Shown here: positions 1 through 64,000 of the stretch, one piece after another
How positions within the stretch are numbered: position 1 is the first letter of the stretch
Layout: each line of letters starts with the position of its first letter
NCBI GenBank assembly: GCA_038087875.1
Contig: CM075988.1
Coordinates: 18,540,001 to 18,604,000 of the forward strand
From: Malacoraja senta
Lineage: Eukaryota
Length of the DNA stretch: 64,000 nucleotides
Direction: 5' to 3'
Made by a program: the position numbers and the translations under genes
Notes under the pieces: model-generated
Told to the model about the DNA's origin: nothing
Database searches by the model: none
What the model saw: the letters and a program-made list of their open reading frames with translations, nothing else

Positions 1-410
1 CAGGCAATGATGGTCCAGTTGGCTGCAACCTTCCCCCCATCGATGAACTCTACACTGCCAGGGCCAGGAAGCGAGCGGGTAAGATCATCTCTGACCCCTC
101 TCACCCTGGCCACAAACTCTTTGAATCACTTCCCTCTGGAAGGCAACTCCGGATTGTCAAAGCCGCCACAGCCAGACATAAAAACAGTTTTTATCCACGA
201 GTAGTAGCTCTACTCAACAACCAAAAGTCTGTAGCCTCCTTGTGCTCTGGCATTTTATTTCATTCTTCACATGTTTAAATTATAATGTGTTATTCTTAAT
301 TATTTACAGTATATCGTGTTGTTACTTGCGAGCAAAGCACCAAGGCAAATTCCTTGTATGTGTACACACTTGGCTAATAAAATGTATTCAATTCATTTCA
401 ATTCAATTTG
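1..410 (+). mobile_element. Rex1/Babar-clade LINE 3' fragment (RT C-terminus, 3'UTR, AATAAA, (ATTCA)n tail)
   Basis: Translates as VGCNLPPIDELYTARARKRAGKIISDPSHPGHKLFESLPSGRQLR...HKNSFYP, the same C-terminal motif as the other Rex1-like copies in the window; microsatellite tail at ~385-410. Confidence 0.8.
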
Positions 411-688
411 TATACACACCAGACCCATCCACAACATGATGCCAATTATACCAATGTAAACATTAACAGACAGGTCAGAGTCTACCTGGCAACAGCACAG
501 AAATGTGCATTGCACTTCGCTTCTACGCTGTTGTTAAATCGAGTTTTTACTTGCTCATGTTCGATCAATGATTATGTGCTTGTGTAGGCTTTGGTGTTAA
601 TAGAATTGGTCCGTGGAGACTGGTAATGAAATATAAGCAAATTAGCTTTAATATTGCAGGCTATGGTGGAGCGAAGGATGGAGTAAAG

Positions 689-878
689 CAGTTCTTAACC
701 TGCGGGTCGGGACCCCCATAGGGAGGGTCATTTGGGGCTTTACCGGGGACATGAGGGGGTCATAAATAACATATCAATTTGTTGAGCCCATTTTTAGGAA
801 CCTAACAAAGGTACATACCACATACAGTATTTGGTTCGCCTATGCGCGTACATATGCCAAAAAGGTTAAGAACTACTG
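689..878. mobile_element. hAT-type MITE
   Basis: TIRs CAG(---)TTCTTAACCT / AGGTTAAGAACTACTG. 8-bp TSD GAGTAAAG at 681-688; the right copy starts at 879 and is split by the next element. Confidence 0.8.
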
Positions 879-884
879 GAGTAA

Positions 885-1456
885 AGGGGCTGTCCCACTT
901 GGGCGACCTAATTGGCGAGTTAGAAGAGTTTGAAAAAATGACATGTTGAAGACCTCCTTCGACTATGTAGGAGACCTCCTTCGACCTTCTTCGACTATGT
1001 TGAAGACCAGCTTCGACTAGCTACGACTAGCTGCGGGAAAATTGGACACCGAATAGTGGAGAGTGAAGACGACCTCCTTCGATCTCCTTCGACCTCCCTT
1101 TGACCTCCCTTCGACTACGATGAAGACTATCTACGACTACCTTTGACTACCCTCGATTACCTACGACTAACATGCCGACCTACTACGACCTACTACTACC
1201 TACTACGACTAAACCTACGAGTAAAAAAAGTAGCGATTTTATCCATGGTGACCATGTTTTACTCGCGGGCATTTTTTAACATATTGAAAAAAACGCCGCG
1301 ACCTAGCTGAGGCCTTGAGTACGCGGAGACCACTCTCGAGCATGAAGGAGAGTTACGAAGACCTCCTACGACCTCGTGTCGACCATGCTGCGAGTATGAG
1401 TCGAGGGCAAACTCGCCAGAACTCGCGGATTAGGTCACCCAAGTGGGACAGGCCCT
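885..1456. mobile_element. PIF/Harbinger-type MITE, family 1
   Basis: ~28-bp TIRs AGGGGCTGTCCCACTTGGGCGACCTAAT / ATTAGGTCACCCAAGTGGGACAGGCCCT; TAA TSD on both sides; second copy, inverted, at 31123-31685. Confidence 0.88.
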
Positions 1457-1719
1457 TAAAGGGTTTATAAAGGGCTGTTCAACTCGGTACATTATTTGTA
1501 TGAACTGTTGGAGGAGGTTTACAAGCCTCTGCCACTTTAAACGACCTGCTGCAAAAGCAGATTTCAGATTTACCTTCTACCCCCTCCCGCCGGCCTTGAT
1601 TTTGTACTTCAAAGGAGAAAGCACAGCTCTCCAGCAACAGCAGAACCAGTGGGGAAATGGATGTGACGGGACCCTTGGTGGTGACCCTCCTGGTGGCCAT
1701 TACTCCCGAATGTCTGATC

Positions 1720-1922
1720 ATCGTTATCTCTTCATTGATACCTTTTGGCATGTTTTTCATTCATTAGTTTCATATCTCTCTATATCACCATCTATATCTC
1801 ACGTTGCCCTTTCCCCTGACTCTCAGTCTGAGGAAGGATCTAGACCCAAAACGCCACCTGTTCCTTTTCTCCAGAGATGCTGCCTGACCCGCAGAGTTAC
1901 TCCAGCTCTTTGTGTCTATCTC
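1720..1922 (+). mobile_element. Penelope-like element terminal fragment with degenerate hammerhead motif
   Basis: cagtCTGAGGAAGGATCTAGACCCAAAACGCCacc followed by the ...gatgctgcctgacccgcagagttactccagc unit shared with many other copies. Confidence 0.7.
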
Positions 1923-2289
1923 TTGTTGACTCTTGTCAGCCGTGAGCCTTGTGAGGTCGAACCTCTCTTGTTGCCAGTTTTATGCTTTATTCCTATAATT
2001 AGGTCCTCAGACCTGTGAACAAAAATCTTTAGCCCATTTACAAAATCAATATCATGTCCCAGTGTGTACTTTATCCTTGTAAACAGGAATACTTATCATT
2101 GGATCAAATTACCTATATGGCCTTCAGTGACTACAATATACATATTCATGTTCATGTTCATCTTTACCTTGAACATCCGCATAACTCTCATTCCACTCTG
2201 CTGATCACTTCTACCCCACTCCCCAGCAGAACTTACACTGCTCTCCAGAGCAGAGCCTGTAGATCTCCCTAAACCCATTTAGAATACTG

Positions 2290-2985
2290 GAGTCATTCAG
2301 CGCAGGCACAGGCCCTTCAGCCTATCCCATCCATGCCAGTGCCTCATCTAAGCTAATCACAATTGCCCACGATTGTCCCATATCCCTCTAAACCTTTCCT
2401 ATCCACGCACCTGTCCAAATGCCTTTCAAGTTTTATTGTTGCAACTGCCTGAGCTACTTCCTCTGGCAGCCCGTTCCATAAACCCACCACCCTCTGCGCG
2501 GAAATTGTTGCCACTCATTTTAGTTAGGTTCAGTTTAAGGTTTAGCGATACAGCGTTGGAAACAGGCCCTTTGGCCCACCGAGTCCGTGCCGACCAGCGA
2601 TCCCCGAACACGTACACTATCCTCCGCACACTGGTGACAATTCACAATTATACCAAAGCCAATTAACCTACAAACCTGTACGTCTTTGGAGAGTGGGAGG
2701 AAACTGCAGATCCCGGAGAAAAGCCACGCAGGTCAAGGGGAGAATGTACAGACTCCATACAGACAAGCTCCCGTAGTCAGGATGGAACCAGTGTCTCTGG
2801 CGCTGTGAGGCAGCAACTCTACCGCTGCACCACCATGCCGAGCTCAGCTCCTATTAAATCTTTCCCTTCTCACCTTCAACCTATGTCCTCTGGTTCTTGA
2901 TTCCCTGACCCTGGGTAAAAGTCTGTGCATTCACACTATCTATTCTCCTCATGATTCTGTACACCACTGTAAGGTTACCCCTCAC
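2290..2985 (-). mobile_element. CR1/HER1 LINE 3' fragment interrupted by an HE1 SINE
   Basis: Matches the reverse complement of CR1 ORF2 C-terminus/3'UTR seen in the long copies; resumes after the SINE at ~2841. Confidence 0.7.
2519..2840 (-). mobile_element. HE1-type tRNA-derived V-SINE
   Basis: tRNA-like head with A/B boxes, V-domain, CR1-like tail and degenerate (CTAAA)n on the minus strand. Confidence 0.85.
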
Positions 2986-3014
2986 CCCCCCACGAATATG
3001 ATTTGTATACAGTT

Positions 3015-3126
3015 TTGTAGTCAATGCCTACTATGTTCTGTTGTGCTGAAGCAAAGCAAGAATTTCATTGTCCTATCAGGGACACATGACAATAAACTCA
3101 CTTGAATCTTCAATCTTGAATCTTGA
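3015..3126 (+). mobile_element. Rex1/Babar 3' tail fragment
   Basis: Near-identical to 10558-10660 (gtagtcaatgcctactatg...atgacaataaactcacttgaa). Confidence 0.75.
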
Positions 3127-4674
3127 TAACTACGGGTTGGTAAAAAAATAATTTGACATTGTTTATAATATATAGTGCTGTCTATATTTATACCCAGTTA
3201 CAAATACTGCAGTTGCATTTTCTCTGTTCAGTCTCAAACCCACACTGAAACTTTGTAGAATGTTCCCCTTTAATAATAAGCCATGTTGCTGCACATGTAC
3301 TTATATCTCGCTCGATGACTATAAACATTTATTAAATATACAACATTGAACGGGAGAATGCTGTTCAGCTCCTTGAGCCTCTTCTGTCATTCTGTTCCAG
3401 TGCAGCTGATCTGTGCCTCATTTATTTGACTTTGCTCTTACCTATTGATCTCAGTATTAAAAATTTCAATTGAAACAGCATCAAAGGCCCTTTGCAGGCG
3501 AGAGCCTGATATTTCCATTACCTTTCATGTAAGAAAGTGCCTACTGATTTCACTTCAGAATCGCCAACCTCTGATGTTCAGATTATGTCTCAGTCTTGAC
3601 TTCTTCATATGAGGAAATAGTTTCCATGCATCCACCCTACCCAATTAACCATCTTGATAAGATCGAACATGAAAAAGACAGGCAGATGCAGGGATGCAGC
3701 ACTTTGAGCCTGTTTCCCGACTTGACAAATTGTGGTTAATATTCTTCCTCACCTCCATCCCCCTCCTTATCATCACATCTCTTTAATGTTAATAACCGAC
3801 CGCAACTTTAAGGAGGTGTGGAATTACACACTAAAACGTATGAATTATTCGCAGGAGGAGGCCACTCAGCCCAGAGTCAGGATGGAACCAGGGTCTCTGG
3901 CGCTGTGAGGCAGCAACTCCACCACTGCGCCACCATGCCTGTACCTCGTTGCACTTGTGCATATGACAATAAACTCAACTTGACTTGAAGAACACTTTTT
4001 ATCACTCTTTCCCAGTTCTGACAAAGAGTCTGCAACCTGAAACATTCACAGTGTTTCTATCTCCACACAGACGCTGCCTGACCCACTGAGTGTTTGAGTA
4101 TTCTTTGCTTTGAAGACCTAGTTTGTGTTTAGCCTAATCTACGATGAACATGACCTGACTGAAGCCGTTGTATCTCCGCTAGATGGTAATCTCGAGATCT
4201 GATGCTGGTACAGTAGATGCTGTAATCCTGGACCATTTCTTCTCCATTGTCGTCAGAACCCTTTCCAAACAACTAAAGTAGATTTTGAATGGAGCTCTGC
4301 TGTTGACTGGTGAATCATAAAAAGAAAATATATAAATCACAGCATCTGATAGTGATCAGATCCAGGTTGTGAGAACATGTTTGTGGTCGGTGAGGTGGGA
4401 GAAAATGAGGTTCAGCTGCGATTCCCGGTGGAGAAGTAACTTGTCCACATTCCTCCTGTGTGAGTCATGGACCAGCAGCTCAAGTAGCGACATAAATCAC
4501 AGGCGCACTAATGAACACATGCAACTGCATTGTACAGAGGGGCTTAGTCTTAAGGAGAGGAAGGGAGAAGAACTCTTCTTCAGTGCCAAGAAGTCTCAGA
4601 GTAAAAAAACGAACCTAATACACGACGAGGGATTAAAGTATAATCAAGAGTCAGAGGACTCAAGAGTGTTTAAT

Positions 4675-5367
4675 ATTTAAAGGGCCTGTCCCACTTGGCC
4701 GTCATTTGCGCCTCATTTACGCGTCATATGTAAATTAGGTCGACGCGTCGTCATGGGCGACGTCGCGCGCAAATCACGCGTCAGCACAGCCGTCTGGTGC
4801 ACGTGACGTCATTAGAATACATTGCGGCACGCAGCGACACATGGTTACGGACGTCGACGCACGGTGACATAACCATGCGTCACCACGCGATACACGTGAG
4901 ACGTCGGGACGCCAGCGTGCGACGCCAATGCATCAGCATACGTAGCCAATGCGTCAGCGTGCGTACGCAATACGTTAGACAGGTGGCGCGCGAGGATTTC
5001 GTTACACTACGAAATCCTGGAGCGCCGTGCGATACCGCGCACCACCGCATGCAATTCCACGCCTCACCACGCGCGATGCGTGCGTCACCCACGCGCACCC
5101 CACACGTCACGACGCGTCGACCTATTTTACATATGATGCGTAAATGAGGCATAAATGACGGCCAGGTGGGACGGGCCCTTAAGGAAGAACTGCAGATGCT
5201 GGAAAAATCCAAAGGTAGACAAAAATGTTGGAGAAACTCAGCGGGTGAGGCAGCATCCAAGGAGCGAAGGAATAGGCGATGTTTTGGGTCGAGACCCGAA
5301 ACGTTGCCTATTCCATTCCATAGATGCTGCCTCACCCGCTGAGTTTCTCCAGCATTTTTGTCTACCT
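4675..5367. mobile_element. Palindromic Penelope-derived element containing a nested MITE
   Basis: 15-bp TSD TCAAGAGTGTTTAAT at 4660-4674 and 5368-5382; inverted arms centred at ~5285-5300. Confidence 0.8.
4681..5179. mobile_element. PIF/Harbinger-type MITE, family 2 (CpG-rich)
   Basis: ~70-bp imperfect TIRs starting AGGGCCTGTCCCACTTGGCCGTCATTT; TAA TSD at 4678-4680 and 5180-5182. Confidence 0.88.
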
Positions 5368-5387
5368 TCAAGAGTGTTTAATGGTCT

Positions 5388-5665
5388 TTTTAGTTTAGAG
5401 CCCACCATGTCCACGCCGACCAGCGATCCCCGTCCACTGGCAGTGTCCTACACATTAGGGACAATTTGTGATCTTTACCAAAGCCCATTAACCTACGAAC
5501 GTGTACATCTTTGAAGTGTGGGAGGGAACTGGAGCACCCGGGGGAAACCCACACAGTCACAGGGAGAACATGCAAACTCTGTTTAAAAAGCACCCATAGT
5601 CAGGATGGAACCCGGGTCTCTGGCAATATAAGGCAGCAGCTCTACCGCTGTCCTACCGTGCTGCT
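5388..5665 (-). mobile_element. HE1-type V-SINE
   Basis: Head, V-domain and tail homologous to the other copies. Confidence 0.8.
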
Positions 5666-6539
5666 GGGTTTAATTGTCATATGTCTCGACAACAGAAGAA
5701 TGAAATTCTTACTTGCTGCAGCTTAACAGGTCCGAAAACGCAATAACACGGAGAAACAAGCAATCACCAAAAATACACTCAATTAAAAACGCTGATATTA
5801 ATTCACCATGATAGCGCAAAAAATAATGTCCTTAGTGCAACCAACAACACAGTGCATAGAAGTTCACAGTTGCTGTGGAGTGTTCAAGAGCCTGATGGTC
5901 GCTGGGAAGAAGCAGTTCTTCAACCTGGAGGTCACGGTTTTCAGGCTCCTGTACCTTCTTCCCGATGGTAGCAGTGAGATGAGAGCATGGCCAGGGTGGT
6001 GTGGGCCTCTGATGATATTGGCTGCCTTTTTGGGGGGGGCAGCACCTCCTGTAGATCCCTTTGATGGTGGGGAGGTCAGTACCTGTGATGGACCGGGCAG
6101 TGTCCACCACTCTCTGTTTCCTTCACTCCTGGGCATTCGAGTTGCAGATCCAGGGCATGACGTAACCAGTCAGTGTGTGGTCTACCAGACATGACAATGT
6201 GAAACTGGTTATGAGAAATTCATAAAGAGGGATCAGTATATAGGTAAAGACCACTTCATATAAATCCTGAATAGTTTTGCAAGGGCTAATTCTGTTTGGA
6301 ATAGCTTCATGGAAAGTAGAATGAAACAAATCAATATAAACAATGTAGGCAGGGACTGCAGATGCTGGTTTACACCAAAGATAGACACAAAATGCTGGAG
6401 TAACTCAGCGAGACAGGCAGCATCTCTGGAGAGAAGGAATACTGTAGGTGACTTTTGGGTCGAGAATTTGATGAAGGGTCTCGACCCGAAACATCACCCA
6501 TTCCTTCTCTCCAGAGATGCTGCCTGCCTTGCTGAGTTA

Positions 6540-8864
6540 AAGCCCTGTCCCATGGTACGAGTTCATTCCAAGAGCTCTCCCGAGTTTGCCCTGATTCAAA
6601 CTTGGAGATTTACGGTAATGGCCACTCGTCGGTACTCGTGGCTCTCGTGGACATATTTCAACATGTTGAAAAATCTTCATGAGCCTTCCCGTGCTTACCT
6701 GCCGTTAGCGAGTCTTCCCGAGTACCTGCCGTTAGCGTTACATAGAAAATAGGTGCAGGAGTAGGCCATTCGGCCCTTCGAGCCTGCACCGCCATTCAAT
6801 ATGATCATGGCTGATCATCCAACTCAGTATCCCGTACCTGCCTTCTCTCCATACCCCCTGATCCCTTTAGCCACAAGGGCCACATCTAACTCCCTCTTAA
6901 ATATAGCCAATGAACTGGCCTCAACTACCCTCTGTGGCAGAGAGTTCCAGAGATTCACCACTCTCTGTGTGAAAAAGTTTTTCCTCATCTCGGTCTTAAA
7001 GGATTTCCCCCTTATCCTTAAGCTGTGACCCCTTGTCCTGGACTTCCCCAACATCGGGAACAATCTTCCTGCATCTAGCCTGTCCAATCCCATAAGAATT
7101 TTGTACGTTTCTATAAGATCCCCTCTCAATCTCCTAAATACTAGCGAGTATAAGCCAAGTCTATCCAGTCTTTCTTCATATGAAAGTCCTGACATCCCAG
7201 GAATCAGTCTGGTGAACCTTCTCAGCACTCCCTCTATGGCTATAATGTCCTTCCTCAGATTTGGAGACCAAAACTGTACGCAATACTCCAGGTGTGGTCT
7301 CACCAAGACCCTGTACAACTGCAGTAGAACCTCCCTGCTCCTATACTCAAATCATTTTGCTATGAAAGCTAACATACCATTCGCTTTCTTCACTGCCTGC
7401 TGCACCTGCATGCCTACTTTCAATGACTGGTGTACCATGACACCTAGGTCTCGCTGCATCTCCCCATTTCCTAATCGGCCACCATTAAGATAATAGTCTG
7501 CTTTCCTGTTTTTGCCACCAAAGTGGATAACCTCACATTTATCCACATTATACTGCATCTGCCAAACATTTGCCCACTCACCCAGCCTATCCAAGTCACC
7601 TTGCAGTCTCCTAGCATCCTCCTCACAGCTAACACTGCCCCCCAGCTTAGTGTCATCCGCAAACTTGGAGATGTTGCCTTCAATTCCCTCATCCAGATCA
7701 TTAATATAAATTGTAAATAGCTGGGGTCCCAGCACTGAGCCTTGCGGTACCCCACTAGTCACTGCCTGCCATTGTGAAAAGGACCCGTTTACTCCTACTC
7801 TTTGCTTCCTGTTTGCCAGCCAGTTCTCTATCCACATCAATACTGAACCCCCAATACCGTGTGCTTTAAGTTTGTATACTAATCTCTTATGTGGTACCTT
7901 GTCGAAAGCCTTCTGAAAGTCCAGATACAACACATCCACTGGTTCTCCCCTATCCACTCTACTAGTTACATCCTCGAAAAATTCTATAAGATTCGTCAGA
8001 CATGATTTACCTTTTGTAAATCCATGCTGACTTTGTCCAATGATTTCACCACTTTCCAAATGTGCTGCTATCCCATCTTTAATAAGTGACTCTAGCAGTT
8101 TCCCCACTACCGATGTTAGACTAACTGGTCTGTAATTCCCCCGTTTTCTCTCTCCCTCCCTTCTTAAAAAGTGGGGTTACGTTTGCTACCCTCCAATTCC
8201 TCAGGAACTACACCAGAATCTAAAGAGTTTTGCAAAAATTATCACTAATGCATCCACTATTTCTGGAGCTACTTCCTTAAGTACTCTGGGATGTAGCCTA
8301 TCTGGCCCTGGTGATTTATCGGCCTTTATCCATTCAATCTACCCAACACCACTTCCCGACTAACCTGGATTTCACTCAGTTCCTCCATCTCCTTTGACCC
8401 GCGGCCCCCTGCTATTTCCGGCAGATTATTTATGTCTTCCTTAGTGAAGACGGAACCAAAGTAGTTATTCAATTGTCCGCCATATCCTTGTTCCCCATGA
8501 TCAATTCACCTGTTTCTGACTGCAAGGGACCTACATTTGTTTTAACTAATCTCTTTCTCTTCACATATCTATAAAAACTTTTGCATCAGTGTTTTATGTT
8601 CCCTGCCAGTTTCCTTTCATAATCTATTTTCCCTTTCCTAATTAAGCCCTTTGTCCTCCTCTGCTGGTCCGCTAAGAGCCGCTAAGAGACGTCCCCGTTA
8701 CGTTCATTACGTATGAGCCGGTTAAGAGCCGGTTACAAGCTGCTAAGAGACGTCCCCGAGCTCCGATGTACCCGCTACGTTCATTCTCCGTGCTCACCAC
8801 CAGTTTGAATTATTTTAAACTCGGGAGAGCTCTTGGAATGAACTCGTAGCGTGGGACAGGGCTA
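6540..8864. mobile_element. PIF/Harbinger-type MITE, family 3 (contains a CR1 insertion)
   Basis: TIRs AAGCCCTGTCCCATGGTACGAGTTCATTCCAAGAGCTCTCCCGAGTTT / ...AACTCGTAGCGTGGGACAGGGCTA; TTA TSD; uninterrupted copy at 25137-25466. Confidence 0.88.
6741..8668 (-). mobile_element. CR1 LINE, 5'-truncated; RT domain with one in-frame stop and 5' indels
   Basis: ORFs 7352-8107 and 6824-7318 are in one frame (QHGF, YLDFQKAFDKV, GVPQGSVLGP, FADD, RGH motifs), separated by a TGA. Confidence 0.93.
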
Positions 8865-9361
8865 TTACTCCAGCATTTTGTGTCTATCTCCAATATAAAC
8901 CTAGGCTGTGTACTGTACTATCTTTACGATGCGAACAAATGACAAAACATCAGAGACTTTGTCATCCGGTGTGTGAGGATGATAAAGCACAACATCTAAT
9001 GTACAGTTTATAAATAGTGCAGCAGAAGAAACAGTTCAGCACAGCACAAACATATTAATAAAATATGCCACAGTCACTGGCCTTATTTTGGATTTGCGAT
9101 GGTTGCCGGATAGTATCTGCTGTTTCAGATTTGTGTTCTCCCAACATTTGTATGTTCTCACTGGAAAAGCATTCTCATCTGTGATCCTTTGTGTGAATGC
9201 CATCCGCTCGTGCAGATCACAGCTGTGGAACATAACAGTGCAGTTCCAAGGGTTTTCCATTGAGTTATCCCATTAGTCCCAGTCCCCACTCGTTCCTGGG
9301 GCTCGGCAAATGTTGTTGATTTTTGCAGGAGTCTCTGAACAGAAAGGCTTGCATTTGTACA

Positions 9362-10660
9362 TTTTTGAGAGGTTGATCATGATGCATTTCAACTCCTACC
9401 TCGACAAAAACCTGGACCCACTGCAGTTTGCTTACCGCCACAACAGATCAACGGTGGATGCGATCTCGCTAGCCCTCCACTCCGCTCTGGACCACTTGGA
9501 CAACAAAAACTCATATGTCAGGTTGTTATTCATCGATTACAGCTCGGCATTTAATACAATCATCCCCTCCAAGCTGGTTACCAAACTCCCAGAACTGGGT
9601 CTCTGCGCATCCCTCTGCAATTGGATCCTCGACTTCCTCACTCTCAGACCACAGTCTGTTCGTATTGGTGGAAATGTGTCAGACTCGATAACAATCAGCA
9701 CGGGAGCACCTCAAGGCTGCGTGCTCAGCCCCCTGCTGTACTCACTCTATACTCATGACTGCGTAGCCGACATAGTGCGAACTCCATCATCAAGTTCGCT
9801 GACGACACCACTGTTGTGGACGTATCACTGATGGGGATGTCAGAGTATAGAAGAGAGATCGAGCAACTGTCCATATGGTGCCAGCACAATAACCTGGCCC
9901 TCAACACCAGCAAAACCAAGGAACTGATTGTGGACTTTGGAAGGAGTAGGATGGGAACCCACAGTCCCGTTTATATCAACGGGTCGATGGTTGAAAGGGT
10001 CAGAGCTTCAAATTCCTGGGCGTGCACATCTCTGAAGATCTTTCGTGGTCCGAGAACACTGATGCCATTATTAAGAAAGCACATCAGCGCCTCTACTTCC
10101 TGAGAAGATTACGGAGAGTCGTTTGTCAAGGAGGACTCTCTCTAACTTCTACAGGTGCACAGTAGAGAGCATGCTGACCGGTTGCATCGTGGCTTGGTTC
10201 GGCAACTTGAGACCCCTGGAGAGGAAAAGACTACAAAAAGTAGTAAACACTGCCCAGTCCATCATCGGCTCTGACCTCCTTCCATCGAGGGGATCTACCA
10301 CAGTCGCTGCCTCAAAAAGGCTGGCAGTATCATCAAGGACCCACACCATCTTGGCCACACACTCATCTCCCTACTACCTTCAGGTAGAAGGTACAGGAGC
10401 CTGAAGACTGCAACGACCAGGTTCAGGAATAGCTACTTCCCCACAGCCATCAGGCTATTAAACCTGGCTCGGACATAACACTGAACTTTATTAGCCAATA
10501 CTGTTATTTGCACTTTATCAGTATATTGACCATTGTGTATATATTTATAGAATGCCTTGTAGTCAATGCCTACTATGTTCTGTTGTGCTGAAGCAAAGCA
10601 AGAATTTCATTGTCCTATCAGGGACACATGACAATAAACTCACTTGAACTTGAACTTGAA
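9362..10660 (+). mobile_element. Rex1/Babar LINE, 5'-truncated, frameshifted RT
   Basis: [53 protein letters not shown] motifs; tail AATAAA + (CTTGAA)n. Confidence 0.92.
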
Positions 10661-10819
10661 GAGCGTTTACTTGAAATATTTGCTGGTAACGGAGCAATGA
10701 AATACGCACTTGCTGCAGATTAACATGCATGTTCATGTAATAATGTGCTGAATTCAAATATAATGATCATAACACAATACAATTAATAACTTGGTAACCA
10801 TAATAGTGCAAAGGCCTAA

Positions 10820-11550
10820 TGTGTAGGAATGAGCTGCAGATGCTGGTTTATGCTGAAGATAGACATAAAATGCTGGAGTAACTCCACGGGTCAGGTAGCA
10901 TCTTTGAAGAAAAGGAATATGAAATGAATTGAATTGAATACTTTATTTTCACATGTGACAAGTTACAGTGAAATTCTGTGCTTGCATTCCTTGCCAAGGT
11001 ATGCAAATAGTCACCCATAAAGGGCACTTACAAAGTTACAAATACCCACCACCCCCCTCCCGTGCCACATCCCTCTTTGTTCTTCCCTCCTTCCCCCCTC
11101 CTTGACAGTGGTCCCCGCACGCTATGTTTATGTTTAAATTGTCCCTAATGGGTGTAGGATAGTGTTAGCATGCTGGGATCGCTGGTCGGTGCGGACTCAG
11201 TGGGCCGAAGGCCTGTTTCCGTGCTGCATCTCGAAACTAAACTAAACTAAGGTAGACACAACCTGCTGGAGTAACTCAGCGGGACAGGCCAGCATCTCCT
11301 GAGAGAAGGAATGGATGATGTTTGGTGTCGGGAACCTTCTTCAGACTCCACGGGTTTGTGTCTACTTTCGATTTAAACCCCCATCTGCAGTTCTTTCCTA
11401 AACTAAACTAAGCCCAGGTTTGATCCTGACCTCGGGGTTTGTAGGGAGTGGATGCGAAAGTGGGATAAACATAGAACAAGTGTGCATGGGTGATCGATGG
11501 TCAGCGTGGACTCTGGGGGCTGAAGGCAGCTAGGTTTCAGGCGTCTGAAA
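10820..11550. repeat. Cluster of PLE fragments (10820-10920, 11251-11401), a Rex1 tail (-) and SINE fragments
   Basis: Local similarity to the family sequences elsewhere in the window. Confidence 0.6.
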
Positions 11551-12055
11551 CTCCGGAATAACATGCTCTCTTTCCTTATCCCATTGTTACACAGCGTTGC
11601 TCCTGCAGCACTCTGCACCTTGCACAGTCCTTGATTTATGTTGCTGTCCAAATGACATTAAACTAAATTTTGGTGTGTGCAATGACATTCATCTTAATGT
11701 TTAAACAATAACATTTCAGAACTGTGTGTTATTCTGTAAAAGAATTGGCTGGGATTCAGTGAGAACATTATTGAAAAGAATTATTAAGGAAGAACAACCT
11801 CCTTATTCCAAATTCAATTACATGTTCTTGTTTGCTTTCTTATCAATGTCCGTTTTATTTAATCTCACTTTTTGCTATCACTGGATTTTTACACCAGACA
11901 TCTCTATCGCGGCACCAAGTAATATTGACATAATTTATGTCAGTACAAGATGGACTGTGCTGTAATGAGTGATCGAGGTTTCACATTGCCTCCTCATCAC
12001 TATTCCCATTAACAGTACAGTCACTGCATGCATCCTACTGTGTGACCTGATTGTT

Positions 12056-12800
12056 AGAGAAACAAAAACAAAATGCTGGAGGAACAGGAGGGTCAGACAG
12101 CATCTGCAAAGGGTGAATCTGAAATCTGAAGTAGGGCTCTCGTCACCCATTCCTTCTATCCAGAGACGCTGCCAGTCACGCTGAGTTACTCCAGCATTTC
12201 GTGTCGATCTTCTGCAAAGGGAATGGCCTGATGATGATTTGGATCGGGACCCAGGTCCGTGGCACTGCAAGCCAGCAACTCTACTGCTGCACCTCTGTGC
12301 TGCCCAATCATTCCTGGGCTTGGAGAGAACACTTTTTCTGGGGACTTGATTTTTACTAAAGATGAAAAAGCTTTTCATGGAATTTTGTGGCAAGGAAAGT
12401 TCATACATCATGCTGTAGACGGCAAAAGCTGGAGTCACTCAGCGGGTCGAACAGCATCCCCGGAGAAAAGGAATAGATGACGTTTCGGGTCGACATCCTC
12501 CTTCAGAAGAACGGTCTTCAGATTCTGAGGAATGGTCTCGACCCGAAACGTCACCTATTCCTTTTCTCCAGTTAGAAACAATTAGATAGGTACATGGATA
12601 GGACAAGTTTGGAGGGGTATGGACCAAGCGCAGGCAGGTGGGGCTCGTGCAGCTGGGACAAGTTGTGGGCAAGTTGGGCCGAAGGCCTGCTTCCACACTG
12701 TATCACTCTATGACTCCATGCTGTCTGACCCGCTGAGTTACACCCAGCTTTTTGTGTCTATCCTCGGTTTAATCCAGCATCTGCAGTTCCTTCCTACACA
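12056..12800. repeat. Cluster of palindromic PLE fragments, a SINE head and a CR1 3' tail
   Basis: PLE unit at 12056-12212 and 12415-12800, the latter interrupted by a CR1 3'UTR at ~12575-12718. Confidence 0.65.
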
Positions 12801-12828
12801 AGTGGAGACCTGCACTGTCCCCAGCAAA

Positions 12829-12924
12829 GGTCTGTAGAAGGGTTTCGGCCCGAAACGTTACCTATTTCCTTCGCTCCATAGATGCTGCTGCACCCGCTGA
12901 GTTTTCTCCAGCATTTTTGTGTAC
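12829..12924 (+). mobile_element. 96-bp PLE-derived mini-element beginning with a hammerhead motif
   Basis: 14-bp TSD CTGTCCCCAGCAAA (12815-12828, 12925-12938); starts GGT-CTGTAGA-A-GGGT-TTCG-GCCC-GAAAC-GTT-ACC. Confidence 0.85.
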
Positions 12925-13589
12925 CTGTCCCCAGCAAAAGCTGGGCTGATATTTTTGCAAAGTGGGATTCAGGTCTGGCAGCAAACAGGGAGAGAGGGTA
13001 ACCTTCATTATCAAGAGCATTTTGTAGATAAAAGTGAGGTAGTTCCAACATTGAGCTGAGGTTGGGAGGGAGAGCGAGATAACAATGCTGGATTCCTTGC
13101 CTCTGACTCATGCCACAGTCAGGCAGAAGCCAGGCTCTGCTGATAATTAACAGTAAAAGCTGAAAAGTCTTTTGAGTTCCGTTTGTTTCAAGATGCATGG
13201 TGAATTATATAGAACTGCCGGGTAGAATTTTGTTTCGAAGTTTGTTTGATCTGGGAGCCATGACTGTTCTGTCCTTGCACGGGAATTATTGAGACTGAAA
13301 GATCTATGGAGAGTCAGTTCACTCACTGAGGAGATACAGAAGTCTGGCACAGAGACAGAGTCATAGATCTCTGGTGCCGTGCAGTCGCAGAGTACTGTAT
13401 TCACAGTCACAGAGGCATAGAGTTGTACCGCAAAGAAACTGGCCCTTTGGCTCATCACATCCAAGGCGTTTTTTAACTCATGCACACTAAAGGTGTACGT
13501 TGTCCAGATTTTGTCCATGGGTCATGGGGGAAGGAGCAGAATAATATTCCCAATAGGACGCCCTCTGATAAAGAGCTAGCACAGGATGG

Positions 13590-14240
13590 TTATAGAGTCA
13601 TAGAGTCATACAGCATGGAAACAGGCCCTTCAGCCCAACATGCCAACACCGATCAACATGGCCCATCTACATTAGTCCCACCTGGGGATCTTATTGAAAC
13701 ATATCAGATTGTTAAGGGTTTGGACACGCTGGAGGCAGGAAACATGTTCCCGATGTTGGGGAGTCCAGAACCAGGGGCCACAGTTTAAGAAATAATGGTA
13801 AGCCCATTTAGAACGGAGACGAGGAAACATTTTTCTCACAGAGAGTTGTGTGTGTGTGTGGAATTCTCTGCCTCAGAGGCTGGTGGAGGCAGGTTCTCTG
13901 GATGCTTTCAAGAGAGAGCTGGATAGGGCTCTTAAATGGATATGGGGAAAAGGCAGGAACGGGGTACTGATTGGGGATGATCAGCCATGATCACATTGAA
14001 TGGCGGTGCTGGCTCGAAGGGCCGAATGGCCTACTCCTGCACCTATTGTCTATTGTCTATTGTCTATTGTCTATTGTTCTATTGTCTATTGTCTATTGCC
14101 CGTGCTTGGCCCATAACCCTCTAAACGTATCCTATCCATGTACCTGTCCAAATGTGTCTTAAATGTTATGATAGTACCTGCTTGAACACATCCTCCGGCA
14201 GCTCATTCCATATACTTAGCACTCTTTGTGTCCAAATCCT
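13590..14240. mobile_element. CR1 3' fragment (+, 13684-14098, (CTATTGT)n tail) nested in a CR1/HER1 3' fragment (-)
   Basis: GDLIETYQIVKGLD...MFPMLG translation; the flanks are a reverse-strand CR1 3'UTR. Confidence 0.75.
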
Positions 14241-14251
14241 CTCTCACTTAA

Positions 14252-14475
14252 AGTGTAGGAAGGAACTGCAGATGCTGGTTTAAAACAAAGATATACACAA
14301 AAAGCTGGAGTAACTCAGCGGGACAGGCAGCATCTCTGAAGAGAAGGAATGGGTAACGTTTTGGGTCCTTTTAAACCTTCTGAAGAAGTGTCTCAACCCG
14401 AAACTTCATCTATTCCTTCTCTCAAGAGATGCTGCTTGTCCCGCTGAGTTACTCCAGCTTTTTGTGTGTCTATAT
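14252..14475. mobile_element. Palindromic Penelope-derived element
   Basis: Inverted arms acacaaaaagctggagtaactcagcgggaca / tgtcccgctgagttactccagctttttgtgt around CTGAAGAAGTGTCTCAACCCGAAAC. Confidence 0.8.
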
Positions 14476-15253
14476 TCTCTCACTTATATATTTGTAAAGG
14501 AGCTGGGGTCACAGCATGGGAACAGGCCCTGTGGATCACCTTGCCCATGCCGGCCAAGTTAGCCTACTGGGCAAGTTCCATTGGCCTACATTTGGACCAT
14601 ATCCTTCTAACCCCCTCCCATCCATATATCTGTCCAAATGTCTTTTACTAGTGGCTCATTGTTACAGTACAGAAGACACGGCGGCCATTTTCACACCAGA
14701 AACTCTCACAAACAGCAACGCATTGATGCTCAGACAGCATCCGATAATCATTACTCACAGATGGGTAGATATTAGCCAGGACACCAAGGAGAACCATCTG
14801 CACTTCTTCAAATTGGCGCAGTGACATAGTGTACACCTATTTGAGAGAAGTGAACTCATTTGAGGCCTACCTGGAAACTGAGTATCTTCAACCATATTCC
14901 AGAGATGCTGCCTGGCTCGCTGAGCTCCTCTGGGTCTTTTTTCCCCATTATGAATATTGATTTAGTCACTGGTCACAGGGGAGCAGTTTGACCAAAAGCA
15001 TCGAGACATGCAACTGGAAAGGCTTCTAGCTTCTCCAGAGTGATAGGTTTTAGTGTGCAGAGTACTGACTGACTGGCCACTGACTGACAGTAATGAGATG
15101 AGGACCTCTTCACCTCTTCACCGCAGCTCGCGTTTCCTCCTTGTATTCATCTTGTTCGTGCTGAACGTCAGATCACTTACAGACGTTACCATCAGAGGTC
15201 CAACTCTGGGGAAACCTACAACCAGTATTGGCGAGGTACCTAATCCCGAGGAC

Positions 15254-15508
15254 AGGGTGGCGCAGCAGTAGAGTTGCTGCCTTACAGCGCCAGAGACCCG
15301 GGCTACGGCGCTGTCTGCACGGAGTTTGTAAGTTCTCCCCGTGACCTGCGTGGGTCTTCTCCAGGTGCTCTGGTTTCTTCCCACACTCCAAAGGCGTACA
15401 GATTTGTACGTAAATTGTCCCTGGTGTGTAGGATAGCATTAATGTGAGGGATCGCTGGTCGGCGCGGACGCGGTGGGCCGGAGGGCTGTATCTCTAAACT
15501 GAACTAAG
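15254..15508 (+). mobile_element. HE1-type V-SINE (internally deleted)
   Basis: gtggcgcagcagtagagttgctgccttacagcgccagagaccc head, V-domain, tail. Confidence 0.82.
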
Positions 15509-15669
15509 ACACCACCCAATGGTTCAATGGTACTTTATTGCCATGTACCTCGATACAGTGAAATTCTTTGTTTTGTATACAATTCAGTAAAATCCACCTT
15601 TACATAAGCACAAGCAGAAAGGTGCGAAGGTGCAACAACTGTAATGTAAGGATTGTAAACTTCACTGAG

Positions 15670-16270
15670 GCAGTATCTCCGAGGATCCTCCAGTGCTTTT
15701 ACTCAGCGGCTGTGGAAAGCATCTTGTCCGGAAATATTACAATCTGGTTTGGGAATTGCTCTGCCCAGGACAAGAAGGGCTCTGCAGAGAGTAGTGCGTT
15801 CGGCCGAACGCACAATGGAAACTACACTCGCCCCCTGCAGGAACTATACATCAGGAGGTGAAACTCCAGAGCCAATAAGATCATGGGAGACCCCCTTCCA
15901 CCCCAGCAACGGACTGTTCCAGCTGCTACGGTCAGGCAAACGCCTCCGTTGCCATGCTGTGAGAACGGAAAGGTTGAGAAGGAGTTTCTTCCCAGAGGCC
16001 ATTAGGACTGTAAACTCCACCAGGGACTAACTCTACTGCACCATTCTACTGTTTTTTAAAAGAAATTGCTGTTTTTTTTCCCTTTTTCCTTCCGGCCACA
16101 ATATTGAATATGTAAAAGAATATGTGATTCTATTCTTCCATTCTGTTTGTAGTTTGTTTGTTTGTTTGTTGGGTTTTTTTGCACAAAGCCCGCAGCATTG
16201 CCGCTTTTCATTTCACTGCACATCTCGTATATGTGTATGTGACGAATAAACTTGACTTGACTTGACTTGA
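15670..16270 (+). mobile_element. Rex1/Babar LINE 3' fragment
   Basis: FYSAAVESILSGNITIWFGN...LQRVVRSAE...HPSNGLFQLLRSGKRLR...SFFPEAIR; AATAAA(CTTGA)n tail. Confidence 0.85.
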
Positions 16271-16607
16271 CACAAGTTTCGGCACCATTTTGTGTCCTTC
16301 AATTTTCAAGTTCTTAAAATGGAGTCCTAGCTCAGTTGGCCTTGCAGTCCTGTTGTCATGGCGGCGGCACTGTGTGAGTGTTGCTGGGGTCGCCTGGCTT
16401 GGCAATGCTGCCGATGTCCTCCACCGCTGCGCTTGGTAACAGGGAACTATCGGAGAAATCCTTGCCTGCAGTCCTTGAGACCGTTTAGCAAGCTGATCTC
16501 TCCTGTGACATTGTAAAGTAAGATTAAGTCAGGCACCATCCATGGAAAGACAAACAGAGCTATTTTTTTTTCAGGTCAATGTCCTTTCATCAGATACTGC
16601 CTGACCT

Positions 16608-16896
16608 TTTAGTTTCGTTTACTTCAGAGATGCAGTGCGGAAACAGGGCTCTATGGCCCACCGAGTCCACACCGACCTGCAATCCCCACACACTAACGCT
16701 ATCCTACACATACTAGGGATAATGTACAATTATACCAAGCCAATTAACCTACACACCTGTACGTCTCTGGAGTGTGGAAACAAACTGAAACTCCCAGAGA
16801 AAACCCACAGAGGTCACGGGGAGAACGTACAAACTCCACCCGTAGTTAGGGTCGAACCCGGGTCTTTGGCGCTGTAAGGCAGCAACTCTACCGCTG
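16608..16896 (-). mobile_element. HE1-type V-SINE
   Basis: Homology to the other copies. Confidence 0.8.
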
Positions 16897-17240
16897 AGTG
16901 AAAGGCTTGGATAGAGTAGATGTGGAGAGGATGTTTCCACCAGTGGGAGAGTCGAGGACTAAAGGTCAAAGCCTCAGAATTAAAGGATGTTCCTTTAGGG
17001 AGGAGATGATGAGGAGTTTCTTTAGACAGAGGATGGTGAATCTGTAAAATTATTTGCCACAGAAGGTTATGGAGGCCATGTCATGGGGTATTTTTAAGGC
17101 AGAGATTGACAGATTCTTGATTGTCAGGGATTATGGGGCGAAGGCAGGGGAATGGGGTTAGGAGGGAGAGATAGATCAGCCGTGCTTGATTGGCGGAGTA
17201 GACTTGATGGGCCAAATGGCCCATGACCGTATGACCCTTA
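16897..17240 (+). mobile_element. CR1 3' fragment
   Basis: KGLDRVDVERMFP...RTKG coding remnant plus 3'UTR; related to 59797-60335. Confidence 0.78.
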
Positions 17241-17771
17241 AGAGCCTGTGACCTGCTGAGTATTTCTATATTCATCTGTTTTTATTTCAGAATGTGTTTT
17301 TCTTTTAACTTTTATTGATTTAATTATGAATTTAGATGATTAATCACTGTGCAAGTTTTGCTTGCAGTCTCATTGCCGCAATCTATCATCATATTTCTGT
17401 CAGCTTAGAGATACCAACAATATTAATCATTTGATAATAAACTGGTGGGGTGACTGAGAACTCTATCTCACAGAATGGGGTCATCAGTTGGCTAGTGTAG
17501 AGCACACTGTCGTCTGATGAACAATGCTGAGGAAATAAGATGACTTATGGGCAACTGGTTCTTTCTGCAAGGAACTGCAGATGCTGGTTTACGAAGACAG
17601 GCACAAAGTGTCGGAGTAACTCAACGGATCGGGCAGCATCTCTGGATTGGTGATGTTTCGGGTTGAGACCCTTCTTCAGACTGAATAAGGGCAGTAATAG
17701 GCCACTTGCTCCTTCACACCTGCTCTACCAGATGATATGATCAAGGTTTTTCTAAATTGGCCTCAACCCAC

Positions 17772-18082
17772 TGGCCCAGCGGTAGAGTTGCTGCCTCACC
17801 ATGCCAGAGACCCAGGTTCGACCCTGACAACGGGTGCTGTCAGTATGGAGTTTGTACATTCTTCCTGTGACCGCGTGGGTTTTCTCCAGCTGCTCTGGTT
17901 TCATCCCACATTCCAAAGACATACAGGTCTGTAGGTCAATTGACTTTGGTTAAAAAGTGTAATTTGTTCCTAGTGTGTGGGATGGTTTTAGTGTACGGGT
18001 GATCGCTGGTTGGCACAGACTCGGTGGGCTGAAGGGCCTATTTCTGCACTGTGTGTCTAAACTAAACTAAACTAAACTAAAC
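17772..18082 (+). mobile_element. HE1-type V-SINE
   Basis: B-box ggttcgaccc, V-domain, (CTAAA)n tail. Confidence 0.85.
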
Positions 18083-18419
18083 TTTCCATTCACGTTCACC
18101 CCACTACTTCTTCTCAGCAAAGTATGAATGTTGTTTTGAAAAGTTTCGTTGAATAGGCAAATGTTTGCTTATTCATAAAGCACTGTTGATGAAGAACTGG
18201 TTCAGAAATTTGCAGGTGGATGAATGTCTCAGAGAAACTGCTGTGCACTTTTAGAGATCGGACATTAATCAGATTAATGAACAAGTGCGGTTGGAGAGAT
18301 CACCACAGGAATAAGGAAAAATACAGGAGCAGTTTCTGCAATAGAGTCCGTACACACACTAGGAAGTGACAGCAACATTTAAGAACTTGATAAAGGTGTT
18401 TGGATAAGTATTACGTGTT

Positions 18420-18845
18420 TCACCGAATGCAAATCAGATAAGAAAAGTTTTACCTGGAGTTGGGGAACAAAGAACCAGAGGAAGTAGGTTATAGGTGAGG
18501 GGGGAAAAGATATAACGGAAACCTGAGGGACAACGTTTCACACAGAGGGTGGTGGCTATATGGAACGAGCTGCTGGAGGAAAGAGTTGAGGCAGGTGGAA
18601 TAGCAACGTTTAAAAGACATTTGGAACAGGAAGGTTTCGAAGGATATGCGCCAAATGCAGGCAGGAGAGAGTAGCTTAGATAAGGCATCTTGATCAGTAT
18701 GGACGAGTTGGGTCTGAAGAAAAAAGGCTCTCGACCCGAAATGTCACCTATTCCTTCACTCCAGACGTGTTGCCTGACCCGCTGAGTTACTCCAGCATTT
18801 TGTGTCTATCTTGGGCCAAAGGCCTTGTTTCCATAGTGTATGACT
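18420..18845 (+). mobile_element. Old CR1 3' fragment with a PLE fragment inserted (18711-18812)
   Basis: Degenerate RTRG...FTQRVVAIWNEL remnant. Confidence 0.65.
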
Positions 18846-19455
18846 CAAGGACTATTATATCTAGCCTGCCACATCCCACCACGACTTTACAGCCTGAGAT
18901 ACAGCACCCTGCCGCAAGAATCATAGAACCATAGAAAGTAGGTGCGAGAGCAGACCACCAGGTCCATCGAGCCCGCACCGCCATTCGCTCATGGCTGAAC
19001 ACCAAACAAACAAACACCCCCACCCACAAACAGTAGACACAAGACACAGAACACAAGACACTACCCTCCCCTTTATAGCGCTATCACCCCTCTCCACCCC
19101 AAGAACCGAGTGATCTCCTGGGGGAGGCAAAAAAACGGATAAAAACCCAGGTCCAATTCGGGAAAAAAAAATCCGGGAAATTCCTCTCCGACCCAATCCA
19201 GGCGATCGACACTTGTCCAGGAGATCACTCAGGTCTTACTATACTAACCCTACCTAGGTCCCTATCCCTGCCCTCTCCCCGTAGCCCCTTATCCCCTTGG
19301 CAGCTAAAAAACCATCTATTTTAGACTTAAATATATTTAATGTTTCTGCTTCCACTGCTCCCTGGGGCAGTGAATTCCATAAATTAACCACCCTCTGGGT
19401 GAAGAAGTTCTTCCTCATCTCAGTTTTAAAAGAGCCCCCCTTATTCTACAACTAT

Positions 19456-20292
19456 TGATTTGATTTTGATTTTGATTTGATTTATTTCTTGTCATTTGAA
19501 CCTCAAAGAGGCTCAAACGAAACTCTGTTTCCACAGCCATACAAACAAAACAATTCCTACAAGACACACAAACAATTCAATTTACAGAAAAACATCCATC
19601 ACAGTGAATCTCCTCCTCACTGTGATGGAAGGCAAAGTCTTTTCTCTCCCCTGCCCCATTTTTCTCCCGATGTTGAAGCCCCAGGCGGGCAATGTTAAGT
19701 CCCACGGCCGTTGAGGGCGCGCCGGGCGGTATACGGCCTCGCTCCGGGCCCAAAAGTCACAAAGTTGGAGCCCCGGCGGGCGCTGGATTTACGGCCCCGC
19801 TCCGGGTCGTTCCAACCCCGCGACTCGAGCTGGAGAAGTTGCGTTGCGGGAGCTCCGGAAAACGGTCTCTCACCCGGACCCGCGAACTCCCGATATCATT
19901 GTCCACAGGTCTGCAGCTGGAGCTCCGGAGTCGGGCCGCAGCAACGAGCCACCACCGCTCCCCGCGCTCCGAGGCCGGCCAGCCCCACGATGGTGAGTCC
20001 GCAGCTCCACAGGCTCCGCGACTGGAGCCCCCCAGGTCGTCCCGGTCGGAGGCCGCTCCACGGAGCTGGGCCCCAACGACAACGGAGACCCGACAGGGAA
20101 AAGGTCGGGTCTCCCGTGCAGGGAAGAGATTTTTAAAGTTTCCCCCTCCCCCCCCCCCCCCCGCCCCCCACATATACACAATTAAAACAGTACAAAAAAA
20201 ACACAAACAACTACATTTAACTAGACAAAAATTAAAAAAAAAGACAGACGGGCTGTAGGGGCCGCTGCAGTAATCCGCGCCGCCGCACACAC
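19456..20292 (-). mobile_element. GC-rich non-autonomous retroposon (copy 1; Rex1-like tail)
   Basis: 5-bp TSD ACTAT (19451-19455, 20293-20297); AATAAA + (AATCA)n tail on the minus strand; interrupts CR1 ORF2. Confidence 0.85.
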
Positions 20293-23054
20293 ACTATGTC
20301 CCCTAGTTCTAGTTTCCCCGATCATTGGGAACATCCTCGGTGCATCCACCCGATCAAGGCCCCTCACGATCTTATATGTTTCAATGAGATCGCCTCTCAT
20401 TCTTCTAAACTCCAAAGAGTAGAGTTCCAGCCTACTTAACCTTTCCTCATATGTCAATCCCCTCATTGCAGGAATTAATCTTGTAAACCTTCGCTGCACT
20501 GCCTCCAGGGCCAGTACATCCTTTCTTAAGTATGGACCCCAGAACTGTACACAGTATTCCAAATGTGGTCTCACTAATACTGTGTACAGCTGCAGCAAGA
20601 CCTCCGTGTTTTTATACTCAATCCCCCTAGCAATAAAGGCCAAAACTCCATTGGCCTTCCTGATATCTTGCTGCACCTGCATACTAACTTTTAGTGATTC
20701 ATGTACTACTACCCCTAGATCCCTTTGCGTTGCATTACAGCGCAGCTCCTCCTCATTTAGAAAATAACTTGCCCTATCATTTTTTTTCCCAAAGTGAATG
20801 ACTTCACATTTATTAGTATTAAATTTCATCTGCCAAGTTGTTGCCCACTCACCTAGCTTATCTATATCCTTTTGCAGACTCTTCCTATCCTCCTCATCCC
20901 CTACTTTTCTTCCCATTTTTGTATCGTCCGCAAATTTTGATATATTACACTTGGTTCCCTCCTCCAAATCATTTATATAAATTGTGAACAACTGGGGTCC
21001 CAGCACCGACCCTTGCGGAACCCCGCTAGTTACCGGTTGCCATCCCGAATATGAACCATTTATCCCCACTCTCTGCTTCCTATTTGTTAGCCAATCCTCT
21101 ACCCATGCTAATATATTACCCCCAATCCCATAATTTTTTATTTTTAGCAATAGTCTCTTATGTGGCACCTTGTCAAAAGCCTTTTGGAAGTCCAAGTATA
21201 CCACATCCACCGGTTCCCCTTTATCCACCCGGGTTGTTACTTCCTCAAAGAATTCGAGCAGATTCGTTAAACAGGACTTCCCCTTCACAAAACCATGCTG
21301 GTTCTGTCCGATGAAGTCATGTCTATCCAAGTGCCCCGTTAGTGTTTCTTTAATAATTGTCTCTAACATTTTACCCACCACCGATGTTAGACTAACCGGT
21401 CTATAGTTACCCGCCTTCTGTTTACTTCCTTTTTTAAATATAGGTGTTACATTGGCCAATTTCCAATCCACTGGGACCGTTCCTGCCTCCAGGGAGTTTT
21501 GGAAAATTATCACCAATGCATCCACAATCCCCACCGCTATCTCCCTCAAGACCCTTGGATGTAATCCATCAGGCCCAGGGGATTTATCCTCCTTCAGTCT
21601 CATTAATTTCCCTAATACCACCTCCTTGGTGATCTTAATAGTATTTAGCTCCTCCATTCCTACCGCCCCCTGTTTATCCAGCGTTGGAATATTTTTTGTG
21701 TCTTCTATGGTGAAGACTGATACAAAATACTCGTTTAATGCCTTTGCCATTTCCATGTTCCCCACCAACAACTCTCCAGTCTCACCCTCCAATGGACCAA
21801 CGTTCACCTTAGCCACCCTTTTTCTTTTTATATAGCTATAAAAACTCTTACTATTAGTTTTTATGTTGTTCGCTAAATTCCTTTCATAGTCTATTTTCCC
21901 CGTCTTAATTAATCTCTTAGTTATTTTTTGCTGACCTTTAAATGCTTCCCAATCCTCTACCCTCCCACTATCTCTGGCTACCTTATATGCCCTTGCCTTC
22001 AGCCGAATACTATCCTTTATAGTTTTACTGAGCCATGGCTGACTGTTCTTACCCTTACCCCTTTTTTTCTTCATAGGAATAAATTTTTTCTTGAAGGTTA
22101 TACAGTAGATCCTTAAACGTACACCACTGCTCATGTACCGTCTTATTCTTGAGTCTGCTATCCCAGTACTTTGATCAGCTCAGTCCTCATACCTTCATAA
22201 TCCCCCTTATTTAGACTAAGTACCCTAGCCTGAGTTTCAACCTGCTCCCCTTCTATTTGAATATGGAATTCGACCATATTGTGGTCACTTGTTCCCAACG
22301 AGTCCCTAACTATGACATTTTTAATTAATCCTGCTTCATTACACAGGACCAGATCCAAGATTGCCTCCCCCCTTGTCGGTTCTGTGACATACTGTTCTAG
22401 GAACCCGTCTCTAATACATTCTATAAACTCTTCCTCTAGTTTACCCTGCCCAGTTTGGTTTGCCCAATTAATATGAAAATTAAAGTCCCCCATGATTACA
22501 GCAGTTCCCTTTTTACATGCGTCAACTATTTGCAGATTTATGTTCTGACTAACAGCGTCACAGCTATTTGGAGGTCTATAAATTACACCCACTAGTGTTT
22601 TTTTCCCCTTGTTATTCTCTATCTGTACCCAAGCTGTTTCACTATCCTGATCCTTCAACGCAATATCCTTCCTCTCTATTGCCGTTATTCCCTCCCTTAT
22701 TAAAAGGGCCACCCCTCCTCCCTTTCTTTCCTGTCTATTTTTTCTAATTGTCGAGTACCCCTCTATATTTAACTCCCAGTCCTGATCCCCTTGCAGCCAT
22801 GTCTCCGTAATGGCCACGATATCATAACTATATATACTTAATTGCACCGTTAATTCATTTATCTTATTTCGAATACTCCGTGCATTTAGATACAGCACTT
22901 TCAGATGATTTTTACTACCCTTCCTTTCTGTTTTTGCCTCTTTTACATCTAGAGCTTTATCTTCACACATTCTGAATCCTCCTGTCACATTTTGATTTTC
23001 CGTTTCCCCACTGATACCCTGCTCTATTTCCTCTACCCCTGCCGTTATTACCAC
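20293..23054 (-). pseudogene. CR1 ORF2 (APE endonuclease + RT), frameshifted near 22080-22170 and split near its C-terminus by an insertion
   Basis: YLNARS, ITETW, GGGV, GDFN, SDHN (APE); SPGPDG, NYRPVSLTS, QHGF, PQGSVLGP, FADD (RT). The last codons continue at ~19270-19455. Confidence 0.92.
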
Positions 23055-23077
23055 CCTTGATACCTCCCCCCCGCTAC

Positions 23078-23586
23078 TTAGTTTAAAGACCTCTCTACTG
23101 CCCTAGTTATATGATTTGCCAGGACCCCAGTCCCAGCACCGTTCAGGTGAAGTCCGTCCTTACAGAACAGATCCCCCCTGTCCCAGTACTGGTGCCAGTG
23201 GCCCAAGAAACCAAACCCATTATTCCCACACCAGTCTTTGAGCCACGCATTCAGCTTTTTAATTTTACGTACTCTCGCCGATTTGGCCCGTGGCTCAGGT
23301 AGCAATCCGGAGATCAGTACCCTCGAGGTTCTGCTTTTTAATTTATTCCCTAACTGCTCAAACTCCTTCAGCAGATCCTCCTTCCTCGTCCTTCCTATGT
23401 CATTGGTCCCCACATGGACCACGACCACTGGATCCTCCCCCTCCCTCTGCAAATTTCTCTCCAGCATCGCAGAGATATCCTTAACCCTAGCACCGGGTAG
23501 GCAACACAGCCTTCGGGACATGTTCTGCTGGCCACAGAGAACCTTATCTACCCCCCGAATAATACTATCCCCTATCACAACGGTAG
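23078..23586 (-). pseudogene. CR1 ORF1 C-terminal SGNH/GDSL esterase-like domain (N-terminally truncated)
   Basis: VVIGDS, LPGA, HVGTND and DGLHLN blocks. Confidence 0.9.
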
Positions 23587-23653
23587 GAATCATGCAGCCA
23601 TTTTCTGCACAGATATCTCCAATATGACGAGATCTAATTTAGTGACACAGAAT

Positions 23654-23957
23654 CAGGGGCGGAAATCCGGGGGGGGGGGGGGACAGGGGGGGGACACGCG
23701 TTGAGAGGTGGGGGCAATCCCCCCCCCCCCATGTTTTGTAATCCGGGCCGATTGAAGCCCCACGAATCGGGTCGGACGAAGCTGCTGTTGCTGGAGTTCA
23801 CCAACCAGATCAGCTCCTGATGTTACCGTCCACAGGGCCCACGGCCGAAGCCTCGTATGTGTGTGTGTGTGTGTGCGTGTGTGAGTGTGCACATGCGCGC
23901 GCGCGGCCGCCAAGAAATTGTGTCCCCCGCATGTTTTGATAGCGATTTCCGTGCCTG
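23654..23957. mobile_element. hAT-type MITE (CAGGGGCGGAAA termini)
   Basis: TIRs CAGGGGCGGAAATC / GATTTCCGTGCCTG; both ends shared with 47865-48642. Confidence 0.8.
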
Positions 23958-25106
23958 GTGACACTGATTAAGGAATAAGATTAGCCAGAATAAAAAGGAT
24001 AATTCCACTCGAAGCGTAATCTTCACTTACGGTATGGTATGGAGGAACAGATTCCCTACGGTATCTTTGTAACAGTGTAGAATCACACCAACACATGCCC
24101 TTGGGCCCACAATGTCAGTGTTGAACATGATGGCAAGACAATCTAATCTCCTCTGCCTGCACATGATGCATATCCCTCCATTAGCTGCACATCCCAGCAC
24201 CTATCTATAAGCCTCTTAAAATTATATTAAAGCATCTGGGATCCTTTACAACTTTAATCATGCTTTATAAACACCACCCCCCCCCCCTCTAAACCACCAC
24301 CACAATCAGTCTGAAGGATCTCGCATCGAAACATCACCTATCCACGTTCTCAAGAGATGCTGCCTGACACGCTGAGTTACTCCACCACATTGTGTTCTCT
24401 TTTCGCCAATCAGTATTTCTATGCTGTGGCTATAAAGTGCGAGAATTACAAAACTTCCTCCATGTTCTAGCTTGTTAGCTTCTGCAGTCTTTGCTAGCAA
24501 CTTGATTGGGAGTAACTCAAGCAATGCCACGCCAGTACAGAATGTGGACCAGCTCTGTCAGTGGGACAATCAATGCAGGCCTTGAATGTATTAGGAGCTG
24601 CCATAAATGACAACTGCTGATGAAGTTAGTGACTGGAACAGACATGCAGACTGATGAGCCCCCTCCAGCTGTGTAGCAGGGCTCTGGCCGCCAGGTACCC
24701 TGTGGAGAAACTCAATCAAATGGCTTCCCCTGGGAGCAGGACATCTGCCCGTGTCACAGGAGGCACAGCCTCCGATACATCTGCTCGCAACATATTGTAA
24801 ACCAACGTACTCACACCAGCCAACATGACAAGTTACCACTCTAAGCTCCAAGTGACAGGGAAACAATTGTTATACCCATACCATTCTTGTTATCAGGCTT
24901 CTGAACGGACCTTCCATAAACTAGGATACAGCTCTTTTCTCCAAACTACCCCATTGCGGACATTGGACTTCTGCTCTGGAAACGTCTCGCTACAATGCTG
25001 AGAACTATATTCTGCACTCTGTATTTTTCTCTTCATGTTACCTATTGTACCTGAGTTTGGCTTGACTGTATTTGACTGTATTTATAGACGGTATTATCTA
25101 ACTTGA

Positions 25107-25737
25107 TGGTGGCGCAGCAGTAGAGATGCTGTCTAATAGCGCTGTCCCACGGTACGAGTTCATTCCAAGAGCTCTCCCGAGTTTGCCCTGATTCGAACTC
25201 GGAGATTTACGGTAATGTCCACTCGTTGGTACTCGGGGCTCTCGTGGACATTTTTCAACATGTTGAAAAATCTTCATGAATCTTCCCGTGCTTACCTGCC
25301 ATTAGTGAGTCTTCCCGAGTACCTGCCGTTAGCGATACGAGTCACGAAGGGACGTCCCCGAGCTCCGACGTACCCGCTACGTTCATTCTCCGTGCTTACC
25401 ACGAGTTTGATTTTTTTAAAACTCAGGAGAGCTCTTGGAATGAACTCGTACCGTGGGACAGGGCTTTTACAGTGTCAGAGCCCCGGGTTCGATCCTGACT
25501 ATGGGTACTGCCCGTACAGAGTTTGTACGTTCTCCCCGTGACCTGCGTGGGTTTTCTCCAAGAGCTCCGGTTTCCCCCCACACTCCAAAGACGTAAAGGT
25601 TTGTAGGCTAATTGGTTAGGTAAAATTGTAGATTGTTCCTAGTGTGTGTAGGCTGGTGCGCGGGGATCGTAGGTCAGCACGGACTTGGGGGCCGAAGGGC
25701 CTGTTTCCGCAATGTATCTCTAAACTCTAAACTAAAC
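25107..25737 (+). mobile_element. HE1-type V-SINE with a Harbinger MITE in its tRNA-like head
   Basis: Head split at 25136/25467; V-domain and tail follow. Confidence 0.85.
25137..25466. mobile_element. PIF/Harbinger-type MITE, family 3 (uninterrupted, 330 bp)
   Basis: ~48-bp TIRs; flanked by TAA (left) and TTA (right). Confidence 0.9.
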
Positions 25738-26740
25738 TTCGTGCTTCGAACGGCTAGTCATGGGGCACATCAAGAATAGCCTCCCCACCTCACTAGACCC
25801 CCACCAGTTCGCATACCGCCCTAACCGCTCCACAGAAGACGCCATATCTCCTCCACCCTCCACGCAGTCCTCCCCCACGTAGACAACAAAAAAAACCACC
25901 TGCGCTAGAATGCTATTTATTGACTTCAGCTCGGCATTCAACACGATCATCCCTCAGAAGCTGGTGGAGAAGCTCTCCCTGCTCGGCCCCAATACCCCCC
26001 TCTGCAACTAGATCATGGACTTCTTAACACATTGACCACATTCAGTCCGTGTTGGCCAACACCTCAAACACCGTCATCCTGAACTCCGGAGCCCCCCAAG
26101 TCTGTGTGCTTAGTCCACTACTATTCACACTACTTACCCACCACTGTGCCGCCAAACACAACACCAACCAAATAATCAAATTTAATTTGCAGATGACACT
26201 ACAATGGTGGGCCTCATCAGAGGCAACAATGAGACTGCCTACAGAGAGGAAGTGACGCAGCTTGTGAACTGGTGCGAGGACAACAATCTGTCTCTGAACG
26301 TCACCAAGACCAAAGGGATGATTGTAGACTTCAGGAGAACGCAGGCTGCCCCACTCCCCCCTGTACATGAATGGCTCCATCGTGGAGAGGGTGAGCAACA
26401 TCCTCGCTGATGGTCTCACCTGGTCTCTCAACACCACATACCCGGCCGGGAGGGCTCAGCAGAGGCAGTATGTCCTCAGGAGGCTGAAACTAGCGAGGTT
26501 TCCCCCACCCATCCTCTCTATATTCTACAGAGGTACCACAGACCAGCTCTGCATCTCCATCTGGTACGGGAACTGCACCGCATCAGGCAGGAAGACCCCG
26601 CAGCGATTAGTCAGCACAGCGGAGAACATCACCGGGGAGCCGCTCCCATCCATTCTGGACATTTTCAACAAAAGATGCCTCCAAAAAGCCTCCAACATTA
26701 TAAAGGATTCCTCCCACCCCTCCCATGGACACTTCTACAC
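25738..26740 (+). mobile_element. Rex1/Babar LINE RT fragment, degenerate
   Basis: [55 protein letters not shown] motifs across frameshifts. Confidence 0.88.
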
Positions 26741-26897
26741 AAGCAAAGGAAAGGTTTCAGTCTATATTCAGCCTAGCGGGTACAACTCTGGACTCTTTTT
26801 CAGGCGGGTTGTGGTTTTGAGTCCCTCTCCGACAACATACAAGATGGAAACGTTTCCACTGGTGATTCAAGCTTGCAAAGCCACCCTGTCAGTCGGT

Positions 26898-27402
26898 GAT
26901 AGACACAACATGCTGGAGTAACTCAGCGGGTCAGGCAGCATCTGTGGAGAGAAGGAATAGGTGACATCTCGGATCGAAGCCCTTCTTCAGACTGAGAGTC
27001 AGGGGGGGAGGCAAATTAGAGGTATGATAAGGTTCAGAACATATCAGAGCCGGCACTGATGGCCAAGGAAAGATGGAGCCCACAATGGTCCATTGTTGGC
27101 TGTGGAAGAGGTGATAATGAAGGGATACATGGATACGAACAGCGGAACTGGCAGGACGACCAGGGTGGGGTAGGGTTGGACTGTTGGCAGATCAAGTTCC
27201 CTCCTGGGATAAATAAAGTTGTATCGTATCATATTGTATCATAACGTTTCCCTTTCCCCTGACTCTCAGCCTGAAGAAGGGTGTCGACCCAAAACGTCAC
27301 CTATTCCTTTTCTCCAAAGATGCTGCCTGAGACGCTGAGTTACTCCAGCTTTTTGTGTCCATCTTCGGTTTAAACCAGCACCTGCAGTTCCCATCCTACA
27401 CG
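26898..27402. mobile_element. Penelope-derived element with inverted termini and a longer internal part
   Basis: Inverted PLE units at 26898-27000 and 27250-27402, the latter with CTGAAGAAGGGTGTCGACCCAAAACGTC. Confidence 0.75.
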
Positions 27403-27919
27403 AAGTATCGCGGTACAATAATATACCAATGCCGATGCCAATGAAAGGAGCATAATAAGAAATAGAGGCAGGAATCAGCTCTACAGTCCCATGTGCCAGC
27501 TCCAACACTAAATAACACCATTCACTTAGGCACCTATTCTTGCACGAACCCCTTGTCCCTTAATATCTAAAGACTTATCCATATCAGGAAGTCTATCTTG
27601 TATCATCATACAACTGCCTTTGTAAGTTAATCTTCAGGCTCCAGAAGAGTCTTTGTGAGGTGGCATTCAATGCTATTGAATTGGCCATTATGGAAAACAA
27701 TGGACTTCTTTGTCTATTGCTGTCAAAGATAATTGAGCAACATCTGAAATGGTCAGTCACACTACCATTCAATGCACATGGAGCGCAGAAAAGGTATTCC
27801 TCACTGGAAGAACTGCTTCTTTATTCCAAAGGTCTTTTGTGAAAGTGAAAAGGGCATTCATTTATTAAGGTTGCATATTAGCTCGCCAAAACACTGTAGA
27901 AAAGAGGCATAATTTGGAA

Positions 27920-28098
27920 AGAGACACAAAATGCTGGAGTAACTCAACGGGACAGGTAGCATCTCTGGAGAGAAGGAATGGGTGATGCTTCGGGTCGAGA
28001 CCTTTCTTCAGACTGGTGCTGCCTGTCCCGCTGAGTTACTCCAGCGTTTTGTGTCTATCTTCGGTTTAAACCAGCATCTGCAGTTCCTTCCTACACAC
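27920..28098. mobile_element. Palindromic Penelope-derived element
   Basis: Inverted arms of the PLE unit. Confidence 0.78.
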
Positions 28099-28735
28099 AC
28101 CATTTGGAAATAATGAATAATGGGTGACCATCCAGTGGGAGTTACAGGACACCATTTAACTATTAGTTGTAGGAATGATAGAGGCTGGATGATATCTTGT
28201 TTGTGGACATCTAAACAAGGTACCTTAAATAAGGATGGGAAGGCTGCTCCAAAAAGATACAAATGGGTTAATTTAACTCCCCCTGCTTTTTTTTCCTCAA
28301 GTGCTAAGAGACTTTAGTGTTGTTGTGGCATAAACTGTGAAGTGCAATTAGGGTCCAAATTATTATCTGCAGGAGGTTTGGGAACTGCATAGTCTGGAAG
28401 TGTCACACTCAATGAAGTGTAACTTTTCAAGGTTTGCTCTCGGGGTGCAGGTGATTTTGTCCAGGCGTCCGTCCTAGGCAATCTTGCGGCTCCCTGTGAA
28501 AATAATGCGGGCTCTTTACCTCAATGGTGATTGTTTTCACAACTGACTGCCTTTCCCCATCAAGTGTCAGCGGGGTGAGTGTGAAAGTGGCGTCACGTGA
28601 AGGCGGGCGGCTTTCTCTGAAGGGCTGCGGTGGGGGTGCAGTTATCTGTCCTTGGACGTTGAGGTCAATGGAGTCGAAAAGTTGGGAGCACAACAGTACG
28701 TTTTCGGGGTGAATGAATAAATAGACGAATGTGAG

Positions 28736-29340
28736 GTGTAGGAAGGAACTGCAGACGCTGGTTTAAACCGAAGACCGACACAAAATGATTGAGTAACCCA
28801 GCGGGACAGGCAGCATCTCTGGAGAGAAGGAATGGGTGACGTTTCGGGTCGAGACCCTTCTACAGACTAATCAAAATGATGTTGCATTTTGGGGAAGGTT
28901 AACATGGGCAGGACCTACACTGTGAATGGTAGGGCTCTGGGGAGTGTTGTGGAGCAGAGGGATCTAGGAGTGCAGGTGCATGGTAATTTGAAGGTCGGGC
29001 CGCAGATAGGTGGTCATAAAGGCTTTTGGTACATTGGCCTTCATCAGTCAGAGTATAGAAGGGCCTTGATCCGAAACGTCACCAATTCCTTCTCTCCAGA
29101 GGTGCTGCCTGTCCCGTTGAGTTACTCCAGCTTTTTGGATCTACCTTCAATATTCATAAAGTTGGGATGTAAGCTGCCCAAGCAAAATATGAGGCGCTGC
29201 TCATCCAATTTGCATTTGGCCTCACTCTGACAAACACTAACTTCTGCTGAAGTAAAAGGGTCCTAACCCAAAATGTCGTCTGCCCATTCCCTCCACCGAT
29301 GATCAGCTGAGTTCCTCCAACACCTAGTTTTCTGCTAAAG
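28736..29340. mobile_element. PLE fragments, including a GIY-YIG C-terminal remnant (29155-29232, -), with a CR1 RT fragment (28880-29057)
   Basis: Minus strand reads QSEAKCKLDEQRLIFCLGSLHP, resembling the PLE endonuclease C-terminus; the CR1 piece reads RTYTVNGRALGSVVEQRDLGVQVH. Confidence 0.7.
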
Positions 29341-29869
29341 TATAAATGTTGTTTGCTTCCTCCCAGCAGCCTGGATGACCTGAAAAATCAAATTAAATAA
29401 AATACTTCTGTCCTTCCTGGGATTTTCAGTTCAAATCTGTCTCCAAGTCCGTTCGTATTATTGCAATTTCTCCAATTGCTCTGGATAGCTACAATTCCTC
29501 ATTCTGTCCTGGACATTTAATTAAAATCATAATTAAAGTTGATCTTGGCATTATCTTGCACCTGCTACGATATTTTAACAAACAAATGTTAAATTACACA
29601 CCATCATCGTTTTTGTACATCAATGTGGCTTTTGGTTCCTAATTAATTTTTCCTTAGCATCTGTAGTTTAGCATTCCGCGTAAGCAGTTAATGCATCCAC
29701 TGGCATGCAGGTGAATGTCAGATGGTGGAAATAATAGATGGGGATAAAAATACACAATCTCCAAATGCTAAAGGTCTTACCATTAACCTCACTTGTCACA
29801 CACAAGATGAGCACTAACCTATTCATCAAGCCTGTAGTCAAGGTAAGGATGTGGCTGAGCAAATTAGAC

Positions 29870-30700
29870 TTGTAGAGTTGTACGGAAATCGGTCCTTCCG
29901 CCCACTTTGTCCATGCCGACCAGAGCATATTGAGCTAGTTCCATTTGGCCCATAGCCCTCTAAAATCCTTCCTATCCAATTGTATTTTCAAAGTCACAAT
30001 TGCATCCACTTCGATAGCTTCCTCTGGCAGCTCATTCCACATACAGACTAGCGTCTGATAAAAAAGTTGCCACTCAGGTCCCTCTTAAATCTCTCCCCTC
30101 TCACCTTAAGCCTATGCCCTCTAGTTGTAGAATCCTCTACCCTGGGAAAAAGACCGGGAGCGTTCACTTTATCCGTGCCCCTCTTGATCTTGTACACCTC
30201 AGTAAGTTCACCCCTCAGCATCATACGCTCCAATGAAAGATGTACTAGCCTAGTGACCCTCCACTTATAACTCAAGCCCAGGTAACATCCTGGTGAATCT
30301 TTTCTGCCCCCTTTTCAACTTAATGACTTCCTTCCTGTAACTGGGCCACATGGTACTCCACATGGGGTCTCGCCAATGACTTTTACACCCCTACCATGAT
30401 GTGGCAGCTTTTGTACTCAGTGAGGCAGGTACATGGATAGGACAAGTTTGGAGGGATATGGACCAAGCACAGGCAGTTGGGACTAGTGTAACTGGGACAT
30501 GTTGGGCAAGTTGGGCCTAAGGGCCTGTTTCCACACTGTATCACTATGACTCCATGACTATGACTCTACCCTTCCCATTGAATGTAAGCGTGCCAAACAC
30601 ATTCCTCACTACACTTTCCATCTGACTCACCGCTTCAAGGGATCTGCGCACCTGTACTCCCAGAGCTCTCTGTTCTGCAACACTCCCCAGGGCAATTTAC
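29870..30700 (-). mobile_element. Old CR1 3' fragment (with a + strand CR1 tail at ~30425-30565)
   Basis: SLERMMLRGELTEVYKIKRGTDKV...TRGHRLKVRGERFK. Confidence 0.78.
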
Positions 30701-31007
30701 TGTCAAATAGTTTCACCAGTGCTGGAGTCAAGGTAAAGATATGACTGGGCAAATGATTCCCTGAAGGCACAAATAGACGCTGACGTATACAGTCCATAGA
30801 ATTCACCGGCACATCAGAAAAAGAAGTGTCTTTTTTAAAGTTTGCATTGGGTTTATGAACATTGAATGTTCTTCTAAGATAATAGGAATTGTATTGGTGC
30901 CCAGTATAGGTGGAGAGTGGTGTGGATCAGGTTTAGATTCGGTGCTTGCCCCCTTGACTGGTAGCACTCAACTTAGTGATTTCCAACGGGGAATTCAAAC
31001 AGGTTGA

Positions 31008-31870
31008 ATTTTAGTTTAGTTCAGAGACATAGCGCGGAAACTGGTCCTACAGCCCACCGAGTCTGCGTCGACCAGCAATCCCCACACACTAACACTAGCC
31101 TACACATGCTAGGGACAATTAAAGGGCCTGTCTCACTTGGGCGACCTAATCCGCGAGTTCTGGCGAGTTTGCCCTCGACTCATACTCGCAGCATGGTCGA
31201 CACGAGGTCGTAGGAGGTCTTCGTAACTCTCCTTCATGCTCGAGAGTGGTCACCGCGTACTCGAGGCCTCAGCGGTTTTTTCAATATGTTAAAAAATGCC
31301 CGCGAGTGAAAAAAGGTCGCCATGGGAAAAAATCGATACTTTTTTTACTCGTAGGTTTAGTCATAGTAGGTCGTAGTAGGTCGGTATGTTAGTCGTCGGT
31401 AATCGAGGGTAGTCGAAGGCAGTCGAAGGTAGTCGTAGATAGTCTTCATCATAGTCGAAGGGAGGTCGAAGAGAGGTCGAAGGAGATCGAAGGAGGTCGT
31501 CTTCACTCTCCACTATTCGGTGTCCAATTTTCCCGAAGTTAGTCGTAGCTAGTCGAAGCTGGTCTTCAACATAGTCGAAGGAGGTCGAAGGAGGTCTTTT
31601 ACATGGTCGAAGGAGGTCTTCAACATGTCATTTTTTCAAACTCTTCTGAACTCGCCAATTAGGTCGCCCAAGTGGGACAGCCCCTTTACAATGCTACTGA
31701 AGCCAATTAACCTACAAACCTGTAGGTCTTTGGAGTGTGGGAAGAAACTGGATCTCCCGGAAAACCCCCACACAGGTAACGGGGAGAATGTAAAACTCCG
31801 TACAGATAGCACCCGTGTTCAGGATCGACCCCGGGTCTCTGGCGTTGTGAGGCAGCAACTCTACTGCTGA
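31008..31870 (-). mobile_element. HE1-type V-SINE interrupted by a Harbinger MITE
   Basis: Consensus gggacaaTTTAca is split at 31122/31686. Confidence 0.85.
31123..31685. mobile_element. PIF/Harbinger-type MITE, family 1 (inverted relative to 885-1456)
   Basis: TIRs AGGGCCTGTCTCACTTGGGCGACCTAAT / ATTAGGTCGCCCAAGTGGGACAGCCCCT; flanks TAA and TTA. Confidence 0.9.
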
Positions 31871-31964
31871 GTCATCATTCCCCCCTGCCTATGTTAAGCA
31901 AACAGAAAATAAAATTGATGTTGATTTCTGCTGAATGGTTTCTGAAAAACCCCACAAAACAATT

Positions 31965-32180
31965 CAAAAATAAAGTGCTAGAAGAACTCAGTGGGTCAGG
32001 CAGCATCTGTGGAGAGAATGAACAGACGATGTTTTGGCTTTGTAGAAGGGTCTGTCTTTGTAGAAGGGACAGAAATGTTGTCTGTCCGTTCCCTCCACAG
32101 ATGCTGCTTGACCTGCTGAGTTCCTCCAGCACTTTGTGTTTTGCTCATGATTCCAGCATCTGCAGTTCCTTGTGTCTCTA
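31965..32180. mobile_element. Older palindromic PLE-derived element
   Basis: Inverted arms aaagtgctagaagaactcag / ctgagttcctccagcacttt. Confidence 0.7.
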
Positions 32181-32191
32181 CAAACAATTCA

Positions 32192-32465
32192 GGGGCGGCA
32201 CAGTGGCACAGTGGTAGAGTTGCTGCCTTATAGCACCAGAGACTCGGGTTCGATCCTGACCACGGGTGCTGTCTGTACGGAGTTTTACATTCTCCCGTGA
32301 CCTGCGTGGGTTTTTTTCAGGGATCTCCAGTTTCCTCCAACACTTCAAAGACCTACAGGTGTCTGGGTTAATTGGCTTTGGTAACATTGTGCATTGTCCC
32401 TAGCATGTGTAGGATAGGGTTAGTGGGTGGGGATCGCTGGTCAATGGATCTGTTCTTTAAAACTA
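32192..32465 (+). mobile_element. HE1-type V-SINE
   Basis: Complete tRNA-like head and V-domain. Confidence 0.85.
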
Positions 32466-32923
32466 AATTAAAATTCAACCTGAATTGAAATGTCTGATTG
32501 GCAACTTTTCTGGAGCATGTTACAACTAGAGTCCTCAATGGAAACCTATCTGGAATCCATTTAAAATGTCTAAACATTAAAAAAAAAACGACCTCTTTGT
32601 TCTTTATTATTTCTCGCATCTGTTATCCTCGCCCTTTGGTTAGCGTACCCACTTCAGCACATTTCCATTGATTGCATAATTGCATGCGTCATAATTAATG
32701 GTTTGGATCTCTTTGTTCTTTACAAGTTGGATGAAAATAGAAGTGACTTTGGCAATAAATATCAATAAAACAACGTGGGACTGGCAGCAGAGAAGGCTGT
32801 CTGGTGTAGCAAACGGCAAACGTCAGACCAGACCAGAGACAAGGTGATCAGATGAGGTGAGTGAGTAAATGTCCAGGGTGAAGTCAATAAATCCAGACTA
32901 TTTCAATCCACGAGTGTGCCACT

Positions 32924-33246
32924 GTTTAGTTTAGTTTAGTTTAGAGATACAGCGCGGAAACAGGCCCTTCGACCCACCGAGTCTGCGCCGACCAGCCGTC
33001 CCCGCACATTAACACTATCCCACACACACACTAGGGACAATTTACAAATTATACCAATCCAATTAACCTACAAACCAGCGCGTCTTTGGAGTGGGGAAGG
33101 AAACCAAAGATTTTGGAGAAAACCCAAGCGGTCACAGGGAGAACGTACAAACTCCATACAGGCTGCACCCGGTTGGGATTGAACCCGAGTCTCCGACGCT
33201 CTAAGTGCTGTAAGGCAGCAACTCTACTGCTGCGCCACCGTGCCGG
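32924..33246 (-). mobile_element. HE1-type V-SINE, full length
   Basis: Head, V-domain, CR1-like tail and (CTAAA)n. Confidence 0.88.
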
Positions 33247-33810
33247 CCCAAATCATACTGACTGAAGGTTCATTTACCATCAGGCATGCTTCAAAGCAGG
33301 GGGACAACATATTGAGGAGCTCTTTAACAGAAGAAGAGTTATCCTATGTTACCTGATGATAGAGTCCCTGACCTGCCTAACACAGGGTAATATATGCAAC
33401 AAGAATTGTACAGATGCATATGCGACAAATAAGGCACTATTGACACAAAATGCTGGAGTAACTCAGTGGGACAGGCAGCTTCACTGGAGAGAAGGAATGA
33501 ATGCGTGACGTTTGGGATCGAGGCCCTTCTTCAGACTGACTTCAGAAAGCATTATTGATTATTGATATGGAGCTTGTTACCTCCGCTGCCTGATGTCAAC
33601 AGTGACATTTGCCAACAATACTCACAGAAGCTTCTGCAGGAGACAGAATGACAACTCAATGAGATTTGTTGCCTGTGTTGACCAGGATGGAAGGCCAGAA
33701 GAGGTTCACTAGAGTGGGAGAACAGTACTCAGTGCATCATGCCTCTGACACCAAGGTAGCATTAGATGAGGTGTGGCTTCAAGGAGCCGGTGTGTTCTTC
33801 AGGTTGAGGT

Positions 33811-35893
33811 TATTTTAGTTTAGACACAGCATGGAAACAGGCCCTTCGGTCCTCTGAGTCAGAGTGGACAGCTATCTGCAGAGCCAAAAGAGAAGGGGAG
33901 ATATTGAACAATTTCTTTTCTTCGGTATTCACGAAGGAGAAGGATATGGAATTATGTGAGGTAAGGGAAACGAGCAGAGTAGCAATGGAAACTGTGAGAT
34001 TCAAAGAAGAGGAGGTGCGGACACTTTTGAAAAATATGAAAACGGATAAGTCTCCAGGTCCTGACAGGATATTCCCTAGGACATTGAGGGAAGTTAGTGT
34101 AGAAATAGCAGGGGCTATGACATAAATATTTCAAATGTCATTAGAAACGGGAATAGTGCCGGAGGATTGGCGTACTGCGCATGTTGTTCCATTGTTTAAA
34201 AAGGGTTCGAAGAGTAAACCTAGCAATTATAGACCTGTTAGTTTGACGTCAGTGGTGGGCAAATTAATGGAAAGGATACTTAAAGATAATATATATAAGC
34301 ATCTGGATAAGCAGGGTCTGATTAGGAACAGTCAACATGGATTTGTGCCTGGAAGGTCATGCTTGACTAATCTTCTTGAATTTTTCGAAGAGGTTACTAG
34401 GGAAATTGATGAGGGTAAACCAGTGGATGTTGTCTATATGGACTTCAGTAAGGCCTTTGACAAGGTTCCTCATGGAAGGTTGGTTAAGAAGATTCAATTG
34501 TTGGGTATTAATGGTGGAGTAGCAAGATGGATTCAACAGTGGCTGAATGGGAGATGCCAGAGAGTAATGGTGGATGGCTGTTTGTCAGGTTGGAGGCTGG
34601 TGACTAGTGGGGTGCCTCAGGGGTCTGTGTTGGGTCCACTGTTGTTTGTCATGTACATCAATGATCTGGATGAAGGTGTGGAAAATTGGATTAGTAAGTA
34701 TGCAGATGATACTAAGATAGGTAGTGTTGTGGATAATGAAGTAGATTTTCAAAGTCTACAGAGAGATTTAGGCCATTTGGAAGAGTGGGCTGAAAGATGG
34801 CAGATGGAGTTTAATGCTGATAAATGTGAGGTGCTACATCTCGGCAGGACAAATCAAAATAGGACGTACACGGTAAATGGTAGCGAATTGAGGAATGCAG
34901 TTGAACACAGAGGGATCTAGGAATAACTGTGCATAGTTCCCTGAAGGTGGAATCTCATGTAGATAGGGTGGTAAAGAAAGCTTTTGGTGTGCTGGCCTTT
35001 ATAAATCAGAGCATTGAATATAGAAGTTGGGATGTAATGTTAAAATTGTACAAGGCATTGGTGAGGCCAATTCTGGAGTATGGAGTACAATTTTGGTCGC
35101 CTAATTATAGGAAGGATGTCAACAAAATAGAGAGAGTACAGAGGAGATTTACTAGAATGTTGCCTGGGTTTCAGCAACTAAGTTACAGAGAAAGGTTGAA
35201 CAAGTTAGGTCTTTATTCTTTGGAGCGCAGAAGGTTAAGAGGGGACTTGATAGAGGTCTTTAAAATTATGAGCGGGTTAGACAGAGTGGACGTGGATAAG
35301 CTTTTCCCATTGAGAGTAGGGAAGATTCAAACAAGGGGACATGACTTGAGAATTAAGGGACAGAAGTTTAGGGGGAACATTAGGGGGAACTTCTTTACTC
35401 AGAGAGTGGTAGCTGTGTGGAATGAGCTTCCAGTGGAAGTGGTGGAGGCAGGTTCGATGTTATCCTTTAAAAATAGATTGGATGGGTATATGGACGGGAA
35501 AGGAATGGAGGGTTATGGTCTGAGTGCAGGTAGATGGGACTAGGGGGAAGTATTTCTTTTTAATTTAAAAAAAAAAAATTGTTTTTAAATGTTCGGCACG
35601 GACTTGAAGGGCCGAGATGGCCTGTTTCCGTGCTGTTATGGTTATACATGAGTCCATGACGAGTCCAGCGATCACCTGAACACTAGTTCTATCCGATACA
35701 CTTTACAGAAGCCAATTAACCTACACACTTGTACGTCTTTGGAGTGTGGGAGGAAACCAGAGTACCCAGAGAAAGCCCACGTGGTCACAGTGAGAACGTA
35801 TAAACTCCGTACAGATAGCGCCCATAGTCAGGATCAAACCCGGGTCTCTGGCGCTGTAGGGCAGCAACTCTACTGCTGTGCCACTGTGCCGCC
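33811..35893 (-). mobile_element. HE1-type V-SINE split by a CR1 insertion (33811-33860 and 35649-35893)
   Basis: The SINE tail and body rejoin across TSD TGAGTC. Confidence 0.8.
33861..35648 (+). mobile_element. CR1 LINE family B, 5'-truncated, with a nonsense change and a frameshift
   Basis: TSD TGAGTC (33855-33860, 35649-35654); nearly identical to the reverse complement of 40334-42135; TAA at ~34123 and a 2-nt insertion at ~34908. Confidence 0.95.
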
Positions 35894-35894
35894 G

Positions 35895-36330
35895 TACATG
35901 TGCTGAGGTACAGTGAAAAGCTTTGTTTTACATGCTATCCCAAACAGATGACACTATACTACACATAAATACAAGTACAATGGTACAGCAAAGGGGAAGG
36001 TACAGAGTGCAACATATATTCTCAGCATTGTAGCGCATCAGTTCCACAGACTAAGTCCAATGTCTGCAATGGGGCGGAGGTGAATCGGACAGTACTCTGC
36101 CTATGGAAGGGCCGTGCAGAAGCCTAATAACAGAGGGGAAGAAGCTGTTCCTGAATTTGGTGGTGCGCACTTTCAAGCTTCTGTGCCTTCTGCCCGATGG
36201 GAGCAGGGAGAAGAATGAATGACTGGGGTGGGACGTCTTCGATGACGTTGGCTGCTTTTCCGAGGCAGAGTGAAGTGCAGGTGGAGTCAATGGTGGGAAG
36301 TCTGGTCTGTGCGATGGACTGGGCTACAAA
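35895..36330 (-). mobile_element. Rex1/Babar 3' fragment
   Basis: HPSHSFFSLLPSGRRHRSLKVRTTKFRNSFFPSVIRLL. Confidence 0.82.
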
Positions 36331-36929
36331 TATTTTACTGTTTGGGATGAACGGTGGGGAGAATGTGAGTGTCTGTGAATCAATGCCTCAGCGGCATTTG
36401 TTCTTCTCAGGTTTTACACAACTCAGGAATTATTGATAATCTGGAGATGTCTTCTCTCTTCAACCTCCACCTCTCCCCAGTCACCTTCCAACAGAGCAGC
36501 CAGTCACCCTGTGATTTTTAGATGGACAAAACGACCACAGCTTCTTACAAGAAGCCAGCCATTCAGTTCATTCACTTAACCGTTGACCCGAACAGACAAC
36601 ACACAACAATCAAAACTGATTACTTTCATCCATACACAGATGGCTCACCGCTCTTAATAATGTATACATAGTTCAGCTTAAATAACAAGCTCTAAACAAT
36701 AAAGAAGACAAAGACATCTCTTTTACTTGACAATTCGTCAATGATTAGAAGACTACAAGGCTTCTCAAAGCCCCCAGAGAAAGGTCTAGTTAGAGGCAGC
36801 TCCATAAACAAACCTAATTGAAAGAGAATCTTCCCAGCCACATTAAACTTCAATATCCTCAATACAATATTCAAGCTTTAATGTTGCCACATCAAAACTG
36901 GACCAGACAGTCTTCATGACATGTATTTA

Positions 36930-37232
36930 CTTTAGTTTGGCTTAGAGTTACAGCATAGAAACAGACCCTTCCGCCCCACCGAATCCACACCGACCAACGA
37001 TCACACGTTCTCACTAGTTCTATCCTACACACTGGTGACAATTTACAGAAGCCAATTACGCTACAAACCTGTGCATCTTTGGCAAATGGGAGGAAGCCAG
37101 AGCACCCGGAGAAAACCTACGCGTGACAGGGAGAACATGCAAACTCCATACTGACAGTATCTGTAGTCAGGATCGAACCCGCGTCTCTGGCGCTGCAAGG
37201 CAGCAACTCTACCGCTGTGCCATTGTGCCGCC
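36930..37232 (-). mobile_element. HE1-type V-SINE
   Basis: Homology to the other copies. Confidence 0.83.
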
Positions 37233-37499
37233 ACGACGTACAGCGATTTTTGTGCTTATGTATAGTGATAATTTACTGAACTGTATGTAAAACAAATAAT
37301 TTCACTGTATCTTGGTACATGTGATAACGAAGAACCATTGGACCATTGAAACATTCATGGACTGGGCTAGAAATATTGTTGGGATGAACTGGGGGGGAGT
37401 TTATATCTGTGCATCAGTGCCTCAGCAGAATATGTTCTTCTCCGTTTTTTTTTGCCTATTGGTAATCAGGAAGTGTCTATAGAAGATTCTGGTTGCTGT

Positions 37500-37905
37500 G
37501 GTTCATGTTGTGTGGTGTTCAATAACCTGATGGTTGTTGGGAAGAAGCTGCTCTTAAACCTGGTGGTCAGTGTTTTCAGACTCCTGTATCTTCTTTCTGA
37601 TGGCAGCAGCGAGATGAGAGCGTGGCCAGGGTGGTGTGGGTCTTTGATGATGCTGGCTGCCTTTTTAAGGCAGAGCCTCCTGTAGATCCCTTCGATGGTG
37701 GGGAGTTTGGTACCTGTGATGGACTTGGTAAAAGCAGGAGAAGGTTTATATATAAGGATTGGTGACATTTCAGGTCGGAACCCTTCTTCAGACCAGAAAC
37801 ATTACCCATCCTTTTTCTCCAGAGATACTGCCTGACCCGTTGAGTTACTCTAGCACTTTGTGTCTATCTTTGGTTTAAACCAGCATCTGCAGTTCTTTGT
37901 TTCTT
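37500..37905 (-). mobile_element. Rex1/Babar 3' fragment followed by a PLE fragment (37725-37905)
   Basis: CLKKAASIIKDPHHPGHALISLLPSERRYRSLKT. Confidence 0.8.
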
Positions 37906-38299
37906 AAATTACAGAGGGTTTTCTTCCATGAGTGACCAACCTGCAAAATGACCGCATCTTGTGCTGCAGTAATTATCTCCGATACTATTTCTGATATAAA
38001 TGTGCACACACCAACTGTGCTGTCAGTGTATTTTCAAATTAACTGACAGGAAGTGTCGAATGTTGCAAATCTCAAGGAAACGTAACGATGGATTTCAAAG
38101 CATCAATCTAGGAAATCTGACATATAAGGGCAGCCGTCTTCCCTTCAACAGGGGAACACTTTAGTCTGAGGTCTTTAATCAGTTCTAAAAACAGAGTTTA
38201 GCTGAAACTTTACCCTTTCCCATTAAAACTAAGCTGTCCAACTACACTTCACGCTGCCCCGGCAGGGCCACCAGCATAATCAAGGACTGGTCTCACCTG

Positions 38300-38880
38300 G
38301 TCACTTGGTCATTCCCTCTTCTCCCCACTCCCATCAGGCGAGAGGTACAGAAGTGTGAAAACACACACCTCCAGATTCAGGGACAGTTTCTTTCCAGTTG
38401 TTATCAAGATGGTTCACTCCGCGAAAAAGCCGTAGCAGCTGATGGGTAATCTTGAGCGCCATTTCTGTAACCGGCTTCAGTCATGGCGTCCACATCTACA
38501 AGCGGAGCGTATTGCTCTGCTATAATTTGCTCGAATCGCCAATGTAGGCGACCTGACTTGTCTTTCATCAGGTTCCCCACGAAAACACTCTAGTATCTTT
38601 GGTTGTTATCCTACAACTGAACCATCCTATCACCAATTGGAGAGTGGTCCTGACCTACCATCTTCCTCATTGGAGACCCTCGGGTTATTTTTAATCAGAC
38701 TTTACTGGGCATTATCTTGCACTAAACATTGCCTTTATCATGCATCTGTGCACAGTGGACCATTTTTTGACTGCAATCATGTGTTGTCTTTCTGTTGAAT
38801 AGCATGCAATATCTTTCTGTTGGATAGCATGAAAAAGCTTTTCACAGTATCTCAGTACATATGACAATACCTTAAACTAA
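38300..38880 (+). mobile_element. Rex1/Babar 3' fragment with a nested MITE
   Basis: GHSLFSPLPSGERYRSVKTHTSRFRDSFFPVVI, then a 3'UTR ending gacaatac..aaactaa. Confidence 0.75.
38405..38601. mobile_element. hAT-type MITE (CAAAGAT termini)
   Basis: Perfect 8-bp TSD GTTGTTAT (38397-38404, 38602-38609); termini CAAGAT / ATCTTTG. Confidence 0.7.
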
Positions 38881-40019
38881 CTGTTGGTCCGGGCAAGATT
38901 TACTTTTATTCCCATGCCACTCAGCACTATTTTTCATATGGGAGATGATTTGTGGACTGACGTTGATATTCATGATATCTGAAGCTCTGTAATAAAAGAA
39001 GCATAAACTATGTAAATATTACGCAACTTGCAATAAAAGCGGCCACTTCGCGTCCTTAAGAAATGTTCATTCAACACATCACATGCTAACACTTGTTTCA
39101 GGTTTGCAACACGACAGCCTGAATTATTTAAACTTTACAATAAATCCCAGATCGCTTCAACACAGTCAAAGCATCTTAAACCCAGTGGTGACGGTTTTCG
39201 AAAGAGTGCTCATTGCCATAACGTAGGAAACTTTGCAGCTAATATTCAGGAAAAGTTTCCAGGAACAATTATGTGATAATCACCAGATAATCCACTGTAG
39301 TACTCACTGCCAGGGGTGGCAGATAGTGCCCTTCAAGGGCCTGTTGGATAGTCATATAGAGATGCAGGGAATGGAGGGACATGGATTATATGCAGGCAGA
39401 TAAGAGTTAATCTTGGCTTCATGTTTGGCACAAACATTGTGGGCCAAAGGCCCTGTTGCTGCACTGTACTGTTCTATGTTCTATGTTCTCCTCCCCCTTC
39501 TGTCGTGGGTAGACTGAGGCTGACTCCCCCCCTCCCCAATCTTTGCACATCTCCAATCCTTTCCACTCATCACTTTAATTTCATGTTTCATATATTTTGT
39601 GTTTTTATGATCAATTTCCCTCCTGGGATAAATAAAGTTCTATCGCATCGTATCGTTCAAATAAGGACCAGCGTCAGATTTACCTCCAAGTCCCACACTA
39701 ACCTGGCTTGCAAATGTATCACCACTTCTACATTGGATGTGACTCTAAATTCGGGCATCCCTTCCCAACAGCAGGTTGGAGCACCTTCACCAGAAGGATC
39801 GAAGGGGGTGAAGAGCACTCACCACCACTCTCTCAAAGGCAATTAGCCGAGGGCTATAAATGATCCCAGAGACACCCTTCAGACACGATAGAGGGGATAT
39901 CACCTCAGATGGTCATATAAGTGTCAAGGGGGTTCTTGTGTAAAGACAGGTACGAACACCACTGAGTATGACACTATTGAATGTAAAGATATTACAAAAT
40001 ATTTGAAGAGTTTTTATGT

Positions 40020-40333
40020 GGTTTTTGTTTGGTTTAGTTAAGTTCAGAGATGCAGCGCGGAAACAGGCCCTTCGGCCCACCGAGTCCGCCCTGCCCAGCG
40101 ATCCCCACACATTAACACTACCCTACACACACTAGGTGACAATTTAACGTTTATACCAAGACAATTTACCCGCAGAATTGTACGTCTTTGGAGTGTGGGA
40201 GGAAACCGAAGATTCCGTAGAAAACCCACGGTCATGGGGAGAGTGAACAAACACCGTATAGACAAGCACCCATAGTCAGGATCGAACCTGGGTGTCTGGC
40301 GCTGTAAGGCGGTAGCTCTACCTCTACGCCACC
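40020..40333 (-). mobile_element. HE1-type V-SINE (extreme 5' end displaced to 43907-43917 by the CR1 insertion)
   Basis: ctacgCCACC|...|CCACCgtgccc rejoins the SINE head. Confidence 0.85.
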
Positions 40334-40447
40334 ATATAACCATATAACCATATAACCATATAACCATAACAGCACGGAAACAGGCCATCTCGGCCCTTCA
40401 AGTCCGTGCCGAACATTTTTTTTAAATTAAAAATAAAATACTTCCCC

Positions 40448-43393
40448 CTAGTCCCATCTACCTGCACTCAGACCATAACCCTCCATTCCTTTCCCGTCCA
40501 TATACCCATCCAATCTATTTTTAAAGGATAACATCGAACCTGCCTCCACCACTTCCACTGGAAGCTCATTCCACACAGCTACCACTCTCTGAGTAAAGAA
40601 GTTCCCCCTAATGTTCCCCCTAAACTTCTGTCCCTTAAATCTCAAGTCATGTCCCCTTGTTTGAATCTTCCCTACTCTCAATGGGAAAAGCTTATCCACG
40701 TCCACTCTGTCTAACCCGCTCATAATTTTAAAGACCTCTATCAAGTCCCCTCTTAACCTTCTGCGCTCCAAAGAATAAAGACCTAACTTGTTCAACCTTT
40801 CTCTGTAACTTAGTTGCTGAAACCCAGGCAACATTCTAGTAAATCTCCTCTGTACTCTCTCTATTTTGTTGACATCCTTCCTATAATTAGGTGACCAAAA
40901 TTGTACTCCATACTCCAGAATTGGCCTCACCAATGCCTTGTACAATTTTAACATTACATCCCAACTTCTATATTCAATGCTCTGATTTATAAAGGCCAGC
41001 ACACCAAAAGCTTTCTTTACTACCCTATCTACATGAGATTCCACCTTCAGGGAACTATGCACAGTTATTCCTAGATCCCTCTGTTCAACTGCATTCCTCA
41101 ATTCGCTACCATTTACCGTGTACGTCCTATTTTGATTTGTCCTGCCGAGATGTAGCACCTCACATTTGTCAGCATTAAACTCCATCTGCCATCTTTCAGC
41201 CCACTCTTCCAAATGGCCTAAATCTCTCTGTAGACTTTGAAAATCTACTTCATTATCCACAACACCACCTATCTTAGTATCATCTGCATACTTACTAATC
41301 CAATTTTCCACACCTTCATCCAGATCATTGATGTACATGACAAACAACAGTGGACCCAACACAGACCCCTGAGGCACCCCACTAGTCACCGGCCTCCAAC
41401 CTGACAAACAGCCATCCATCATTACTCTCTGGCATCTCCCATTCAGCCACTGTTGAATCCATCTTGCTACTCCACCATTAATACCCAACAATTGAATCTT
41501 CTTAACCAACCTTCCATGAGGAACCTTGTCAAAGGCCTTACTGAAGTCCATATAGACAACATCCACTGCTTTACCCTCATCAATTTCCCTAGTAACCTCT
41601 TCGAAAAATTCAAGAAGATTAGTCAAGCATGACCTTCCAGGCACAAATCCATGTTGACTGTTCCTAATCAGACCCTGCTTATCCAGATGCTTATATATAT
41701 TATCTTTAAGTATCCTTTCCATTAATTTGCCCACCACTGACGTCAAACTAACAGGTCTATAATTGCTAGGTTTACTCTTCGAACCCTTTTTAAACAACGG
41801 AACAACATGCGCAGCACGCCAATCCTCCGGCACTATTCCCGTTTCTAATGACATTTGAAATATTTCTGTCATAGCCCCTGCTATTTCTACACTAACTTCC
41901 CTCAATGTCCTAGGGAATATCCTGTCAGGACCTGGAGACTTATCCGTTTTCATATTTTTCAAAAGTGTCCGCACCTCCTCTTCTTTGAATCTCACAGTTT
42001 CCATTGCTACTCTGCTCGTTTCCCTTACCTCACATAATTCCATATCCTTCTCCTTCGTGAATACCGAAGAAAAGAAATTGTTCAATATCTCCCCCATCTC
42101 TTTTGGCTCTGCAGATAGCTGTCCACTCTGACTCTCTAATGGACCGATTTTATTCCTTGTTATCCTTTTGCTATTAATATAGCTGTAGAAACCCTTTGGA
42201 TTTACTTTCACCTTACTTGCCAAAGCAACCTCATATCTTCTTTTAGCTTTTCTAATTTCTTTCTTAATATTCTTTTTACATTCTTTATACTCCTCAAGCA
42301 CCTCATTTACTCCATGCTGCCTATAATTATTGTAGATCTCTCTCTTTTTCCGAACCAAGTGTCCAATTTCCCTTGAAAACCATGGCTCTTTCCATTTTTT
42401 ACTATTTCCTTTCAACCGAACAGGGACATAAAGATTCTGTACTCTTAAAATTTCACCCTTAAATGTCCTCCATTTTTCTTCTACATCCTTCCCATAAAAC
42501 AACATGTCCCAATTCACTCCTTTTAAATCCTTTCGCATCTCCTCAAAGTTAGCCTTTCTCCAAACAAAAATCTCAACCCTAGGTCCAGTTCTGACCCTCT
42601 CCATAATTATATTGAAACTAATGGTATTGTGATCACTGGACCCGAAGTGCTCCCCGACGCATACCTCCGCCACTTGCCCTGTCTCATTTCCTAACAGGAG
42701 GTCCAGCACTGCCCCTTCTCTAGTAGGTACCTCTATGTATTGCTGCAAAAAACTATCTTGCACACATTTTACAAACTCCAAACCATCCAGCCCTTTTACA
42801 GAATGTGTTTCCCAGTCTATGTGTGGAAAATTGAAATCTCCCACAATCACTACCTTGTGCTTACTACTAATATCTGCTATCTCCTTACATATTTGCTCTT
42901 CCAATTCTCGCTCCCCATTTGGCAGTCTATAATACACCCCTATAAGTGTTGCTACACCTTTCCCATTTCTCAGTTCCACCCAAATAGCCTCCCTAGACGA
43001 GCCCTCTAATCTATCCTGCCAAAGCACTGCTGTAATATCTTCCTTGACAAGCAATGCAACACCCCCACCTCTTGCCCCTCCAATTCTATCACCCCTGAAG
43101 CAACGAAATCCTGGAATATTTATTTGCCAATCACAGCCCTCCTGCAACCATGTTTCACTGATCGCCACAACATCATACTTCCAGGTGTCAATCCAGGCTC
43201 TAAGCTCATCCACCTTTCTTACAATGCTCCTAGCATTAAAATATACACATTTAAGAAACCCACCACCACTTATTCTCTGTTTATTATCTTTTTCTTCTTT
43301 CTCCCCTACATTTTGGGTCCGAGTGCTTCCCTTCTCTGCCTCCTGCCTCCCACATTTTACACTAGCTTTCTCTATTTGAGTCCCTCCCCCCAA
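40448..43393 (-). CDS. CR1 ORF2 polyprotein: APE endonuclease + reverse transcriptase (981 codons, uninterrupted; true start uncertain)
   Basis: YFNARS, ISETW, GDFN, SDHN; SPGPD, NYRPVSLTS, QHGF, YMDFSKAFDKV, PQGSVLGP, YADD, RGH. Confidence 0.93.
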   Translation of the reverse strand: MGGGTQIEKASVKCGRQEAEKGSTRTQNVGEKEEKDNKQRISGGGFLKCVYFNARSIVRKVDELRAWIDTWKYDVVAISETWLQEGCDWQINIPGFRCFRGDRIGGARGGGVALLVKEDITAVLWQDRLEGSSREAIWVELRNGKGVATLIGVYYRLPNGERELEEQICKEIADISSKHKVVIVGDFNFPHIDWETHSVKGLDGLEFVKCVQDSFLQQYIEVPTREGAVLDLLLGNETGQVAEVCVGEHFGSSDHNTISFNIIMERVRTGPRVEIFVWRKANFEEMRKDLKGVNWDMLFYGKDVEEKWRTFKGEILRVQNLYVPVRLKGNSKKWKEPWFSREIGHLVRKKREIYNNYRQHGVNEVLEEYKECKKNIKKEIRKAKRRYEVALASKVKVNPKGFYSYINSKRITRNKIGPLESQSGQLSAEPKEMGEILNNFFSSVFTKEKDMELCEVRETSRVAMETVRFKEEEVRTLLKNMKTDKSPGPDRIFPRTLREVSVEIAGAMTEIFQMSLETGIVPEDWRAAHVVPLFKKGSKSKPSNYRPVSLTSVVGKLMERILKDNIYKHLDKQGLIRNSQHGFVPGRSCLTNLLEFFEEVTREIDEGKAVDVVYMDFSKAFDKVPHGRLVKKIQLLGINGGVARWIQQWLNGRCQRVMMDGCLSGWRPVTSGVPQGSVLGPLLFVMYINDLDEGVENWISKYADDTKIGGVVDNEVDFQSLQRDLGHLEEWAERWQMEFNADKCEVLHLGRTNQNRTYTVNGSELRNAVEQRDLGITVHSSLKVESHVDRVVKKAFGVLAFINQSIEYRSWDVMLKLYKALVRPILEYGVQFWSPNYRKDVNKIERVQRRFTRMLPGFQQLSYRERLNKLGLYSLERRRLRGDLIEVFKIMSGLDRVDVDKLFPLRVGKIQTRGHDLRFKGQKFRGNIRGNFFTQRVVAVWNELPVEVVEAGSMLSFKNRLDGYMDGKGMEGYGLSAGRWD

Positions 43394-43398
43394 CCGTT

Positions 43399-43906
43399 CT
43401 AGTTTAAAGTCTCCCCAGTAGCCTTTGCAAATCTCCCCGCCAGGATATTGGTGCCCCTCGGGATCAAGTGCAACCCGTCCTTTCTGTACAGGTCACTCCT
43501 TCCCCAAAAGAAATCCCAATGATCCAGAAATTTGAATCCCTGCCCGCTGCACCAGTTCCTCAGCCACGCATTTATCCTCCACCTCACTCCATTCCTACTC
43601 TCACCGTCACGTGGCACAGGTAGTAATCCCGAGATTGTTACCTTTGTAGACCTTCTCCTTAACTCTCCTCCCAACTCCCTAAATTCTCCTTTCAAGACCT
43701 CTTCTCTTTTTCTACCTATGTCATTGGTACCTATATGTACCACAACCTCAGGCTCCTCTCCCTCCGATTTCAGGATACCTTGGACGCGTTCAGACACATC
43801 CCTGACCCTGGCACCAGGGAGGCAAACTACCATCCGGGTCTCCTGACTGCGTCCACAGAATCGCCTATCCGACCCCCTAACCATAGAGTCCCCTATTACT
43901 ATTGCC
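43399..43906 (-). pseudogene. CR1 ORF1 SGNH esterase-like domain (N-terminally truncated)
   Basis: IVIGDS, LPGA, HIGTND, DGLHL. Confidence 0.9.
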
Positions 43907-44149
43907 CCACCGTGCCCCACCCCAATATATTTGCTTTGCACATAGTCAATAATTCTGAAAAAAGTTAATTTATGGAATGAATAAAACAAAATAAATGTTC
44001 CCATTGAGGCCTGTCCAAAAAATATAGAACCTAGAACAGTGCTGCGCAAGAACAGGTCAGTCAGCCCACAATGTTTGTGCTGAACATGATGTTAAGACCA
44101 CTTCTTTGCTGCATTTGCATCCCTCCAAGTTGGCTTATTGGGCTGGTCA

Positions 44150-44560
44150 ATCGCTGCCAATGGCTCACAATCCTCTAAACCTCTGTCCATAAATCTGTCC
44201 CAAATAAATCATAATTGTATCCATTTCTATAGCTTCCTCCAGTAGCTCATTCCAGAAATGTACAACCCTGAAAATGTAAACTGTTGCGGCTGTGCCCTCT
44301 AGTTTTTGAATCCTCTAACTTGGAATAAAAAACTATGAGTATTCAGTCCATCCATGCCCTTCATGGTCTTGTGCACTTCAATAAGATCACCCCTCAGCCT
44401 CCGACACTCCAAACAAAATAGTCTCTGCCTGTGCAACCTCTCCTAGTAACTCAGGCCCACAAGCACAAGGAACATCCTGGTGAATCTGCTTTGCAAACCT
44501 TTTCAACCTAACAACAACTTCCCTGAAGCTGGGCCACCATATATATAACTGCACACCAGC
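44150..44560 (-). mobile_element. Old CR1 3' fragment
   Basis: Degenerate LFGVSEAEGDLIEVHK remnant. Confidence 0.6.
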
Positions 44561-45149
44561 ACAGTGTGGCGGTTTCATTTGATTACACTACCGTAAAGTG
44601 TCTTGGAACATTTAGTTTGTATTAAAATTCAATATAAGTAGAAGTGCTGGCTACAACTGTGCTGTTATATCTGATGATAAGAGTTCTTCAATTTGGAGTT
44701 CTAAGCCACAGAACTCGAAGACTAGCATCGTCCAAGGCTACACAAACACTTGATATACACTCTCTGCTTTCCGCTCGCGTGCATTGATTGCATTTCAAAC
44801 TTGAATGAGTGTTGCTTCTTGACCCGCAGTGAGAGGATAGTCTTGGCATTAATGAGTGGAAAAGGCTCAGTGCAAGAAGGTTAAATGAAAGCACAAGGGT
44901 TTCTCACTGCGATGAAGCACAAAGCCTGGTTCTGCTGTGGTTCACCACCTGAGTCTGATTAACGATCCACCACCAAGTTCAAGTTCAGGTTTGTTGTCAT
45001 ATCCACAAGTGCGGCAAAGTGCAGCGGGAAAGAAAGCCTTGCTTGCAGCCGCATCACAGGCACATAGACTCAGTCAAACACATGAACAAATAATCTATAA
45101 ATTACATGCACAAATCCAAAAGACTGCACAAACAAAAACCAAGACACTT

Positions 45150-47050
45150 GTGCAAAAACATAATTAGTAAAGAAAGGCAAGGGAAGTTTGTTTAACTTGG
45201 TACTATGTTCGTCATGGACATTGTGGGCCGAAGGGCCTGTTCATGTGCTGTACTGTTCTATGTTCCACATTCCGTGTTAAGACGCAGCCTCCACTGACAT
45301 GTTAAAAACAAGAGCAATATATAGTCCGTAGTGTTCCATTGCTGAAGTACGGTTATAATAATAATGATAATGCATTTTGTTTGCAGGCGCCTTTCTGGAC
45401 ACCCAAGGACACCTTACAGGACATAAAATCACAATAAATTTATCAATATTAAATTTAACAAAGAAACATATGAACATATAATCAGAGTAAAATAAGTTAT
45501 AAAGACATCACAAATACATAAATTAAAAACAGAAATTTGATCCAAAGAAGACAACAACAAAATTCAGAAAACACAAGATGAAGGGAGAGCAGCGGCAGCC
45601 AAACCGCGCCAGCGTACACTCTCCCTTCCGACCGCCATGTTGGACATAGACTCACAGACTAACACAGACACTTAACACTACACACAAAATCATCCCCCCA
45701 CAATGGTTACCACTGTGGGGGAAGGCACAATGTCCAGTCCCCAACCCAGTTCTCCCCAGAGTCAGGCCCATCGAGGCCGCCACAGTTGCCTCTATGGAGG
45801 CCCGATGTTCCTGGCCGTCGGGAGAGTCCTCGCAGCGGCTGGAACGGCCGGTTTCCCAGCGGAGTCCGTGGCACCTGAAGCCGACAGGGCCGCGCCGATT
45901 TGGAGCCACGATTCGGAGCCACGAGGCTCCCGATGTTAAAGTCGGCGCCGCCGCCCGCAGCTGGTCGCTCCGCAGACCGGCAGCCCGGAGGTGTTGATCT
46001 CGGCGGTCATCGCATACCGGAGCACCAGCGCGTCGATCCAGCGCGGCGACCCAGGCAAGGCATCGCCCGCTACGCTCCACGATAGCGCTCCAGCGCTGTG
46101 CCGCCACCGAAGCTGAAGGTGCTGGGCGGTCCCCGTCAGGAAACGGCGCTCCATGCCCGCTGGTTGGCCACGAGGACGGGTCGACGGGGCAGCCCAGAGA
46201 AAAAGCTGCCTCACCGACCAGGTAGGGACCTAGGATATAATTACCCCATTCACCCTACACTTAAAAGTAGAATACTCCCACACACTAGACAATGGACACA
46301 CTAAAACTATTAAAAAAAGTGATTTAAACGGACGGCTGCTGGTTAGCAGCCGTTCCCCAACGTGACTCCTCCTCCGGTTAGTGTTATGTAGGTAGACACA
46401 AAATGCTGGAGTAACTCAGCAGGACAGGCAGCATCTCTAGAGAGAAGGAATAGGTGACGTTTCAGGTCGAGACCCTTCTTTAGACTGTAGGTTGTAGGTT
46501 GTAGATGTAGATTGGTTTAAGAACCTGATGGTTGAAGGAAAGTGACTGTTCCTGAACCTGGTGGTGTGGGACTTCATACTTCTGTACCTCCTGCCCGACG
46601 GCAGCAGTGAGTAGTGCAAAAGCATAATTAGAAAAGAAAGGCAGAAGAGGTTAATTTAACTTGGTATCATGTTCAGCATGGACATTGTGGACCAAAGGGC
46701 CTGTTCATATGCTGTACTGTTCTATGTTCGTAGTAAAAATAAGTCCATGGCAGTGAAATAGATAGTCCATTGTCTTCCATTGCTGAGGAGGGTTAATGTT
46801 ATGATGAAGGGTCTCGACCCGAGACGTCAGCTATTCCTTCTCTCCAGTGATGCCACCTGACCCGCTGAATTACTCCAACTTTTTGTGTCCATCATCGGTT
46901 TAAACCAGCATCTGCAGTTCCTTCCTGCACATTTAGTGTTATGTAGGTTGGTTCAAGAACCTGATAGTTGTAGGAAAGTAACTGTTTCTGACCTGGTGGT
47001 GTGGGACTTTCAAGCTTCTGCACCTCCTGCCCAACGGGAGCAGTGAGATG
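45150..47050. repeat. Old tandem duplication of a Rex1(-)/CR1-tail composite unit
   Basis: gtgcaaaaacataattag...ctatgttc at 45150-45266 recurs at 46614-46728, each followed by the same Rex1 segment. Confidence 0.7.
45356..46374 (-). mobile_element. GC-rich non-autonomous retroposon (copy 2; L2-like tail)
   Basis: 6-bp TSD CGGTTA (45350-45355, 46375-46380); tail GTAAGGTGTCCTTGGG...GAAAGGCGCC...(ATT)n. Confidence 0.82.
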
Positions 47051-47589
47051 AGTTCAACAAATACACCGTCAGGTTCTGGGTACATTTCTTTCACACACAC
47101 GATACAAGATGGTGAATTCACCAAACAAATCAAGTGGCACAAGCTTTAGTTTGCTTTGTTGCACCTCAATGGCAGAGGAAGCCGCAACAGTGTTGATGTA
47201 GAACAGGACTGTCAATGTGTTGAAAATGTGTAATTCAAACGAAACTGTATTCAATTCATTCATTCAGCTTTACAACGAAAAACTGATCAACTGACATTAA
47301 CTGGGTGTAGCCTGAAAATGATTAAATGCTTTCCATTTCCATTGGTTTCCGTCCTTTATAGTTGGGCAGGCATCTGATAAAGTAATCCCATAATGAAAGG
47401 GGAATTTAATTAAAATCATGGATGGTTTCATGCCACAGTGTGGCAGATAATGTGACACAAGCCACCAAGGTTGGAAATCTGGGAGCAGAGTAATTTAAAA
47501 GACATTTGGACAGGCGGGTGGATGTGGAAGGTTTAGAGAGATATGAGCCAAATGCAGGCAAATTGGACTGGTGGAGATGGGCATCTTAA

Positions 47590-48890
47590 TCGACAAGTCG
47601 AGTTGAGTTCATTGCCATCTGCACAGGTGCGGTGAAATACAGGTAGAGTGGAAACCTTGCATGTAGCAACATCACAGCCACATAGATTCAGACAACACCC
47701 AAAAACATCAAATATGCAGAAAACAGATTAGCTCTTCAAACCAATGAACGAAGATGACTGTGCAAGAAAAAATAAGACGTTAGTGCAAAAATACAGTTAG
47801 AAAGCAAGTCGCGATAGTGCAAGAGGTGGTACGTAGTGTTCCGTTACCGAGGTAGGATTAGGGTCAGGGGCGGAAAACCCGGGGGGGGGAGCAGAGGGGA
47901 CACGTCCCCTCCATGTTTTGAGAGGTGGGGGACATCCCCCCCAAGTTTTTGTGATCCGTATTTTAAAACCCGGTGAAATCTCCGCTTTCTGCGAGACAGT
48001 GGGGGTGGGACTGCTGATTGAGGGCGCCGATTGGACGAGAGAGACGTCGGTCAGCAGGCAATGGGGGCGGGACATGATAATTCAGCGCGATGATTGGAGG
48101 AGGGAGGGGGGGGGGAGTGGGACTGAGGATAGAGTGCGGTGATTGGAGGAGGGAGACGTGGCATAGACCTGTGCTTCATCCGCAGGCAGGATCGATCCCG
48201 GCCGGGTCACCGGCGCTGTCCCGTCCCCACCGAGTGCCCCCGCGGGTGGCCAGAGAGGTCAGCAGCAGAGATCCTTCGCTATAGGATCTTTGGTCGGTAG
48301 TCAGACCGGCGTGGTGCCCCCCAGGCCCACAGCCAGCCTAGAGAAGCAGCGCTAAACCAGGTCAACTCTGCCTGTCCCGCCAGGTGAACCTATAGCCCTT
48401 CCTGGACTTGCGGGAAATATGGCCAGCGCGGAGAAGCAGCGCTGGTGTCCCGTCAGTCCAGACAGGGCTGTAGTTAACCCCGTGAGACAGGCAGAGTTGA
48501 GCTGCATTTAGCGCTGGATTGAGCCTCCGAAGCAAAGATACTACCTCGCACGTGTGTGTGTGAGTGTGCGCATGCGCGCGCGGCCGCCAAAAAAATTGAG
48601 TCCCCCGTCCCCTCCATGTTTTGATAGCGAGATCCGCTCTTGATTAGGGTTGTGCGGATTGGTTCAAGAACTTGATGGTTGTATGAATGTAGCTGTTCCT
48701 GGACCTGGTGGCGTGGGACTTCAAGATTCTGTACCTTCTGCCCGATGGTAGTAGCGAGAAGAGGACGCAGCCCGGATGGTGGAGATCCTTGATGATAGAT
48801 GCCGCCACTCGAGGCAGTGCCCTGGTGTAGATGCTTTCGATGGTGGGGAGGGCTGTGCCCGTGATGTCTCAGGCTGAGTCCATGGGATAT
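47590..48890 (-). mobile_element. Rex1/Babar 3' fragment with a nested hAT element
   Basis: IIKDLHHPGCVLFSLLPSGRRYRILKSHATRSRNSYIHTTIKFLNQ remnant; UTR continues on the other side of the hAT. Confidence 0.75.
47865..48642. mobile_element. hAT-type non-autonomous transposon
   Basis: Perfect 8-bp TSD ATTAGGGT (47857-47864, 48643-48650); termini CAGGGGCGGA / TCCGCTCTTG. Confidence 0.88.
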
Positions 48891-48961
48891 CTGACATGGT
48901 AACAAAATAAGTCGTTGCTCATTTCAGATAGGGATGAGGAGCAAATTCTTCTCAGTCTGAT

Positions 48962-49360
48962 GGGCGGTACAGTGGAACGGCTGGTGGAGCTGCTGCCTCA
49001 CAGCGCCAGAGTCCTGGGTTCGATCCTGACCTCGGGTGTTGCCCGTGCAGAGCTTGCACGGATTCCCCGTGACCTTTTTCTCCGGGTGCTCCGGTTTCTT
49101 CCCACATCTTGATTAGTACAGGTGTCAGAGGTTATGGGGAGAAGGCAGGAGAATGGGGTTACGAGGGAGAAATAGATCAGCCATGATTGAATGGTGTAGA
49201 CTTGATGGGCCGAATGGCCTAATTCTACTCCTATTCCTTATGACCTTATGATCCTAAAGACGTGTGGGTTTGGTCCTCTGTGAATTGCCCCTAATGTGCA
49301 AGGAGTGGATGAGAAAGTGGGATAACAGAGGACTAGTGTGAATGGGTATCTGATGGTCTA
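48962..49360 (+). mobile_element. V-SINE variant with a CR1 3' tail inserted (~49108-49250)
   Basis: tRNA-like head, V-domain, alternative 3' part. Confidence 0.7.
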
Positions 49361-50104
49361 CCACACTCTGTAGTCTGGGCATTCGTGTTACCAAACCACG
49401 CAGCGATGCATCCGGTTACTATGTTCTCTACCGTACACCTGCAGAACTTCGACAGAGTATTCATCGCCAAATCTCCTCAATCTTTTAGTGAAGTAAATAA
49501 GGCAATTAACGCAAGCAAGTCCAGAGCTGCAGTGCAGATATTGAGTTTACTCGCGTTATTATGTGCAAAAATATAGTTCAAGTTTTCTTGCAATATCCCT
49601 TTTATTAACACAGAATAAATATTGTAATAAAGAGAACTTGTAATTACAAGGACAGAATTCAAAACGAGATGACAAAGGAATCAAATTGTACACCTATTGT
49701 ACCGTGGTGTCATTGTTTGGGATGGCTGACTGAAGATGTTCCTTAAAGCTAAAAGCGTGAATGATGTGTATTTGATTTGTTCGATCAAGATTTTGACGTT
49801 CAATGTCTTTCGCAAAGACTGAGAACTGAGCTGATTGAGAAATACTCAATGGCAGCCGGTGTAATTCTTATCACACCTTACTTTTTCTAACATTGTTCAG
49901 ATATGAAGGTGGCTATGATTTGATTCTGTACAAGGGAAGGGGTTAATAAATAATGTCTGCCATCGCCTTTTCATTTCGAGCATATTAAGTCAGCCATTGA
50001 AAAATAATAGTGGCACGCTGGTTTTTATGGATTGTACGTTGAAAGAATTGAGTTCTTTTATGCAATATTAAATACAAAATGGGATTTTGAACATAGAACA
50101 TAAT

Positions 50105-50380
50105 GGGGCTGCACAGTGGTGCAGTGGTAGAGTTGCTGCTTTACAGCGCCAGAGACCCGGGTTCGATCCTGATTACAGGTTCTGTCTGTACGTTCTCCCT
50201 GTGACTGCGTGGGGTTTTTCCGGGTGCTCTGCTTTCCTTCCACATTACAAAGGTTTGTAGGCTACTTGGATTCCGTAAAATTGTAAATTGTCCCGAGTGC
50301 GTGTAGGCTAGTGGTACTGTGCGGGGATCGCTGGTTGGCGTGGACTCGGTGGGCCGAAGAGCCGGTTCCCGCGCTGTCTG
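50105..50380 (+). mobile_element. HE1-type V-SINE
   Basis: Head with ggttcgatcc B-box, V-domain. Confidence 0.83.
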
Positions 50381-50988
50381 GAAATCTCTTAAGCACCACT
50401 ATCGTACCTGCCCCCACCCCTGGCAGTGTGTTCCAGGCACCCTCTGTGTAATAGAACATAATAGCATGTTGCTGCAGTACGTGGCAGAGCAAGTAGATGT
50501 GTGCTGAAGGGAACCATCAGGGACTTCACATCCTCCTGGAACAACGACCACTGAGTAAGAGGCAAAGTGGGAACTCAGCGGAGAAGATGATTAGCGTGGG
50601 CGTGAGGTTCCACCACAGCATGCATTGTCTCTCATCTCACATCAGGCCACCACCAAAAGGATAGCAGATTGCAGCCAGTGGAGGAGACACATCTCAACAC
50701 AATAGACTGCCTTTGGAGGTGGCAAAAAGTGGAAGACAAAATCAAAGATAGCTTCCCTCCTGAATAATTAATTTCCCATTTTACAGTTGAATTTCGACGT
50801 TATCTGCATTTTTGCACACAACTTATTTTCGCCTTTATTTATATTTTTATCTATGGAATGGAATGGATGTGAAACTTTTTCCTTGAAGTTTCACCCAATG
50901 TTCCTGGAGGTGCAGCAGGAATCTTAGAGTGTTGTGTAACAAGTGCGATGAAAGGGAAAATAATTGAATTGAATTGGTCAGTTGAGAA

Positions 50989-51295
50989 GGTGGCAAGGTG
51001 GCGCAGTGGTAGAGTTGTCTTTCCCTACTGCCCCAGAGACCCTGGTTCGATCCTGAATACGGGTGCTTGTCTGTACGGAGTTTGTACGTTCTCCCTGTGA
51101 CCTGCGTGGGTTTTCTCCGAGATCTTCGTTTTTTTCCTCCCACGCTCCAAAGACGTACAGGTTTGTAGATTAATTGGCTTGGTATAAATTTGTCCCCAGT
51201 ATGTGTCGGATCGTGTCAGTGTGAGGGCATCGCACTGTCGGAGTGGACTCGGTGGGCCCAAGGGCCTGTTTCCATGCTGTATCTCTAAAAAAAAA
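50989..51295 (+). mobile_element. HE1-type V-SINE
   Basis: Head, V-domain, tail. Confidence 0.85.
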
Positions 51296-51587
51296 ATGAA
51301 GAGGGACTGTTGGTTTAATGATGAACCCTGCCATCCTCGAATGTATTAAGAGCTGCAGAGCTGACATCTCATGGAATATTCGCTTCTCTTAACTCCACGC
51401 TGAAGACTTAGTTCTCGTCAGGACTGTATTTTGATATTCTCATATGCGTGGGCTGTAGACAGGCAAGAGAGCCCATGGCAAGTGGCAGTATTCCAGGCTG
51501 CTACACTGGATGTTGCAGAACAGAATTAGAGTAATTTACAGCAGAAAAACAAGAAACGGAGAACGTGACAGTGAAAAGGAGATACAT

Positions 51588-51905
51588 TGAGTCATAGAGT
51601 GACACAGCATGGAAACAGGCCCTTCGACCCAACTTGCCCACACGGACCAACATGTCCCATCTCCACTAGTCCCACCTGCATGCATTTGGCCCATATCCTT
51701 CTAAAGCTGTCCTATCCATGTACCTGTCTAAATGTTTCTTGATCAACTACCTCATTCCATACACCTACTACCTATTGTGTGAAAACGTTACCCTTCAGGT
51801 CCTTGTTAAATTATTCCCCCCTCATCTTAAACCTATGTTCTCTGGTTCTCGGTTCCCCAACACTGGACAAGGGACTCTGTGCGTCTACCCAATCCATTCC
51901 TCTCA
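51588..51905 (-). mobile_element. CR1/HER1 3' fragment
   Basis: Reverse-strand CR1 3'UTR sharing the HE1 tail. Confidence 0.7.
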
Positions 51906-52009
51906 TAGACGAACCCCAGTTCCCATCTCTGTTGAGTACAGCGCACCAAATGCTCATGTATGTTTCAAGTCAAGTCAAATTTATTATCATAGACTGTTTA
52001 TTGTCATAG

Positions 52010-52298
52010 ACTTTAGACTTTAGAGAAACACAAGCCCTTCGGCCCATGTGTCAGTACTGACCAACGATCACCGTACACCAGCACTGTCCTACACACCAGG
52101 TACAATTTACCATTTACAGAAGCCAATTAACCTACAAAGGTGTGCATCTTTGGAGTGTGGGAGGAAACCGGAGCAGCCGGAGAAAACCCACGCAGTCACA
52201 TGGGAGGACGAACAAACTCTGTACCGAACCGTGGTCAGGTTCGAACCAGGGTCTCTGGCGTTGTAAGGCAGCAACTCTACCGCTGCGCCACTGTGCCG
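52010..52298 (-). mobile_element. HE1-type V-SINE
   Basis: Homology to the other copies. Confidence 0.83.
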
Positions 52299-52779
52299 TC
52301 CATATGAACAACTGCAGTGAGGTATAGGTACAATGAAAACCTGGCTTGCAGCGCATCGCAGGGACATACACTCAGGCTGTGAGCTCCAAACCCCACTACT
52401 TGTTGGGTGGAAACACCTTTCCTCGCCTTTGGCCATGCTACCTGTTATCACAAGTCTTCAGCCCCTGGTTATTGAAGGGAAATAGGCTTTCCTTATTCAC
52501 CTTATTTAGTTCTCTCAACATTGTACGCAGCTCAATTCAAGCCTCCTCTTCTCCAAAGAAAGTAACCCTAGACTAGCTACACAGCCCCCAGCCCTGGCAA
52601 CCCCTGAGATCTCCTCTGCACCATTCCTGCTGCATTCTCATCCATTTATGGGTCGACTGTTACCAACACGACATCCTTTCTCTCACCACTGTCCGGGTGA
52701 CTGAATGCAACTCCCTGTGCCTTCTTCGCTGCGATACCCTGGGCAATATAAAACAGCTTTGCCGAGTTGTGTAGTATCA

Positions 52780-52990
52780 GTGTGTAGGAAGGAACTGCAG
52801 ATCCTGGTTTACATGGAAGATAGACACAAAATGCTGGAGTAACTCAGCGGGTCAGGCAGCATCTCTAGATAAAAGGAATGGGTGACGTTTCCGGTCGAGA
52901 CCCCTCTTCACCCGAAACGTCACCTATTCCTTTTCTCCAGAGATGCTGTGTGACCTACTGCGTTTTCCAGCTTTTTGTGTCTATCTTTGG
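52780..52990. mobile_element. Palindromic Penelope-derived element
   Basis: Inverted arms around ggtgacgtttc...gaaacgtcacc. Confidence 0.8.
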
Positions 52991-53239
52991 TGCAGTATCA
53001 GCGTTGGTTTATTATCATCACACGTTCTGAGATACAATGATAAGCTGTGTTTGCGCACCACCCAATCAATTCATACTACACATGAGTGCATTCATGCCAG
53101 AAGCAAGTACTACAGGTAGTACAACAAGCAGGAAGATACATGACAGCAGAATGTACTGTGACAGCATTATAGTGTTAGTTAGAGAGAAAAAGTGCAAGGG
53201 CCACACTGAGGTAGGTTGGAGAATCGGACAGTACCTTAA

Positions 53240-53540
53240 GGCAGCACAGTGACGCAGCGGTAGAGTTGCTGCCTTATAACCCCATAAACCCTGGTTCGAT
53301 CCTGACTACGGGTGCTGTGTGTATGGAGTTTGTACGTTCTCCCTGTGACCACGTGGGTTTTCTCCAGGTGCCCTGGTTTCCTCCCACACTCCAAAAAAGT
53401 AAAGGTTTATAGGTTAATTGACCTTGGTTAAATTGTCCCCAGTGTGTGGGATTGTGCTAGTGTATGAGTGATCACTAGTTGGCGTGGTTTCGGTGGGCCA
53501 AAGGATCTGTTTCCGCTCTGTATCTCTGAAGTCTAAAGTC
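53240..53540 (+). mobile_element. HE1-type V-SINE inside a Rex1 3' fragment (-, ~53005-53790)
   Basis: SINE homology; the flank reads CLGKAANIIKDPFHPGHFCFSPLLLGRRY. Confidence 0.8.
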
Positions 53541-54619
53541 TTATGGGCGGACCGTTTGTCAGTCTGTCAATAGCAGAGAGAAGCTGCTCCTGAATCTGGC
53601 GGTGCGTGCTTTCAAGCTTTAGTATCTTCTGCCCAACAGGAGTGGAGAGAAGCAGAAATGACCAGGGTGAAAAGGGTCCTTAATTATATTGGCTGCTTTC
53701 CCGAGACAGCGTGAAGTCATTGGGGGGGAGGAAGACAGGTCTGTGTGATGGACTGGGCTACAAGCACAACTCTCTGCAATTTCCATAAGCAATGAAGTCC
53801 TGTTGAGAGTCGTTGCAGTCATGTTATTCTTGTGTATTACTGCTAGCTCCAAAGACACAATTACTTGTCTGGCCACAGACAGAGACGGCATGTTAAATCA
53901 CAGCCTTGCTGTTCCCAGTCTCAATGACGACATGTATTTTTGGCTCATCTTCAGTGTAGATGAATGCTTTCGGATCCGATACTGATTTAGTGGGGAGGGG
54001 AGGAGCAGAATCTTCAGTGTTTCCATTTTAAAGATTGAGTTGAGGATTTATAGGGAATATAATTTAATGAGATGGATATATCTCAGTGACATAGGGCATG
54101 AAGGCTTGTGGTGCCCAGTCAGGGAGCATCAGGGGAATGAAGGTATGGATTAGATTTCAGCTCCCTGCCTTTTATTGAAGTTACATGGATAACAGGCTAG
54201 AAAGGCTACAAATAAAACCTCACCATCACCACAATTGGGATGAATTGCGAAGGGATAAGAGGCTGTTTGGCCCAATAAATCCATGCTGGCTTTTTGCCCC
54301 AGTCGACTGGCTTTATCTTGCACTAAAGGTTATTCACATTCTCATATGAATGAGAATGTGAATGACTCGATTATATTCTTACTGTCTTTCCGCCGACTGG
54401 TTATCATGCAACAAAAACTTTTCACTGTGACAATAAATTAATTAAGGGGATCATGACAGAGGCCTCCTCGTGGCGATCCCTGGAAGCGATGACGCGATGC
54501 ACTCTGTGATGCGTCGGGTGACAATTCTGTCAACATGTTGGACGACGGCAGAAGCCAACAGTGAACGACATCGTCTGACACATGAACGAACGAACTGAAT
54601 TAAACTGCTCCGGCATTGT

Positions 54620-55650
54620 CTCCTGTATTGCGTGCGGTTCTGGGCACCCCATTCCTGAAGGATGTGGAGGCTTTGGAGAGGGTGCAGAAGAGGTTTACCA
54701 GAATGCTGCCTGGATTAGAGAGTATGAGCTACAGGGCTCATGAGGTTGGGGAAATAGACAATAGACAATAGACAATAGGTGCAGGAGTAGGTCATTTGGC
54801 CCTTCGAGCCAGCACTGCCATTCAATTTGATCATGGCTGATCATCCCCAAGCAGTACCCCGTTCTTGCCTTCTCCCCATATTCCCTGACTCTGCTATTTT
54901 TAAGAGCCCTATCTAGCTCTCTCTTGAAAGCATCCAGAGAACCTGCCTCCACCGCCCTCTGAGGCAGTGAATTCCACAGACTCACCACTCTCTGTGAGAA
55001 AAAGTGTTTCCTCATCTCCGTTCTAAATGGCTTACCCCTTATGTGGATAGTTTTCTCTGGAGTGTCAGAGGCTGAGGGGAGACATGTTAGACACATATAT
55101 AACATTATGAGGCATCGATTTGGTAAACCGTCAGAACCTTTATCCCAGGATGGAAATGTCAAAGACTAGAGGACATAGTTTTAAGATCAGAGGGGAAATT
55201 TCAAGGAGACGGGTAGGGCTAATTTGTTGGGTGGTGCGTGCCTGGAACACACCACCAGGTGATGGTGGAAGCAGATAGGATAGTGATGTTCAAGAGGATT
55301 TTAGATAGGTACATGATGATGCAGGGAGCGGAGGGATTTGGATCATGTGCAAGTAGAGGAGATTAGGTTAAATAGGTTAGCTAAGGGAAGAGATTTGAAC
55401 TTTTTTTTCCGCCTTCCATCACAGTGAGGAATGTGGAGGAGTCACTGTGGTGGATGTTTATGTTAAAATGTATTTTGTGTGTTCCGTTGCTTTTTATTTG
55501 TATGACTGACTTGGCAAATGAAATTCCTCGTATGTTGCAAAACATACATGGCTAATAAAGTATTAATGAGATTGCGATTGTGATCATGTTCAGCACAGAC
55601 ATTGTGGGCCAAAGGGCCTGCCCCTGTGGTTTATCCCCTTCTATGTTCTA
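54620..55650. mobile_element. Old CR1 fragment (+) with a younger CR1 3' end (-, 54752-55040) and a GC-family 3' end (+, ~55390-55570) inserted
   Basis: KDVEALERVQKRFTRMLPGLE on +; IRGKPFRTEMRKHFFSQRVV on -; hairpin at 55415-55454. Confidence 0.72.
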
Positions 55651-56084
55651 TGTAAATGTACCAGCATTGCTCGCTATTCCCTGCTCTCGAATCCACTTGC
55701 CTGGTCACCACTTAACCGTACAAACTGTAGTCGTGTCAACTATTCCTTGTGGAGAAAGGTTCAACATTCCCACTACTTTGTGGTGAAAAAGATCCCTTCA
55801 GAGTAATGAGCACCACACTCTGACATGGTGAAATGTTAATAGAGAAATGCAAACCTGTCAAAAGAGTTCAGGCTTCACAAGTACACTCACTATCAGTTGC
55901 CTCTTTCATTCCAATTAAACTCACTTTAAGTCCTGGTACTGTAATATGACAGTGGAGTACCAGATTTCATTGTGGCATATTACCTTTAAAATCAAGCAGT
56001 ATCTGTGTGGAATGTTGATATGAGCAAGGAGGTTGGAAGGCATCAATCAGGTGGATTGATCTTAGAGTCATCGAGTCATAGAAT

Positions 56085-56610
56085 TATAGAAACATAGAAA
56101 CTTAGAAAAATAGGTGCTGGAATAGGCCATTCGGCCCTTCGAGCCAGCACCGCCATTCAATATGATCATCATTGGCTGACCATCTAAAATCATTACCCTG
56201 TTCCTGCTTTTTCCCCATATCCCTTGATTCCTTTAACCCGAAGCGCTAAATCTAACTCTCTCTTGACAACATGATACAGTGATACAGTGTCTTGATACAG
56301 TGGGGGAACAGGCCCCATCGGCCCAACGCCCACACCAGCCAACATGTCCCAGCTACACTAGTCCCACCAGCCTGCGGTTGGTCCATATCCCTCCAAACCT
56401 GTGCCTGTCCAACTGATTCTTAAATGTTGGGATAGTCCCAGCCTCAACTACCTCCTCTGGCAGCTTGTCCCATATACCCACCAACCTTTGTGTGAAAAAG
56501 TCACCCCTCGGATTCCTATTAAATCTTCTCCCCTTCACCCATGCCGTCTGGTCCTCGATTCCCCTACTCTGGGCACGAGACTCTGTGCATCTACCCGATC
56601 TATTCCTCTC
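56085..56610 (-). mobile_element. Two CR1 3' fragments
   Basis: (TTTCTATG)-type tail at 56085-56105; FFTQRLVGIWDKLPEEVVEAG. Confidence 0.72.
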
Positions 56611-56699
56611 ATTGTTAAGGGTTCCGCAGTTTGTGTTGCGTGCTTCAGGATTCTTTGCTGAATCAAACTTGTCATCAGAAGGAACCAGAGTTTCTCCAC

Positions 56700-58155
56700 G
56701 ACCTGCAGGTGCAGATGGTGAAGATGCCAGCGGGATCTCCCGGTTGACAAACCATGTTAACTCCACCTTCCCCATTCCCGTGCCGACCCTTCTGTCCTGG
56801 GCCTCCTCCTTTGCCCTAGTGAGGCCACACACAAACTGGAGGAAGGGCAGCTCATACAGCTTACACTCAAGGGTGTGAACGTTGATTTTGAAATTTCAAG
56901 TAATACCCCACTACCCCCTCTCATTTCCCCCACACCATCCCACGTGTCCTCCATCATCTCCCAGTCACCCAGCACCTTTTCTCTCTGTACATTCATCTCC
57001 CAACCCTAATCCCTTATTTATCCCTATCCCCCACTTCCCCCTTTCCCGTTCGATTTATATCCCTCCCACTGGCAATACATTTCACTCCCCTTCACTCCTT
57101 ATCTAACAGCCTTTGTCTCCTTTTACCTCTAGCTTTTCTCACCTACTCCACCTATCTGCCAATTTCATCTCCTCAACTGTATCCACCCATCACATAGTAA
57201 GTAAGTAAGTTTTATTTATATAGCACGTTTTAAATCAACTCGCGTTGAAACCAAAGTGCTTTACATAAAATAAATAATAAGTTTCCGTACATCCATAGAA
57301 AAAGATTTAAAAAAAAGAAAAATTGACACAACACAATTATAGAGTTCAACACAAACATCCCCCTACAACAGAATCAAAATTTTCCACTGTGGGGAAAGGC
57401 AACAAAAAGTTAAGTCCTCTTCCTCTGTGACCACCCGAGGTCGGGGCCCCTTTTGTGACCTCCGCAGCCAGTCCGATGTTTTCAGGCCCTCTTGCGTGAA
57501 GCTGGAACTCCGGCGTCGGGTGGACATTCCTCAGCGGCTTGGAAAGTCTGGAGCGCTGCCTCCTCCCCGGAGACCGCAGCACCCGAAGTCCTTAGGCCGC
57601 GCCGGTTGGAGCTCCGAGCCCGGCGATCTCGATCCCAAGCTCCGCGGTGTTCTAAATCTAGCGCTGCCCGCAGGCACAGCTCCTCGATGTTGGGAGTCGG
57701 CGGTCACAGCACTCCGGAGCTTACCGCACGGCGACCCGGTAAGGCATCGCCCGCTCCATGTTGGTGACCCAGCGCTGTGCCGCCGCCGAAGCTGTAGTCC
57801 CGGCCGGTCCCGATGGGGAACGCCGCTCCAGTCTCGATAGTAGGCCGCGAGGAAGGGGCGAAGAAGCAGCTCGGAGGGAAGCCGCCTCTCCGACCAGGCA
57901 GGGACTAGGAAATAAAGTTTCCCCCTTCCCCTCCCCCACCCACCACATAAAAGACCTCCAACTAACATTTTGTTTTTTAACAGGACTAAAAAATAAAATT
58001 AAAAAGGGAGAAAAGGCGGACATGCCAGGCTTTGCCCCGTCCCCACCTCTCTTTCCCAGTTTTCTCCCCCCACCCCCCATCCACTCCATCAGTCTGAACG
58101 AGGGTCCTGACTTGAAGCATCATCTGTCCATTCCTTCCTCAGATGCCGTCTGACA
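56700..58155 (+). mobile_element. Penelope-like element 3' part (GIY-YIG C-terminus + UTR), interrupted at 57196-58019
   Basis: HSRADPSVLGLLLCPSEATHKLEEGQLI...KGVNVDF remnant, pyrimidine-rich UTR, then a degenerate hammerhead CTGAACGAGGGTCCTGACTTGAAGC at ~58093. Confidence 0.75.
57196..58019 (-). mobile_element. GC-rich non-autonomous retroposon (copy 3; L2-like tail)
   Basis: Tail GTAAAGCACTTTGG...AAAACGTGCTATATAAATAAAA(CTTA)n; probable TSD ACAT; body similar to 45356-46374. Confidence 0.8.
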
Positions 58156-58898
58156 CAATGGTTCAATAGTCCCTTTATTATCACCTGTGCCAGGTCACTG
58201 TGAGATTCTTTTTCTACATACGGATCAGTAAGTTTGTTGATATACATAAGTACAATCCCGTTATGTACATAATGCATATAAATCACCCACTGAGTCTTTA
58301 TGCAAGAGTCGCCAGGTTTTGGTACCATTTCAAAGTCGCAACTGCAGCTGTCAAGGGTTATGGGGAGAAGGCAGTAGAATGGGGTTAGGAGGTAGAGATC
58401 AATCAGCCATGATTGAATGGCAGAGTAGACTTGATGGGCCGAATGGCCTAATTCTACTCCTATCATTTATGAACATGAGCTGGCCATAAAGGCCCCTTGC
58501 AGCCGTGCCTCTACCTGGTCGACCCCCAACTGTCGTTCCCCTCCTCGACCCACTGAGTTTCTCCAGCACGCTGTTTTTCATTCCCTACCATGGGCGGCAC
58601 GGTGGCGCAGCGGTAGAGTTGCTGCCTTACAGCGCCAGAGACCCGTGTTCGATCCTGACCACGGATGCTGTCTGTATGGAGTTTGTCATTTCTCCCTGTG
58701 CTTCAGTTTCCTCCCACATTCCAAAGACGCATAGTTGACAACAATTCTGGAGAAACTCAGCAGGTGAGGCAGCATCTATCGAGCGAAGGAAATAGGCAAC
58801 TTTTCGGGTCGAGACCCTTCTTCAGACTCCAGCATTTTTGTCTACCTTTGATTTTCCAGCAACTGCAGTTTCTTCTTAAACATAGTCTTTGTAGGTTA

Positions 58899-58990
58899 CA
58901 CAAAAATGCTGGAGAAACTCAGCGGGTGCAGCAGCATCTATGGAGCGAAGGAAATAGGCAACGTTTCGGGCCGAAACCCTTCTTCAGACC
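58899..58990 (-). mobile_element. 92-bp PLE-derived mini-element beginning with a hammerhead motif
   Basis: 14-bp TSD GTCTTTGTAGGTTA (58885-58898, 58991-59004); same family as 12829-12924. Confidence 0.87.
58957..58990 (-). ncRNA. Minimal type I hammerhead ribozyme motif (predicted)
   Basis: GGU-CUGAAGA-A-GGGU-UUCG-GCCC-GAAA-CG-UU-GCC: intact CUGANGA and GAAA core, UUCG-capped stem II, loopless palindromic stem III, short stem I. Confidence 0.72.
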
Positions 58991-60121
58991 GTCTTTGTAG
59001 GTTAATTGGCTTGGTGTAAGTGTAAATTGTCCCAAGACTGTGTAGGATAGCGTTAATGTGCTGGGATCGCTGGTCAGCGCGGACTTGGTGGGACGAAAAG
59101 CCTGTTTCCACGCTGTATCTTTAAAGTCTAAAGTCTACCTGGTTTATCTCTATGACTAATTTTAATTCACATCTACCAAACTCTTTGTATTGTAATGTAT
59201 GTGTTGCTGGCACCAACCACTAATAGTACGTTAATGGCCTAATTAGACACCTGCTGTTTATTAATGTGGATTATAATCTGGCAGTGGGTTTGCAAAATTC
59301 TGGGAAGAAACAAGTCTGCGATTTAAAAAAATCATAAATTCATTTAAATTTCATATTTTAAATCTAACTAATATACAGCACTATTCACACTTTTTGCAGC
59401 AAGTTCACTTCTCTTGCAAATACCAGTTGAATAATTTAAATATAAAACCATGTTTATTTTGGCACGAATAAAAGATCAGATTTCAAAAAAAGGGAGAGTG
59501 TGGTTTGTCGGTTCAAAAAGGTATGTTTAATAAAAGGCAGGAAATAATTTGGGAGTTCTTCAAGTAATGTTATTTAGATGGAATTGCAATAACTGTGGAT
59601 TTATTGTGCTATTGAATTTGGCAAATGGCTCAGGTGCTTTAGAGTGATGGGTTTCACAGTCATCCACATCTTCAAGGTGAATGTCAGAAAACTCAAGAGG
59701 TTGGTGCCTGGTGAAGTGGCACACCTGGTGACCACACATCTAGGAGCTTTCCCAGCTGCAGCTTCTTGCTTGAAGCCCATCGTCTTAATTTGAGTTTAGG
59801 ATGAGGGGGGACCTCATTGAAACTTACCGAATAGTGAAAGGCCTGGTTTGAGTGAGTGTGGAGAGGATGTTTCCACTAGTGGGAGAGTCTAGGACCAGAG
59901 GGCACAGCATCAGAATAAAAGGACGTACCTTCAGAAAGGAGATGAGGAGGAACCTCTTTAGTCAGAGGGTGGTGAATCTGTGGAATTCATTGCCACAGAC
60001 GGCTGTGGAGGCCGTCAATGGATATTTTTAAGGCGATTGACAGATTCTTGATTAGTAAGGATGTCAGGGGTTATGGGGTGAAGGCAGGACAATGGGATTG
60101 AGAAGGAAAGATAGATCAGCC

Positions 60122-60268
60122 TTCTTCTTCTACTTCTTCTTTCCTGTGGCGTGCGCAGCCTAAAGTTGTTGGACAACTTGTTCTATTTGATCTTCCGTTT
60201 GTGCACGTCGAGTTGATTGCATTAGTCGAAACAGGGCGGACCACGTGAAGGTTGCAATCTTCCACCCC
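60122..60268 (-). mobile_element. 147-bp short retroposon with (GAA)n tail and 5' HDV-like ribozyme
   Basis: 11-bp TSD ATAGATCAGCC (60111-60121, 60269-60279); no tRNA head; 3' end ...CGCCACAGGAAAGAAGAAGTAGAAGAAGAA. Confidence 0.9.
60215..60268 (-). ncRNA. Minimal HDV-like self-cleaving ribozyme (54 nt, predicted)
   Basis: P1 GGGGUGG / AA / P2 GAUUGCA / P3 ACC / L3 UUCACGU / P3' GGU / P1' CCGCCCU / G-U-UUCG-A / J4/2 CUAA / P2' UGCAAUC. Confidence 0.85.
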
Positions 60269-61175
60269 ATAGATCAGCCATGATTGAATGACTTGGTGGG
60301 CTGAATGGCCTTATTCTGTTCCTAGAACTTATGAGTGACATTCGTCTCAGCCCAAATTGGATTATGATTTAATTGCGGATGGCTTGATTACAATCATGTA
60401 ATGTCTTTCCAATGACGGATTAGCATTCAACAAAAACTTTTCACTGTAACTAGGTACATGTGACAATAAACTCAACTATACTAAACTAAATTAATTATGC
60501 TCAGCTAATAATTGACAAGATGCTGCCTCCATACACAGCACTGTTTCGGTGTCTGTAAAATGACCCAACTCTCATCTCGCTGCTACCATTGGGAAGAAGG
60601 TAGAGGAACCGCAAGGTGGAGGGAGCCGGCGACGGCAGCGGACGCTGGACAAAGGGCCGCTAAGCACACACGGGGGTCTTACCTTCTGCGTCCTCAAGGT
60701 CGGCTGCGGGAGGCGTCCCTGGGGACACGAAGGCTGAAGGCTGGGTGAGGAGAGGGATGACAGTTTGCTGGTGATCTGGATGGAGGGTGGAGGCGACGGC
60801 TGCAATGGATCTTTAAGGCCAGCTGCAACTGGGATGTTGAAAATGGTGCCAAAGGTTGGTGCCTCTTGCATATGGACTCAGTGAGCTGTTTCTATGCGTT
60901 CAGTACTTAATCAGATGTGGTACTAAAGCATGGCAATAATCTTACTGATCTGTATGCAAAATAATTTCACTGTTCCTTGGTACTCATGATAATACAAGGA
61001 CCATTGAACCGCTGAGTTGAGAAGCATGACATCCAGGTTCAAGAACAGCTTCTTTTCATCAACCATCAGGCTGCTGAACCACACCACACAACACTAACCA
61101 CAACCCCACCTCAACAATAATCCACTGTGGACTATGGAGCTACAAGGATCTGCAGATGCCAAAATCTTGAGCAAA

Positions 61176-61475
61176 GGCGCACGGTGGCGCACCGGTAGAG
61201 TTGCTGCCTTACAGCGCTTGCAGCACCGGAGACCCGGGTTCGATCCCGACTACGGGTGCCGTCTGTACGGAGTTTGTACTTTCTACCCGTGACCACGTGG
61301 GTTTTCTCTCACACTCCAAGACGTACAAGGTTTGTAGCTTAATTGACTTGGTCTAAGTGTAAATTGTTCCTAGTGTGTGTGGAGGATAGTGTTAGTGTGC
61401 GGGGATCGCTGGTCGGTGCGGACTCGGTGGGCTGAAGGGCCTGTTTCCGCGCTGTATCTCGAAACTAAACTAAAC
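61176..61475 (+). mobile_element. HE1-type V-SINE inside a PLE fragment (61135-61567)
   Basis: Head, V-domain, (CTAAA)n; the PLE unit resumes at 61476. Confidence 0.85.
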
Positions 61476-61579
61476 CAGAAAGTGCTGGAGTAACTCAGTG
61501 GGTTATGCAGCATCTCTGGTGAGAATGGACAGACAACATTTCAGGTCGGGAACATTCTTTAGACTGATCTTTCAACCTA

Positions 61580-61966
61580 TGGATGAGAGGGGATCTTATA
61601 GAAACATATAAAATTATAAAAGGACTGGACAGGCTAGATGCAGAAAAAATGTTCCCAATGTTGGGGGAGTCCAGAACCAGGGGCCACAGTCTAAGAATAA
61701 AGGGGAGGCCATTTAAAACTGAGATGAGAAAATACTTTTTCACTCAGAGAGTTGTGAATTTGTGGAATTCTCTGCCTCTGAGGGCAGTGGAGGCCAAGTC
61801 ACTGGATTAATTTAAAAGATAGAGCTCTAGGGGCTAGCGGAATCAGGGGATATGGGGAGAAGGCAGGCACGGATTACTGATTGTGGATGATCAGCCATGA
61901 TCACAATGAATGGCGGTGCTGGCTCGAAGGGCCAAATGGCCTCCTCCTGCACCTATTTTCTATGTT
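61580..61966 (+). mobile_element. CR1 3' fragment
   Basis: MRGDLIETYKIIKGLDRLDAEKMFPMLGESRTRGHSLRIKG. Confidence 0.88.
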
Positions 61967-62700
61967 TACCTCATTGGAGACTTTGGACTTTTCACTGTAA
62001 CTGTGACGGCATAATGCTGCAACACTATATTTAGGTCTGGTATTTTTCTCTTTGTACTAGGTTTTGTACTTGCGTGTGTCTTGATTGTACTCACACACAG
62101 TATGATTTGACTGGATAGCATGCATTGCTTTTCACTGCATCTGCACAGGGCAATAATAAACCAATGCCAATACCAGGAAGATTTTTATTCTGGTAACGTC
62201 TTTGTTATAATTATTCTATTGATTATGATATAAACAGCACATTTTCATTGCTCAGGACACATTAAAAAGCCTCAACATCTGTCACGGAAACCTTTACGAG
62301 CAAAGAGTGACACAAAGTCGTTCGAGCTGGACACACGTGAGATTTGCAGAAGCTGGAATCTTGAGCAGAACACAAAGTGCTGGAGTAACTCAGCCAGCAG
62401 GTCATGTCTGGCAGCATCCCCGGGGGGGAATGGACAGACAATGTTTCGGGTCGGGACTCTTCTTCAGTTCGATGAAGACATTTGAGCAGCTGGGGCAGAT
62501 GATCAAAAGGTTGGCTACGGAGGGAGGTTTTAAGGGATTTTCTTGGAGAGAAAGGTGGAGAGAACCAATGTTTATTGTCCAACCAGTAATTCTAAGGGAG
62601 ATTATCTGTTTGTTATCTTACTCCAGTGTACGAGATCTTGCTCTGCCAAAACTGGCTGATATTCTTCCTACAGTCCTGCACTTCAAAACAGAGTGATTTC

Positions 62701-63015
62701 GGGACAGCACGGTGGCGCAGTGGTAGAACTGCTCCCTTACAGCACCAGAGTCCTGGGTTCGGTCCTGACTACGGTTGGTGTCAGTACAGAGTTAGTACAT
62801 TCTCCCTTGTCCATCGGGTTTTCGCTGGGCGCTCCGGTTTCCTCCCACATTCAAAAGACGTACAGGATTGTAGATTAATTGACTTTGGTAAAAAATTGAA
62901 ATTGGCCCTTGTGTGTAGGATAGTGTTAATGTAGGGGGTGACCGTTGCTTGCCGTGGACTTGGTGGGCTGAAGGGCCTGTTTCTGTGCTGTATCTCTAAA
63001 GCCTAAAATCTAAAG
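62701..63015 (+). mobile_element. HE1-type V-SINE
   Basis: Head, V-domain, tail. Confidence 0.82.
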
Positions 63016-63169
63016 GCTGTGAACAATTTGGGAAGTCTTGAAAGGATGTGGAAGGTGCCATAGAAATGCCCGGTTCTCTTCCTTATCTCCAGAGCATCGT
63101 GTCTCCAGCTTGGGACATACAATATGTTTTTTGCTGCACATTAGTTACATGGTCTCATCCCTAAAATGG

Positions 63170-63450
63170 CTGCAGGAACCTGGATTACATTTAGCCCAAG
63201 ATAGACACCAAGTGCTGGAGTAACTCAGCGGGCCAGGCAGCATCTCTGGAGAAAAAGGATGGGTGACATTTCAGGTCGTGACCCTTCTTCAGACCATTAC
63301 ATTTAGCCCACCTTGGCACTGTCTCCTGGACTGCATTAACCCAGATTCCTGGGGCTTACATCAACCTGATTTAAACAGCTCCATCCCATGTCCCGACCCA
63401 AAACATCACCCATTCCCGCTGATTTACTCCAGCATTTTGTGTCTATTCAT
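63170..63450. mobile_element. Penelope-derived element with inverted arms
   Basis: PLE unit at 63170-63295 and an inverted remnant at 63390-63450. Confidence 0.68.
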
Positions 63451-64000
63451 CGCATGGAATCAGCCTTCTCATTCTTGCTGAAATTAAAGGCCAATCTAAA
63501 CCATTCCTCGAAAGAACAAACACACACATTGAAAAATTAAATCCACTCATTAAAAATAAAAATCCAATACAAATTACAATGGATGCTTTGGAGTCAGGCT
63601 GTTTGGTTTATGAAATAGATTTAATGAATTAAAATTTTAATTTGCCTTTTATTCCTGGTTGCAGTCTGCATTTTTTTTTTGCTCAATCAATAATGTTTTG
63701 TTCTGCAGGCAGTCTGACTATGATGCACATCTTAGCCTTTGTCGTTCAGTAGAGACCATAAGAGAGGCATGATCAGTAATTGTCAGGTCTTCCTAGGTTA
63801 GCGATATTTTTTAACCAGATACTTCATCTCTGCAACCTGCATTATAATCACTTCTGAGGTGAAATCAGGTTTTATTATCTTGAACAATAAAGCCCACATC
63901 AAAAATTAAAATATGTTCCGCATCTTATCAAGCCTCTTAGAAATGTTTCAGAATAATTCATAAAGACTGCACCTGTAGAAATGGCACTGGGCTCCAACAG

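Follow-up and report, generated by a model that had tools for sequence, protein, structure and literature searches.

A shared 5′ edge at a minimal hammerhead motif in short insertions of a likely Penelope-like terminal repeat

Two short inserts and their repeat family

The window, that is the whole 64,000-nt stretch of DNA that was analysed, holds two short inserts that begin with the same bases, referred to below as copies 1 and 2. These two and a third insert with the same start have the following features:

12815..12828 (+): left target-site duplication (TSD) of copy 1, 14 bp, perfect
12829..12924 (+): body of copy 1, 96 nt, numbered +1..+96; a single-armed, short-ended insertion of a terminal repeat of Penelope-like element (PLE) type
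12829..12862 (+): minimal type I hammerhead motif of copy 1, by consensus fit; predicted cut between 12859 and 12860
12925..12938 (+): right TSD of copy 1, 14 bp, perfect; its first 2 nt equal the continuing sequence of the family
58885..58898 (−): 3′-side TSD of copy 2, 14 bp, perfect; overlaps the continuing sequence of the family by 2 nt
58899..58990 (−): body of copy 2, 92 nt; a single-armed, short-ended insertion
58957..58990 (−): minimal hammerhead of copy 2; its core, CUGAAGA, is intact and the predicted cut falls between 58960 and 58959
58991..59004 (−): 5′-side TSD of copy 2, 14 bp, perfect
63199..63295 (−): third copy starting with GGTCTG, of another subfamily, with a 15-bp TSD (63184-63198 / 63296-63310)

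A sequence-only reading of this DNA had described copies 1 and 2 as near-identical, with a common GGTCTG start and perfect 14-bp TSDs, and all three properties were recovered when re-measured. The alignment of the two copies (93 columns) contains 3 differences, namely two substitutions and one 1-nt indel. When 96-nt segments of the window were placed at random, a perfect 14-bp repeat abutted them in 8 of 20,000 cases. The 2-nt match at the right TSD of copy 1 probably reflects priming microhomology. One contig of the public run X1 covers 12903-13070, so the 3′ junction of copy 1 is present in that run; the empty site is absent among the joints listed in public contigs, and nothing follows from its absence.

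The two insertions exist as claimed, but they are merely 2 of 28 members of one family in the window, with the third GGTCTG copy on the minus strand near its end. They are young members of a very common repeat and no rare pair. A local search found 43 segments of the repeat, which we grouped by hand into the 28 insertions. Short fragments at 8864-8901, 14898-14930 and 58548-58568 were excluded, 12718-12800 was counted within the insertion at 12424, and the segments at 26894 and 27240 were taken to be one interrupted insertion. Together the 28 insertions make up ∼6.5% of the window, or one per ∼2.3 kb. Seventeen are single-armed, of which 12 are short-ended (about +88..+99) and 5 are tailed copies of ∼130 nt (to about +123..+134); the “tail” is the 35–40 nt that separate the two 3′ end classes. 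The other 11 are head-to-head two-armed insertions, and in 11/11 of them the tail is confined to one arm; the short arm ends earlier than usual in two of these. TSDs of 5–15 bp could be assigned in 16 of the 28 insertions, some of them short or mismatched. Further members to which the text refers are:

1733..1916 (+): upstream-extended copy, with 92 nt upstream inside an 8-bp TSD; the parent context is a CT-rich run, then CTCAGTCTG
26894..27005 (−): upstream-extended copy; the alignment runs at least 12 nt upstream of +1, and CT-rich sequence continues to about 27185
27240..27401 (+): tailed copy that reaches about 30 nt beyond +1 on the upstream side and probably belongs, in inverted orientation, with the 26894 arm
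28736..28868 (−): copy with one arm and a tail, from +1 to about +134, which illustrates the long 3′ end class
58736..58880 (−): two-armed insertion adjoining copy 2, with the short arm from +1, the inverted arm tailed and a 6-bp TSD

The repeat is likely the terminal repeat (pLTR) of a Penelope-like retrotransposon. It matches 4 of 6 pLTR features, namely a minimal hammerhead, an optional tail of 30–40 nt, an inverted head-to-head arrangement and a variable TSD length. Among the 26 of 46 window ORFs that were scanned, none gave a GIY-YIG match, and RVT_1 matches fell in LINE-like ORFs away from these repeats; no PLE ORF was found among them, and the parent element is thus putative. The copies had been read as a defined retrozyme-like unit of ∼95 nt mobilised by a PLE. 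The PLE architecture and retrotransposition with TSDs stand, but a separate unit of ∼95 nt is not supported, as the same family also occurs as tailed single-armed insertions (5/17), as two-armed insertions (11/28) and as upstream-extended arms (three). Tandem arrays of the unit, which that reading had proposed to look for, were absent from the 24 TRF rows for the window. The sequence type of the focal copies (A-type) is also found in the two-armed insertions 5182-5369 and 58736-58880.

Several details of individual members were recorded. In 5182-5369 the arms meet in a near-palindromic stem II, giving a near-perfect palindrome of ∼190 bp without a hammerhead core. Copy 2 landed directly beside the older two-armed insertion, which itself lies inside another repeat (58700-59080); such nesting could reflect local targeting or chance. 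A different repeat at 12573-12717, which we take to be SINE-like, interrupts the tailed arm of the two-armed insertion 12424-12800.

The window is repeat-rich animal DNA, whose repeats look like those of a skate or ray, and it holds several LINE-type ORFs with RVT_1, Exo_endo_phos and GDSL matches (26 of 46 ORFs scanned). At 40448-44091 (−) lies a LINE with an unbroken 1014-aa frame for endonuclease and RT, upstream of which a second frame encodes a GDSL esterase domain; it is presumably a CR1-type element and likely young. A similar, broken copy occupies 20221-23638. Related imperfect tandem repeats of 10–11 bp lie in opposite orientation at 943-1400 and 31390-31627, apparently as parts of another dispersed repeat family.

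The hammerhead motif and its fold

In both focal copies the motif starts with a 3-bp stem I strand, followed by the core at +4..+10, an extra A and a 4-bp stem II with a UUCG loop; GAAA, the palindromic CGUU, the predicted cut after +31 and the 3′ strand of stem I complete the layout. The core reads CUGAAGA in copy 2 and CUGUAGA in copy 1, where U replaces the conserved A6. This confirms the earlier description of one intact and one singly substituted core, and the changed A6 likely makes the copy 1 hammerhead inactive. Rfam gave no hammerhead at gathering score across the whole window, nor up to E=10 in 58700-59050. We therefore base the assignment on how the motif fits, position by position, the published consensus for minimal hammerheads (available part of the PMC4209133 supplement). 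In the available part of that study, minimal PLE hammerheads combine CUGANGA and one extra base with a G-C closing pair of stem II, GAAA, a loopless palindromic helix III ending CGUU or CGUC and a short stem I, and occur mostly as single dispersed motifs (PMC4209133). The fit supports the view that this is a PLE-type minimal type I hammerhead with a palindromic, loopless helix III. Pattern scans for the motif elsewhere gave 0 matches in the first metagenome contig set and in viral contigs; eight other matches (seven in the second metagenome scan and one in genome contigs) were each only 20–28 nt long and were put down to chance.

The best monomer fold was not a hammerhead in any of the five copies tested, and its stability relative to shuffles ranged from z −0.32 to +0.71. 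The hammerhead fold lay 1.5–2.7 kcal/mol above the best fold in both focal copies and 7–15 kcal/mol above it in four other copies. For the helix III palindrome of copy 2 we computed a self-duplex of −5.7 kcal/mol. Structure-pair counts over 20 genomic copies showed no excess over shuffles on any of five measures, which is as expected for decaying copies and thus gives no support for selection on the fold.

These folds bear on the proposal that the hammerhead of a long template halts RT and that the cDNA made up to this point is integrated. The boundary does coincide with the 5′ strand of stem I, and forming the hammerhead would be cheap in the focal copies. However, the favoured fold is a different one and no more stable than shuffled sequence, the cost is several times higher in the other four copies, and an RT arriving at +1 should already have displaced the 3′ strands of stems I and II. 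A stop of RT caused by structure is expected on the 3′ side of a fold. A fixed stop at the ribozyme fold, as had been suggested, is therefore very unlikely.

The 5′ edge and its sequence context

The 5′ positions were assigned by hand from the alignments. In 23 of the 28 insertions the farthest 5′ end lies within −2..+5, a span of 7 nt at the 5′ edge of the hammerhead; the remaining five start at about −192 (extent uncertain), −92, +12, +14 and +35, and no insertion begins at +32, the cut site. Even the constant-hazard truncation model that favours such clustering most gives a P of about 5e-27. An abutting TSD or inverted arm pins 19 of the 23 boundary starts, and the four unpinned ones (17569, 28736, 61476, 62350) could run on into unrecognised upstream sequence. 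The proposed non-random boundary at the 5′ strand of stem I is thus borne out. So is the statement that self-cleavage does not account for it: with 0/28 starts at +32, its position excludes self-cleavage as the cause of the 5′ end. Collecting end positions and TSD lengths, as had been suggested, did give a peak at the hammerhead edge, but one 7 nt wide in which the exact GG start is a minority. Position −2, which is upstream of the predicted A at +1, is the start in five of the 23, and TSD overlap could account for just one of these (24305). The 5′ edge is thus real and general, and a few bases wide.

Three arms extend upstream (1733, 26894 and 27240); they carry the CT-rich run ending CTCAGTCTG and have A, not G, at +1. 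At this position G is found in all three single-armed copies with a TSD of at least 14 bp (P about 0.012 if untemplated); alternatively, the G may be templated in a subfamily, where it adds a third pair to stem I. The first bases of the element are reiterated at the 5′ junctions of 12114, 12424/12523, 31972 and 33439, which fits a template end near +1. Short reiterations, as if RT re-engaged the template end, were noted at 12114-12135, 12500-12530, 32038-32072, 33530-33546 and 29044-29056.

The same edge was seen in public data. Contigs of four runs were aligned on 12770-13070 at 85%, giving 37,962, 31,491, 2,773 and 3,007 contigs; such counts over-represent unique junctions and under-represent collapsed upstream sequence. 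For X15 and X17 an RNA origin is a guess; these runs, too, consist of contigs, and they were not taken as evidence of transcription. The largest listed class of loose 5′ ends fell at 12830, the second G, in all four sets (154, 198, 45 and 28 contigs), and among the classes listed there was none at 12829 (GG) or at the cut site. The consensus of the loose ends at 12830 ends in ..TCA with an agreement of just 0.35–0.43 upstream, and the flanks are therefore unrelated. Among the molecule starts no site had many listed, all runs being contigs. In X1 and X7 the summed depth inside the element exceeded that of the flank ∼3 × 10^5-fold, which is an order of magnitude and not a copy number; the ratio agrees with the density of the repeat in the window. 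The diagnostic bases of the focal copies at 12889-12890 made up about half of the depth in these two runs. A few contigs, 1–8 each of the 2,773–37,962 aligned, join the tail end (12792-12801) to 12830/12836. These tail-to-head joints could be rare head-to-tail dimers, which might fold as dimeric hammerheads.

A further explanation is that the inserts are non-LTR retrozymes, for which the hammerhead would release monomers from tandem arrays, to be circularised and reinserted. The type I hammerhead, the short non-coding unit and a TSD of >4 bp agree with the definition in the available part of PMC7229834; vertebrate retrozymes with solo monomers and a PLE origin are described in the available part of bioRxiv 10.64898/2026.07.22.740005, and the self-duplex of helix III in copy 2 and the possible head-to-tail joints point in the same direction. 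Against this, the TRF rows for the window contain no array of the unit, the copies neither start at the cut site nor are circularly permuted, and the joints are confined to the handful of contigs given above. Moreover, the hammerhead is of the minimal PLE type with a stem I of 2–3 bp, not of the canonical type with an extended stem I and loop contacts (PMC7229834, same part). We regard a retrozyme origin as scarcely credible.

The parent context at the edge matches both the Drosophila Inr TCAGTY and the vertebrate BBCABW at 6/6 positions, with the A at +1; the chance of finding an Inr inside the 7-nt span is 0.004 for the former and 0.10 for the latter. At +28..+32 the DPE is matched at 4/5 positions in five of the six copies scored and at 3/5 in one, and at +18..+27 the MTE is matched at 6–8/10 in the copies scored, although these DPE/MTE-like bases are also constrained by hammerhead function. 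The consensus sequences and their strict spacing were taken from PMC5580651, the available part of which also describes the DPE as rare in humans. An internal Inr/DPE promoter in the pLTR is described for Penelope of D. virilis (PMC2377424, available part), and an untemplated G in L1 has been read as a copy of the cap (PMC9341517, available part). Because of the Inr match, the DPE/MTE-like spacing, the D. virilis promoter and the cap-derived G of L1, we favour an RNA start at the hammerhead edge. Judged from these motifs, an internal Pol II promoter likely overlaps the ribozyme motif.

Read another way, and with an equally good fit, these bases form a 3′ splice site (CT-rich run, CTGAC, CAG); in D. 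virilis Penelope, what maps to the 5′ end of helix I is the 3′ end of an intron and not a TSS (PMC4209133, available part). The boundary might accordingly be a post-transcriptional RNA end, produced when a longer PLE RNA is trimmed 5′-to-3′ to a protein-bound pLTR/hammerhead edge or cut at the splice-acceptor-like CAG at +1/+2, with all other steps unchanged. The spread of the ends over 7 nt, including the starts at −2, would fit a footprint, and a bound complex is plausible given that the Anolis hammerhead cleaves only with PLE protein (PMC11167929, available part). However, trimming does not predict the Inr/DPE spacing, and a splice cut should leave a common exon upstream of +3, whereas the contigs show ..TCA and then no agreement, in DNA-like and RNA-guess runs alike. 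A spliced-exon source was rejected on that ground. A lariat stop was rejected as well, since it predicts starts near −5 and 0/28 were seen there. We consider an RNA end made after transcription possible but doubtful.

Another explanation is a self-propagating, SINE-like unit, in which solo copies with an internal promoter are remobilised in trans by PLE protein and the focal subfamily descends from masters of ∼95 nt. The near-identity of the focal copies, with their common ends, diagnostic bases and perfect TSDs, would suit this, as would the share of those bases in the depth of X1 and X7 and the few joints that possibly represent head-to-tail units. In Adineta, pLTR sequences suffice for mobilisation in trans (PMC3846280, available part). 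However, the tailed and two-armed insertions of A-type sequence depend on template beyond the short end that a solo copy does not contain, and the Anolis PLE requires about 55–60 nt beyond the RT start sites (+172 vs 111–118; PMC11167929, available part). A solo copy would also be without the upstream half of the Inr. Nor was a tRNA-derived head detected, as ARAGORN found no tRNA gene and Rfam no family, although a degenerate head could escape both. Propagation as a unit of its own is thus distinctly unlikely.

Origin of the short inserts and known systems

In 9 of the 16 TSD-bearing insertions, both focal copies included, the 3′ junction overlaps the continuing sequence of the family by at least 2 nt (2–5 nt; P 2.5e-4, two-sided null). 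The 5′ junction, in contrast, carries extra bases. This combination is as expected if a sense template is primed at the 3′ end and synthesis finishes at the template end near +1.

We therefore propose, at a probability a little below 0.6, that the inserts are run-off cDNAs, comparable to strong-stop DNA, for which RT primes internally ∼95 or ∼130 nt from the RNA 5′ end and runs off that end at the upstream edge of the hammerhead. Transcription would start at the A of CTCAGTC or close to it, three bases ahead of the hammerhead core. The nicked target would then prime at one of two internal sites, at about +90–99 or +123–134, as suggested by the two 3′ end classes and by the Anolis PLE, often with the microhomology of 2–5 nt seen in 9/16 junctions. 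As none of the 28 insertions starts at the cut site, this hammerhead had likely not cut the template. On reaching the template end RT may add a base, possibly by copying the cap, or stutter, and the cDNA would be joined to the second nick to give the 5–15-bp TSD. Use of both priming sites could produce the head-to-head two-armed form, and read-through RNA or a template jump could produce the few upstream-extended copies. The length of ∼95 nt would then result from how far RT starts from the RNA start and would not mark a separate element. The focal inserts are thus most likely the commonest by-product of a Penelope-like element and not a new mini-element.

The run-off reading draws on the available part of the Anolis work, in which two internal RT start sites define the tail, unprocessed RNA is the dominant template and hammerhead cleavage requires the PLE protein (PMC11167929). 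Priming in vitro proceeded there without homology, from which the microhomology in 9/16 junctions differs, and this speaks against the reading. In tailed copies such as 28736-28868 (−) there are two occurrences of a CCAGCAT-like motif (about +78 and +108), each 10–25 nt upstream of one 3′ end class and either able to pair with GATGCTG near +50. A dimeric RT may bind or be positioned at these two sites.

A more far-reaching version, which we hold to be speculative and rather unlikely as a joint claim, gives the hammerhead a second role as downstream core promoter. RNA would start at the first base of the ribozyme and end after the 31st, where the 3′ copy self-cleaves; the resulting 31-nt terminal redundancy, made up of the ribozyme itself, would allow the run-off cDNA a strand transfer of the retroviral kind. 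The stubs, roughly 10^5 in number, would then be failed transfers that were integrated, and the rare upstream-extended copies successful ones. If true, PLE hammerheads would have a definite function and the rebuilding of pLTRs an explanation; both the completion of full-length copies and the role of the hammerhead are open in PLE biology (available parts of PMC11167929 and PMC8557442).

The sharp 5′ edge is the informative part of the finding. With one insertion per ∼2.3 kb, the family documents on a very large scale where RT has started and stopped in nature. Should the shared edge mark the RNA start, the PLE promoter maps to the ribozyme and the run-off-then-jump model becomes directly testable; if it does not, the copies are ordinary PLE debris, at risk of being mislabelled as SINEs in repeat libraries.

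A literature search that covered few subscription papers found neither this family nor a fixed 5′ boundary of PLE insertions at a hammerhead edge, and Repbase or Dfam may list the repeat. The searched supplement files of PMC4209133, PMC11167929 and PMC8557442, each available in part, held no cartilaginous fish and not this motif.

Truncated insertions of EN+ PLEs, as described in the available parts of PMC3846280 and PMC8557442, resemble the window family in carrying a minimal hammerhead in the repeat and an optional tail of 30–40 nt on one arm, and in their inverted head-to-head arms, variable TSDs, heavy 5′ truncation and solo copies. Their truncation is variable, however, and their solo pLTRs are partly recombination products without TSD, whereas here TSD-bearing solo copies with 5′ ends within 7 nt are the commonest product. 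The Poseidon PLE of Anolis carolinensis (PMC11167929, available part) is alike in that two RT start sites downstream of the hammerhead define the tail and uncleaved RNA is the main template. It differs, in a comparison by description and not by sequence, in its homology-free priming as against the 2–5-nt overlap here, and the available part gives no fixed 5′ boundary or TSS to set beside the fixed edge. The minimal hammerheads of metazoan PLEs (PMC4209133, available part) share the consensus, but stem II is short here (4 bp, with a tetraloop). Non-LTR retrozymes, in the available parts of PMC7229834 and bioRxiv 10.64898/2026.07.22.740005, are likewise short, non-coding, hammerhead-bearing repeats related to PLE pLTRs; the window family differs in that it is not tandem, its ends are not set by cleavage and its hammerhead is minimal rather than canonical.

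In the run-off reading the closest parallel is minus-strand strong-stop DNA, as in both cases a short cDNA would terminate at the RNA start. In LTR retroelements this DNA arises when priming near the RNA 5′ end yields a short cDNA that ends where the RNA begins. The present case would differ in that there is no PBS or LTR, that nicked genomic DNA and not a tRNA primes, and that the short cDNA is itself integrated.

Follow-up and report, generated by a model that had tools for sequence, protein, structure and literature searches.

The window analyzed here, a 64-kb stretch of DNA, contains three long insertions (copies 1, 2, and 3) and one 5'-truncated stub. A sequence-only reading had described them as a single GC-rich retroposon family with interchangeable LINE tails. 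The coordinates that it gave for the three insertions proved exact, and each insertion is flanked by a target-site duplication (TSD).

Architecture of the insertions

Copy 1: 19456-20292, minus strand, 837 nt, full-length in appearance, within a CR1 reverse transcriptase (RT) frame, TSD ATAGT
Copy 1 leader: 20243-20292, minus strand, GC-rich 5' leader, followed by T9, a T/GT-rich tract, and the G-run
Copy 1 hairpin H1: 20084-20114, minus strand, 11/11 pairs, pyrimidine loop
Copy 1 body: 19634-20135, minus strand, CpG-rich, GC 0.66, CpG o/e 0.96
Copy 1 H2 module (GCCTT-hairpin-TG): 19593-19633, minus strand, motif and pairing
Copy 1 tail: 19456-19540, minus strand, stem-loop and CAAAT-type repeats, matching 10579-10638
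Copy 2: 45356-46374, minus strand, 1019 nt, TSD TAACCG
Copy 2 hairpin H1: 46183-46215, minus strand, 10/11 pairs
Copy 2 H2 module: 45691-45726, minus strand, motif and pairing
Copy 2 extra inner module: 45575-45645, minus strand, AACATGGCGG and a long hairpin, resembling the copy 1 5' leader
Copy 2 tail: 45356-45433, minus strand, stem with internal loop and TTA repeats
Copy 3: 57196-58019, minus strand, 824 nt, most of the leader missing, TSD ATGT
Copy 3 hairpin H1: 57860-57891, minus strand, 11/11 pairs
Copy 3 H2 module: 57356-57400, minus strand, motif and pairing
Copy 3 tail: 57196-57273, minus strand, stem-loop and CTTA repeats
Stub, 5'-truncated: about 55372-55582, plus strand, H2 (55411-55456), spacer, and tail, inside a CR1 3' end

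For copy 1, two uninterrupted CR1 copies (61583-61791 and 7128-6921) give an overlap of exactly 5 bp at the insertion site, and the limits of the stub were set by empty-site joints in related CR1 ends in read data. The TSD of copy 3 comprises 4 bp, and a duplication that short could be due to chance. The elements terminate in short tandem repeats at the 3' side, and their 5' ends lie 179, 159, and 129 nt upstream of H1 in copies 1, 2, and 3, respectively.

The common architecture that had been proposed is borne out, with H2 in all four elements and H1 in the three long copies, although copy 2 has a weak G-run and the stub has no body. The motif GCCTTYCMYCACAGTG, a pattern derived from the same four copies that it finds, occurs four times in the window, once per element, compared to zero matches expected by chance. 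All 52 cells of the H2 stem are paired in the four sequences and 3 of its 13 pairs are altered on both sides; pairing was equally good in 9 of 500 shuffles, and slid controls reached 36-62%. Both sides likewise differ at 3 of the 11 H1 pairs between copies 1 and 3, the H1 background being 24 of 1416 body positions. H1 lies upstream of H2 with a spacing of 481, 489, and 491 nt in the three long copies. The landmarks and patterns behind these figures were picked after the copies had been inspected. The H2 stem is of two types, CCATCAC in copy 1 and the stub and CCCCCAC in copies 2 and 3, and copy 1 resembles the stub at 81% across 75 bp of the hairpin region.

Searching the window with an H2 covariance model recovered no extra copy; it returned the four training copies, three reverse-strand echoes, and seven matches with E ≥ 0.3. 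The long H2 pattern had 0 matches in metagenome contigs, as did the H2 pattern scans of viral contigs. A degenerate H2 pattern matched 4 metagenome and 8 prokaryote-genome loci, all 12 of which were dismissed as chance, because 8 are named prokaryotic records and most of the 12 form no H2 stem (two fold partly). The three H2 motifs were not found in the supplement of PMC13343379, a paper whose consensus sequences are deposited outside that supplement.

The bodies offer no credible ORF, as had been claimed. None of five GC-body frames matches Pfam, none of the three long copies has an RT frame upstream of the 3'UTR, and the indels between copies 2 and 3 disrupt the reading frame. The copy 2 body translation has no protein relatives at near or greater lengths, which is weak evidence, and the copy 1 translation has two protein matches, the spurious ORF of another copy and a 5146-aa protein with 31% identity. 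The absence of Pol III boxes was also confirmed: an A/B box pair was found in 0 of the 3 long copies and in 10 of 10 tRNA-SINE controls. Runs of four or more T lie at nt 51, 56, and 6 in copies 1, 2, and 3. ARAGORN detected no tRNA head, and Rfam detected no tRNA, 5S, or 7SL head at gathering thresholds and only sub-threshold unrelated matches at E up to 10, with both scans likewise missing the tRNA-SINEs of the window. An HDV-like ribozyme is absent by descriptor and by Rfam, and no VNTR was found, internal self-matches being short (best 17 nt). SINEBase (PMC3531059) defines a SINE by a length below 700 bp, a tRNA, 5S rRNA, or 7SL head, an internal Pol III promoter, and at least 100 dispersed copies; the copies described here, at 824-1019 nt, exceed that length and have neither a small-RNA head nor a Pol III promoter. 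They do show the TSDs, tandem-repeat 3' ends, and lack of an ORF that mark LINE-dependent retroposons, and copy 1 and the stub also have a tail in common with a partner LINE.

The bodies are indeed rich in GC (64-67%) and CpG (o/e 0.95-0.97), and the tRNA-SINEs of the window also retain CpG (o/e 0.73-1.02). Of the six CpG-island-like segments found in the window, three are these elements, so that the annotation of promoters and methylation in skate and ray genomes could be affected by them. Four organisms contain DNA resembling copy 3 and the stub in highly repeated form; in 4/4 runs, the summed contig depth was about 300-18,000x (copy 3 body) and about 20,000-54,000x (stub) that of single-copy flank, values that do not represent copy numbers.

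Tails and their candidate partner LINEs

Candidate partner of the stub: 1-381, plus strand, 3' end of a Rex1-type LINE, comprising the RT C-terminus and a 142-nt 3'UTR without H2
Candidate partner of copy 1: 9380-10660, plus strand, truncated Rex1-type LINE (RVT_1, PF09004) with a 173-nt 3'UTR without H2

The copy 1 tail, which had been called Rex1-like, matches the Rex1-type LINE end at 10579-10638 (z 5.0, 0/1000 shuffles), and the likeness reported between the stub tail and a Rex1/Babar tail near 345-381 was found over 322-381 (z 7.8, 0/1000 shuffles). The two tails compare with each other at z 0.6, and their candidate partner LINEs share 50% identity across the RT C-terminus. "Rex1-type" is a name that we assume for these LINEs, and we likewise presume a link between DUF1891 and Rex1, for which a published mention was looked for and none was found. 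Since the hairpins of copy 1 and the stub are alike and each tail matches a different Rex1-type LINE without H2, there is support for Rex1-type tails having been exchanged at least once.

The tails of copies 2 and 3 bear a weak likeness to each other (z 1.9-2.7) and match no LINE in the window, which contains no L2 with an RT. From their sequence resemblance, they are putatively L2-type. Their form, a stem with an internal loop followed by repeats, fits tails described in excerpts of PMC1636434. In these four copies, tail class tracks hairpin type, with Rex1-type tails in copy 1 and the stub and the other class in copies 2 and 3, so the cross-clade switch is possibly a single old event, and the four copies include no case of the same young body joined to tails of both classes. 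The earlier proposal that partners were switched more than once is supported for at least one exchange between Rex1-type tails and, as hairpin type follows tail class, not for free interchange.

Downstream of H2, copy 1, copy 3, and the stub each have about 125-160 nt, close to the length of the Rex1-type 3'UTRs in the window. This similarity speaks for the elements being bipartite internal-deletion derivatives of ORF1-less Rex1 and L2 elements, in which a long LINE 5'UTR, comprising the leader, body, and H2, would have been fused to a 3'UTR and some tails exchanged later; the elements would spread by the same mechanism, but their body would come from a LINE. According to excerpts of PMC13343379, ORF1 is indeed missing from Rex1 and chondrichthyan L2, some of which have subunits of 100-500 bp close to the 5'UTR, and bipartite LINEs are expected to be transcribed by Pol II (PMC5786205). 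However, two Rex1 lineages and a further LINE class must then all use a single homologous 5'UTR, the copy 2 body translation was found within no longer protein (weak evidence), and the tails match LINEs that we label Rex1-type rather than RTE, Ingi, Vingi, or R2. It is from these four groups only that ORF-less bipartite LINEs are reported in the relevant section of PMC5786205. We therefore regard this origin as unlikely.

The Rex1-type 3'UTRs traceable to tails (four of the eight printed) span 142-221 nt, have 32-36% GC, and lack H2. These short, AT-rich 3'UTRs weaken the explanation, raised beforehand as an objection, that the copies are autonomous LINEs truncated at the 5' end, whose 3'UTRs are unusually long and rich in GC. 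Truncated LINEs have TSDs and such tails as well, the stub family, which is very abundant, could represent the 3' end of a Rex1 element, and Rex1 accounts for 6.6% of the little skate genome (PMC13343379). Nevertheless, all three long copies begin within 50 nt of a common point without reaching an RT frame, and different LINE classes would need a common 3'UTR, which itself requires exchange. We consider this explanation improbable.

Relationship among the copies and a proposed origin

Homology between the bodies of copies 2 and 3 is clear (z about 20). The copy 1 body scores z 5.2 and 5.1 against them (0/500 shuffles), and 5' block comparisons give z 4.7-5.0 with reverse-complement controls at 0.3, whole-body reverse-complement controls reaching z 2.6-3.8. 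Its identity to copies 2 and 3 is 0.65 and 0.64, compared to a shuffled identity of 0.64, and an nhmmer profile built from these two copies did not recover it (E above 10). Copy 1 is therefore only a remote relative of copies 2 and 3, and the three long copies are not one family; with copy 1 at the shuffled level, the single family initially described was an overstatement that stands for copies 2 and 3. The objection that the bodies might not be homologous fails for the same pair, and copy 1 is related only remotely (z about 5). A piece resembling the copy 1 body lies inside another kind of repeat (23735-23855, z 7.9), so pieces do move, and a public contig that is otherwise unrelated carries a spurious ORF collinear with the copy 1 body into H2. 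The GC-rich stretch at 60600-60880 was excluded as a related body (z ≤ 0.7). Copy 2 carries an additional module of about 190 nt, the inner part of which resembles the copy 1 leader (z 5.2, 0/1000 shuffles, in one of three comparisons).

That copy 1 and the stub are a family unrelated to copies 2 and 3, with only a small captured hairpin module in common, would suit the missed profile hit, the shuffled-level identity, and the mobile piece at 23735-23855, but it is highly improbable in view of two hairpins with double-sided changes and matching spacing, a 32-bp G-run junction common to copies 1 and 3 (87.5%), and a strand-specific collinear score.

We think it rather probable that the elements constitute several divergent families of one non-coding, headless retroposon group, with a two-hairpin, CpG-rich body and LINE-like tails, copied by LINE RTs and subject to tail exchange. 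Pol II would transcribe the elements, starting in the GC-rich 5' part, an assignment that we propose because the T-runs in the first 70 nt would halt Pol III. The RNA would then undergo target-primed reverse transcription by whichever LINE's tail it carries, and tails would be exchanged downstream of H2 by template switching or recombination. H2 may be an RNA element required with any partner, perhaps a reverse-transcriptase pause site, and copy 2 likely gained its tail through fusion to a second short leader-plus-tail unit. More tentatively, the group could be a Pol II-driven headless superfamily of cartilaginous fish, with a body not derived from LINEs and hairpins that outlast sequence identity, which has moved repeatedly between Rex1 lineages and L2 and seeded thousands of CpG-island-sized segments. 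The families may already be present in Repbase or Dfam, unnamed or mislabelled.

Comparison with known systems

Tail exchange is already known for Pol III SINEs. A headless group relying on Rex1 and apparently L2, with hairpins maintained by compensatory changes, would, if true, extend both the rule that tail exchange belongs to Pol III SINEs and the rule that headless non-autonomous LINE derivatives are reported only from RTE, Ingi, Vingi, and R2. Such a group would also allow one to examine which features a parasitic RNA requires beyond its tail and where SINE 'bodies' originate.

The following comparisons draw on excerpts of the cited papers. The CORE-, V-, Deu-, and Ceph-SINEs (PMC5786205) are likewise non-coding and LINE-dependent, with a conserved middle and replaced 3' tails, whereas the present elements lack a tRNA, 5S, or 7SL head and Pol III boxes, have early T-runs, and are 824-1019 nt long. 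BuceSINE and ManaSINE2, described as potential SINEs (PMC4844689), also join a GC-rich 5' part of unknown origin to a LINE-derived tail; their tails are those of bipartite RTE, in contrast to the Rex1-type and second-class tails found here, and the present GC-rich part, about 500 nt long, contains two conserved hairpins. RIME, NARTc, RTESINE, and WALLSI3 (PMC5786205) similarly combine the lack of an ORF and presumed Pol II transcription with a LINE 3' end, but their partners are RTE, Ingi, Vingi, and R2, and the present 5' part is common to several tail types; bipartite non-autonomous LINEs often carry a 5' HDV-like ribozyme. SVA and LAVA (PMC5174737) are also long, modular, non-autonomous, and non-coding, but the present elements have no VNTR, poly(A), or L1-type tail. 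Their structured tails are instead of the stringent type, like those of UnaL2 and UnaSINE (PMC1636434).

Insertions and their boundaries

The elements are real, well bounded and structured, and they are best read as LINE-dependent non-autonomous retroposons. Four copies in the window, one mapping of read contigs and one outside copy (a spurious protein) make up the sample. Copies 1 to 3 are long, GC-rich and non-coding, with a CpG-rich body; the stub is a 5'-truncated relative that retains a hairpin module (H2), a spacer and a tail.

Elements in the window and their boundaries
19456-20292, minus strand: copy 1, interrupting a CR1 reverse transcriptase frame, with an ATAGT duplication
45356-46374, minus strand: copy 2, with TAACCG on both flanks as a putative target-site duplication
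57196-58019, minus strand: copy 3, with ATGT on both flanks as a putative target-site duplication
about 55372-55582, plus strand: stub, within a CR1 3' end, bounded by empty-site contigs

The flanks of copy 1 map to adjoining positions in two uninterrupted CR1 copies and overlap there by 5 bp, matching the ATAGT duplication. For the stub, contigs of all four runs link 55366 or 55371 to 55583. At its end each of the four elements carries a stem-loop with short tandem repeats, the stub's stem-loop being no better than those of shuffles. A contig of another organism covers the stub tail together with the adjoining unique flank (55522-55731), so this insertion is probably common to more than one species.

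The repeat content of the window comprises CR1 LINEs, Rex1-type LINEs and tRNA-SINEs. A near-intact CR1 (40448-44091; 1014-aa ORF2 frame, ORF1 frame upstream) has a truncated copy (33856-35646) that is 98% identical, a sign of recent CR1 activity.

Bodies, hairpins and composition

The single architecture proposed earlier stands for copies 2 and 3, whose bodies match at z 20 against dinucleotide shuffles and which BLAST joins at 75% over 216 bp, and for the common hairpins; copy 1 is a remote relative. Its BLAST match to copy 3 is limited to a 32-bp G-run junction, and a profile built from copies 2 and 3 does not retrieve it. Its body scores z 5.2 and 5.1 against copies 2 and 3 (0/500 dinucleotide shuffles as high), and its 5' block z 4.7-5.0 (reverse-complement controls, 0.3); counting against homology are whole-body reverse-complement controls of up to z 2.6-3.8 and an identity at shuffle level. 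Structure weighs more than sequence in judging this relationship. H1, the upstream hairpin of the long copies, has an 11-bp stem and a pyrimidine loop, pairs at 11/11, 11/11 and 10/11 positions in copies 1, 3 and 2, and differs on both sides at three pairs when copies 1 and 3 are compared. As background, stems of this kind begin at 24 of 1416 positions in the bodies. H2 consists of GCCTT, a 13-bp stem and TG, with 52/52 cells paired across four sequences and three pairs altered on both sides (9/500 shuffles equally good; slid controls pair 36-62%). H1 and H2 lie 481, 489 and 491 nt apart in the long copies, as landmarks chosen after the alignment was inspected. Folding against 25 shuffles each gave z -5.1, -5.9 and -1.5 for the bodies of copies 1, 2 and 3. 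Since H1 and H2 are conserved while the sequence match is weak, the elements form at least three divergent families within one group.

An ATG stands at the H2 base (GGATG) in all four copies, and the short downstream frames are dissimilar by eye.

Regions of the H2-base ATG, with GGATG in each
55411-55500
19540-19633
45640-45726
57300-57400

Copy 2 has an added module behind H2 that folds into a long hairpin and starts with AACATGGCGG, which we take to be a YY1-type site.

45575-45645: AACATGGCGG hairpin module of copy 2, resembling the GC-rich 5' leader of copy 1 (z 5.2)

This resemblance suggests that copy 2 may have fused with a second short unit, and the module may itself be the head of an independent short element joined to the body.

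Related non-autonomous repeats at 23655-23950 and 47865-48640 both end in CAGGGGCGGA and are presumably DNA-transposon-like. The former interrupts a CR1 ORF1 and contains about 115 bp like the copy 1 mid-body (z 7.9, 0/500), perhaps a captured piece.

The elements are neither SINE nor coding; the sequence-only reading had likewise seen no credible ORF and no Pol III boxes. The A/B box pair present in 10/10 tRNA-SINE controls is absent from the copies, tRNA and Rfam scans of the elements gave no match, and T-runs of 4-9 nt, through which Pol III is not expected to read, lie inside the first 70 nt of every copy. A Pfam search of five body frames gave no match, and the indels separating copies 2 and 3 break the reading frame.

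The bodies (502-519 bp, 64-67% GC, CpG o/e 0.95-0.97) account for three of the six island-like segments in the window; tRNA-SINE copies likewise retain o/e 0.73-1.02, so CpG retention does not establish that the bodies are unmethylated or act as promoters. CpG-rich, MITE-like palindromic repeats with terminal inverted repeats lie at 4680-5180, 881-1460 and 31119-31689.

Tails, candidate partner LINEs and proposed spread

Both predicted Rex1-like tails were recovered. Copy 1's terminal 60 nt resemble the end of the LINE at 10579-10638 (z 5.0, 0/1000 shuffles) and do not resemble 322-381; for the stub tail, matches are to 322-381 (z 7.8) and to 5669-5728 (z 4.0), with none to 10579-10638; the two tails are unrelated (z 0.6). 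Both tail-matching LINEs, for which we assume the name Rex1, have Rex1-type C-termini, 50% identical mutually, and one contains RVT_1 and PF09004. Tail exchange best explains how H2 regions 81% alike (BLAST, 75 bp, copy 1 and stub) carry tails of two distant LINE lineages. The tails of copies 2 and 3 resemble each other weakly (z 1.9-2.7) and show no match to any of four Rex1-type ends; they fold into stems with internal loops, as described for L2 tails (PMC1636434), a likeness in fold with no L2 partner within the window. In 4/4 copies each hairpin type goes with one tail class, and the switch between classes may therefore have been a single event; of the repeated partner switching first proposed, the exchange between two Rex1-type tails is supported.

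At 60600-60990, a GC-rich stretch unrelated to the bodies of copies 1 to 3 precedes a Rex1-type tail and may be another non-autonomous Rex1-tailed family.

We consider it reasonably probable that Pol II would transcribe the element starting in the GC-rich 5' part, that the borrowed tail would bring in the reverse transcriptase of the partner LINE to carry out target-primed reverse transcription, and that tails would be replaced behind H2 by a presumed exchange, H2 having a putative role in spread. The main alternative, though unlikely, would make the body the 5'UTR of a Rex1 or L2 element that lacks ORF1; for bipartite LINEs with no ORF, the sources named in the available text of PMC5786205 are RTE, Ingi, Vingi and R2 only. 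That each copy is the long 3'UTR of its own LINE is less likely still: the 5' ends of the long copies fall within 50 nt of one another, and the tail-matching LINEs have short, AT-rich 3'UTRs (142 and 173 nt) that lack H2.

Relative to single-copy flank in 55330-58080 (about 36-118), summed contig depth in four organisms, which is not copy number, was about 300-18,000x for the copy 3 body and 20,000-54,000x for the stub. Depth is uneven, with the 5' body block and H2 above mid-body, and some of the contigs listed (32 pieces of about 588,000) match tail and H2, then diverge near the H2 5' edge, a glimpse consistent with numerous subfamilies and with frequent truncation close to H2. One public contig holds a spurious ORF collinear with the copy 1 body as far as H2.

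Comparison with known systems

No description of such an element in cartilaginous fish came up in a literature search; one may be present in Repbase, Dfam, subscription journals or the PMC13343379 archive, which lay outside its scope. The repeats of the window are taken to be those of a skate or ray. This fits the published placing of rays among the highest in Rex1 coverage (PMC13343379). The length, head and promoter of these elements depart from the SINEBase definition (PMC3531059), and SVA and LAVA have a VNTR (PMC5174737), whereas the elements here do not. Earlier descriptions exist of tail exchange, of GC-rich heads whose origin is unknown and of bipartite LINEs (PMC5786205, PMC7245038, PMC4844689).

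What the first reader, a model, noticed from the sequence alone, without database searches (positions are those of the whole stretch)
60122..60268. 147-nt retroposon capped by a complete minimal HDV-like ribozyme
Seen: a discrete insertion with an 11-bp TSD and (GAA)n tail, lacking a tRNA/5S/7SL head. On the minus strand its first 54 nt read GGGGUGG-AA-GAUUGCA-ACC-UUCACGU-GGU-CCGCCCU-GUUUCGA-CUAA-UGCAAUC. This supplies the parts of the HDV nested double pseudoknot: a 7-bp P1 with the G1.U wobble, perfect 7-bp P2, 3-bp P3, L3 UUCACGU, a possible 1-bp P1.1, P4 reduced to a UUCG stub, and J4/2 CUAA with the putative catalytic C at 60225. The element's first base is the predicted cleavage-site G. 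Known: HDV-like ribozymes process the 5' ends of R2, RTE and Ingi/L1Tc-type retrotransposon RNAs. Inferred: a promoter-independent SINE that cuts itself out of host read-through transcripts and uses the RT of a (GAA)n-tailed LINE (Vingi/Ingi or RTE clade). Each sense-oriented intronic copy could also cleave host pre-mRNA. I cannot tell whether this family is already catalogued.
Basis: partly seen in the sequence, partly recalled or inferred. Interest (0 to 1): 0.92.

Follow-up and report, generated by a model that had tools for sequence, protein, structure and literature searches.

The report
Ribozyme-headed short retroposon family
This is one copy of a young, very abundant 145-base mobile element, in what is probably a cartilaginous-fish genome, whose first 54 bases fit the published signature of a minimal HDV-type self-cutting RNA; that would let it trim itself out of host transcripts before a LINE enzyme copies it back into DNA.

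Summary
Window 60122-60268 (minus strand) is a discrete retroposon copy with an 11-bp target-site duplication and a (GAA)n tail. It has no tRNA, 5S or 7SL head.

It belongs to a family with at least 5,588 tails in this 1.94-Gb genome. In 41 of 63 distinct copies a duplication of 8 bp or more directly abuts the first G.

The first 54 nt meet every sequence and pairing rule of a published HDV-like ribozyme descriptor, taken with a 7-bp P1. That descriptor gave 0 hits in 200 randomised windows. All 44 hits in 405 kb of this genome are heads of this family. The only Rfam families that align over the head are two HDV ribozyme families, both far below their cut-offs.

Variants inherited by subfamilies keep the fold: U.G to U-A, G-C to G.U, and the free N of J4/2 CNRA.

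There is no two-sided covariation, no RNA 5'-end evidence and no cleavage assay, so activity is inferred.

The last ~43 nt match the 3' end of a compact APE+RT LINE. No LINE sharing the head was found.

Verdict: a probable new family of a known kind, a non-autonomous retroposon processed by a 5' HDV-like ribozyme. It stands out for its P4-less ribozyme with a CPEB3-type core.

The parts
60269..60279 (-). Upstream copy of the 11-bp target-site duplication GGCTGATCTAT
   Evidence: sequence; TSD 11, gap 0 for L001, the same place
60215..60268 (-). 54-nt head: candidate minimal (P4-less) HDV-like self-cleaving ribozyme; predicted cut between 60269 and 60268
   Evidence: descriptor match; Rfam RF02682 16 bits and RF00094 15 bits, whole-model alignments starting at G60268
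60262..60268 (-). P1 5' strand GGGGUGG (positions 1-7); G1 pairs with U36 as a wobble
   Evidence: pair counts (helix 1, 93.8% of cells paired)
60253..60259 (-). P2 5' strand GAUUGCA (positions 10-16)
   Evidence: (helix 2, 97.8% paired)
60240..60252 (-). P3 ACC/GGU enclosing L3 UUCACGU (positions 17-29); C22 is proposed to pair with G37 (P1.1)
   Evidence: L3 rule TYYHCGY; helix 3, 98.3%; C22-G37 kept in 38 of 39 distinct rows
60233..60239 (-). P1 3' strand CCGCCCU (positions 30-36)
   Evidence: subfamily variants G32A (U5.G to U5-A) and C31U (G6-C to G6.U)
60226..60232 (-). J1/4 G37 U38 plus the 5-nt linker UUCGA that stands in place of P4
   Evidence: descriptor s4 = RN and s5 of at least 3-4 nt
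60222..60225 (-). J4/2 CUAA; putative catalytic C at 60225 (position 44)
   Evidence: CNRA; position 45 is U, G or A in different subfamilies while C44, A46 and A47 are invariant in 57 copies
60215..60221 (-). P2 3' strand UGCAAUC (positions 48-54)
60177..60214 (-). Body of unknown origin (positions 55-92)
   Evidence: no Rfam or tRNA match; evolves faster between subfamilies than the head
60143..60176 (-). 3' part shared with the 3' end of a compact APE+RT LINE (positions ~93-126)
   Evidence: local alignments of SINE copies to L108: 40 of 43 (old subfamily) and 38 of 44 (young subfamily)
60122..60142 (-). (GAA)n tail with one GTA interruption
   Evidence: tails of other copies
60111..60121 (-). 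Downstream copy of the target-site duplication GGCTGATCTAT

Best explanation
The element is one copy of a recently active, ORF-less, LINE-dependent retroposon family of about 135-147 nt.

It is built from three parts:
- A 54-nt head that folds as a minimal, P4-less HDV-like self-cleaving ribozyme.
- A ~40-nt body of unknown origin.
- A ~35-nt 3' part plus (GAA)n tail copied from the 3' end of a compact single-ORF APE+RT LINE.

Proposed mechanism:
1. Copies have no promoter of their own and are transcribed as part of longer host transcripts (inferred).
2. The ribozyme cuts just 5' of G1. This frees an RNA whose first base is the element's first base (inferred from the fold and from the uniform 5' ends).
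3. The LINE reverse transcriptase recognises the shared 3' end and GAA repeats, then primes on a nicked target. The shared tail is shown; recognition is inferred.
4. cDNA synthesis runs to G1 and integration makes a 6-14-bp target-site duplication (shown).

The ribozyme core is of the CPEB3 type. L3 is UUCACGU. P1.1 would be one C-G pair plus U.U. J4/2 is CGAA in the older subfamilies and CUAA, as in HDV, in the youngest.
For: Family and mobility:
- 1,681 exact head 20-mers and 5,588 exact tail 20-mers, with 0 in reversed controls.
- Of 63 distinct copies, 41 have a TSD of 8 bp or more directly abutting position 1, and 9 more have one within 1-3 nt (tallied by hand from its rows).
- In a sample of 20 loci chosen only by the tail 20-mer, 17 carry the head.
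- Depth in three other coded organisms falls 15- to 36-fold exactly at 60269/60270.

Ribozyme:
- All rules of the published descriptor are met: P3 of 3 WC pairs, L3 TYYHCGY, J1/4 RN, J4/2 CNRA, P2 of at least 6 bp, P1 R...Y.
- There is 1 hit in the window and 0 in 200 randomisations.
- On the 71-nt stretch, only 3 of 4,227 Rfam families come up at E<=10. Two of them are HDV ribozyme families, aligned over their whole models with P1 starting at G60268.

Constraint:
- The young and old groups differ at 2 of 54 head positions, both in single-stranded J1/2 and the N of CNRA. They differ at 11 of 74 body positions (Fisher p = 0.043).
- In contigs of other organisms, the only head variants reaching 10% are U45G, G32A (U.G to U-A) and C31U (G-C to G.U).

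Precedent:
- P4-less HDV-like ribozymes cleave in vitro (bioRxiv 10.1101/2023.06.13.544163, passages).
- In CPEB3, P1.1 is one G-C pair plus U-U. U20, C22, A23 and G25 lie in L3, and J4/2 is C57 G58 A59 A60 (PMC4836649, passages).

LINE partner:
- L108 ends ...WMSTLDLQL*AVHAIRKKK, and the SINE tail aligns at 40 of 43.
- Public protein P0002 is 80% identical and reads ...QAVHAIRKKK across the same tail.
- Full-length relatives are ~1,000-aa APE+RT proteins on 3.2-3.4-kb contigs.
Against: - No cleavage was measured.
- There is no two-sided compensatory change in any of the 18 pairs. The paired fraction (96.3%) equals that of the shuffles, because the family is too uniform.
- Rfam scores are far below the gathering cut-offs: 16 against 44 bits and 15 against 50 bits.
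- The pseudoknot-free fold of the head is no more stable than shuffles (-12.6 kcal/mol, z = -0.04).
- All 23 sequencing runs offered are stored as contigs, and only one is on record as RNA. Neither transcription nor a 5' end at G1 could be seen.
- The descriptor text as extracted shows P1 of 5 or 6 bp. The element matches only when P1 is 7 bp. That 7 bp is the P1 length of HDV and CPEB3 is my recollection.
- A uniform 5' end could also come from a fixed transcription start.
- No LINE carrying this head was found.
Confidence: 0.72

Rival explanations
1. The head only looks like an HDV-like ribozyme, or is a dead relic. The uniform 5' end is set by transcription initiation from an unrecognised internal Pol III or Pol II promoter. 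The structured head would then serve RNA stability or binding of the LINE protein, not self-cleavage.
For: - No compensatory covariation.
- Rfam scores are below the cut-offs.
- Thermodynamic stability is ordinary.
- No RNA-end data.
- In L1Tc the same 77 nt is both an internal promoter and a ribozyme (PMC3383444, abstract), so a promoter role for a head is not far-fetched.
Against: - The full set of descriptor constraints is met at exactly the first base of the element. There were 0 hits in 25.6 Mb of randomised sequence.
- No other hit occurs in 405 kb of real sequence.
- Inherited variants fall only where the HDV-like consensus allows them.
- There is no tRNA, 5S, 7SL or snRNA similarity.
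Confidence: 0.15
2. It is simply a bipartite internal-deletion derivative of its partner LINE. Head and body would be the LINE's own 5' end, and the tail its 3' end. These are ordinary 'N'-type non-autonomous LINEs, as known for RTE, Vingi, Ingi and R2. This differs from the best explanation only in origin, and it would make the finding more ordinary.
For: - Bipartite ORF-less non-autonomous LINEs are reported from RTE, Ingi, Vingi and R2, and usually keep the LINE's 5' end. [quoted passage not shown]
- The partner here is a compact single-ORF LINE.
- Relatives sit on contigs only ~200-300 nt longer than their ORFs. That leaves room for a short ribozyme-bearing 5' UTR.
Against: Four exclusion-pattern scans of the whole genome looked for the head, or head plus body, followed by a shared non-SINE continuation. 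They found only indel, truncated or interrupted SINE copies:
- 23 hits.
- 0 hits.
- 9 hits, each with a different continuation.
- 34 hits, all with the SINE body.

These scans need exact anchors. They would miss a LINE whose 5' end has diverged, or one present only as 5'-truncated copies.
Confidence: 0.4
3. Assembly or annotation artefact: the apparent insertion is not a mobile element but a locally duplicated or chimeric stretch.
For: Some loci are exact duplicates including their flanks: L006/L007, L024/L029, L025-L027, L037/L051 and L040/L053.
Against: - There are thousands of dispersed copies on many contigs with different flanks and different TSDs.
- The family is present, with the same ends, in contigs of runs from other coded organisms.
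Confidence: 0.01

Closest known systems
R2 SIDEs (short internally deleted elements of R2; Eickbush and Eickbush 2012, PMC3414825, abstract; PMC6765202, passage)
   Same: ORF-less non-autonomous non-LTR element. [quoted passage not shown] The 3' end is recognised by the autonomous element's protein.
   Different: R2 and SIDEs insert site-specifically in 28S rDNA and ride on rRNA transcription. Their ribozymes are larger and have P4. Here insertions are dispersed, with variable TSDs and a (GAA)n tail, the partner is an APE-type LINE, and the head is only 54 nt.
NARTc/RIME/SIDER, non-autonomous relatives of L1Tc/ingi in trypanosomatids (PMC3383444, PMC4035085, abstracts)
   Same: Dispersed non-autonomous retroposons whose first ~77 nt form an HDV-like ribozyme shared with an APE-type LINE.
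   Different: The host is a protist. Pr77 is also an internal promoter. The ribozyme is 77 nt. The head is demonstrably shared with the LINE, which was not found here.
Bipartite non-autonomous LINEs of RTE and Vingi, and SINEs built from them (Kojima 2018, PMC5786205, passages)
   Same: Short ORF-less elements that keep LINE ends and use microsatellite-type tails. They occur in vertebrate hosts. Their link to 5' ribozymes is discussed in that paper.
   Different: In that paper the ribozyme link is a suggestion for some RTE families. Vingi is not among the six clades it lists as having ribozymes. Here the head meets the HDV-like descriptor in full, but a LINE sharing the head was not found and the partner's clade is untested.
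Mammalian CPEB3 ribozyme (PMC4836649, passages)
   Same: Same core layout. U20, C22, A23 and G25 lie in a 7-nt L3. P1.1 is one C-G pair plus U.U. J4/2 is 4 nt, C-G-A-A, as in the older subfamilies here. P1 starts with G1.
   Different: CPEB3 is a single-copy intronic sequence conserved in mammals, has a P4 hairpin and is not part of a mobile element. CPEB3 (RF00622, accession recalled) was not among the Rfam families listed at E<=10.
Minimal (P4-less) HDV-like ribozymes, drz-Mtgn and theta ribozymes (bioRxiv 10.1101/2023.06.13.544163, passages)
   Same: They lack the P4 domain yet self-cleave in vitro. They are of similar small size.
   Different: They are found in gut metagenomes and Caudoviricetes phages, often next to tRNAs. 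None is a eukaryotic retroposon head.
Ribozyme-bearing SINE-like elements of schistosomes (hammerhead; twister variants with Perere-3/SR3; PMC6765202 passage, PMC8501958 abstract)
   Same: Short non-autonomous retroposons that carry a self-cleaving ribozyme used to process transcripts.
   Different: The ribozyme classes differ (hammerhead, twister). For the hammerhead SINE-like elements the review describes Pol III transcription of tandem copies.

Membership tests
HDV-like (delta-like) self-cleaving ribozymes | Nested double pseudoknot: P1 and P2 interleaved, with P3 closed by L3 inside P1 | tested here: met
   P1 7 bp, P2 7 bp and P3 3 bp can all form. 96.3% of 702 cells are paired over 39 distinct copies, against 23-43% when partners are slid by 1-3 columns. 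The slid control favours a structure derived from these same sequences.
HDV-like (delta-like) self-cleaving ribozymes | Conserved core letters of the published descriptor: L3 TYYHCGY, J1/4 RN, J4/2 CNRA with the catalytic C, P1 R...Y with G1.U | tested here: met
   UUCACGU, GU, CUAA and G1...U36. C44, A46 and A47 are invariant in 57 copies, and position 45 varies U/G/A.
HDV-like (delta-like) self-cleaving ribozymes | P1.1 between L3 and J1/4 | tested here: inconclusive
   One C22-G37 pair is possible (38 of 39 distinct rows), plus U21.U38 as described for CPEB3 (PMC4836649). A single, almost invariant pair cannot be tested by covariation.
HDV-like (delta-like) self-cleaving ribozymes | Covariation supporting the helices | tested here: inconclusive
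   0 pairs show changes on both sides. There are only one-sided changes: U5.G32 to U5-A32 in 11 of 39 distinct rows and G6-C31 to G6.U31 in 4.
HDV-like (delta-like) self-cleaving ribozymes | Reaches the curated Rfam score of an HDV family | tested here: not met
   RF02682 scores 16.0 bits against 44, and RF00094 15.0 bits against 50. Both models hold a P4 of 20-35 nt that is absent here, and neither scores P2.
HDV-like (delta-like) self-cleaving ribozymes | Site-specific self-scission 5' of G1 that depends on the J4/2 cytosine | not testable with these tools
   No assay was possible, and only contigs rather than raw RNA reads were on offer.
Classical SINE | Head derived from tRNA, 7SL, 5S or snRNA with an internal Pol III promoter | tested here: not met
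   ARAGORN finds 0 genes. No such family appears among the Rfam matches at E<=10.
Classical SINE | 3' end shared with a partner LINE; TSDs; short and non-coding | tested here: met
   Tail identity to the LINE 3' end is 40 of 43. The element is 147 nt.
Bipartite non-autonomous LINE (SIDE, NARTc, RTE-N type) | 5' end identical to the 5' end of the autonomous LINE | tested here: inconclusive
   No LINE with this head was found by the exclusion patterns. No full-length copy of the partner LINE was recovered: only one ~440-nt 3' fragment is among the bases held.
Bipartite non-autonomous LINE (SIDE, NARTc, RTE-N type) | 3' end identical to the LINE's; no ORF | tested here: met
   the element is 147 nt.
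Minimal (P4-less) HDV-like ribozymes | P4 domain absent | tested here: met
   Only 5 nt (UUCGA) lie between J1/4 and J4/2. The definition is from bioRxiv 10.1101/2023.06.13.544163.
Theta ribozymes | Location in Caudoviricetes phages next to tRNA genes | tested here: not met
   The host is a 1.94-Gb eukaryote genome, and no tRNA lies nearby.
Vingi or RTE clade, for the partner LINE | Placement of the RT in the clade by phylogeny with reference elements | not tested
   Only the general plan is known. It is a single ~1,000-aa ORF with APE and RT and no RNase H, and it has a C-x-C-x8-H-x4-C motif with a weak zf-RVT match. No clade references were at hand.

The most novel reading that the evidence does not exclude
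The head is not the partner LINE's own 5' end. It is a free-standing ribozyme module that takes the place of a Pol III promoter. That would make this a distinct class of 'ribozyme-headed SINE' that lives entirely on host read-through transcription.

Its CPEB3-type core (L3 UUCACGU, a one-pair P1.1 plus U.U, J4/2 CGAA) would mean that retroposons of this kind were the source from which the mammalian CPEB3 ribozyme was exapted.

With thousands of intact heads, sense-oriented copies would also act as built-in transcript-cleavage sites that shape host gene expression.
Probability: 0.15. Interest if true: 0.8.

Novelty: new member of a known kind. Interest (0 to 1): 0.55.

Why it matters
Outside a few retrotransposon clades, HDV-like ribozymes still have few understood roles.

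- P4-less 'minimal' forms were first found in metagenomic samples. One later study assigned them to gut phages.
- A young family of thousands of copies with such a minimal ribozyme at its first base would extend the 'ribozyme makes the 5' end' strategy. It would reach a very small dispersed element in what is probably a vertebrate.
- It would give a natural 54-nt ribozyme with built-in subfamily variants (J4/2 CUAA, CGAA, CAAA) to compare.
- It would offer a testable lead on where the CPEB3-type core came from.
- It would imply thousands of potential self-cleavage sites in host transcripts.

If the head turns out to be the partner LINE's own 5' end, the case is an ordinary, though neat, bipartite non-autonomous LINE.

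Tried and rejected
1. A LINE fragment lies between head and tail within one TSD (L031/L054). I first read it as the parent LINE. That was rejected. It is a CR1-like LINE whose copies normally end in (TATGGTTA)n. Of 30 loci examined, none is followed by the SINE tail except L057, which is the same place as L054. It is a nested insertion.

2. The head in L040/L055 is followed by unrelated sequence. There is no SINE 3' part within 9.8 kb and no ORF of 175 aa or more nearby. The continuation is a ~73-nt repeat with 906 candidates, and an inverted copy lies just upstream. It is not a LINE 5' end.

3. Six exclusion-pattern scans looked for a long partner. They gave 2, 7, 0, 0, 9 and 34 hits, all SINE deletion, truncation or indel variants. 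could not have seen the LINE, because the LINE shares the excluded letters.

4. RNA evidence. None of the 23 runs offered is stored as raw reads, and only X13 is on record as RNA, with 8 contigs laid. Nothing can be said about expression, strand or 5' ends.

5. Covariation and pseudoknot-free folding of the head and of the remaining 93 nt (z = -0.04 and +0.31) give no support.

6. Public DNA of the partner LINE:
   - Metagenome contigs gave only distant, decayed relatives (38% identity or less) with no intact ORF and no descriptor hit.
   - Genome contigs and viral contigs gave none.

7. Earlier findings of this scan: nothing for this genome or sequence, and four unrelated notes by words.

8. 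Papers not held, so cited only through others or from recall: Ruminski 2011, Webb and Luptak 2011, Kojima 2011, Riccitelli 2014. Repbase and Dfam were not available, so I cannot say whether the family is already catalogued. Full-text searches linking HDV-like ribozymes with shark, or ribozyme with Vingi, gave nothing on such an element.
Full report
**1. What is there**

On the minus strand the window reads ...TCAATCATGGCTGATCTAT | GGGGTGGAAGATTGCAACC...GAAGTAGAAGAAGAA | GGCTGATCTATCTTTCC....

- The 147-nt stretch 60268 to 60122 is flanked by a perfect 11-bp direct repeat, at 60279-60269 and 60121-60111.
- It ends in a GAA repeat.
- The copy sits inside another interspersed repeat. The flanks 60060-60120 and 60290-60330 are themselves covered at very high depth in other organisms' contigs.
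- ARAGORN finds no tRNA. Rfam E-value scans list no tRNA, 5S, 7SL or snRNA family.

**2. It is a large, recently active family**

- A DNA search of the window's own 1.94-Gb genome gave 1,469 first-look candidates. All 40 scored were 97-100% identical and all began at query base 1.
- All 30 loci fetched start GGGGTGG (one GGGATGG). They end in GAA repeats and have their own flanks.
- An exact 20-mer of the head occurs 1,681 times and an exact 20-mer of the 3' part 5,588 times. Reversed-pattern controls gave 0.
- The difference is mostly due to older subfamilies whose head differs by one letter inside my 20-mer.
  - I compared the two coordinate lists by eye. Of the first 100 tail matches on contig 1, 17 pair with a head match.
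  - I fetched 20 of the unpaired ones. Of these, 17 are complete elements with J4/2 CGAA (12) or CAAA (5). One is a 5'-truncated copy, and two have the tail preceded by other sequence.
- Mean pairwise divergence is 1.2-1.5% in the young group and 7-9% in the old group.
- TSDs, tallied by hand from the rows, over 63 distinct copies:
  - 41 have a TSD of 8 bp or more directly abutting position 1.
  - 9 have one 1-3 nt away.
  - 13 have a short TSD or none detected. One of these is interrupted by a nested LINE, so the automatic search failed.
- Contigs of runs from three other coded organisms hold the family. Depth falls 36-, 34- and 15-fold between 60260-60269 and 60270-60279 (X1, X2, X6). Diverse loose ends start at 60269. 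The 5' boundary is therefore the same there.

**3. The head as an HDV-like ribozyme**

The layout of positions 1-54 is:

| Element | Sequence | Positions |
|---|---|---|
| P1 | GGGGUGG / CCGCCCU, with G1.U36 and U5.G32 wobbles | 1-7 / 30-36 |
| J1/2 | AA | 8-9 |
| P2 | GAUUGCA / UGCAAUC | 10-16 / 48-54 |
| P3 | ACC / GGU | 17-19 / 27-29 |
| L3 | UUCACGU | 20-26 |
| J1/4 | GU | 37-38 |
| Linker in place of P4 | UUCGA | 39-43 |
| J4/2 | CUAA | 44-47 |

Match to the published descriptor:
- The descriptor for HDV-like ribozymes with a loose P4 comes from the RNArobo supplement, Fig. S11 (PMC4870747). It asks for P3 of 3 Watson-Crick pairs, L3 TYYHCGY, J1/4 RN, J4/2 CNRA, a 6-bp P2 and a P1 that runs R...Y. 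Every one of these is met.
- The extracted text shows P1 as 5 or 6 bp. The element fits only with 7 bp. I recall 7 bp as the P1 length of HDV and CPEB3. The PDF extraction may have dropped letters, so I flag this as a weakness.
- The 7-bp version hits the window once, at the element's first base. It gave 0 hits in 200 Markov randomisations.
- A slightly looser version (P1 6-7 bp, P4 up to 120 nt) gave 44 hits in 405,430 bases of this genome, all heads of this family.
- The paper reports that such descriptors give very few hits: 7 in 98 Mb scanned for mosquito, and 11-16 in 2.1 Gb for sea urchin.

Rfam on the 71-nt stretch returns three matches at E<=10:
- RF02682 (HDV-F-prausnitzii): 16.0 bits, E = 0.26.
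- RF00094 (HDV ribozyme): 15.0 bits, E = 1.9.
- A partial riboswitch match.

Both HDV alignments span the whole model and put the start of P1 at G60268. Both are far below the gathering scores of 44 and 50 bits. That is expected when P4 is missing and P2 is not modelled, but they are not significant on their own.

**4. Evolutionary signal**

The family is too uniform for covariation.
- The alignment holds 57 gap-free copies (39 distinct). Six of the 63 distinct copies were dropped for indels.
- No pair has changes on both sides, and the paired fraction equals that of the shuffles.

What there is points the same way.
- The recurrent, presumably inherited variants are:
  - G32A, turning U5.G into U5-A (11 of 39 distinct rows).
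  - C31U, turning G6-C into G6.U (4 rows).
  - A8G in J1/2.
  - U/G/A at position 45, the N of CNRA.
- C44, A46 and A47 are invariant.
- In the other organisms' contigs, only three head positions reach 10% variant share: 45, 32 and 31. Nine places vary in the rest of the laid stretch.
- The young and old groups differ at 2 of 54 head positions and 11 of 74 body positions (Fisher p = 0.043).
- Single-copy changes are scattered and mostly CpG decay, as expected for dead copies.
- Pseudoknot-free folding gives no signal (z = -0.04).

**5. Likeness to known ribozymes**

- *CPEB3.* The NMR paper (PMC4836649, passages) describes U20, C22, A23 and G25 in L3. It describes a P1.1 of one G-C pair and a weaker U-U pair, and a 4-nt J4/2 of C57 G58 A59 A60. 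The head here has the same letters at the same positions, and the older subfamilies have CGAA.
- *HDV.* The Rfam HDV consensus shows J4/2 CuAA, as in the young subfamily.
- *Minimal forms.* HDV-like ribozymes lacking P4 cleave in vitro. In that study's searches they were found in gut phages (bioRxiv 10.1101/2023.06.13.544163, passages).

**6. The partner LINE**

Two of the 20 tail-selected loci have the tail preceded by ...TTGATCTA instead of the SINE body. One of them (L087/L108) is the decayed 3' end of a LINE ORF.
- It reads ...HKWGMTDSPACD*GHPDQTIPHIVNDCP...WMSTLDLQL*AVHAIRKKK.
- It has one in-frame stop.
- The true stop lies inside the sequence shared with the SINE.

SINE copies align to this end over their last ~43 nt. 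The score is 40 of 43 for an old-subfamily copy and 38 of 44 for a young one.

Public relatives:
- A 292-aa protein that is 80% identical and reads through the same tail as ...QAVHAIRKKK.
- An eel protein that is 74% identical.
- 47 longer relatives, mostly ~1,000-aa proteins with APE and RT domains and no RNase H, on contigs of 3.2-3.4 kb. Several are from insects.

[quoted passage not shown] This fits the general plan of RTE or Vingi (PMC13708176 and PMC5786205, passages), but I did not test the clade.

Only this one ~440-nt fragment of the partner was present in the DNA I held. No LINE that begins with the head was found. Whether the head comes from the LINE's own 5' end therefore stays open.

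**7. Host**

The closest named relatives of a neighbouring CR1-like LINE ORF are stingray proteins at 77-78% identity. Birds, turtles and frogs are at about 40%. The genome is probably that of a cartilaginous fish. I did not go further.

**8. Mechanism and status of each step**

| Status | Step |
|---|---|
| Shown | Dispersed retroposition with TSDs, a fixed 5' end at G1, a 3' end shared with a LINE, and recent activity |
| Inferred from the family's known chemistry | Cleavage 5' of G1 with C44 as the general acid, leaving a 5'-OH on the element RNA |
| Inferred | Transcription by read-through from host promoters; recognition of the tail by the LINE's reverse transcriptase |
| Not tested | Effects on host pre-mRNAs |

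**9. Novelty**

Non-autonomous retroposons that use a 5' HDV-like ribozyme are in print.
- Examples are R2 SIDEs, NARTc and RTE-related elements.
- Kojima 2018 discusses the link between 5' ribozymes and bipartite non-autonomous LINEs.

This is therefore a new member of a known kind. It has some unusual traits: a 54-nt P4-less ribozyme with a CPEB3-type core, a host that is probably a vertebrate, a very small total size, and so far no LINE sharing the head.

I could not check Repbase or Dfam. Full-text searches for HDV-like ribozyme with shark and for ribozyme with Vingi found no description of such an element.

Noticed in passing
L054:145-3540 (own genome, contig 1): One SINE copy with a single TSD (CTAGTTGGCC) is interrupted exactly between head and body. 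The insert is a 3.25-kb 5'-truncated CR1-like LINE holding the end of the ORF1 esterase and the ORF2 APE+RT. That LINE family normally ends in (TATGGTTA)n. This is a nested insertion.
   Followed up: yes
L055:1-210 (identical to L056; own genome, contigs 9 and 2167): A head-only copy (55 nt) lies between two inverted copies of a ~73-nt repeat that has about 906 candidates in the genome. No SINE body or tail follows within 9.8 kb. The two contigs are 100% identical over 9.9 kb, probably assembly redundancy.
   Followed up: partly
window 60060-60120 and 60290-60330: The element sits inside another very abundant interspersed repeat. The same repeat turns up in the flanks of several other loci (e.g. 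L015, L063, L076, L106) and is covered at very high depth in contigs of other organisms.
   Followed up: no
window 60146-60269, contig 15 of run X13: One 276-nt contig of the only run on record as RNA holds positions 1-68 of the element followed directly by a second copy starting at position 1. This is a head-to-tail partial dimer or a nested copy.
   Followed up: no
L025, L026, L027 (own genome, contig 522, at about 12.9, 34.8 and 68.9 kb): Three copies with identical flanks on one small contig suggest a locally repeated segment of tens of kb. Similar identical pairs are L006/L007 and L024/L029.
   Followed up: no
proteins P0003-P0050: Relatives of the partner LINE are 74% identical in an eel and 42-48% identical in sandfly, planthopper and moth proteins. 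This is a patchy spread that might reflect horizontal transfer.
   Followed up: no
protein P0052: A protein filed under a lactic-acid bacterium (Carnobacterium) is 58% identical over 95% of the CR1-like LINE ORF2 of this genome. It is most likely animal DNA contaminating that bacterial assembly.
   Followed up: no
(own genome): Seven copies start exactly at position 89, six of them of the older TCCTA type. No copy of the young type starts at position 66. 5'-truncated copies exist but seem uncommon: 1 of 18 SINE copies in the tail-selected sample.
   Followed up: partly
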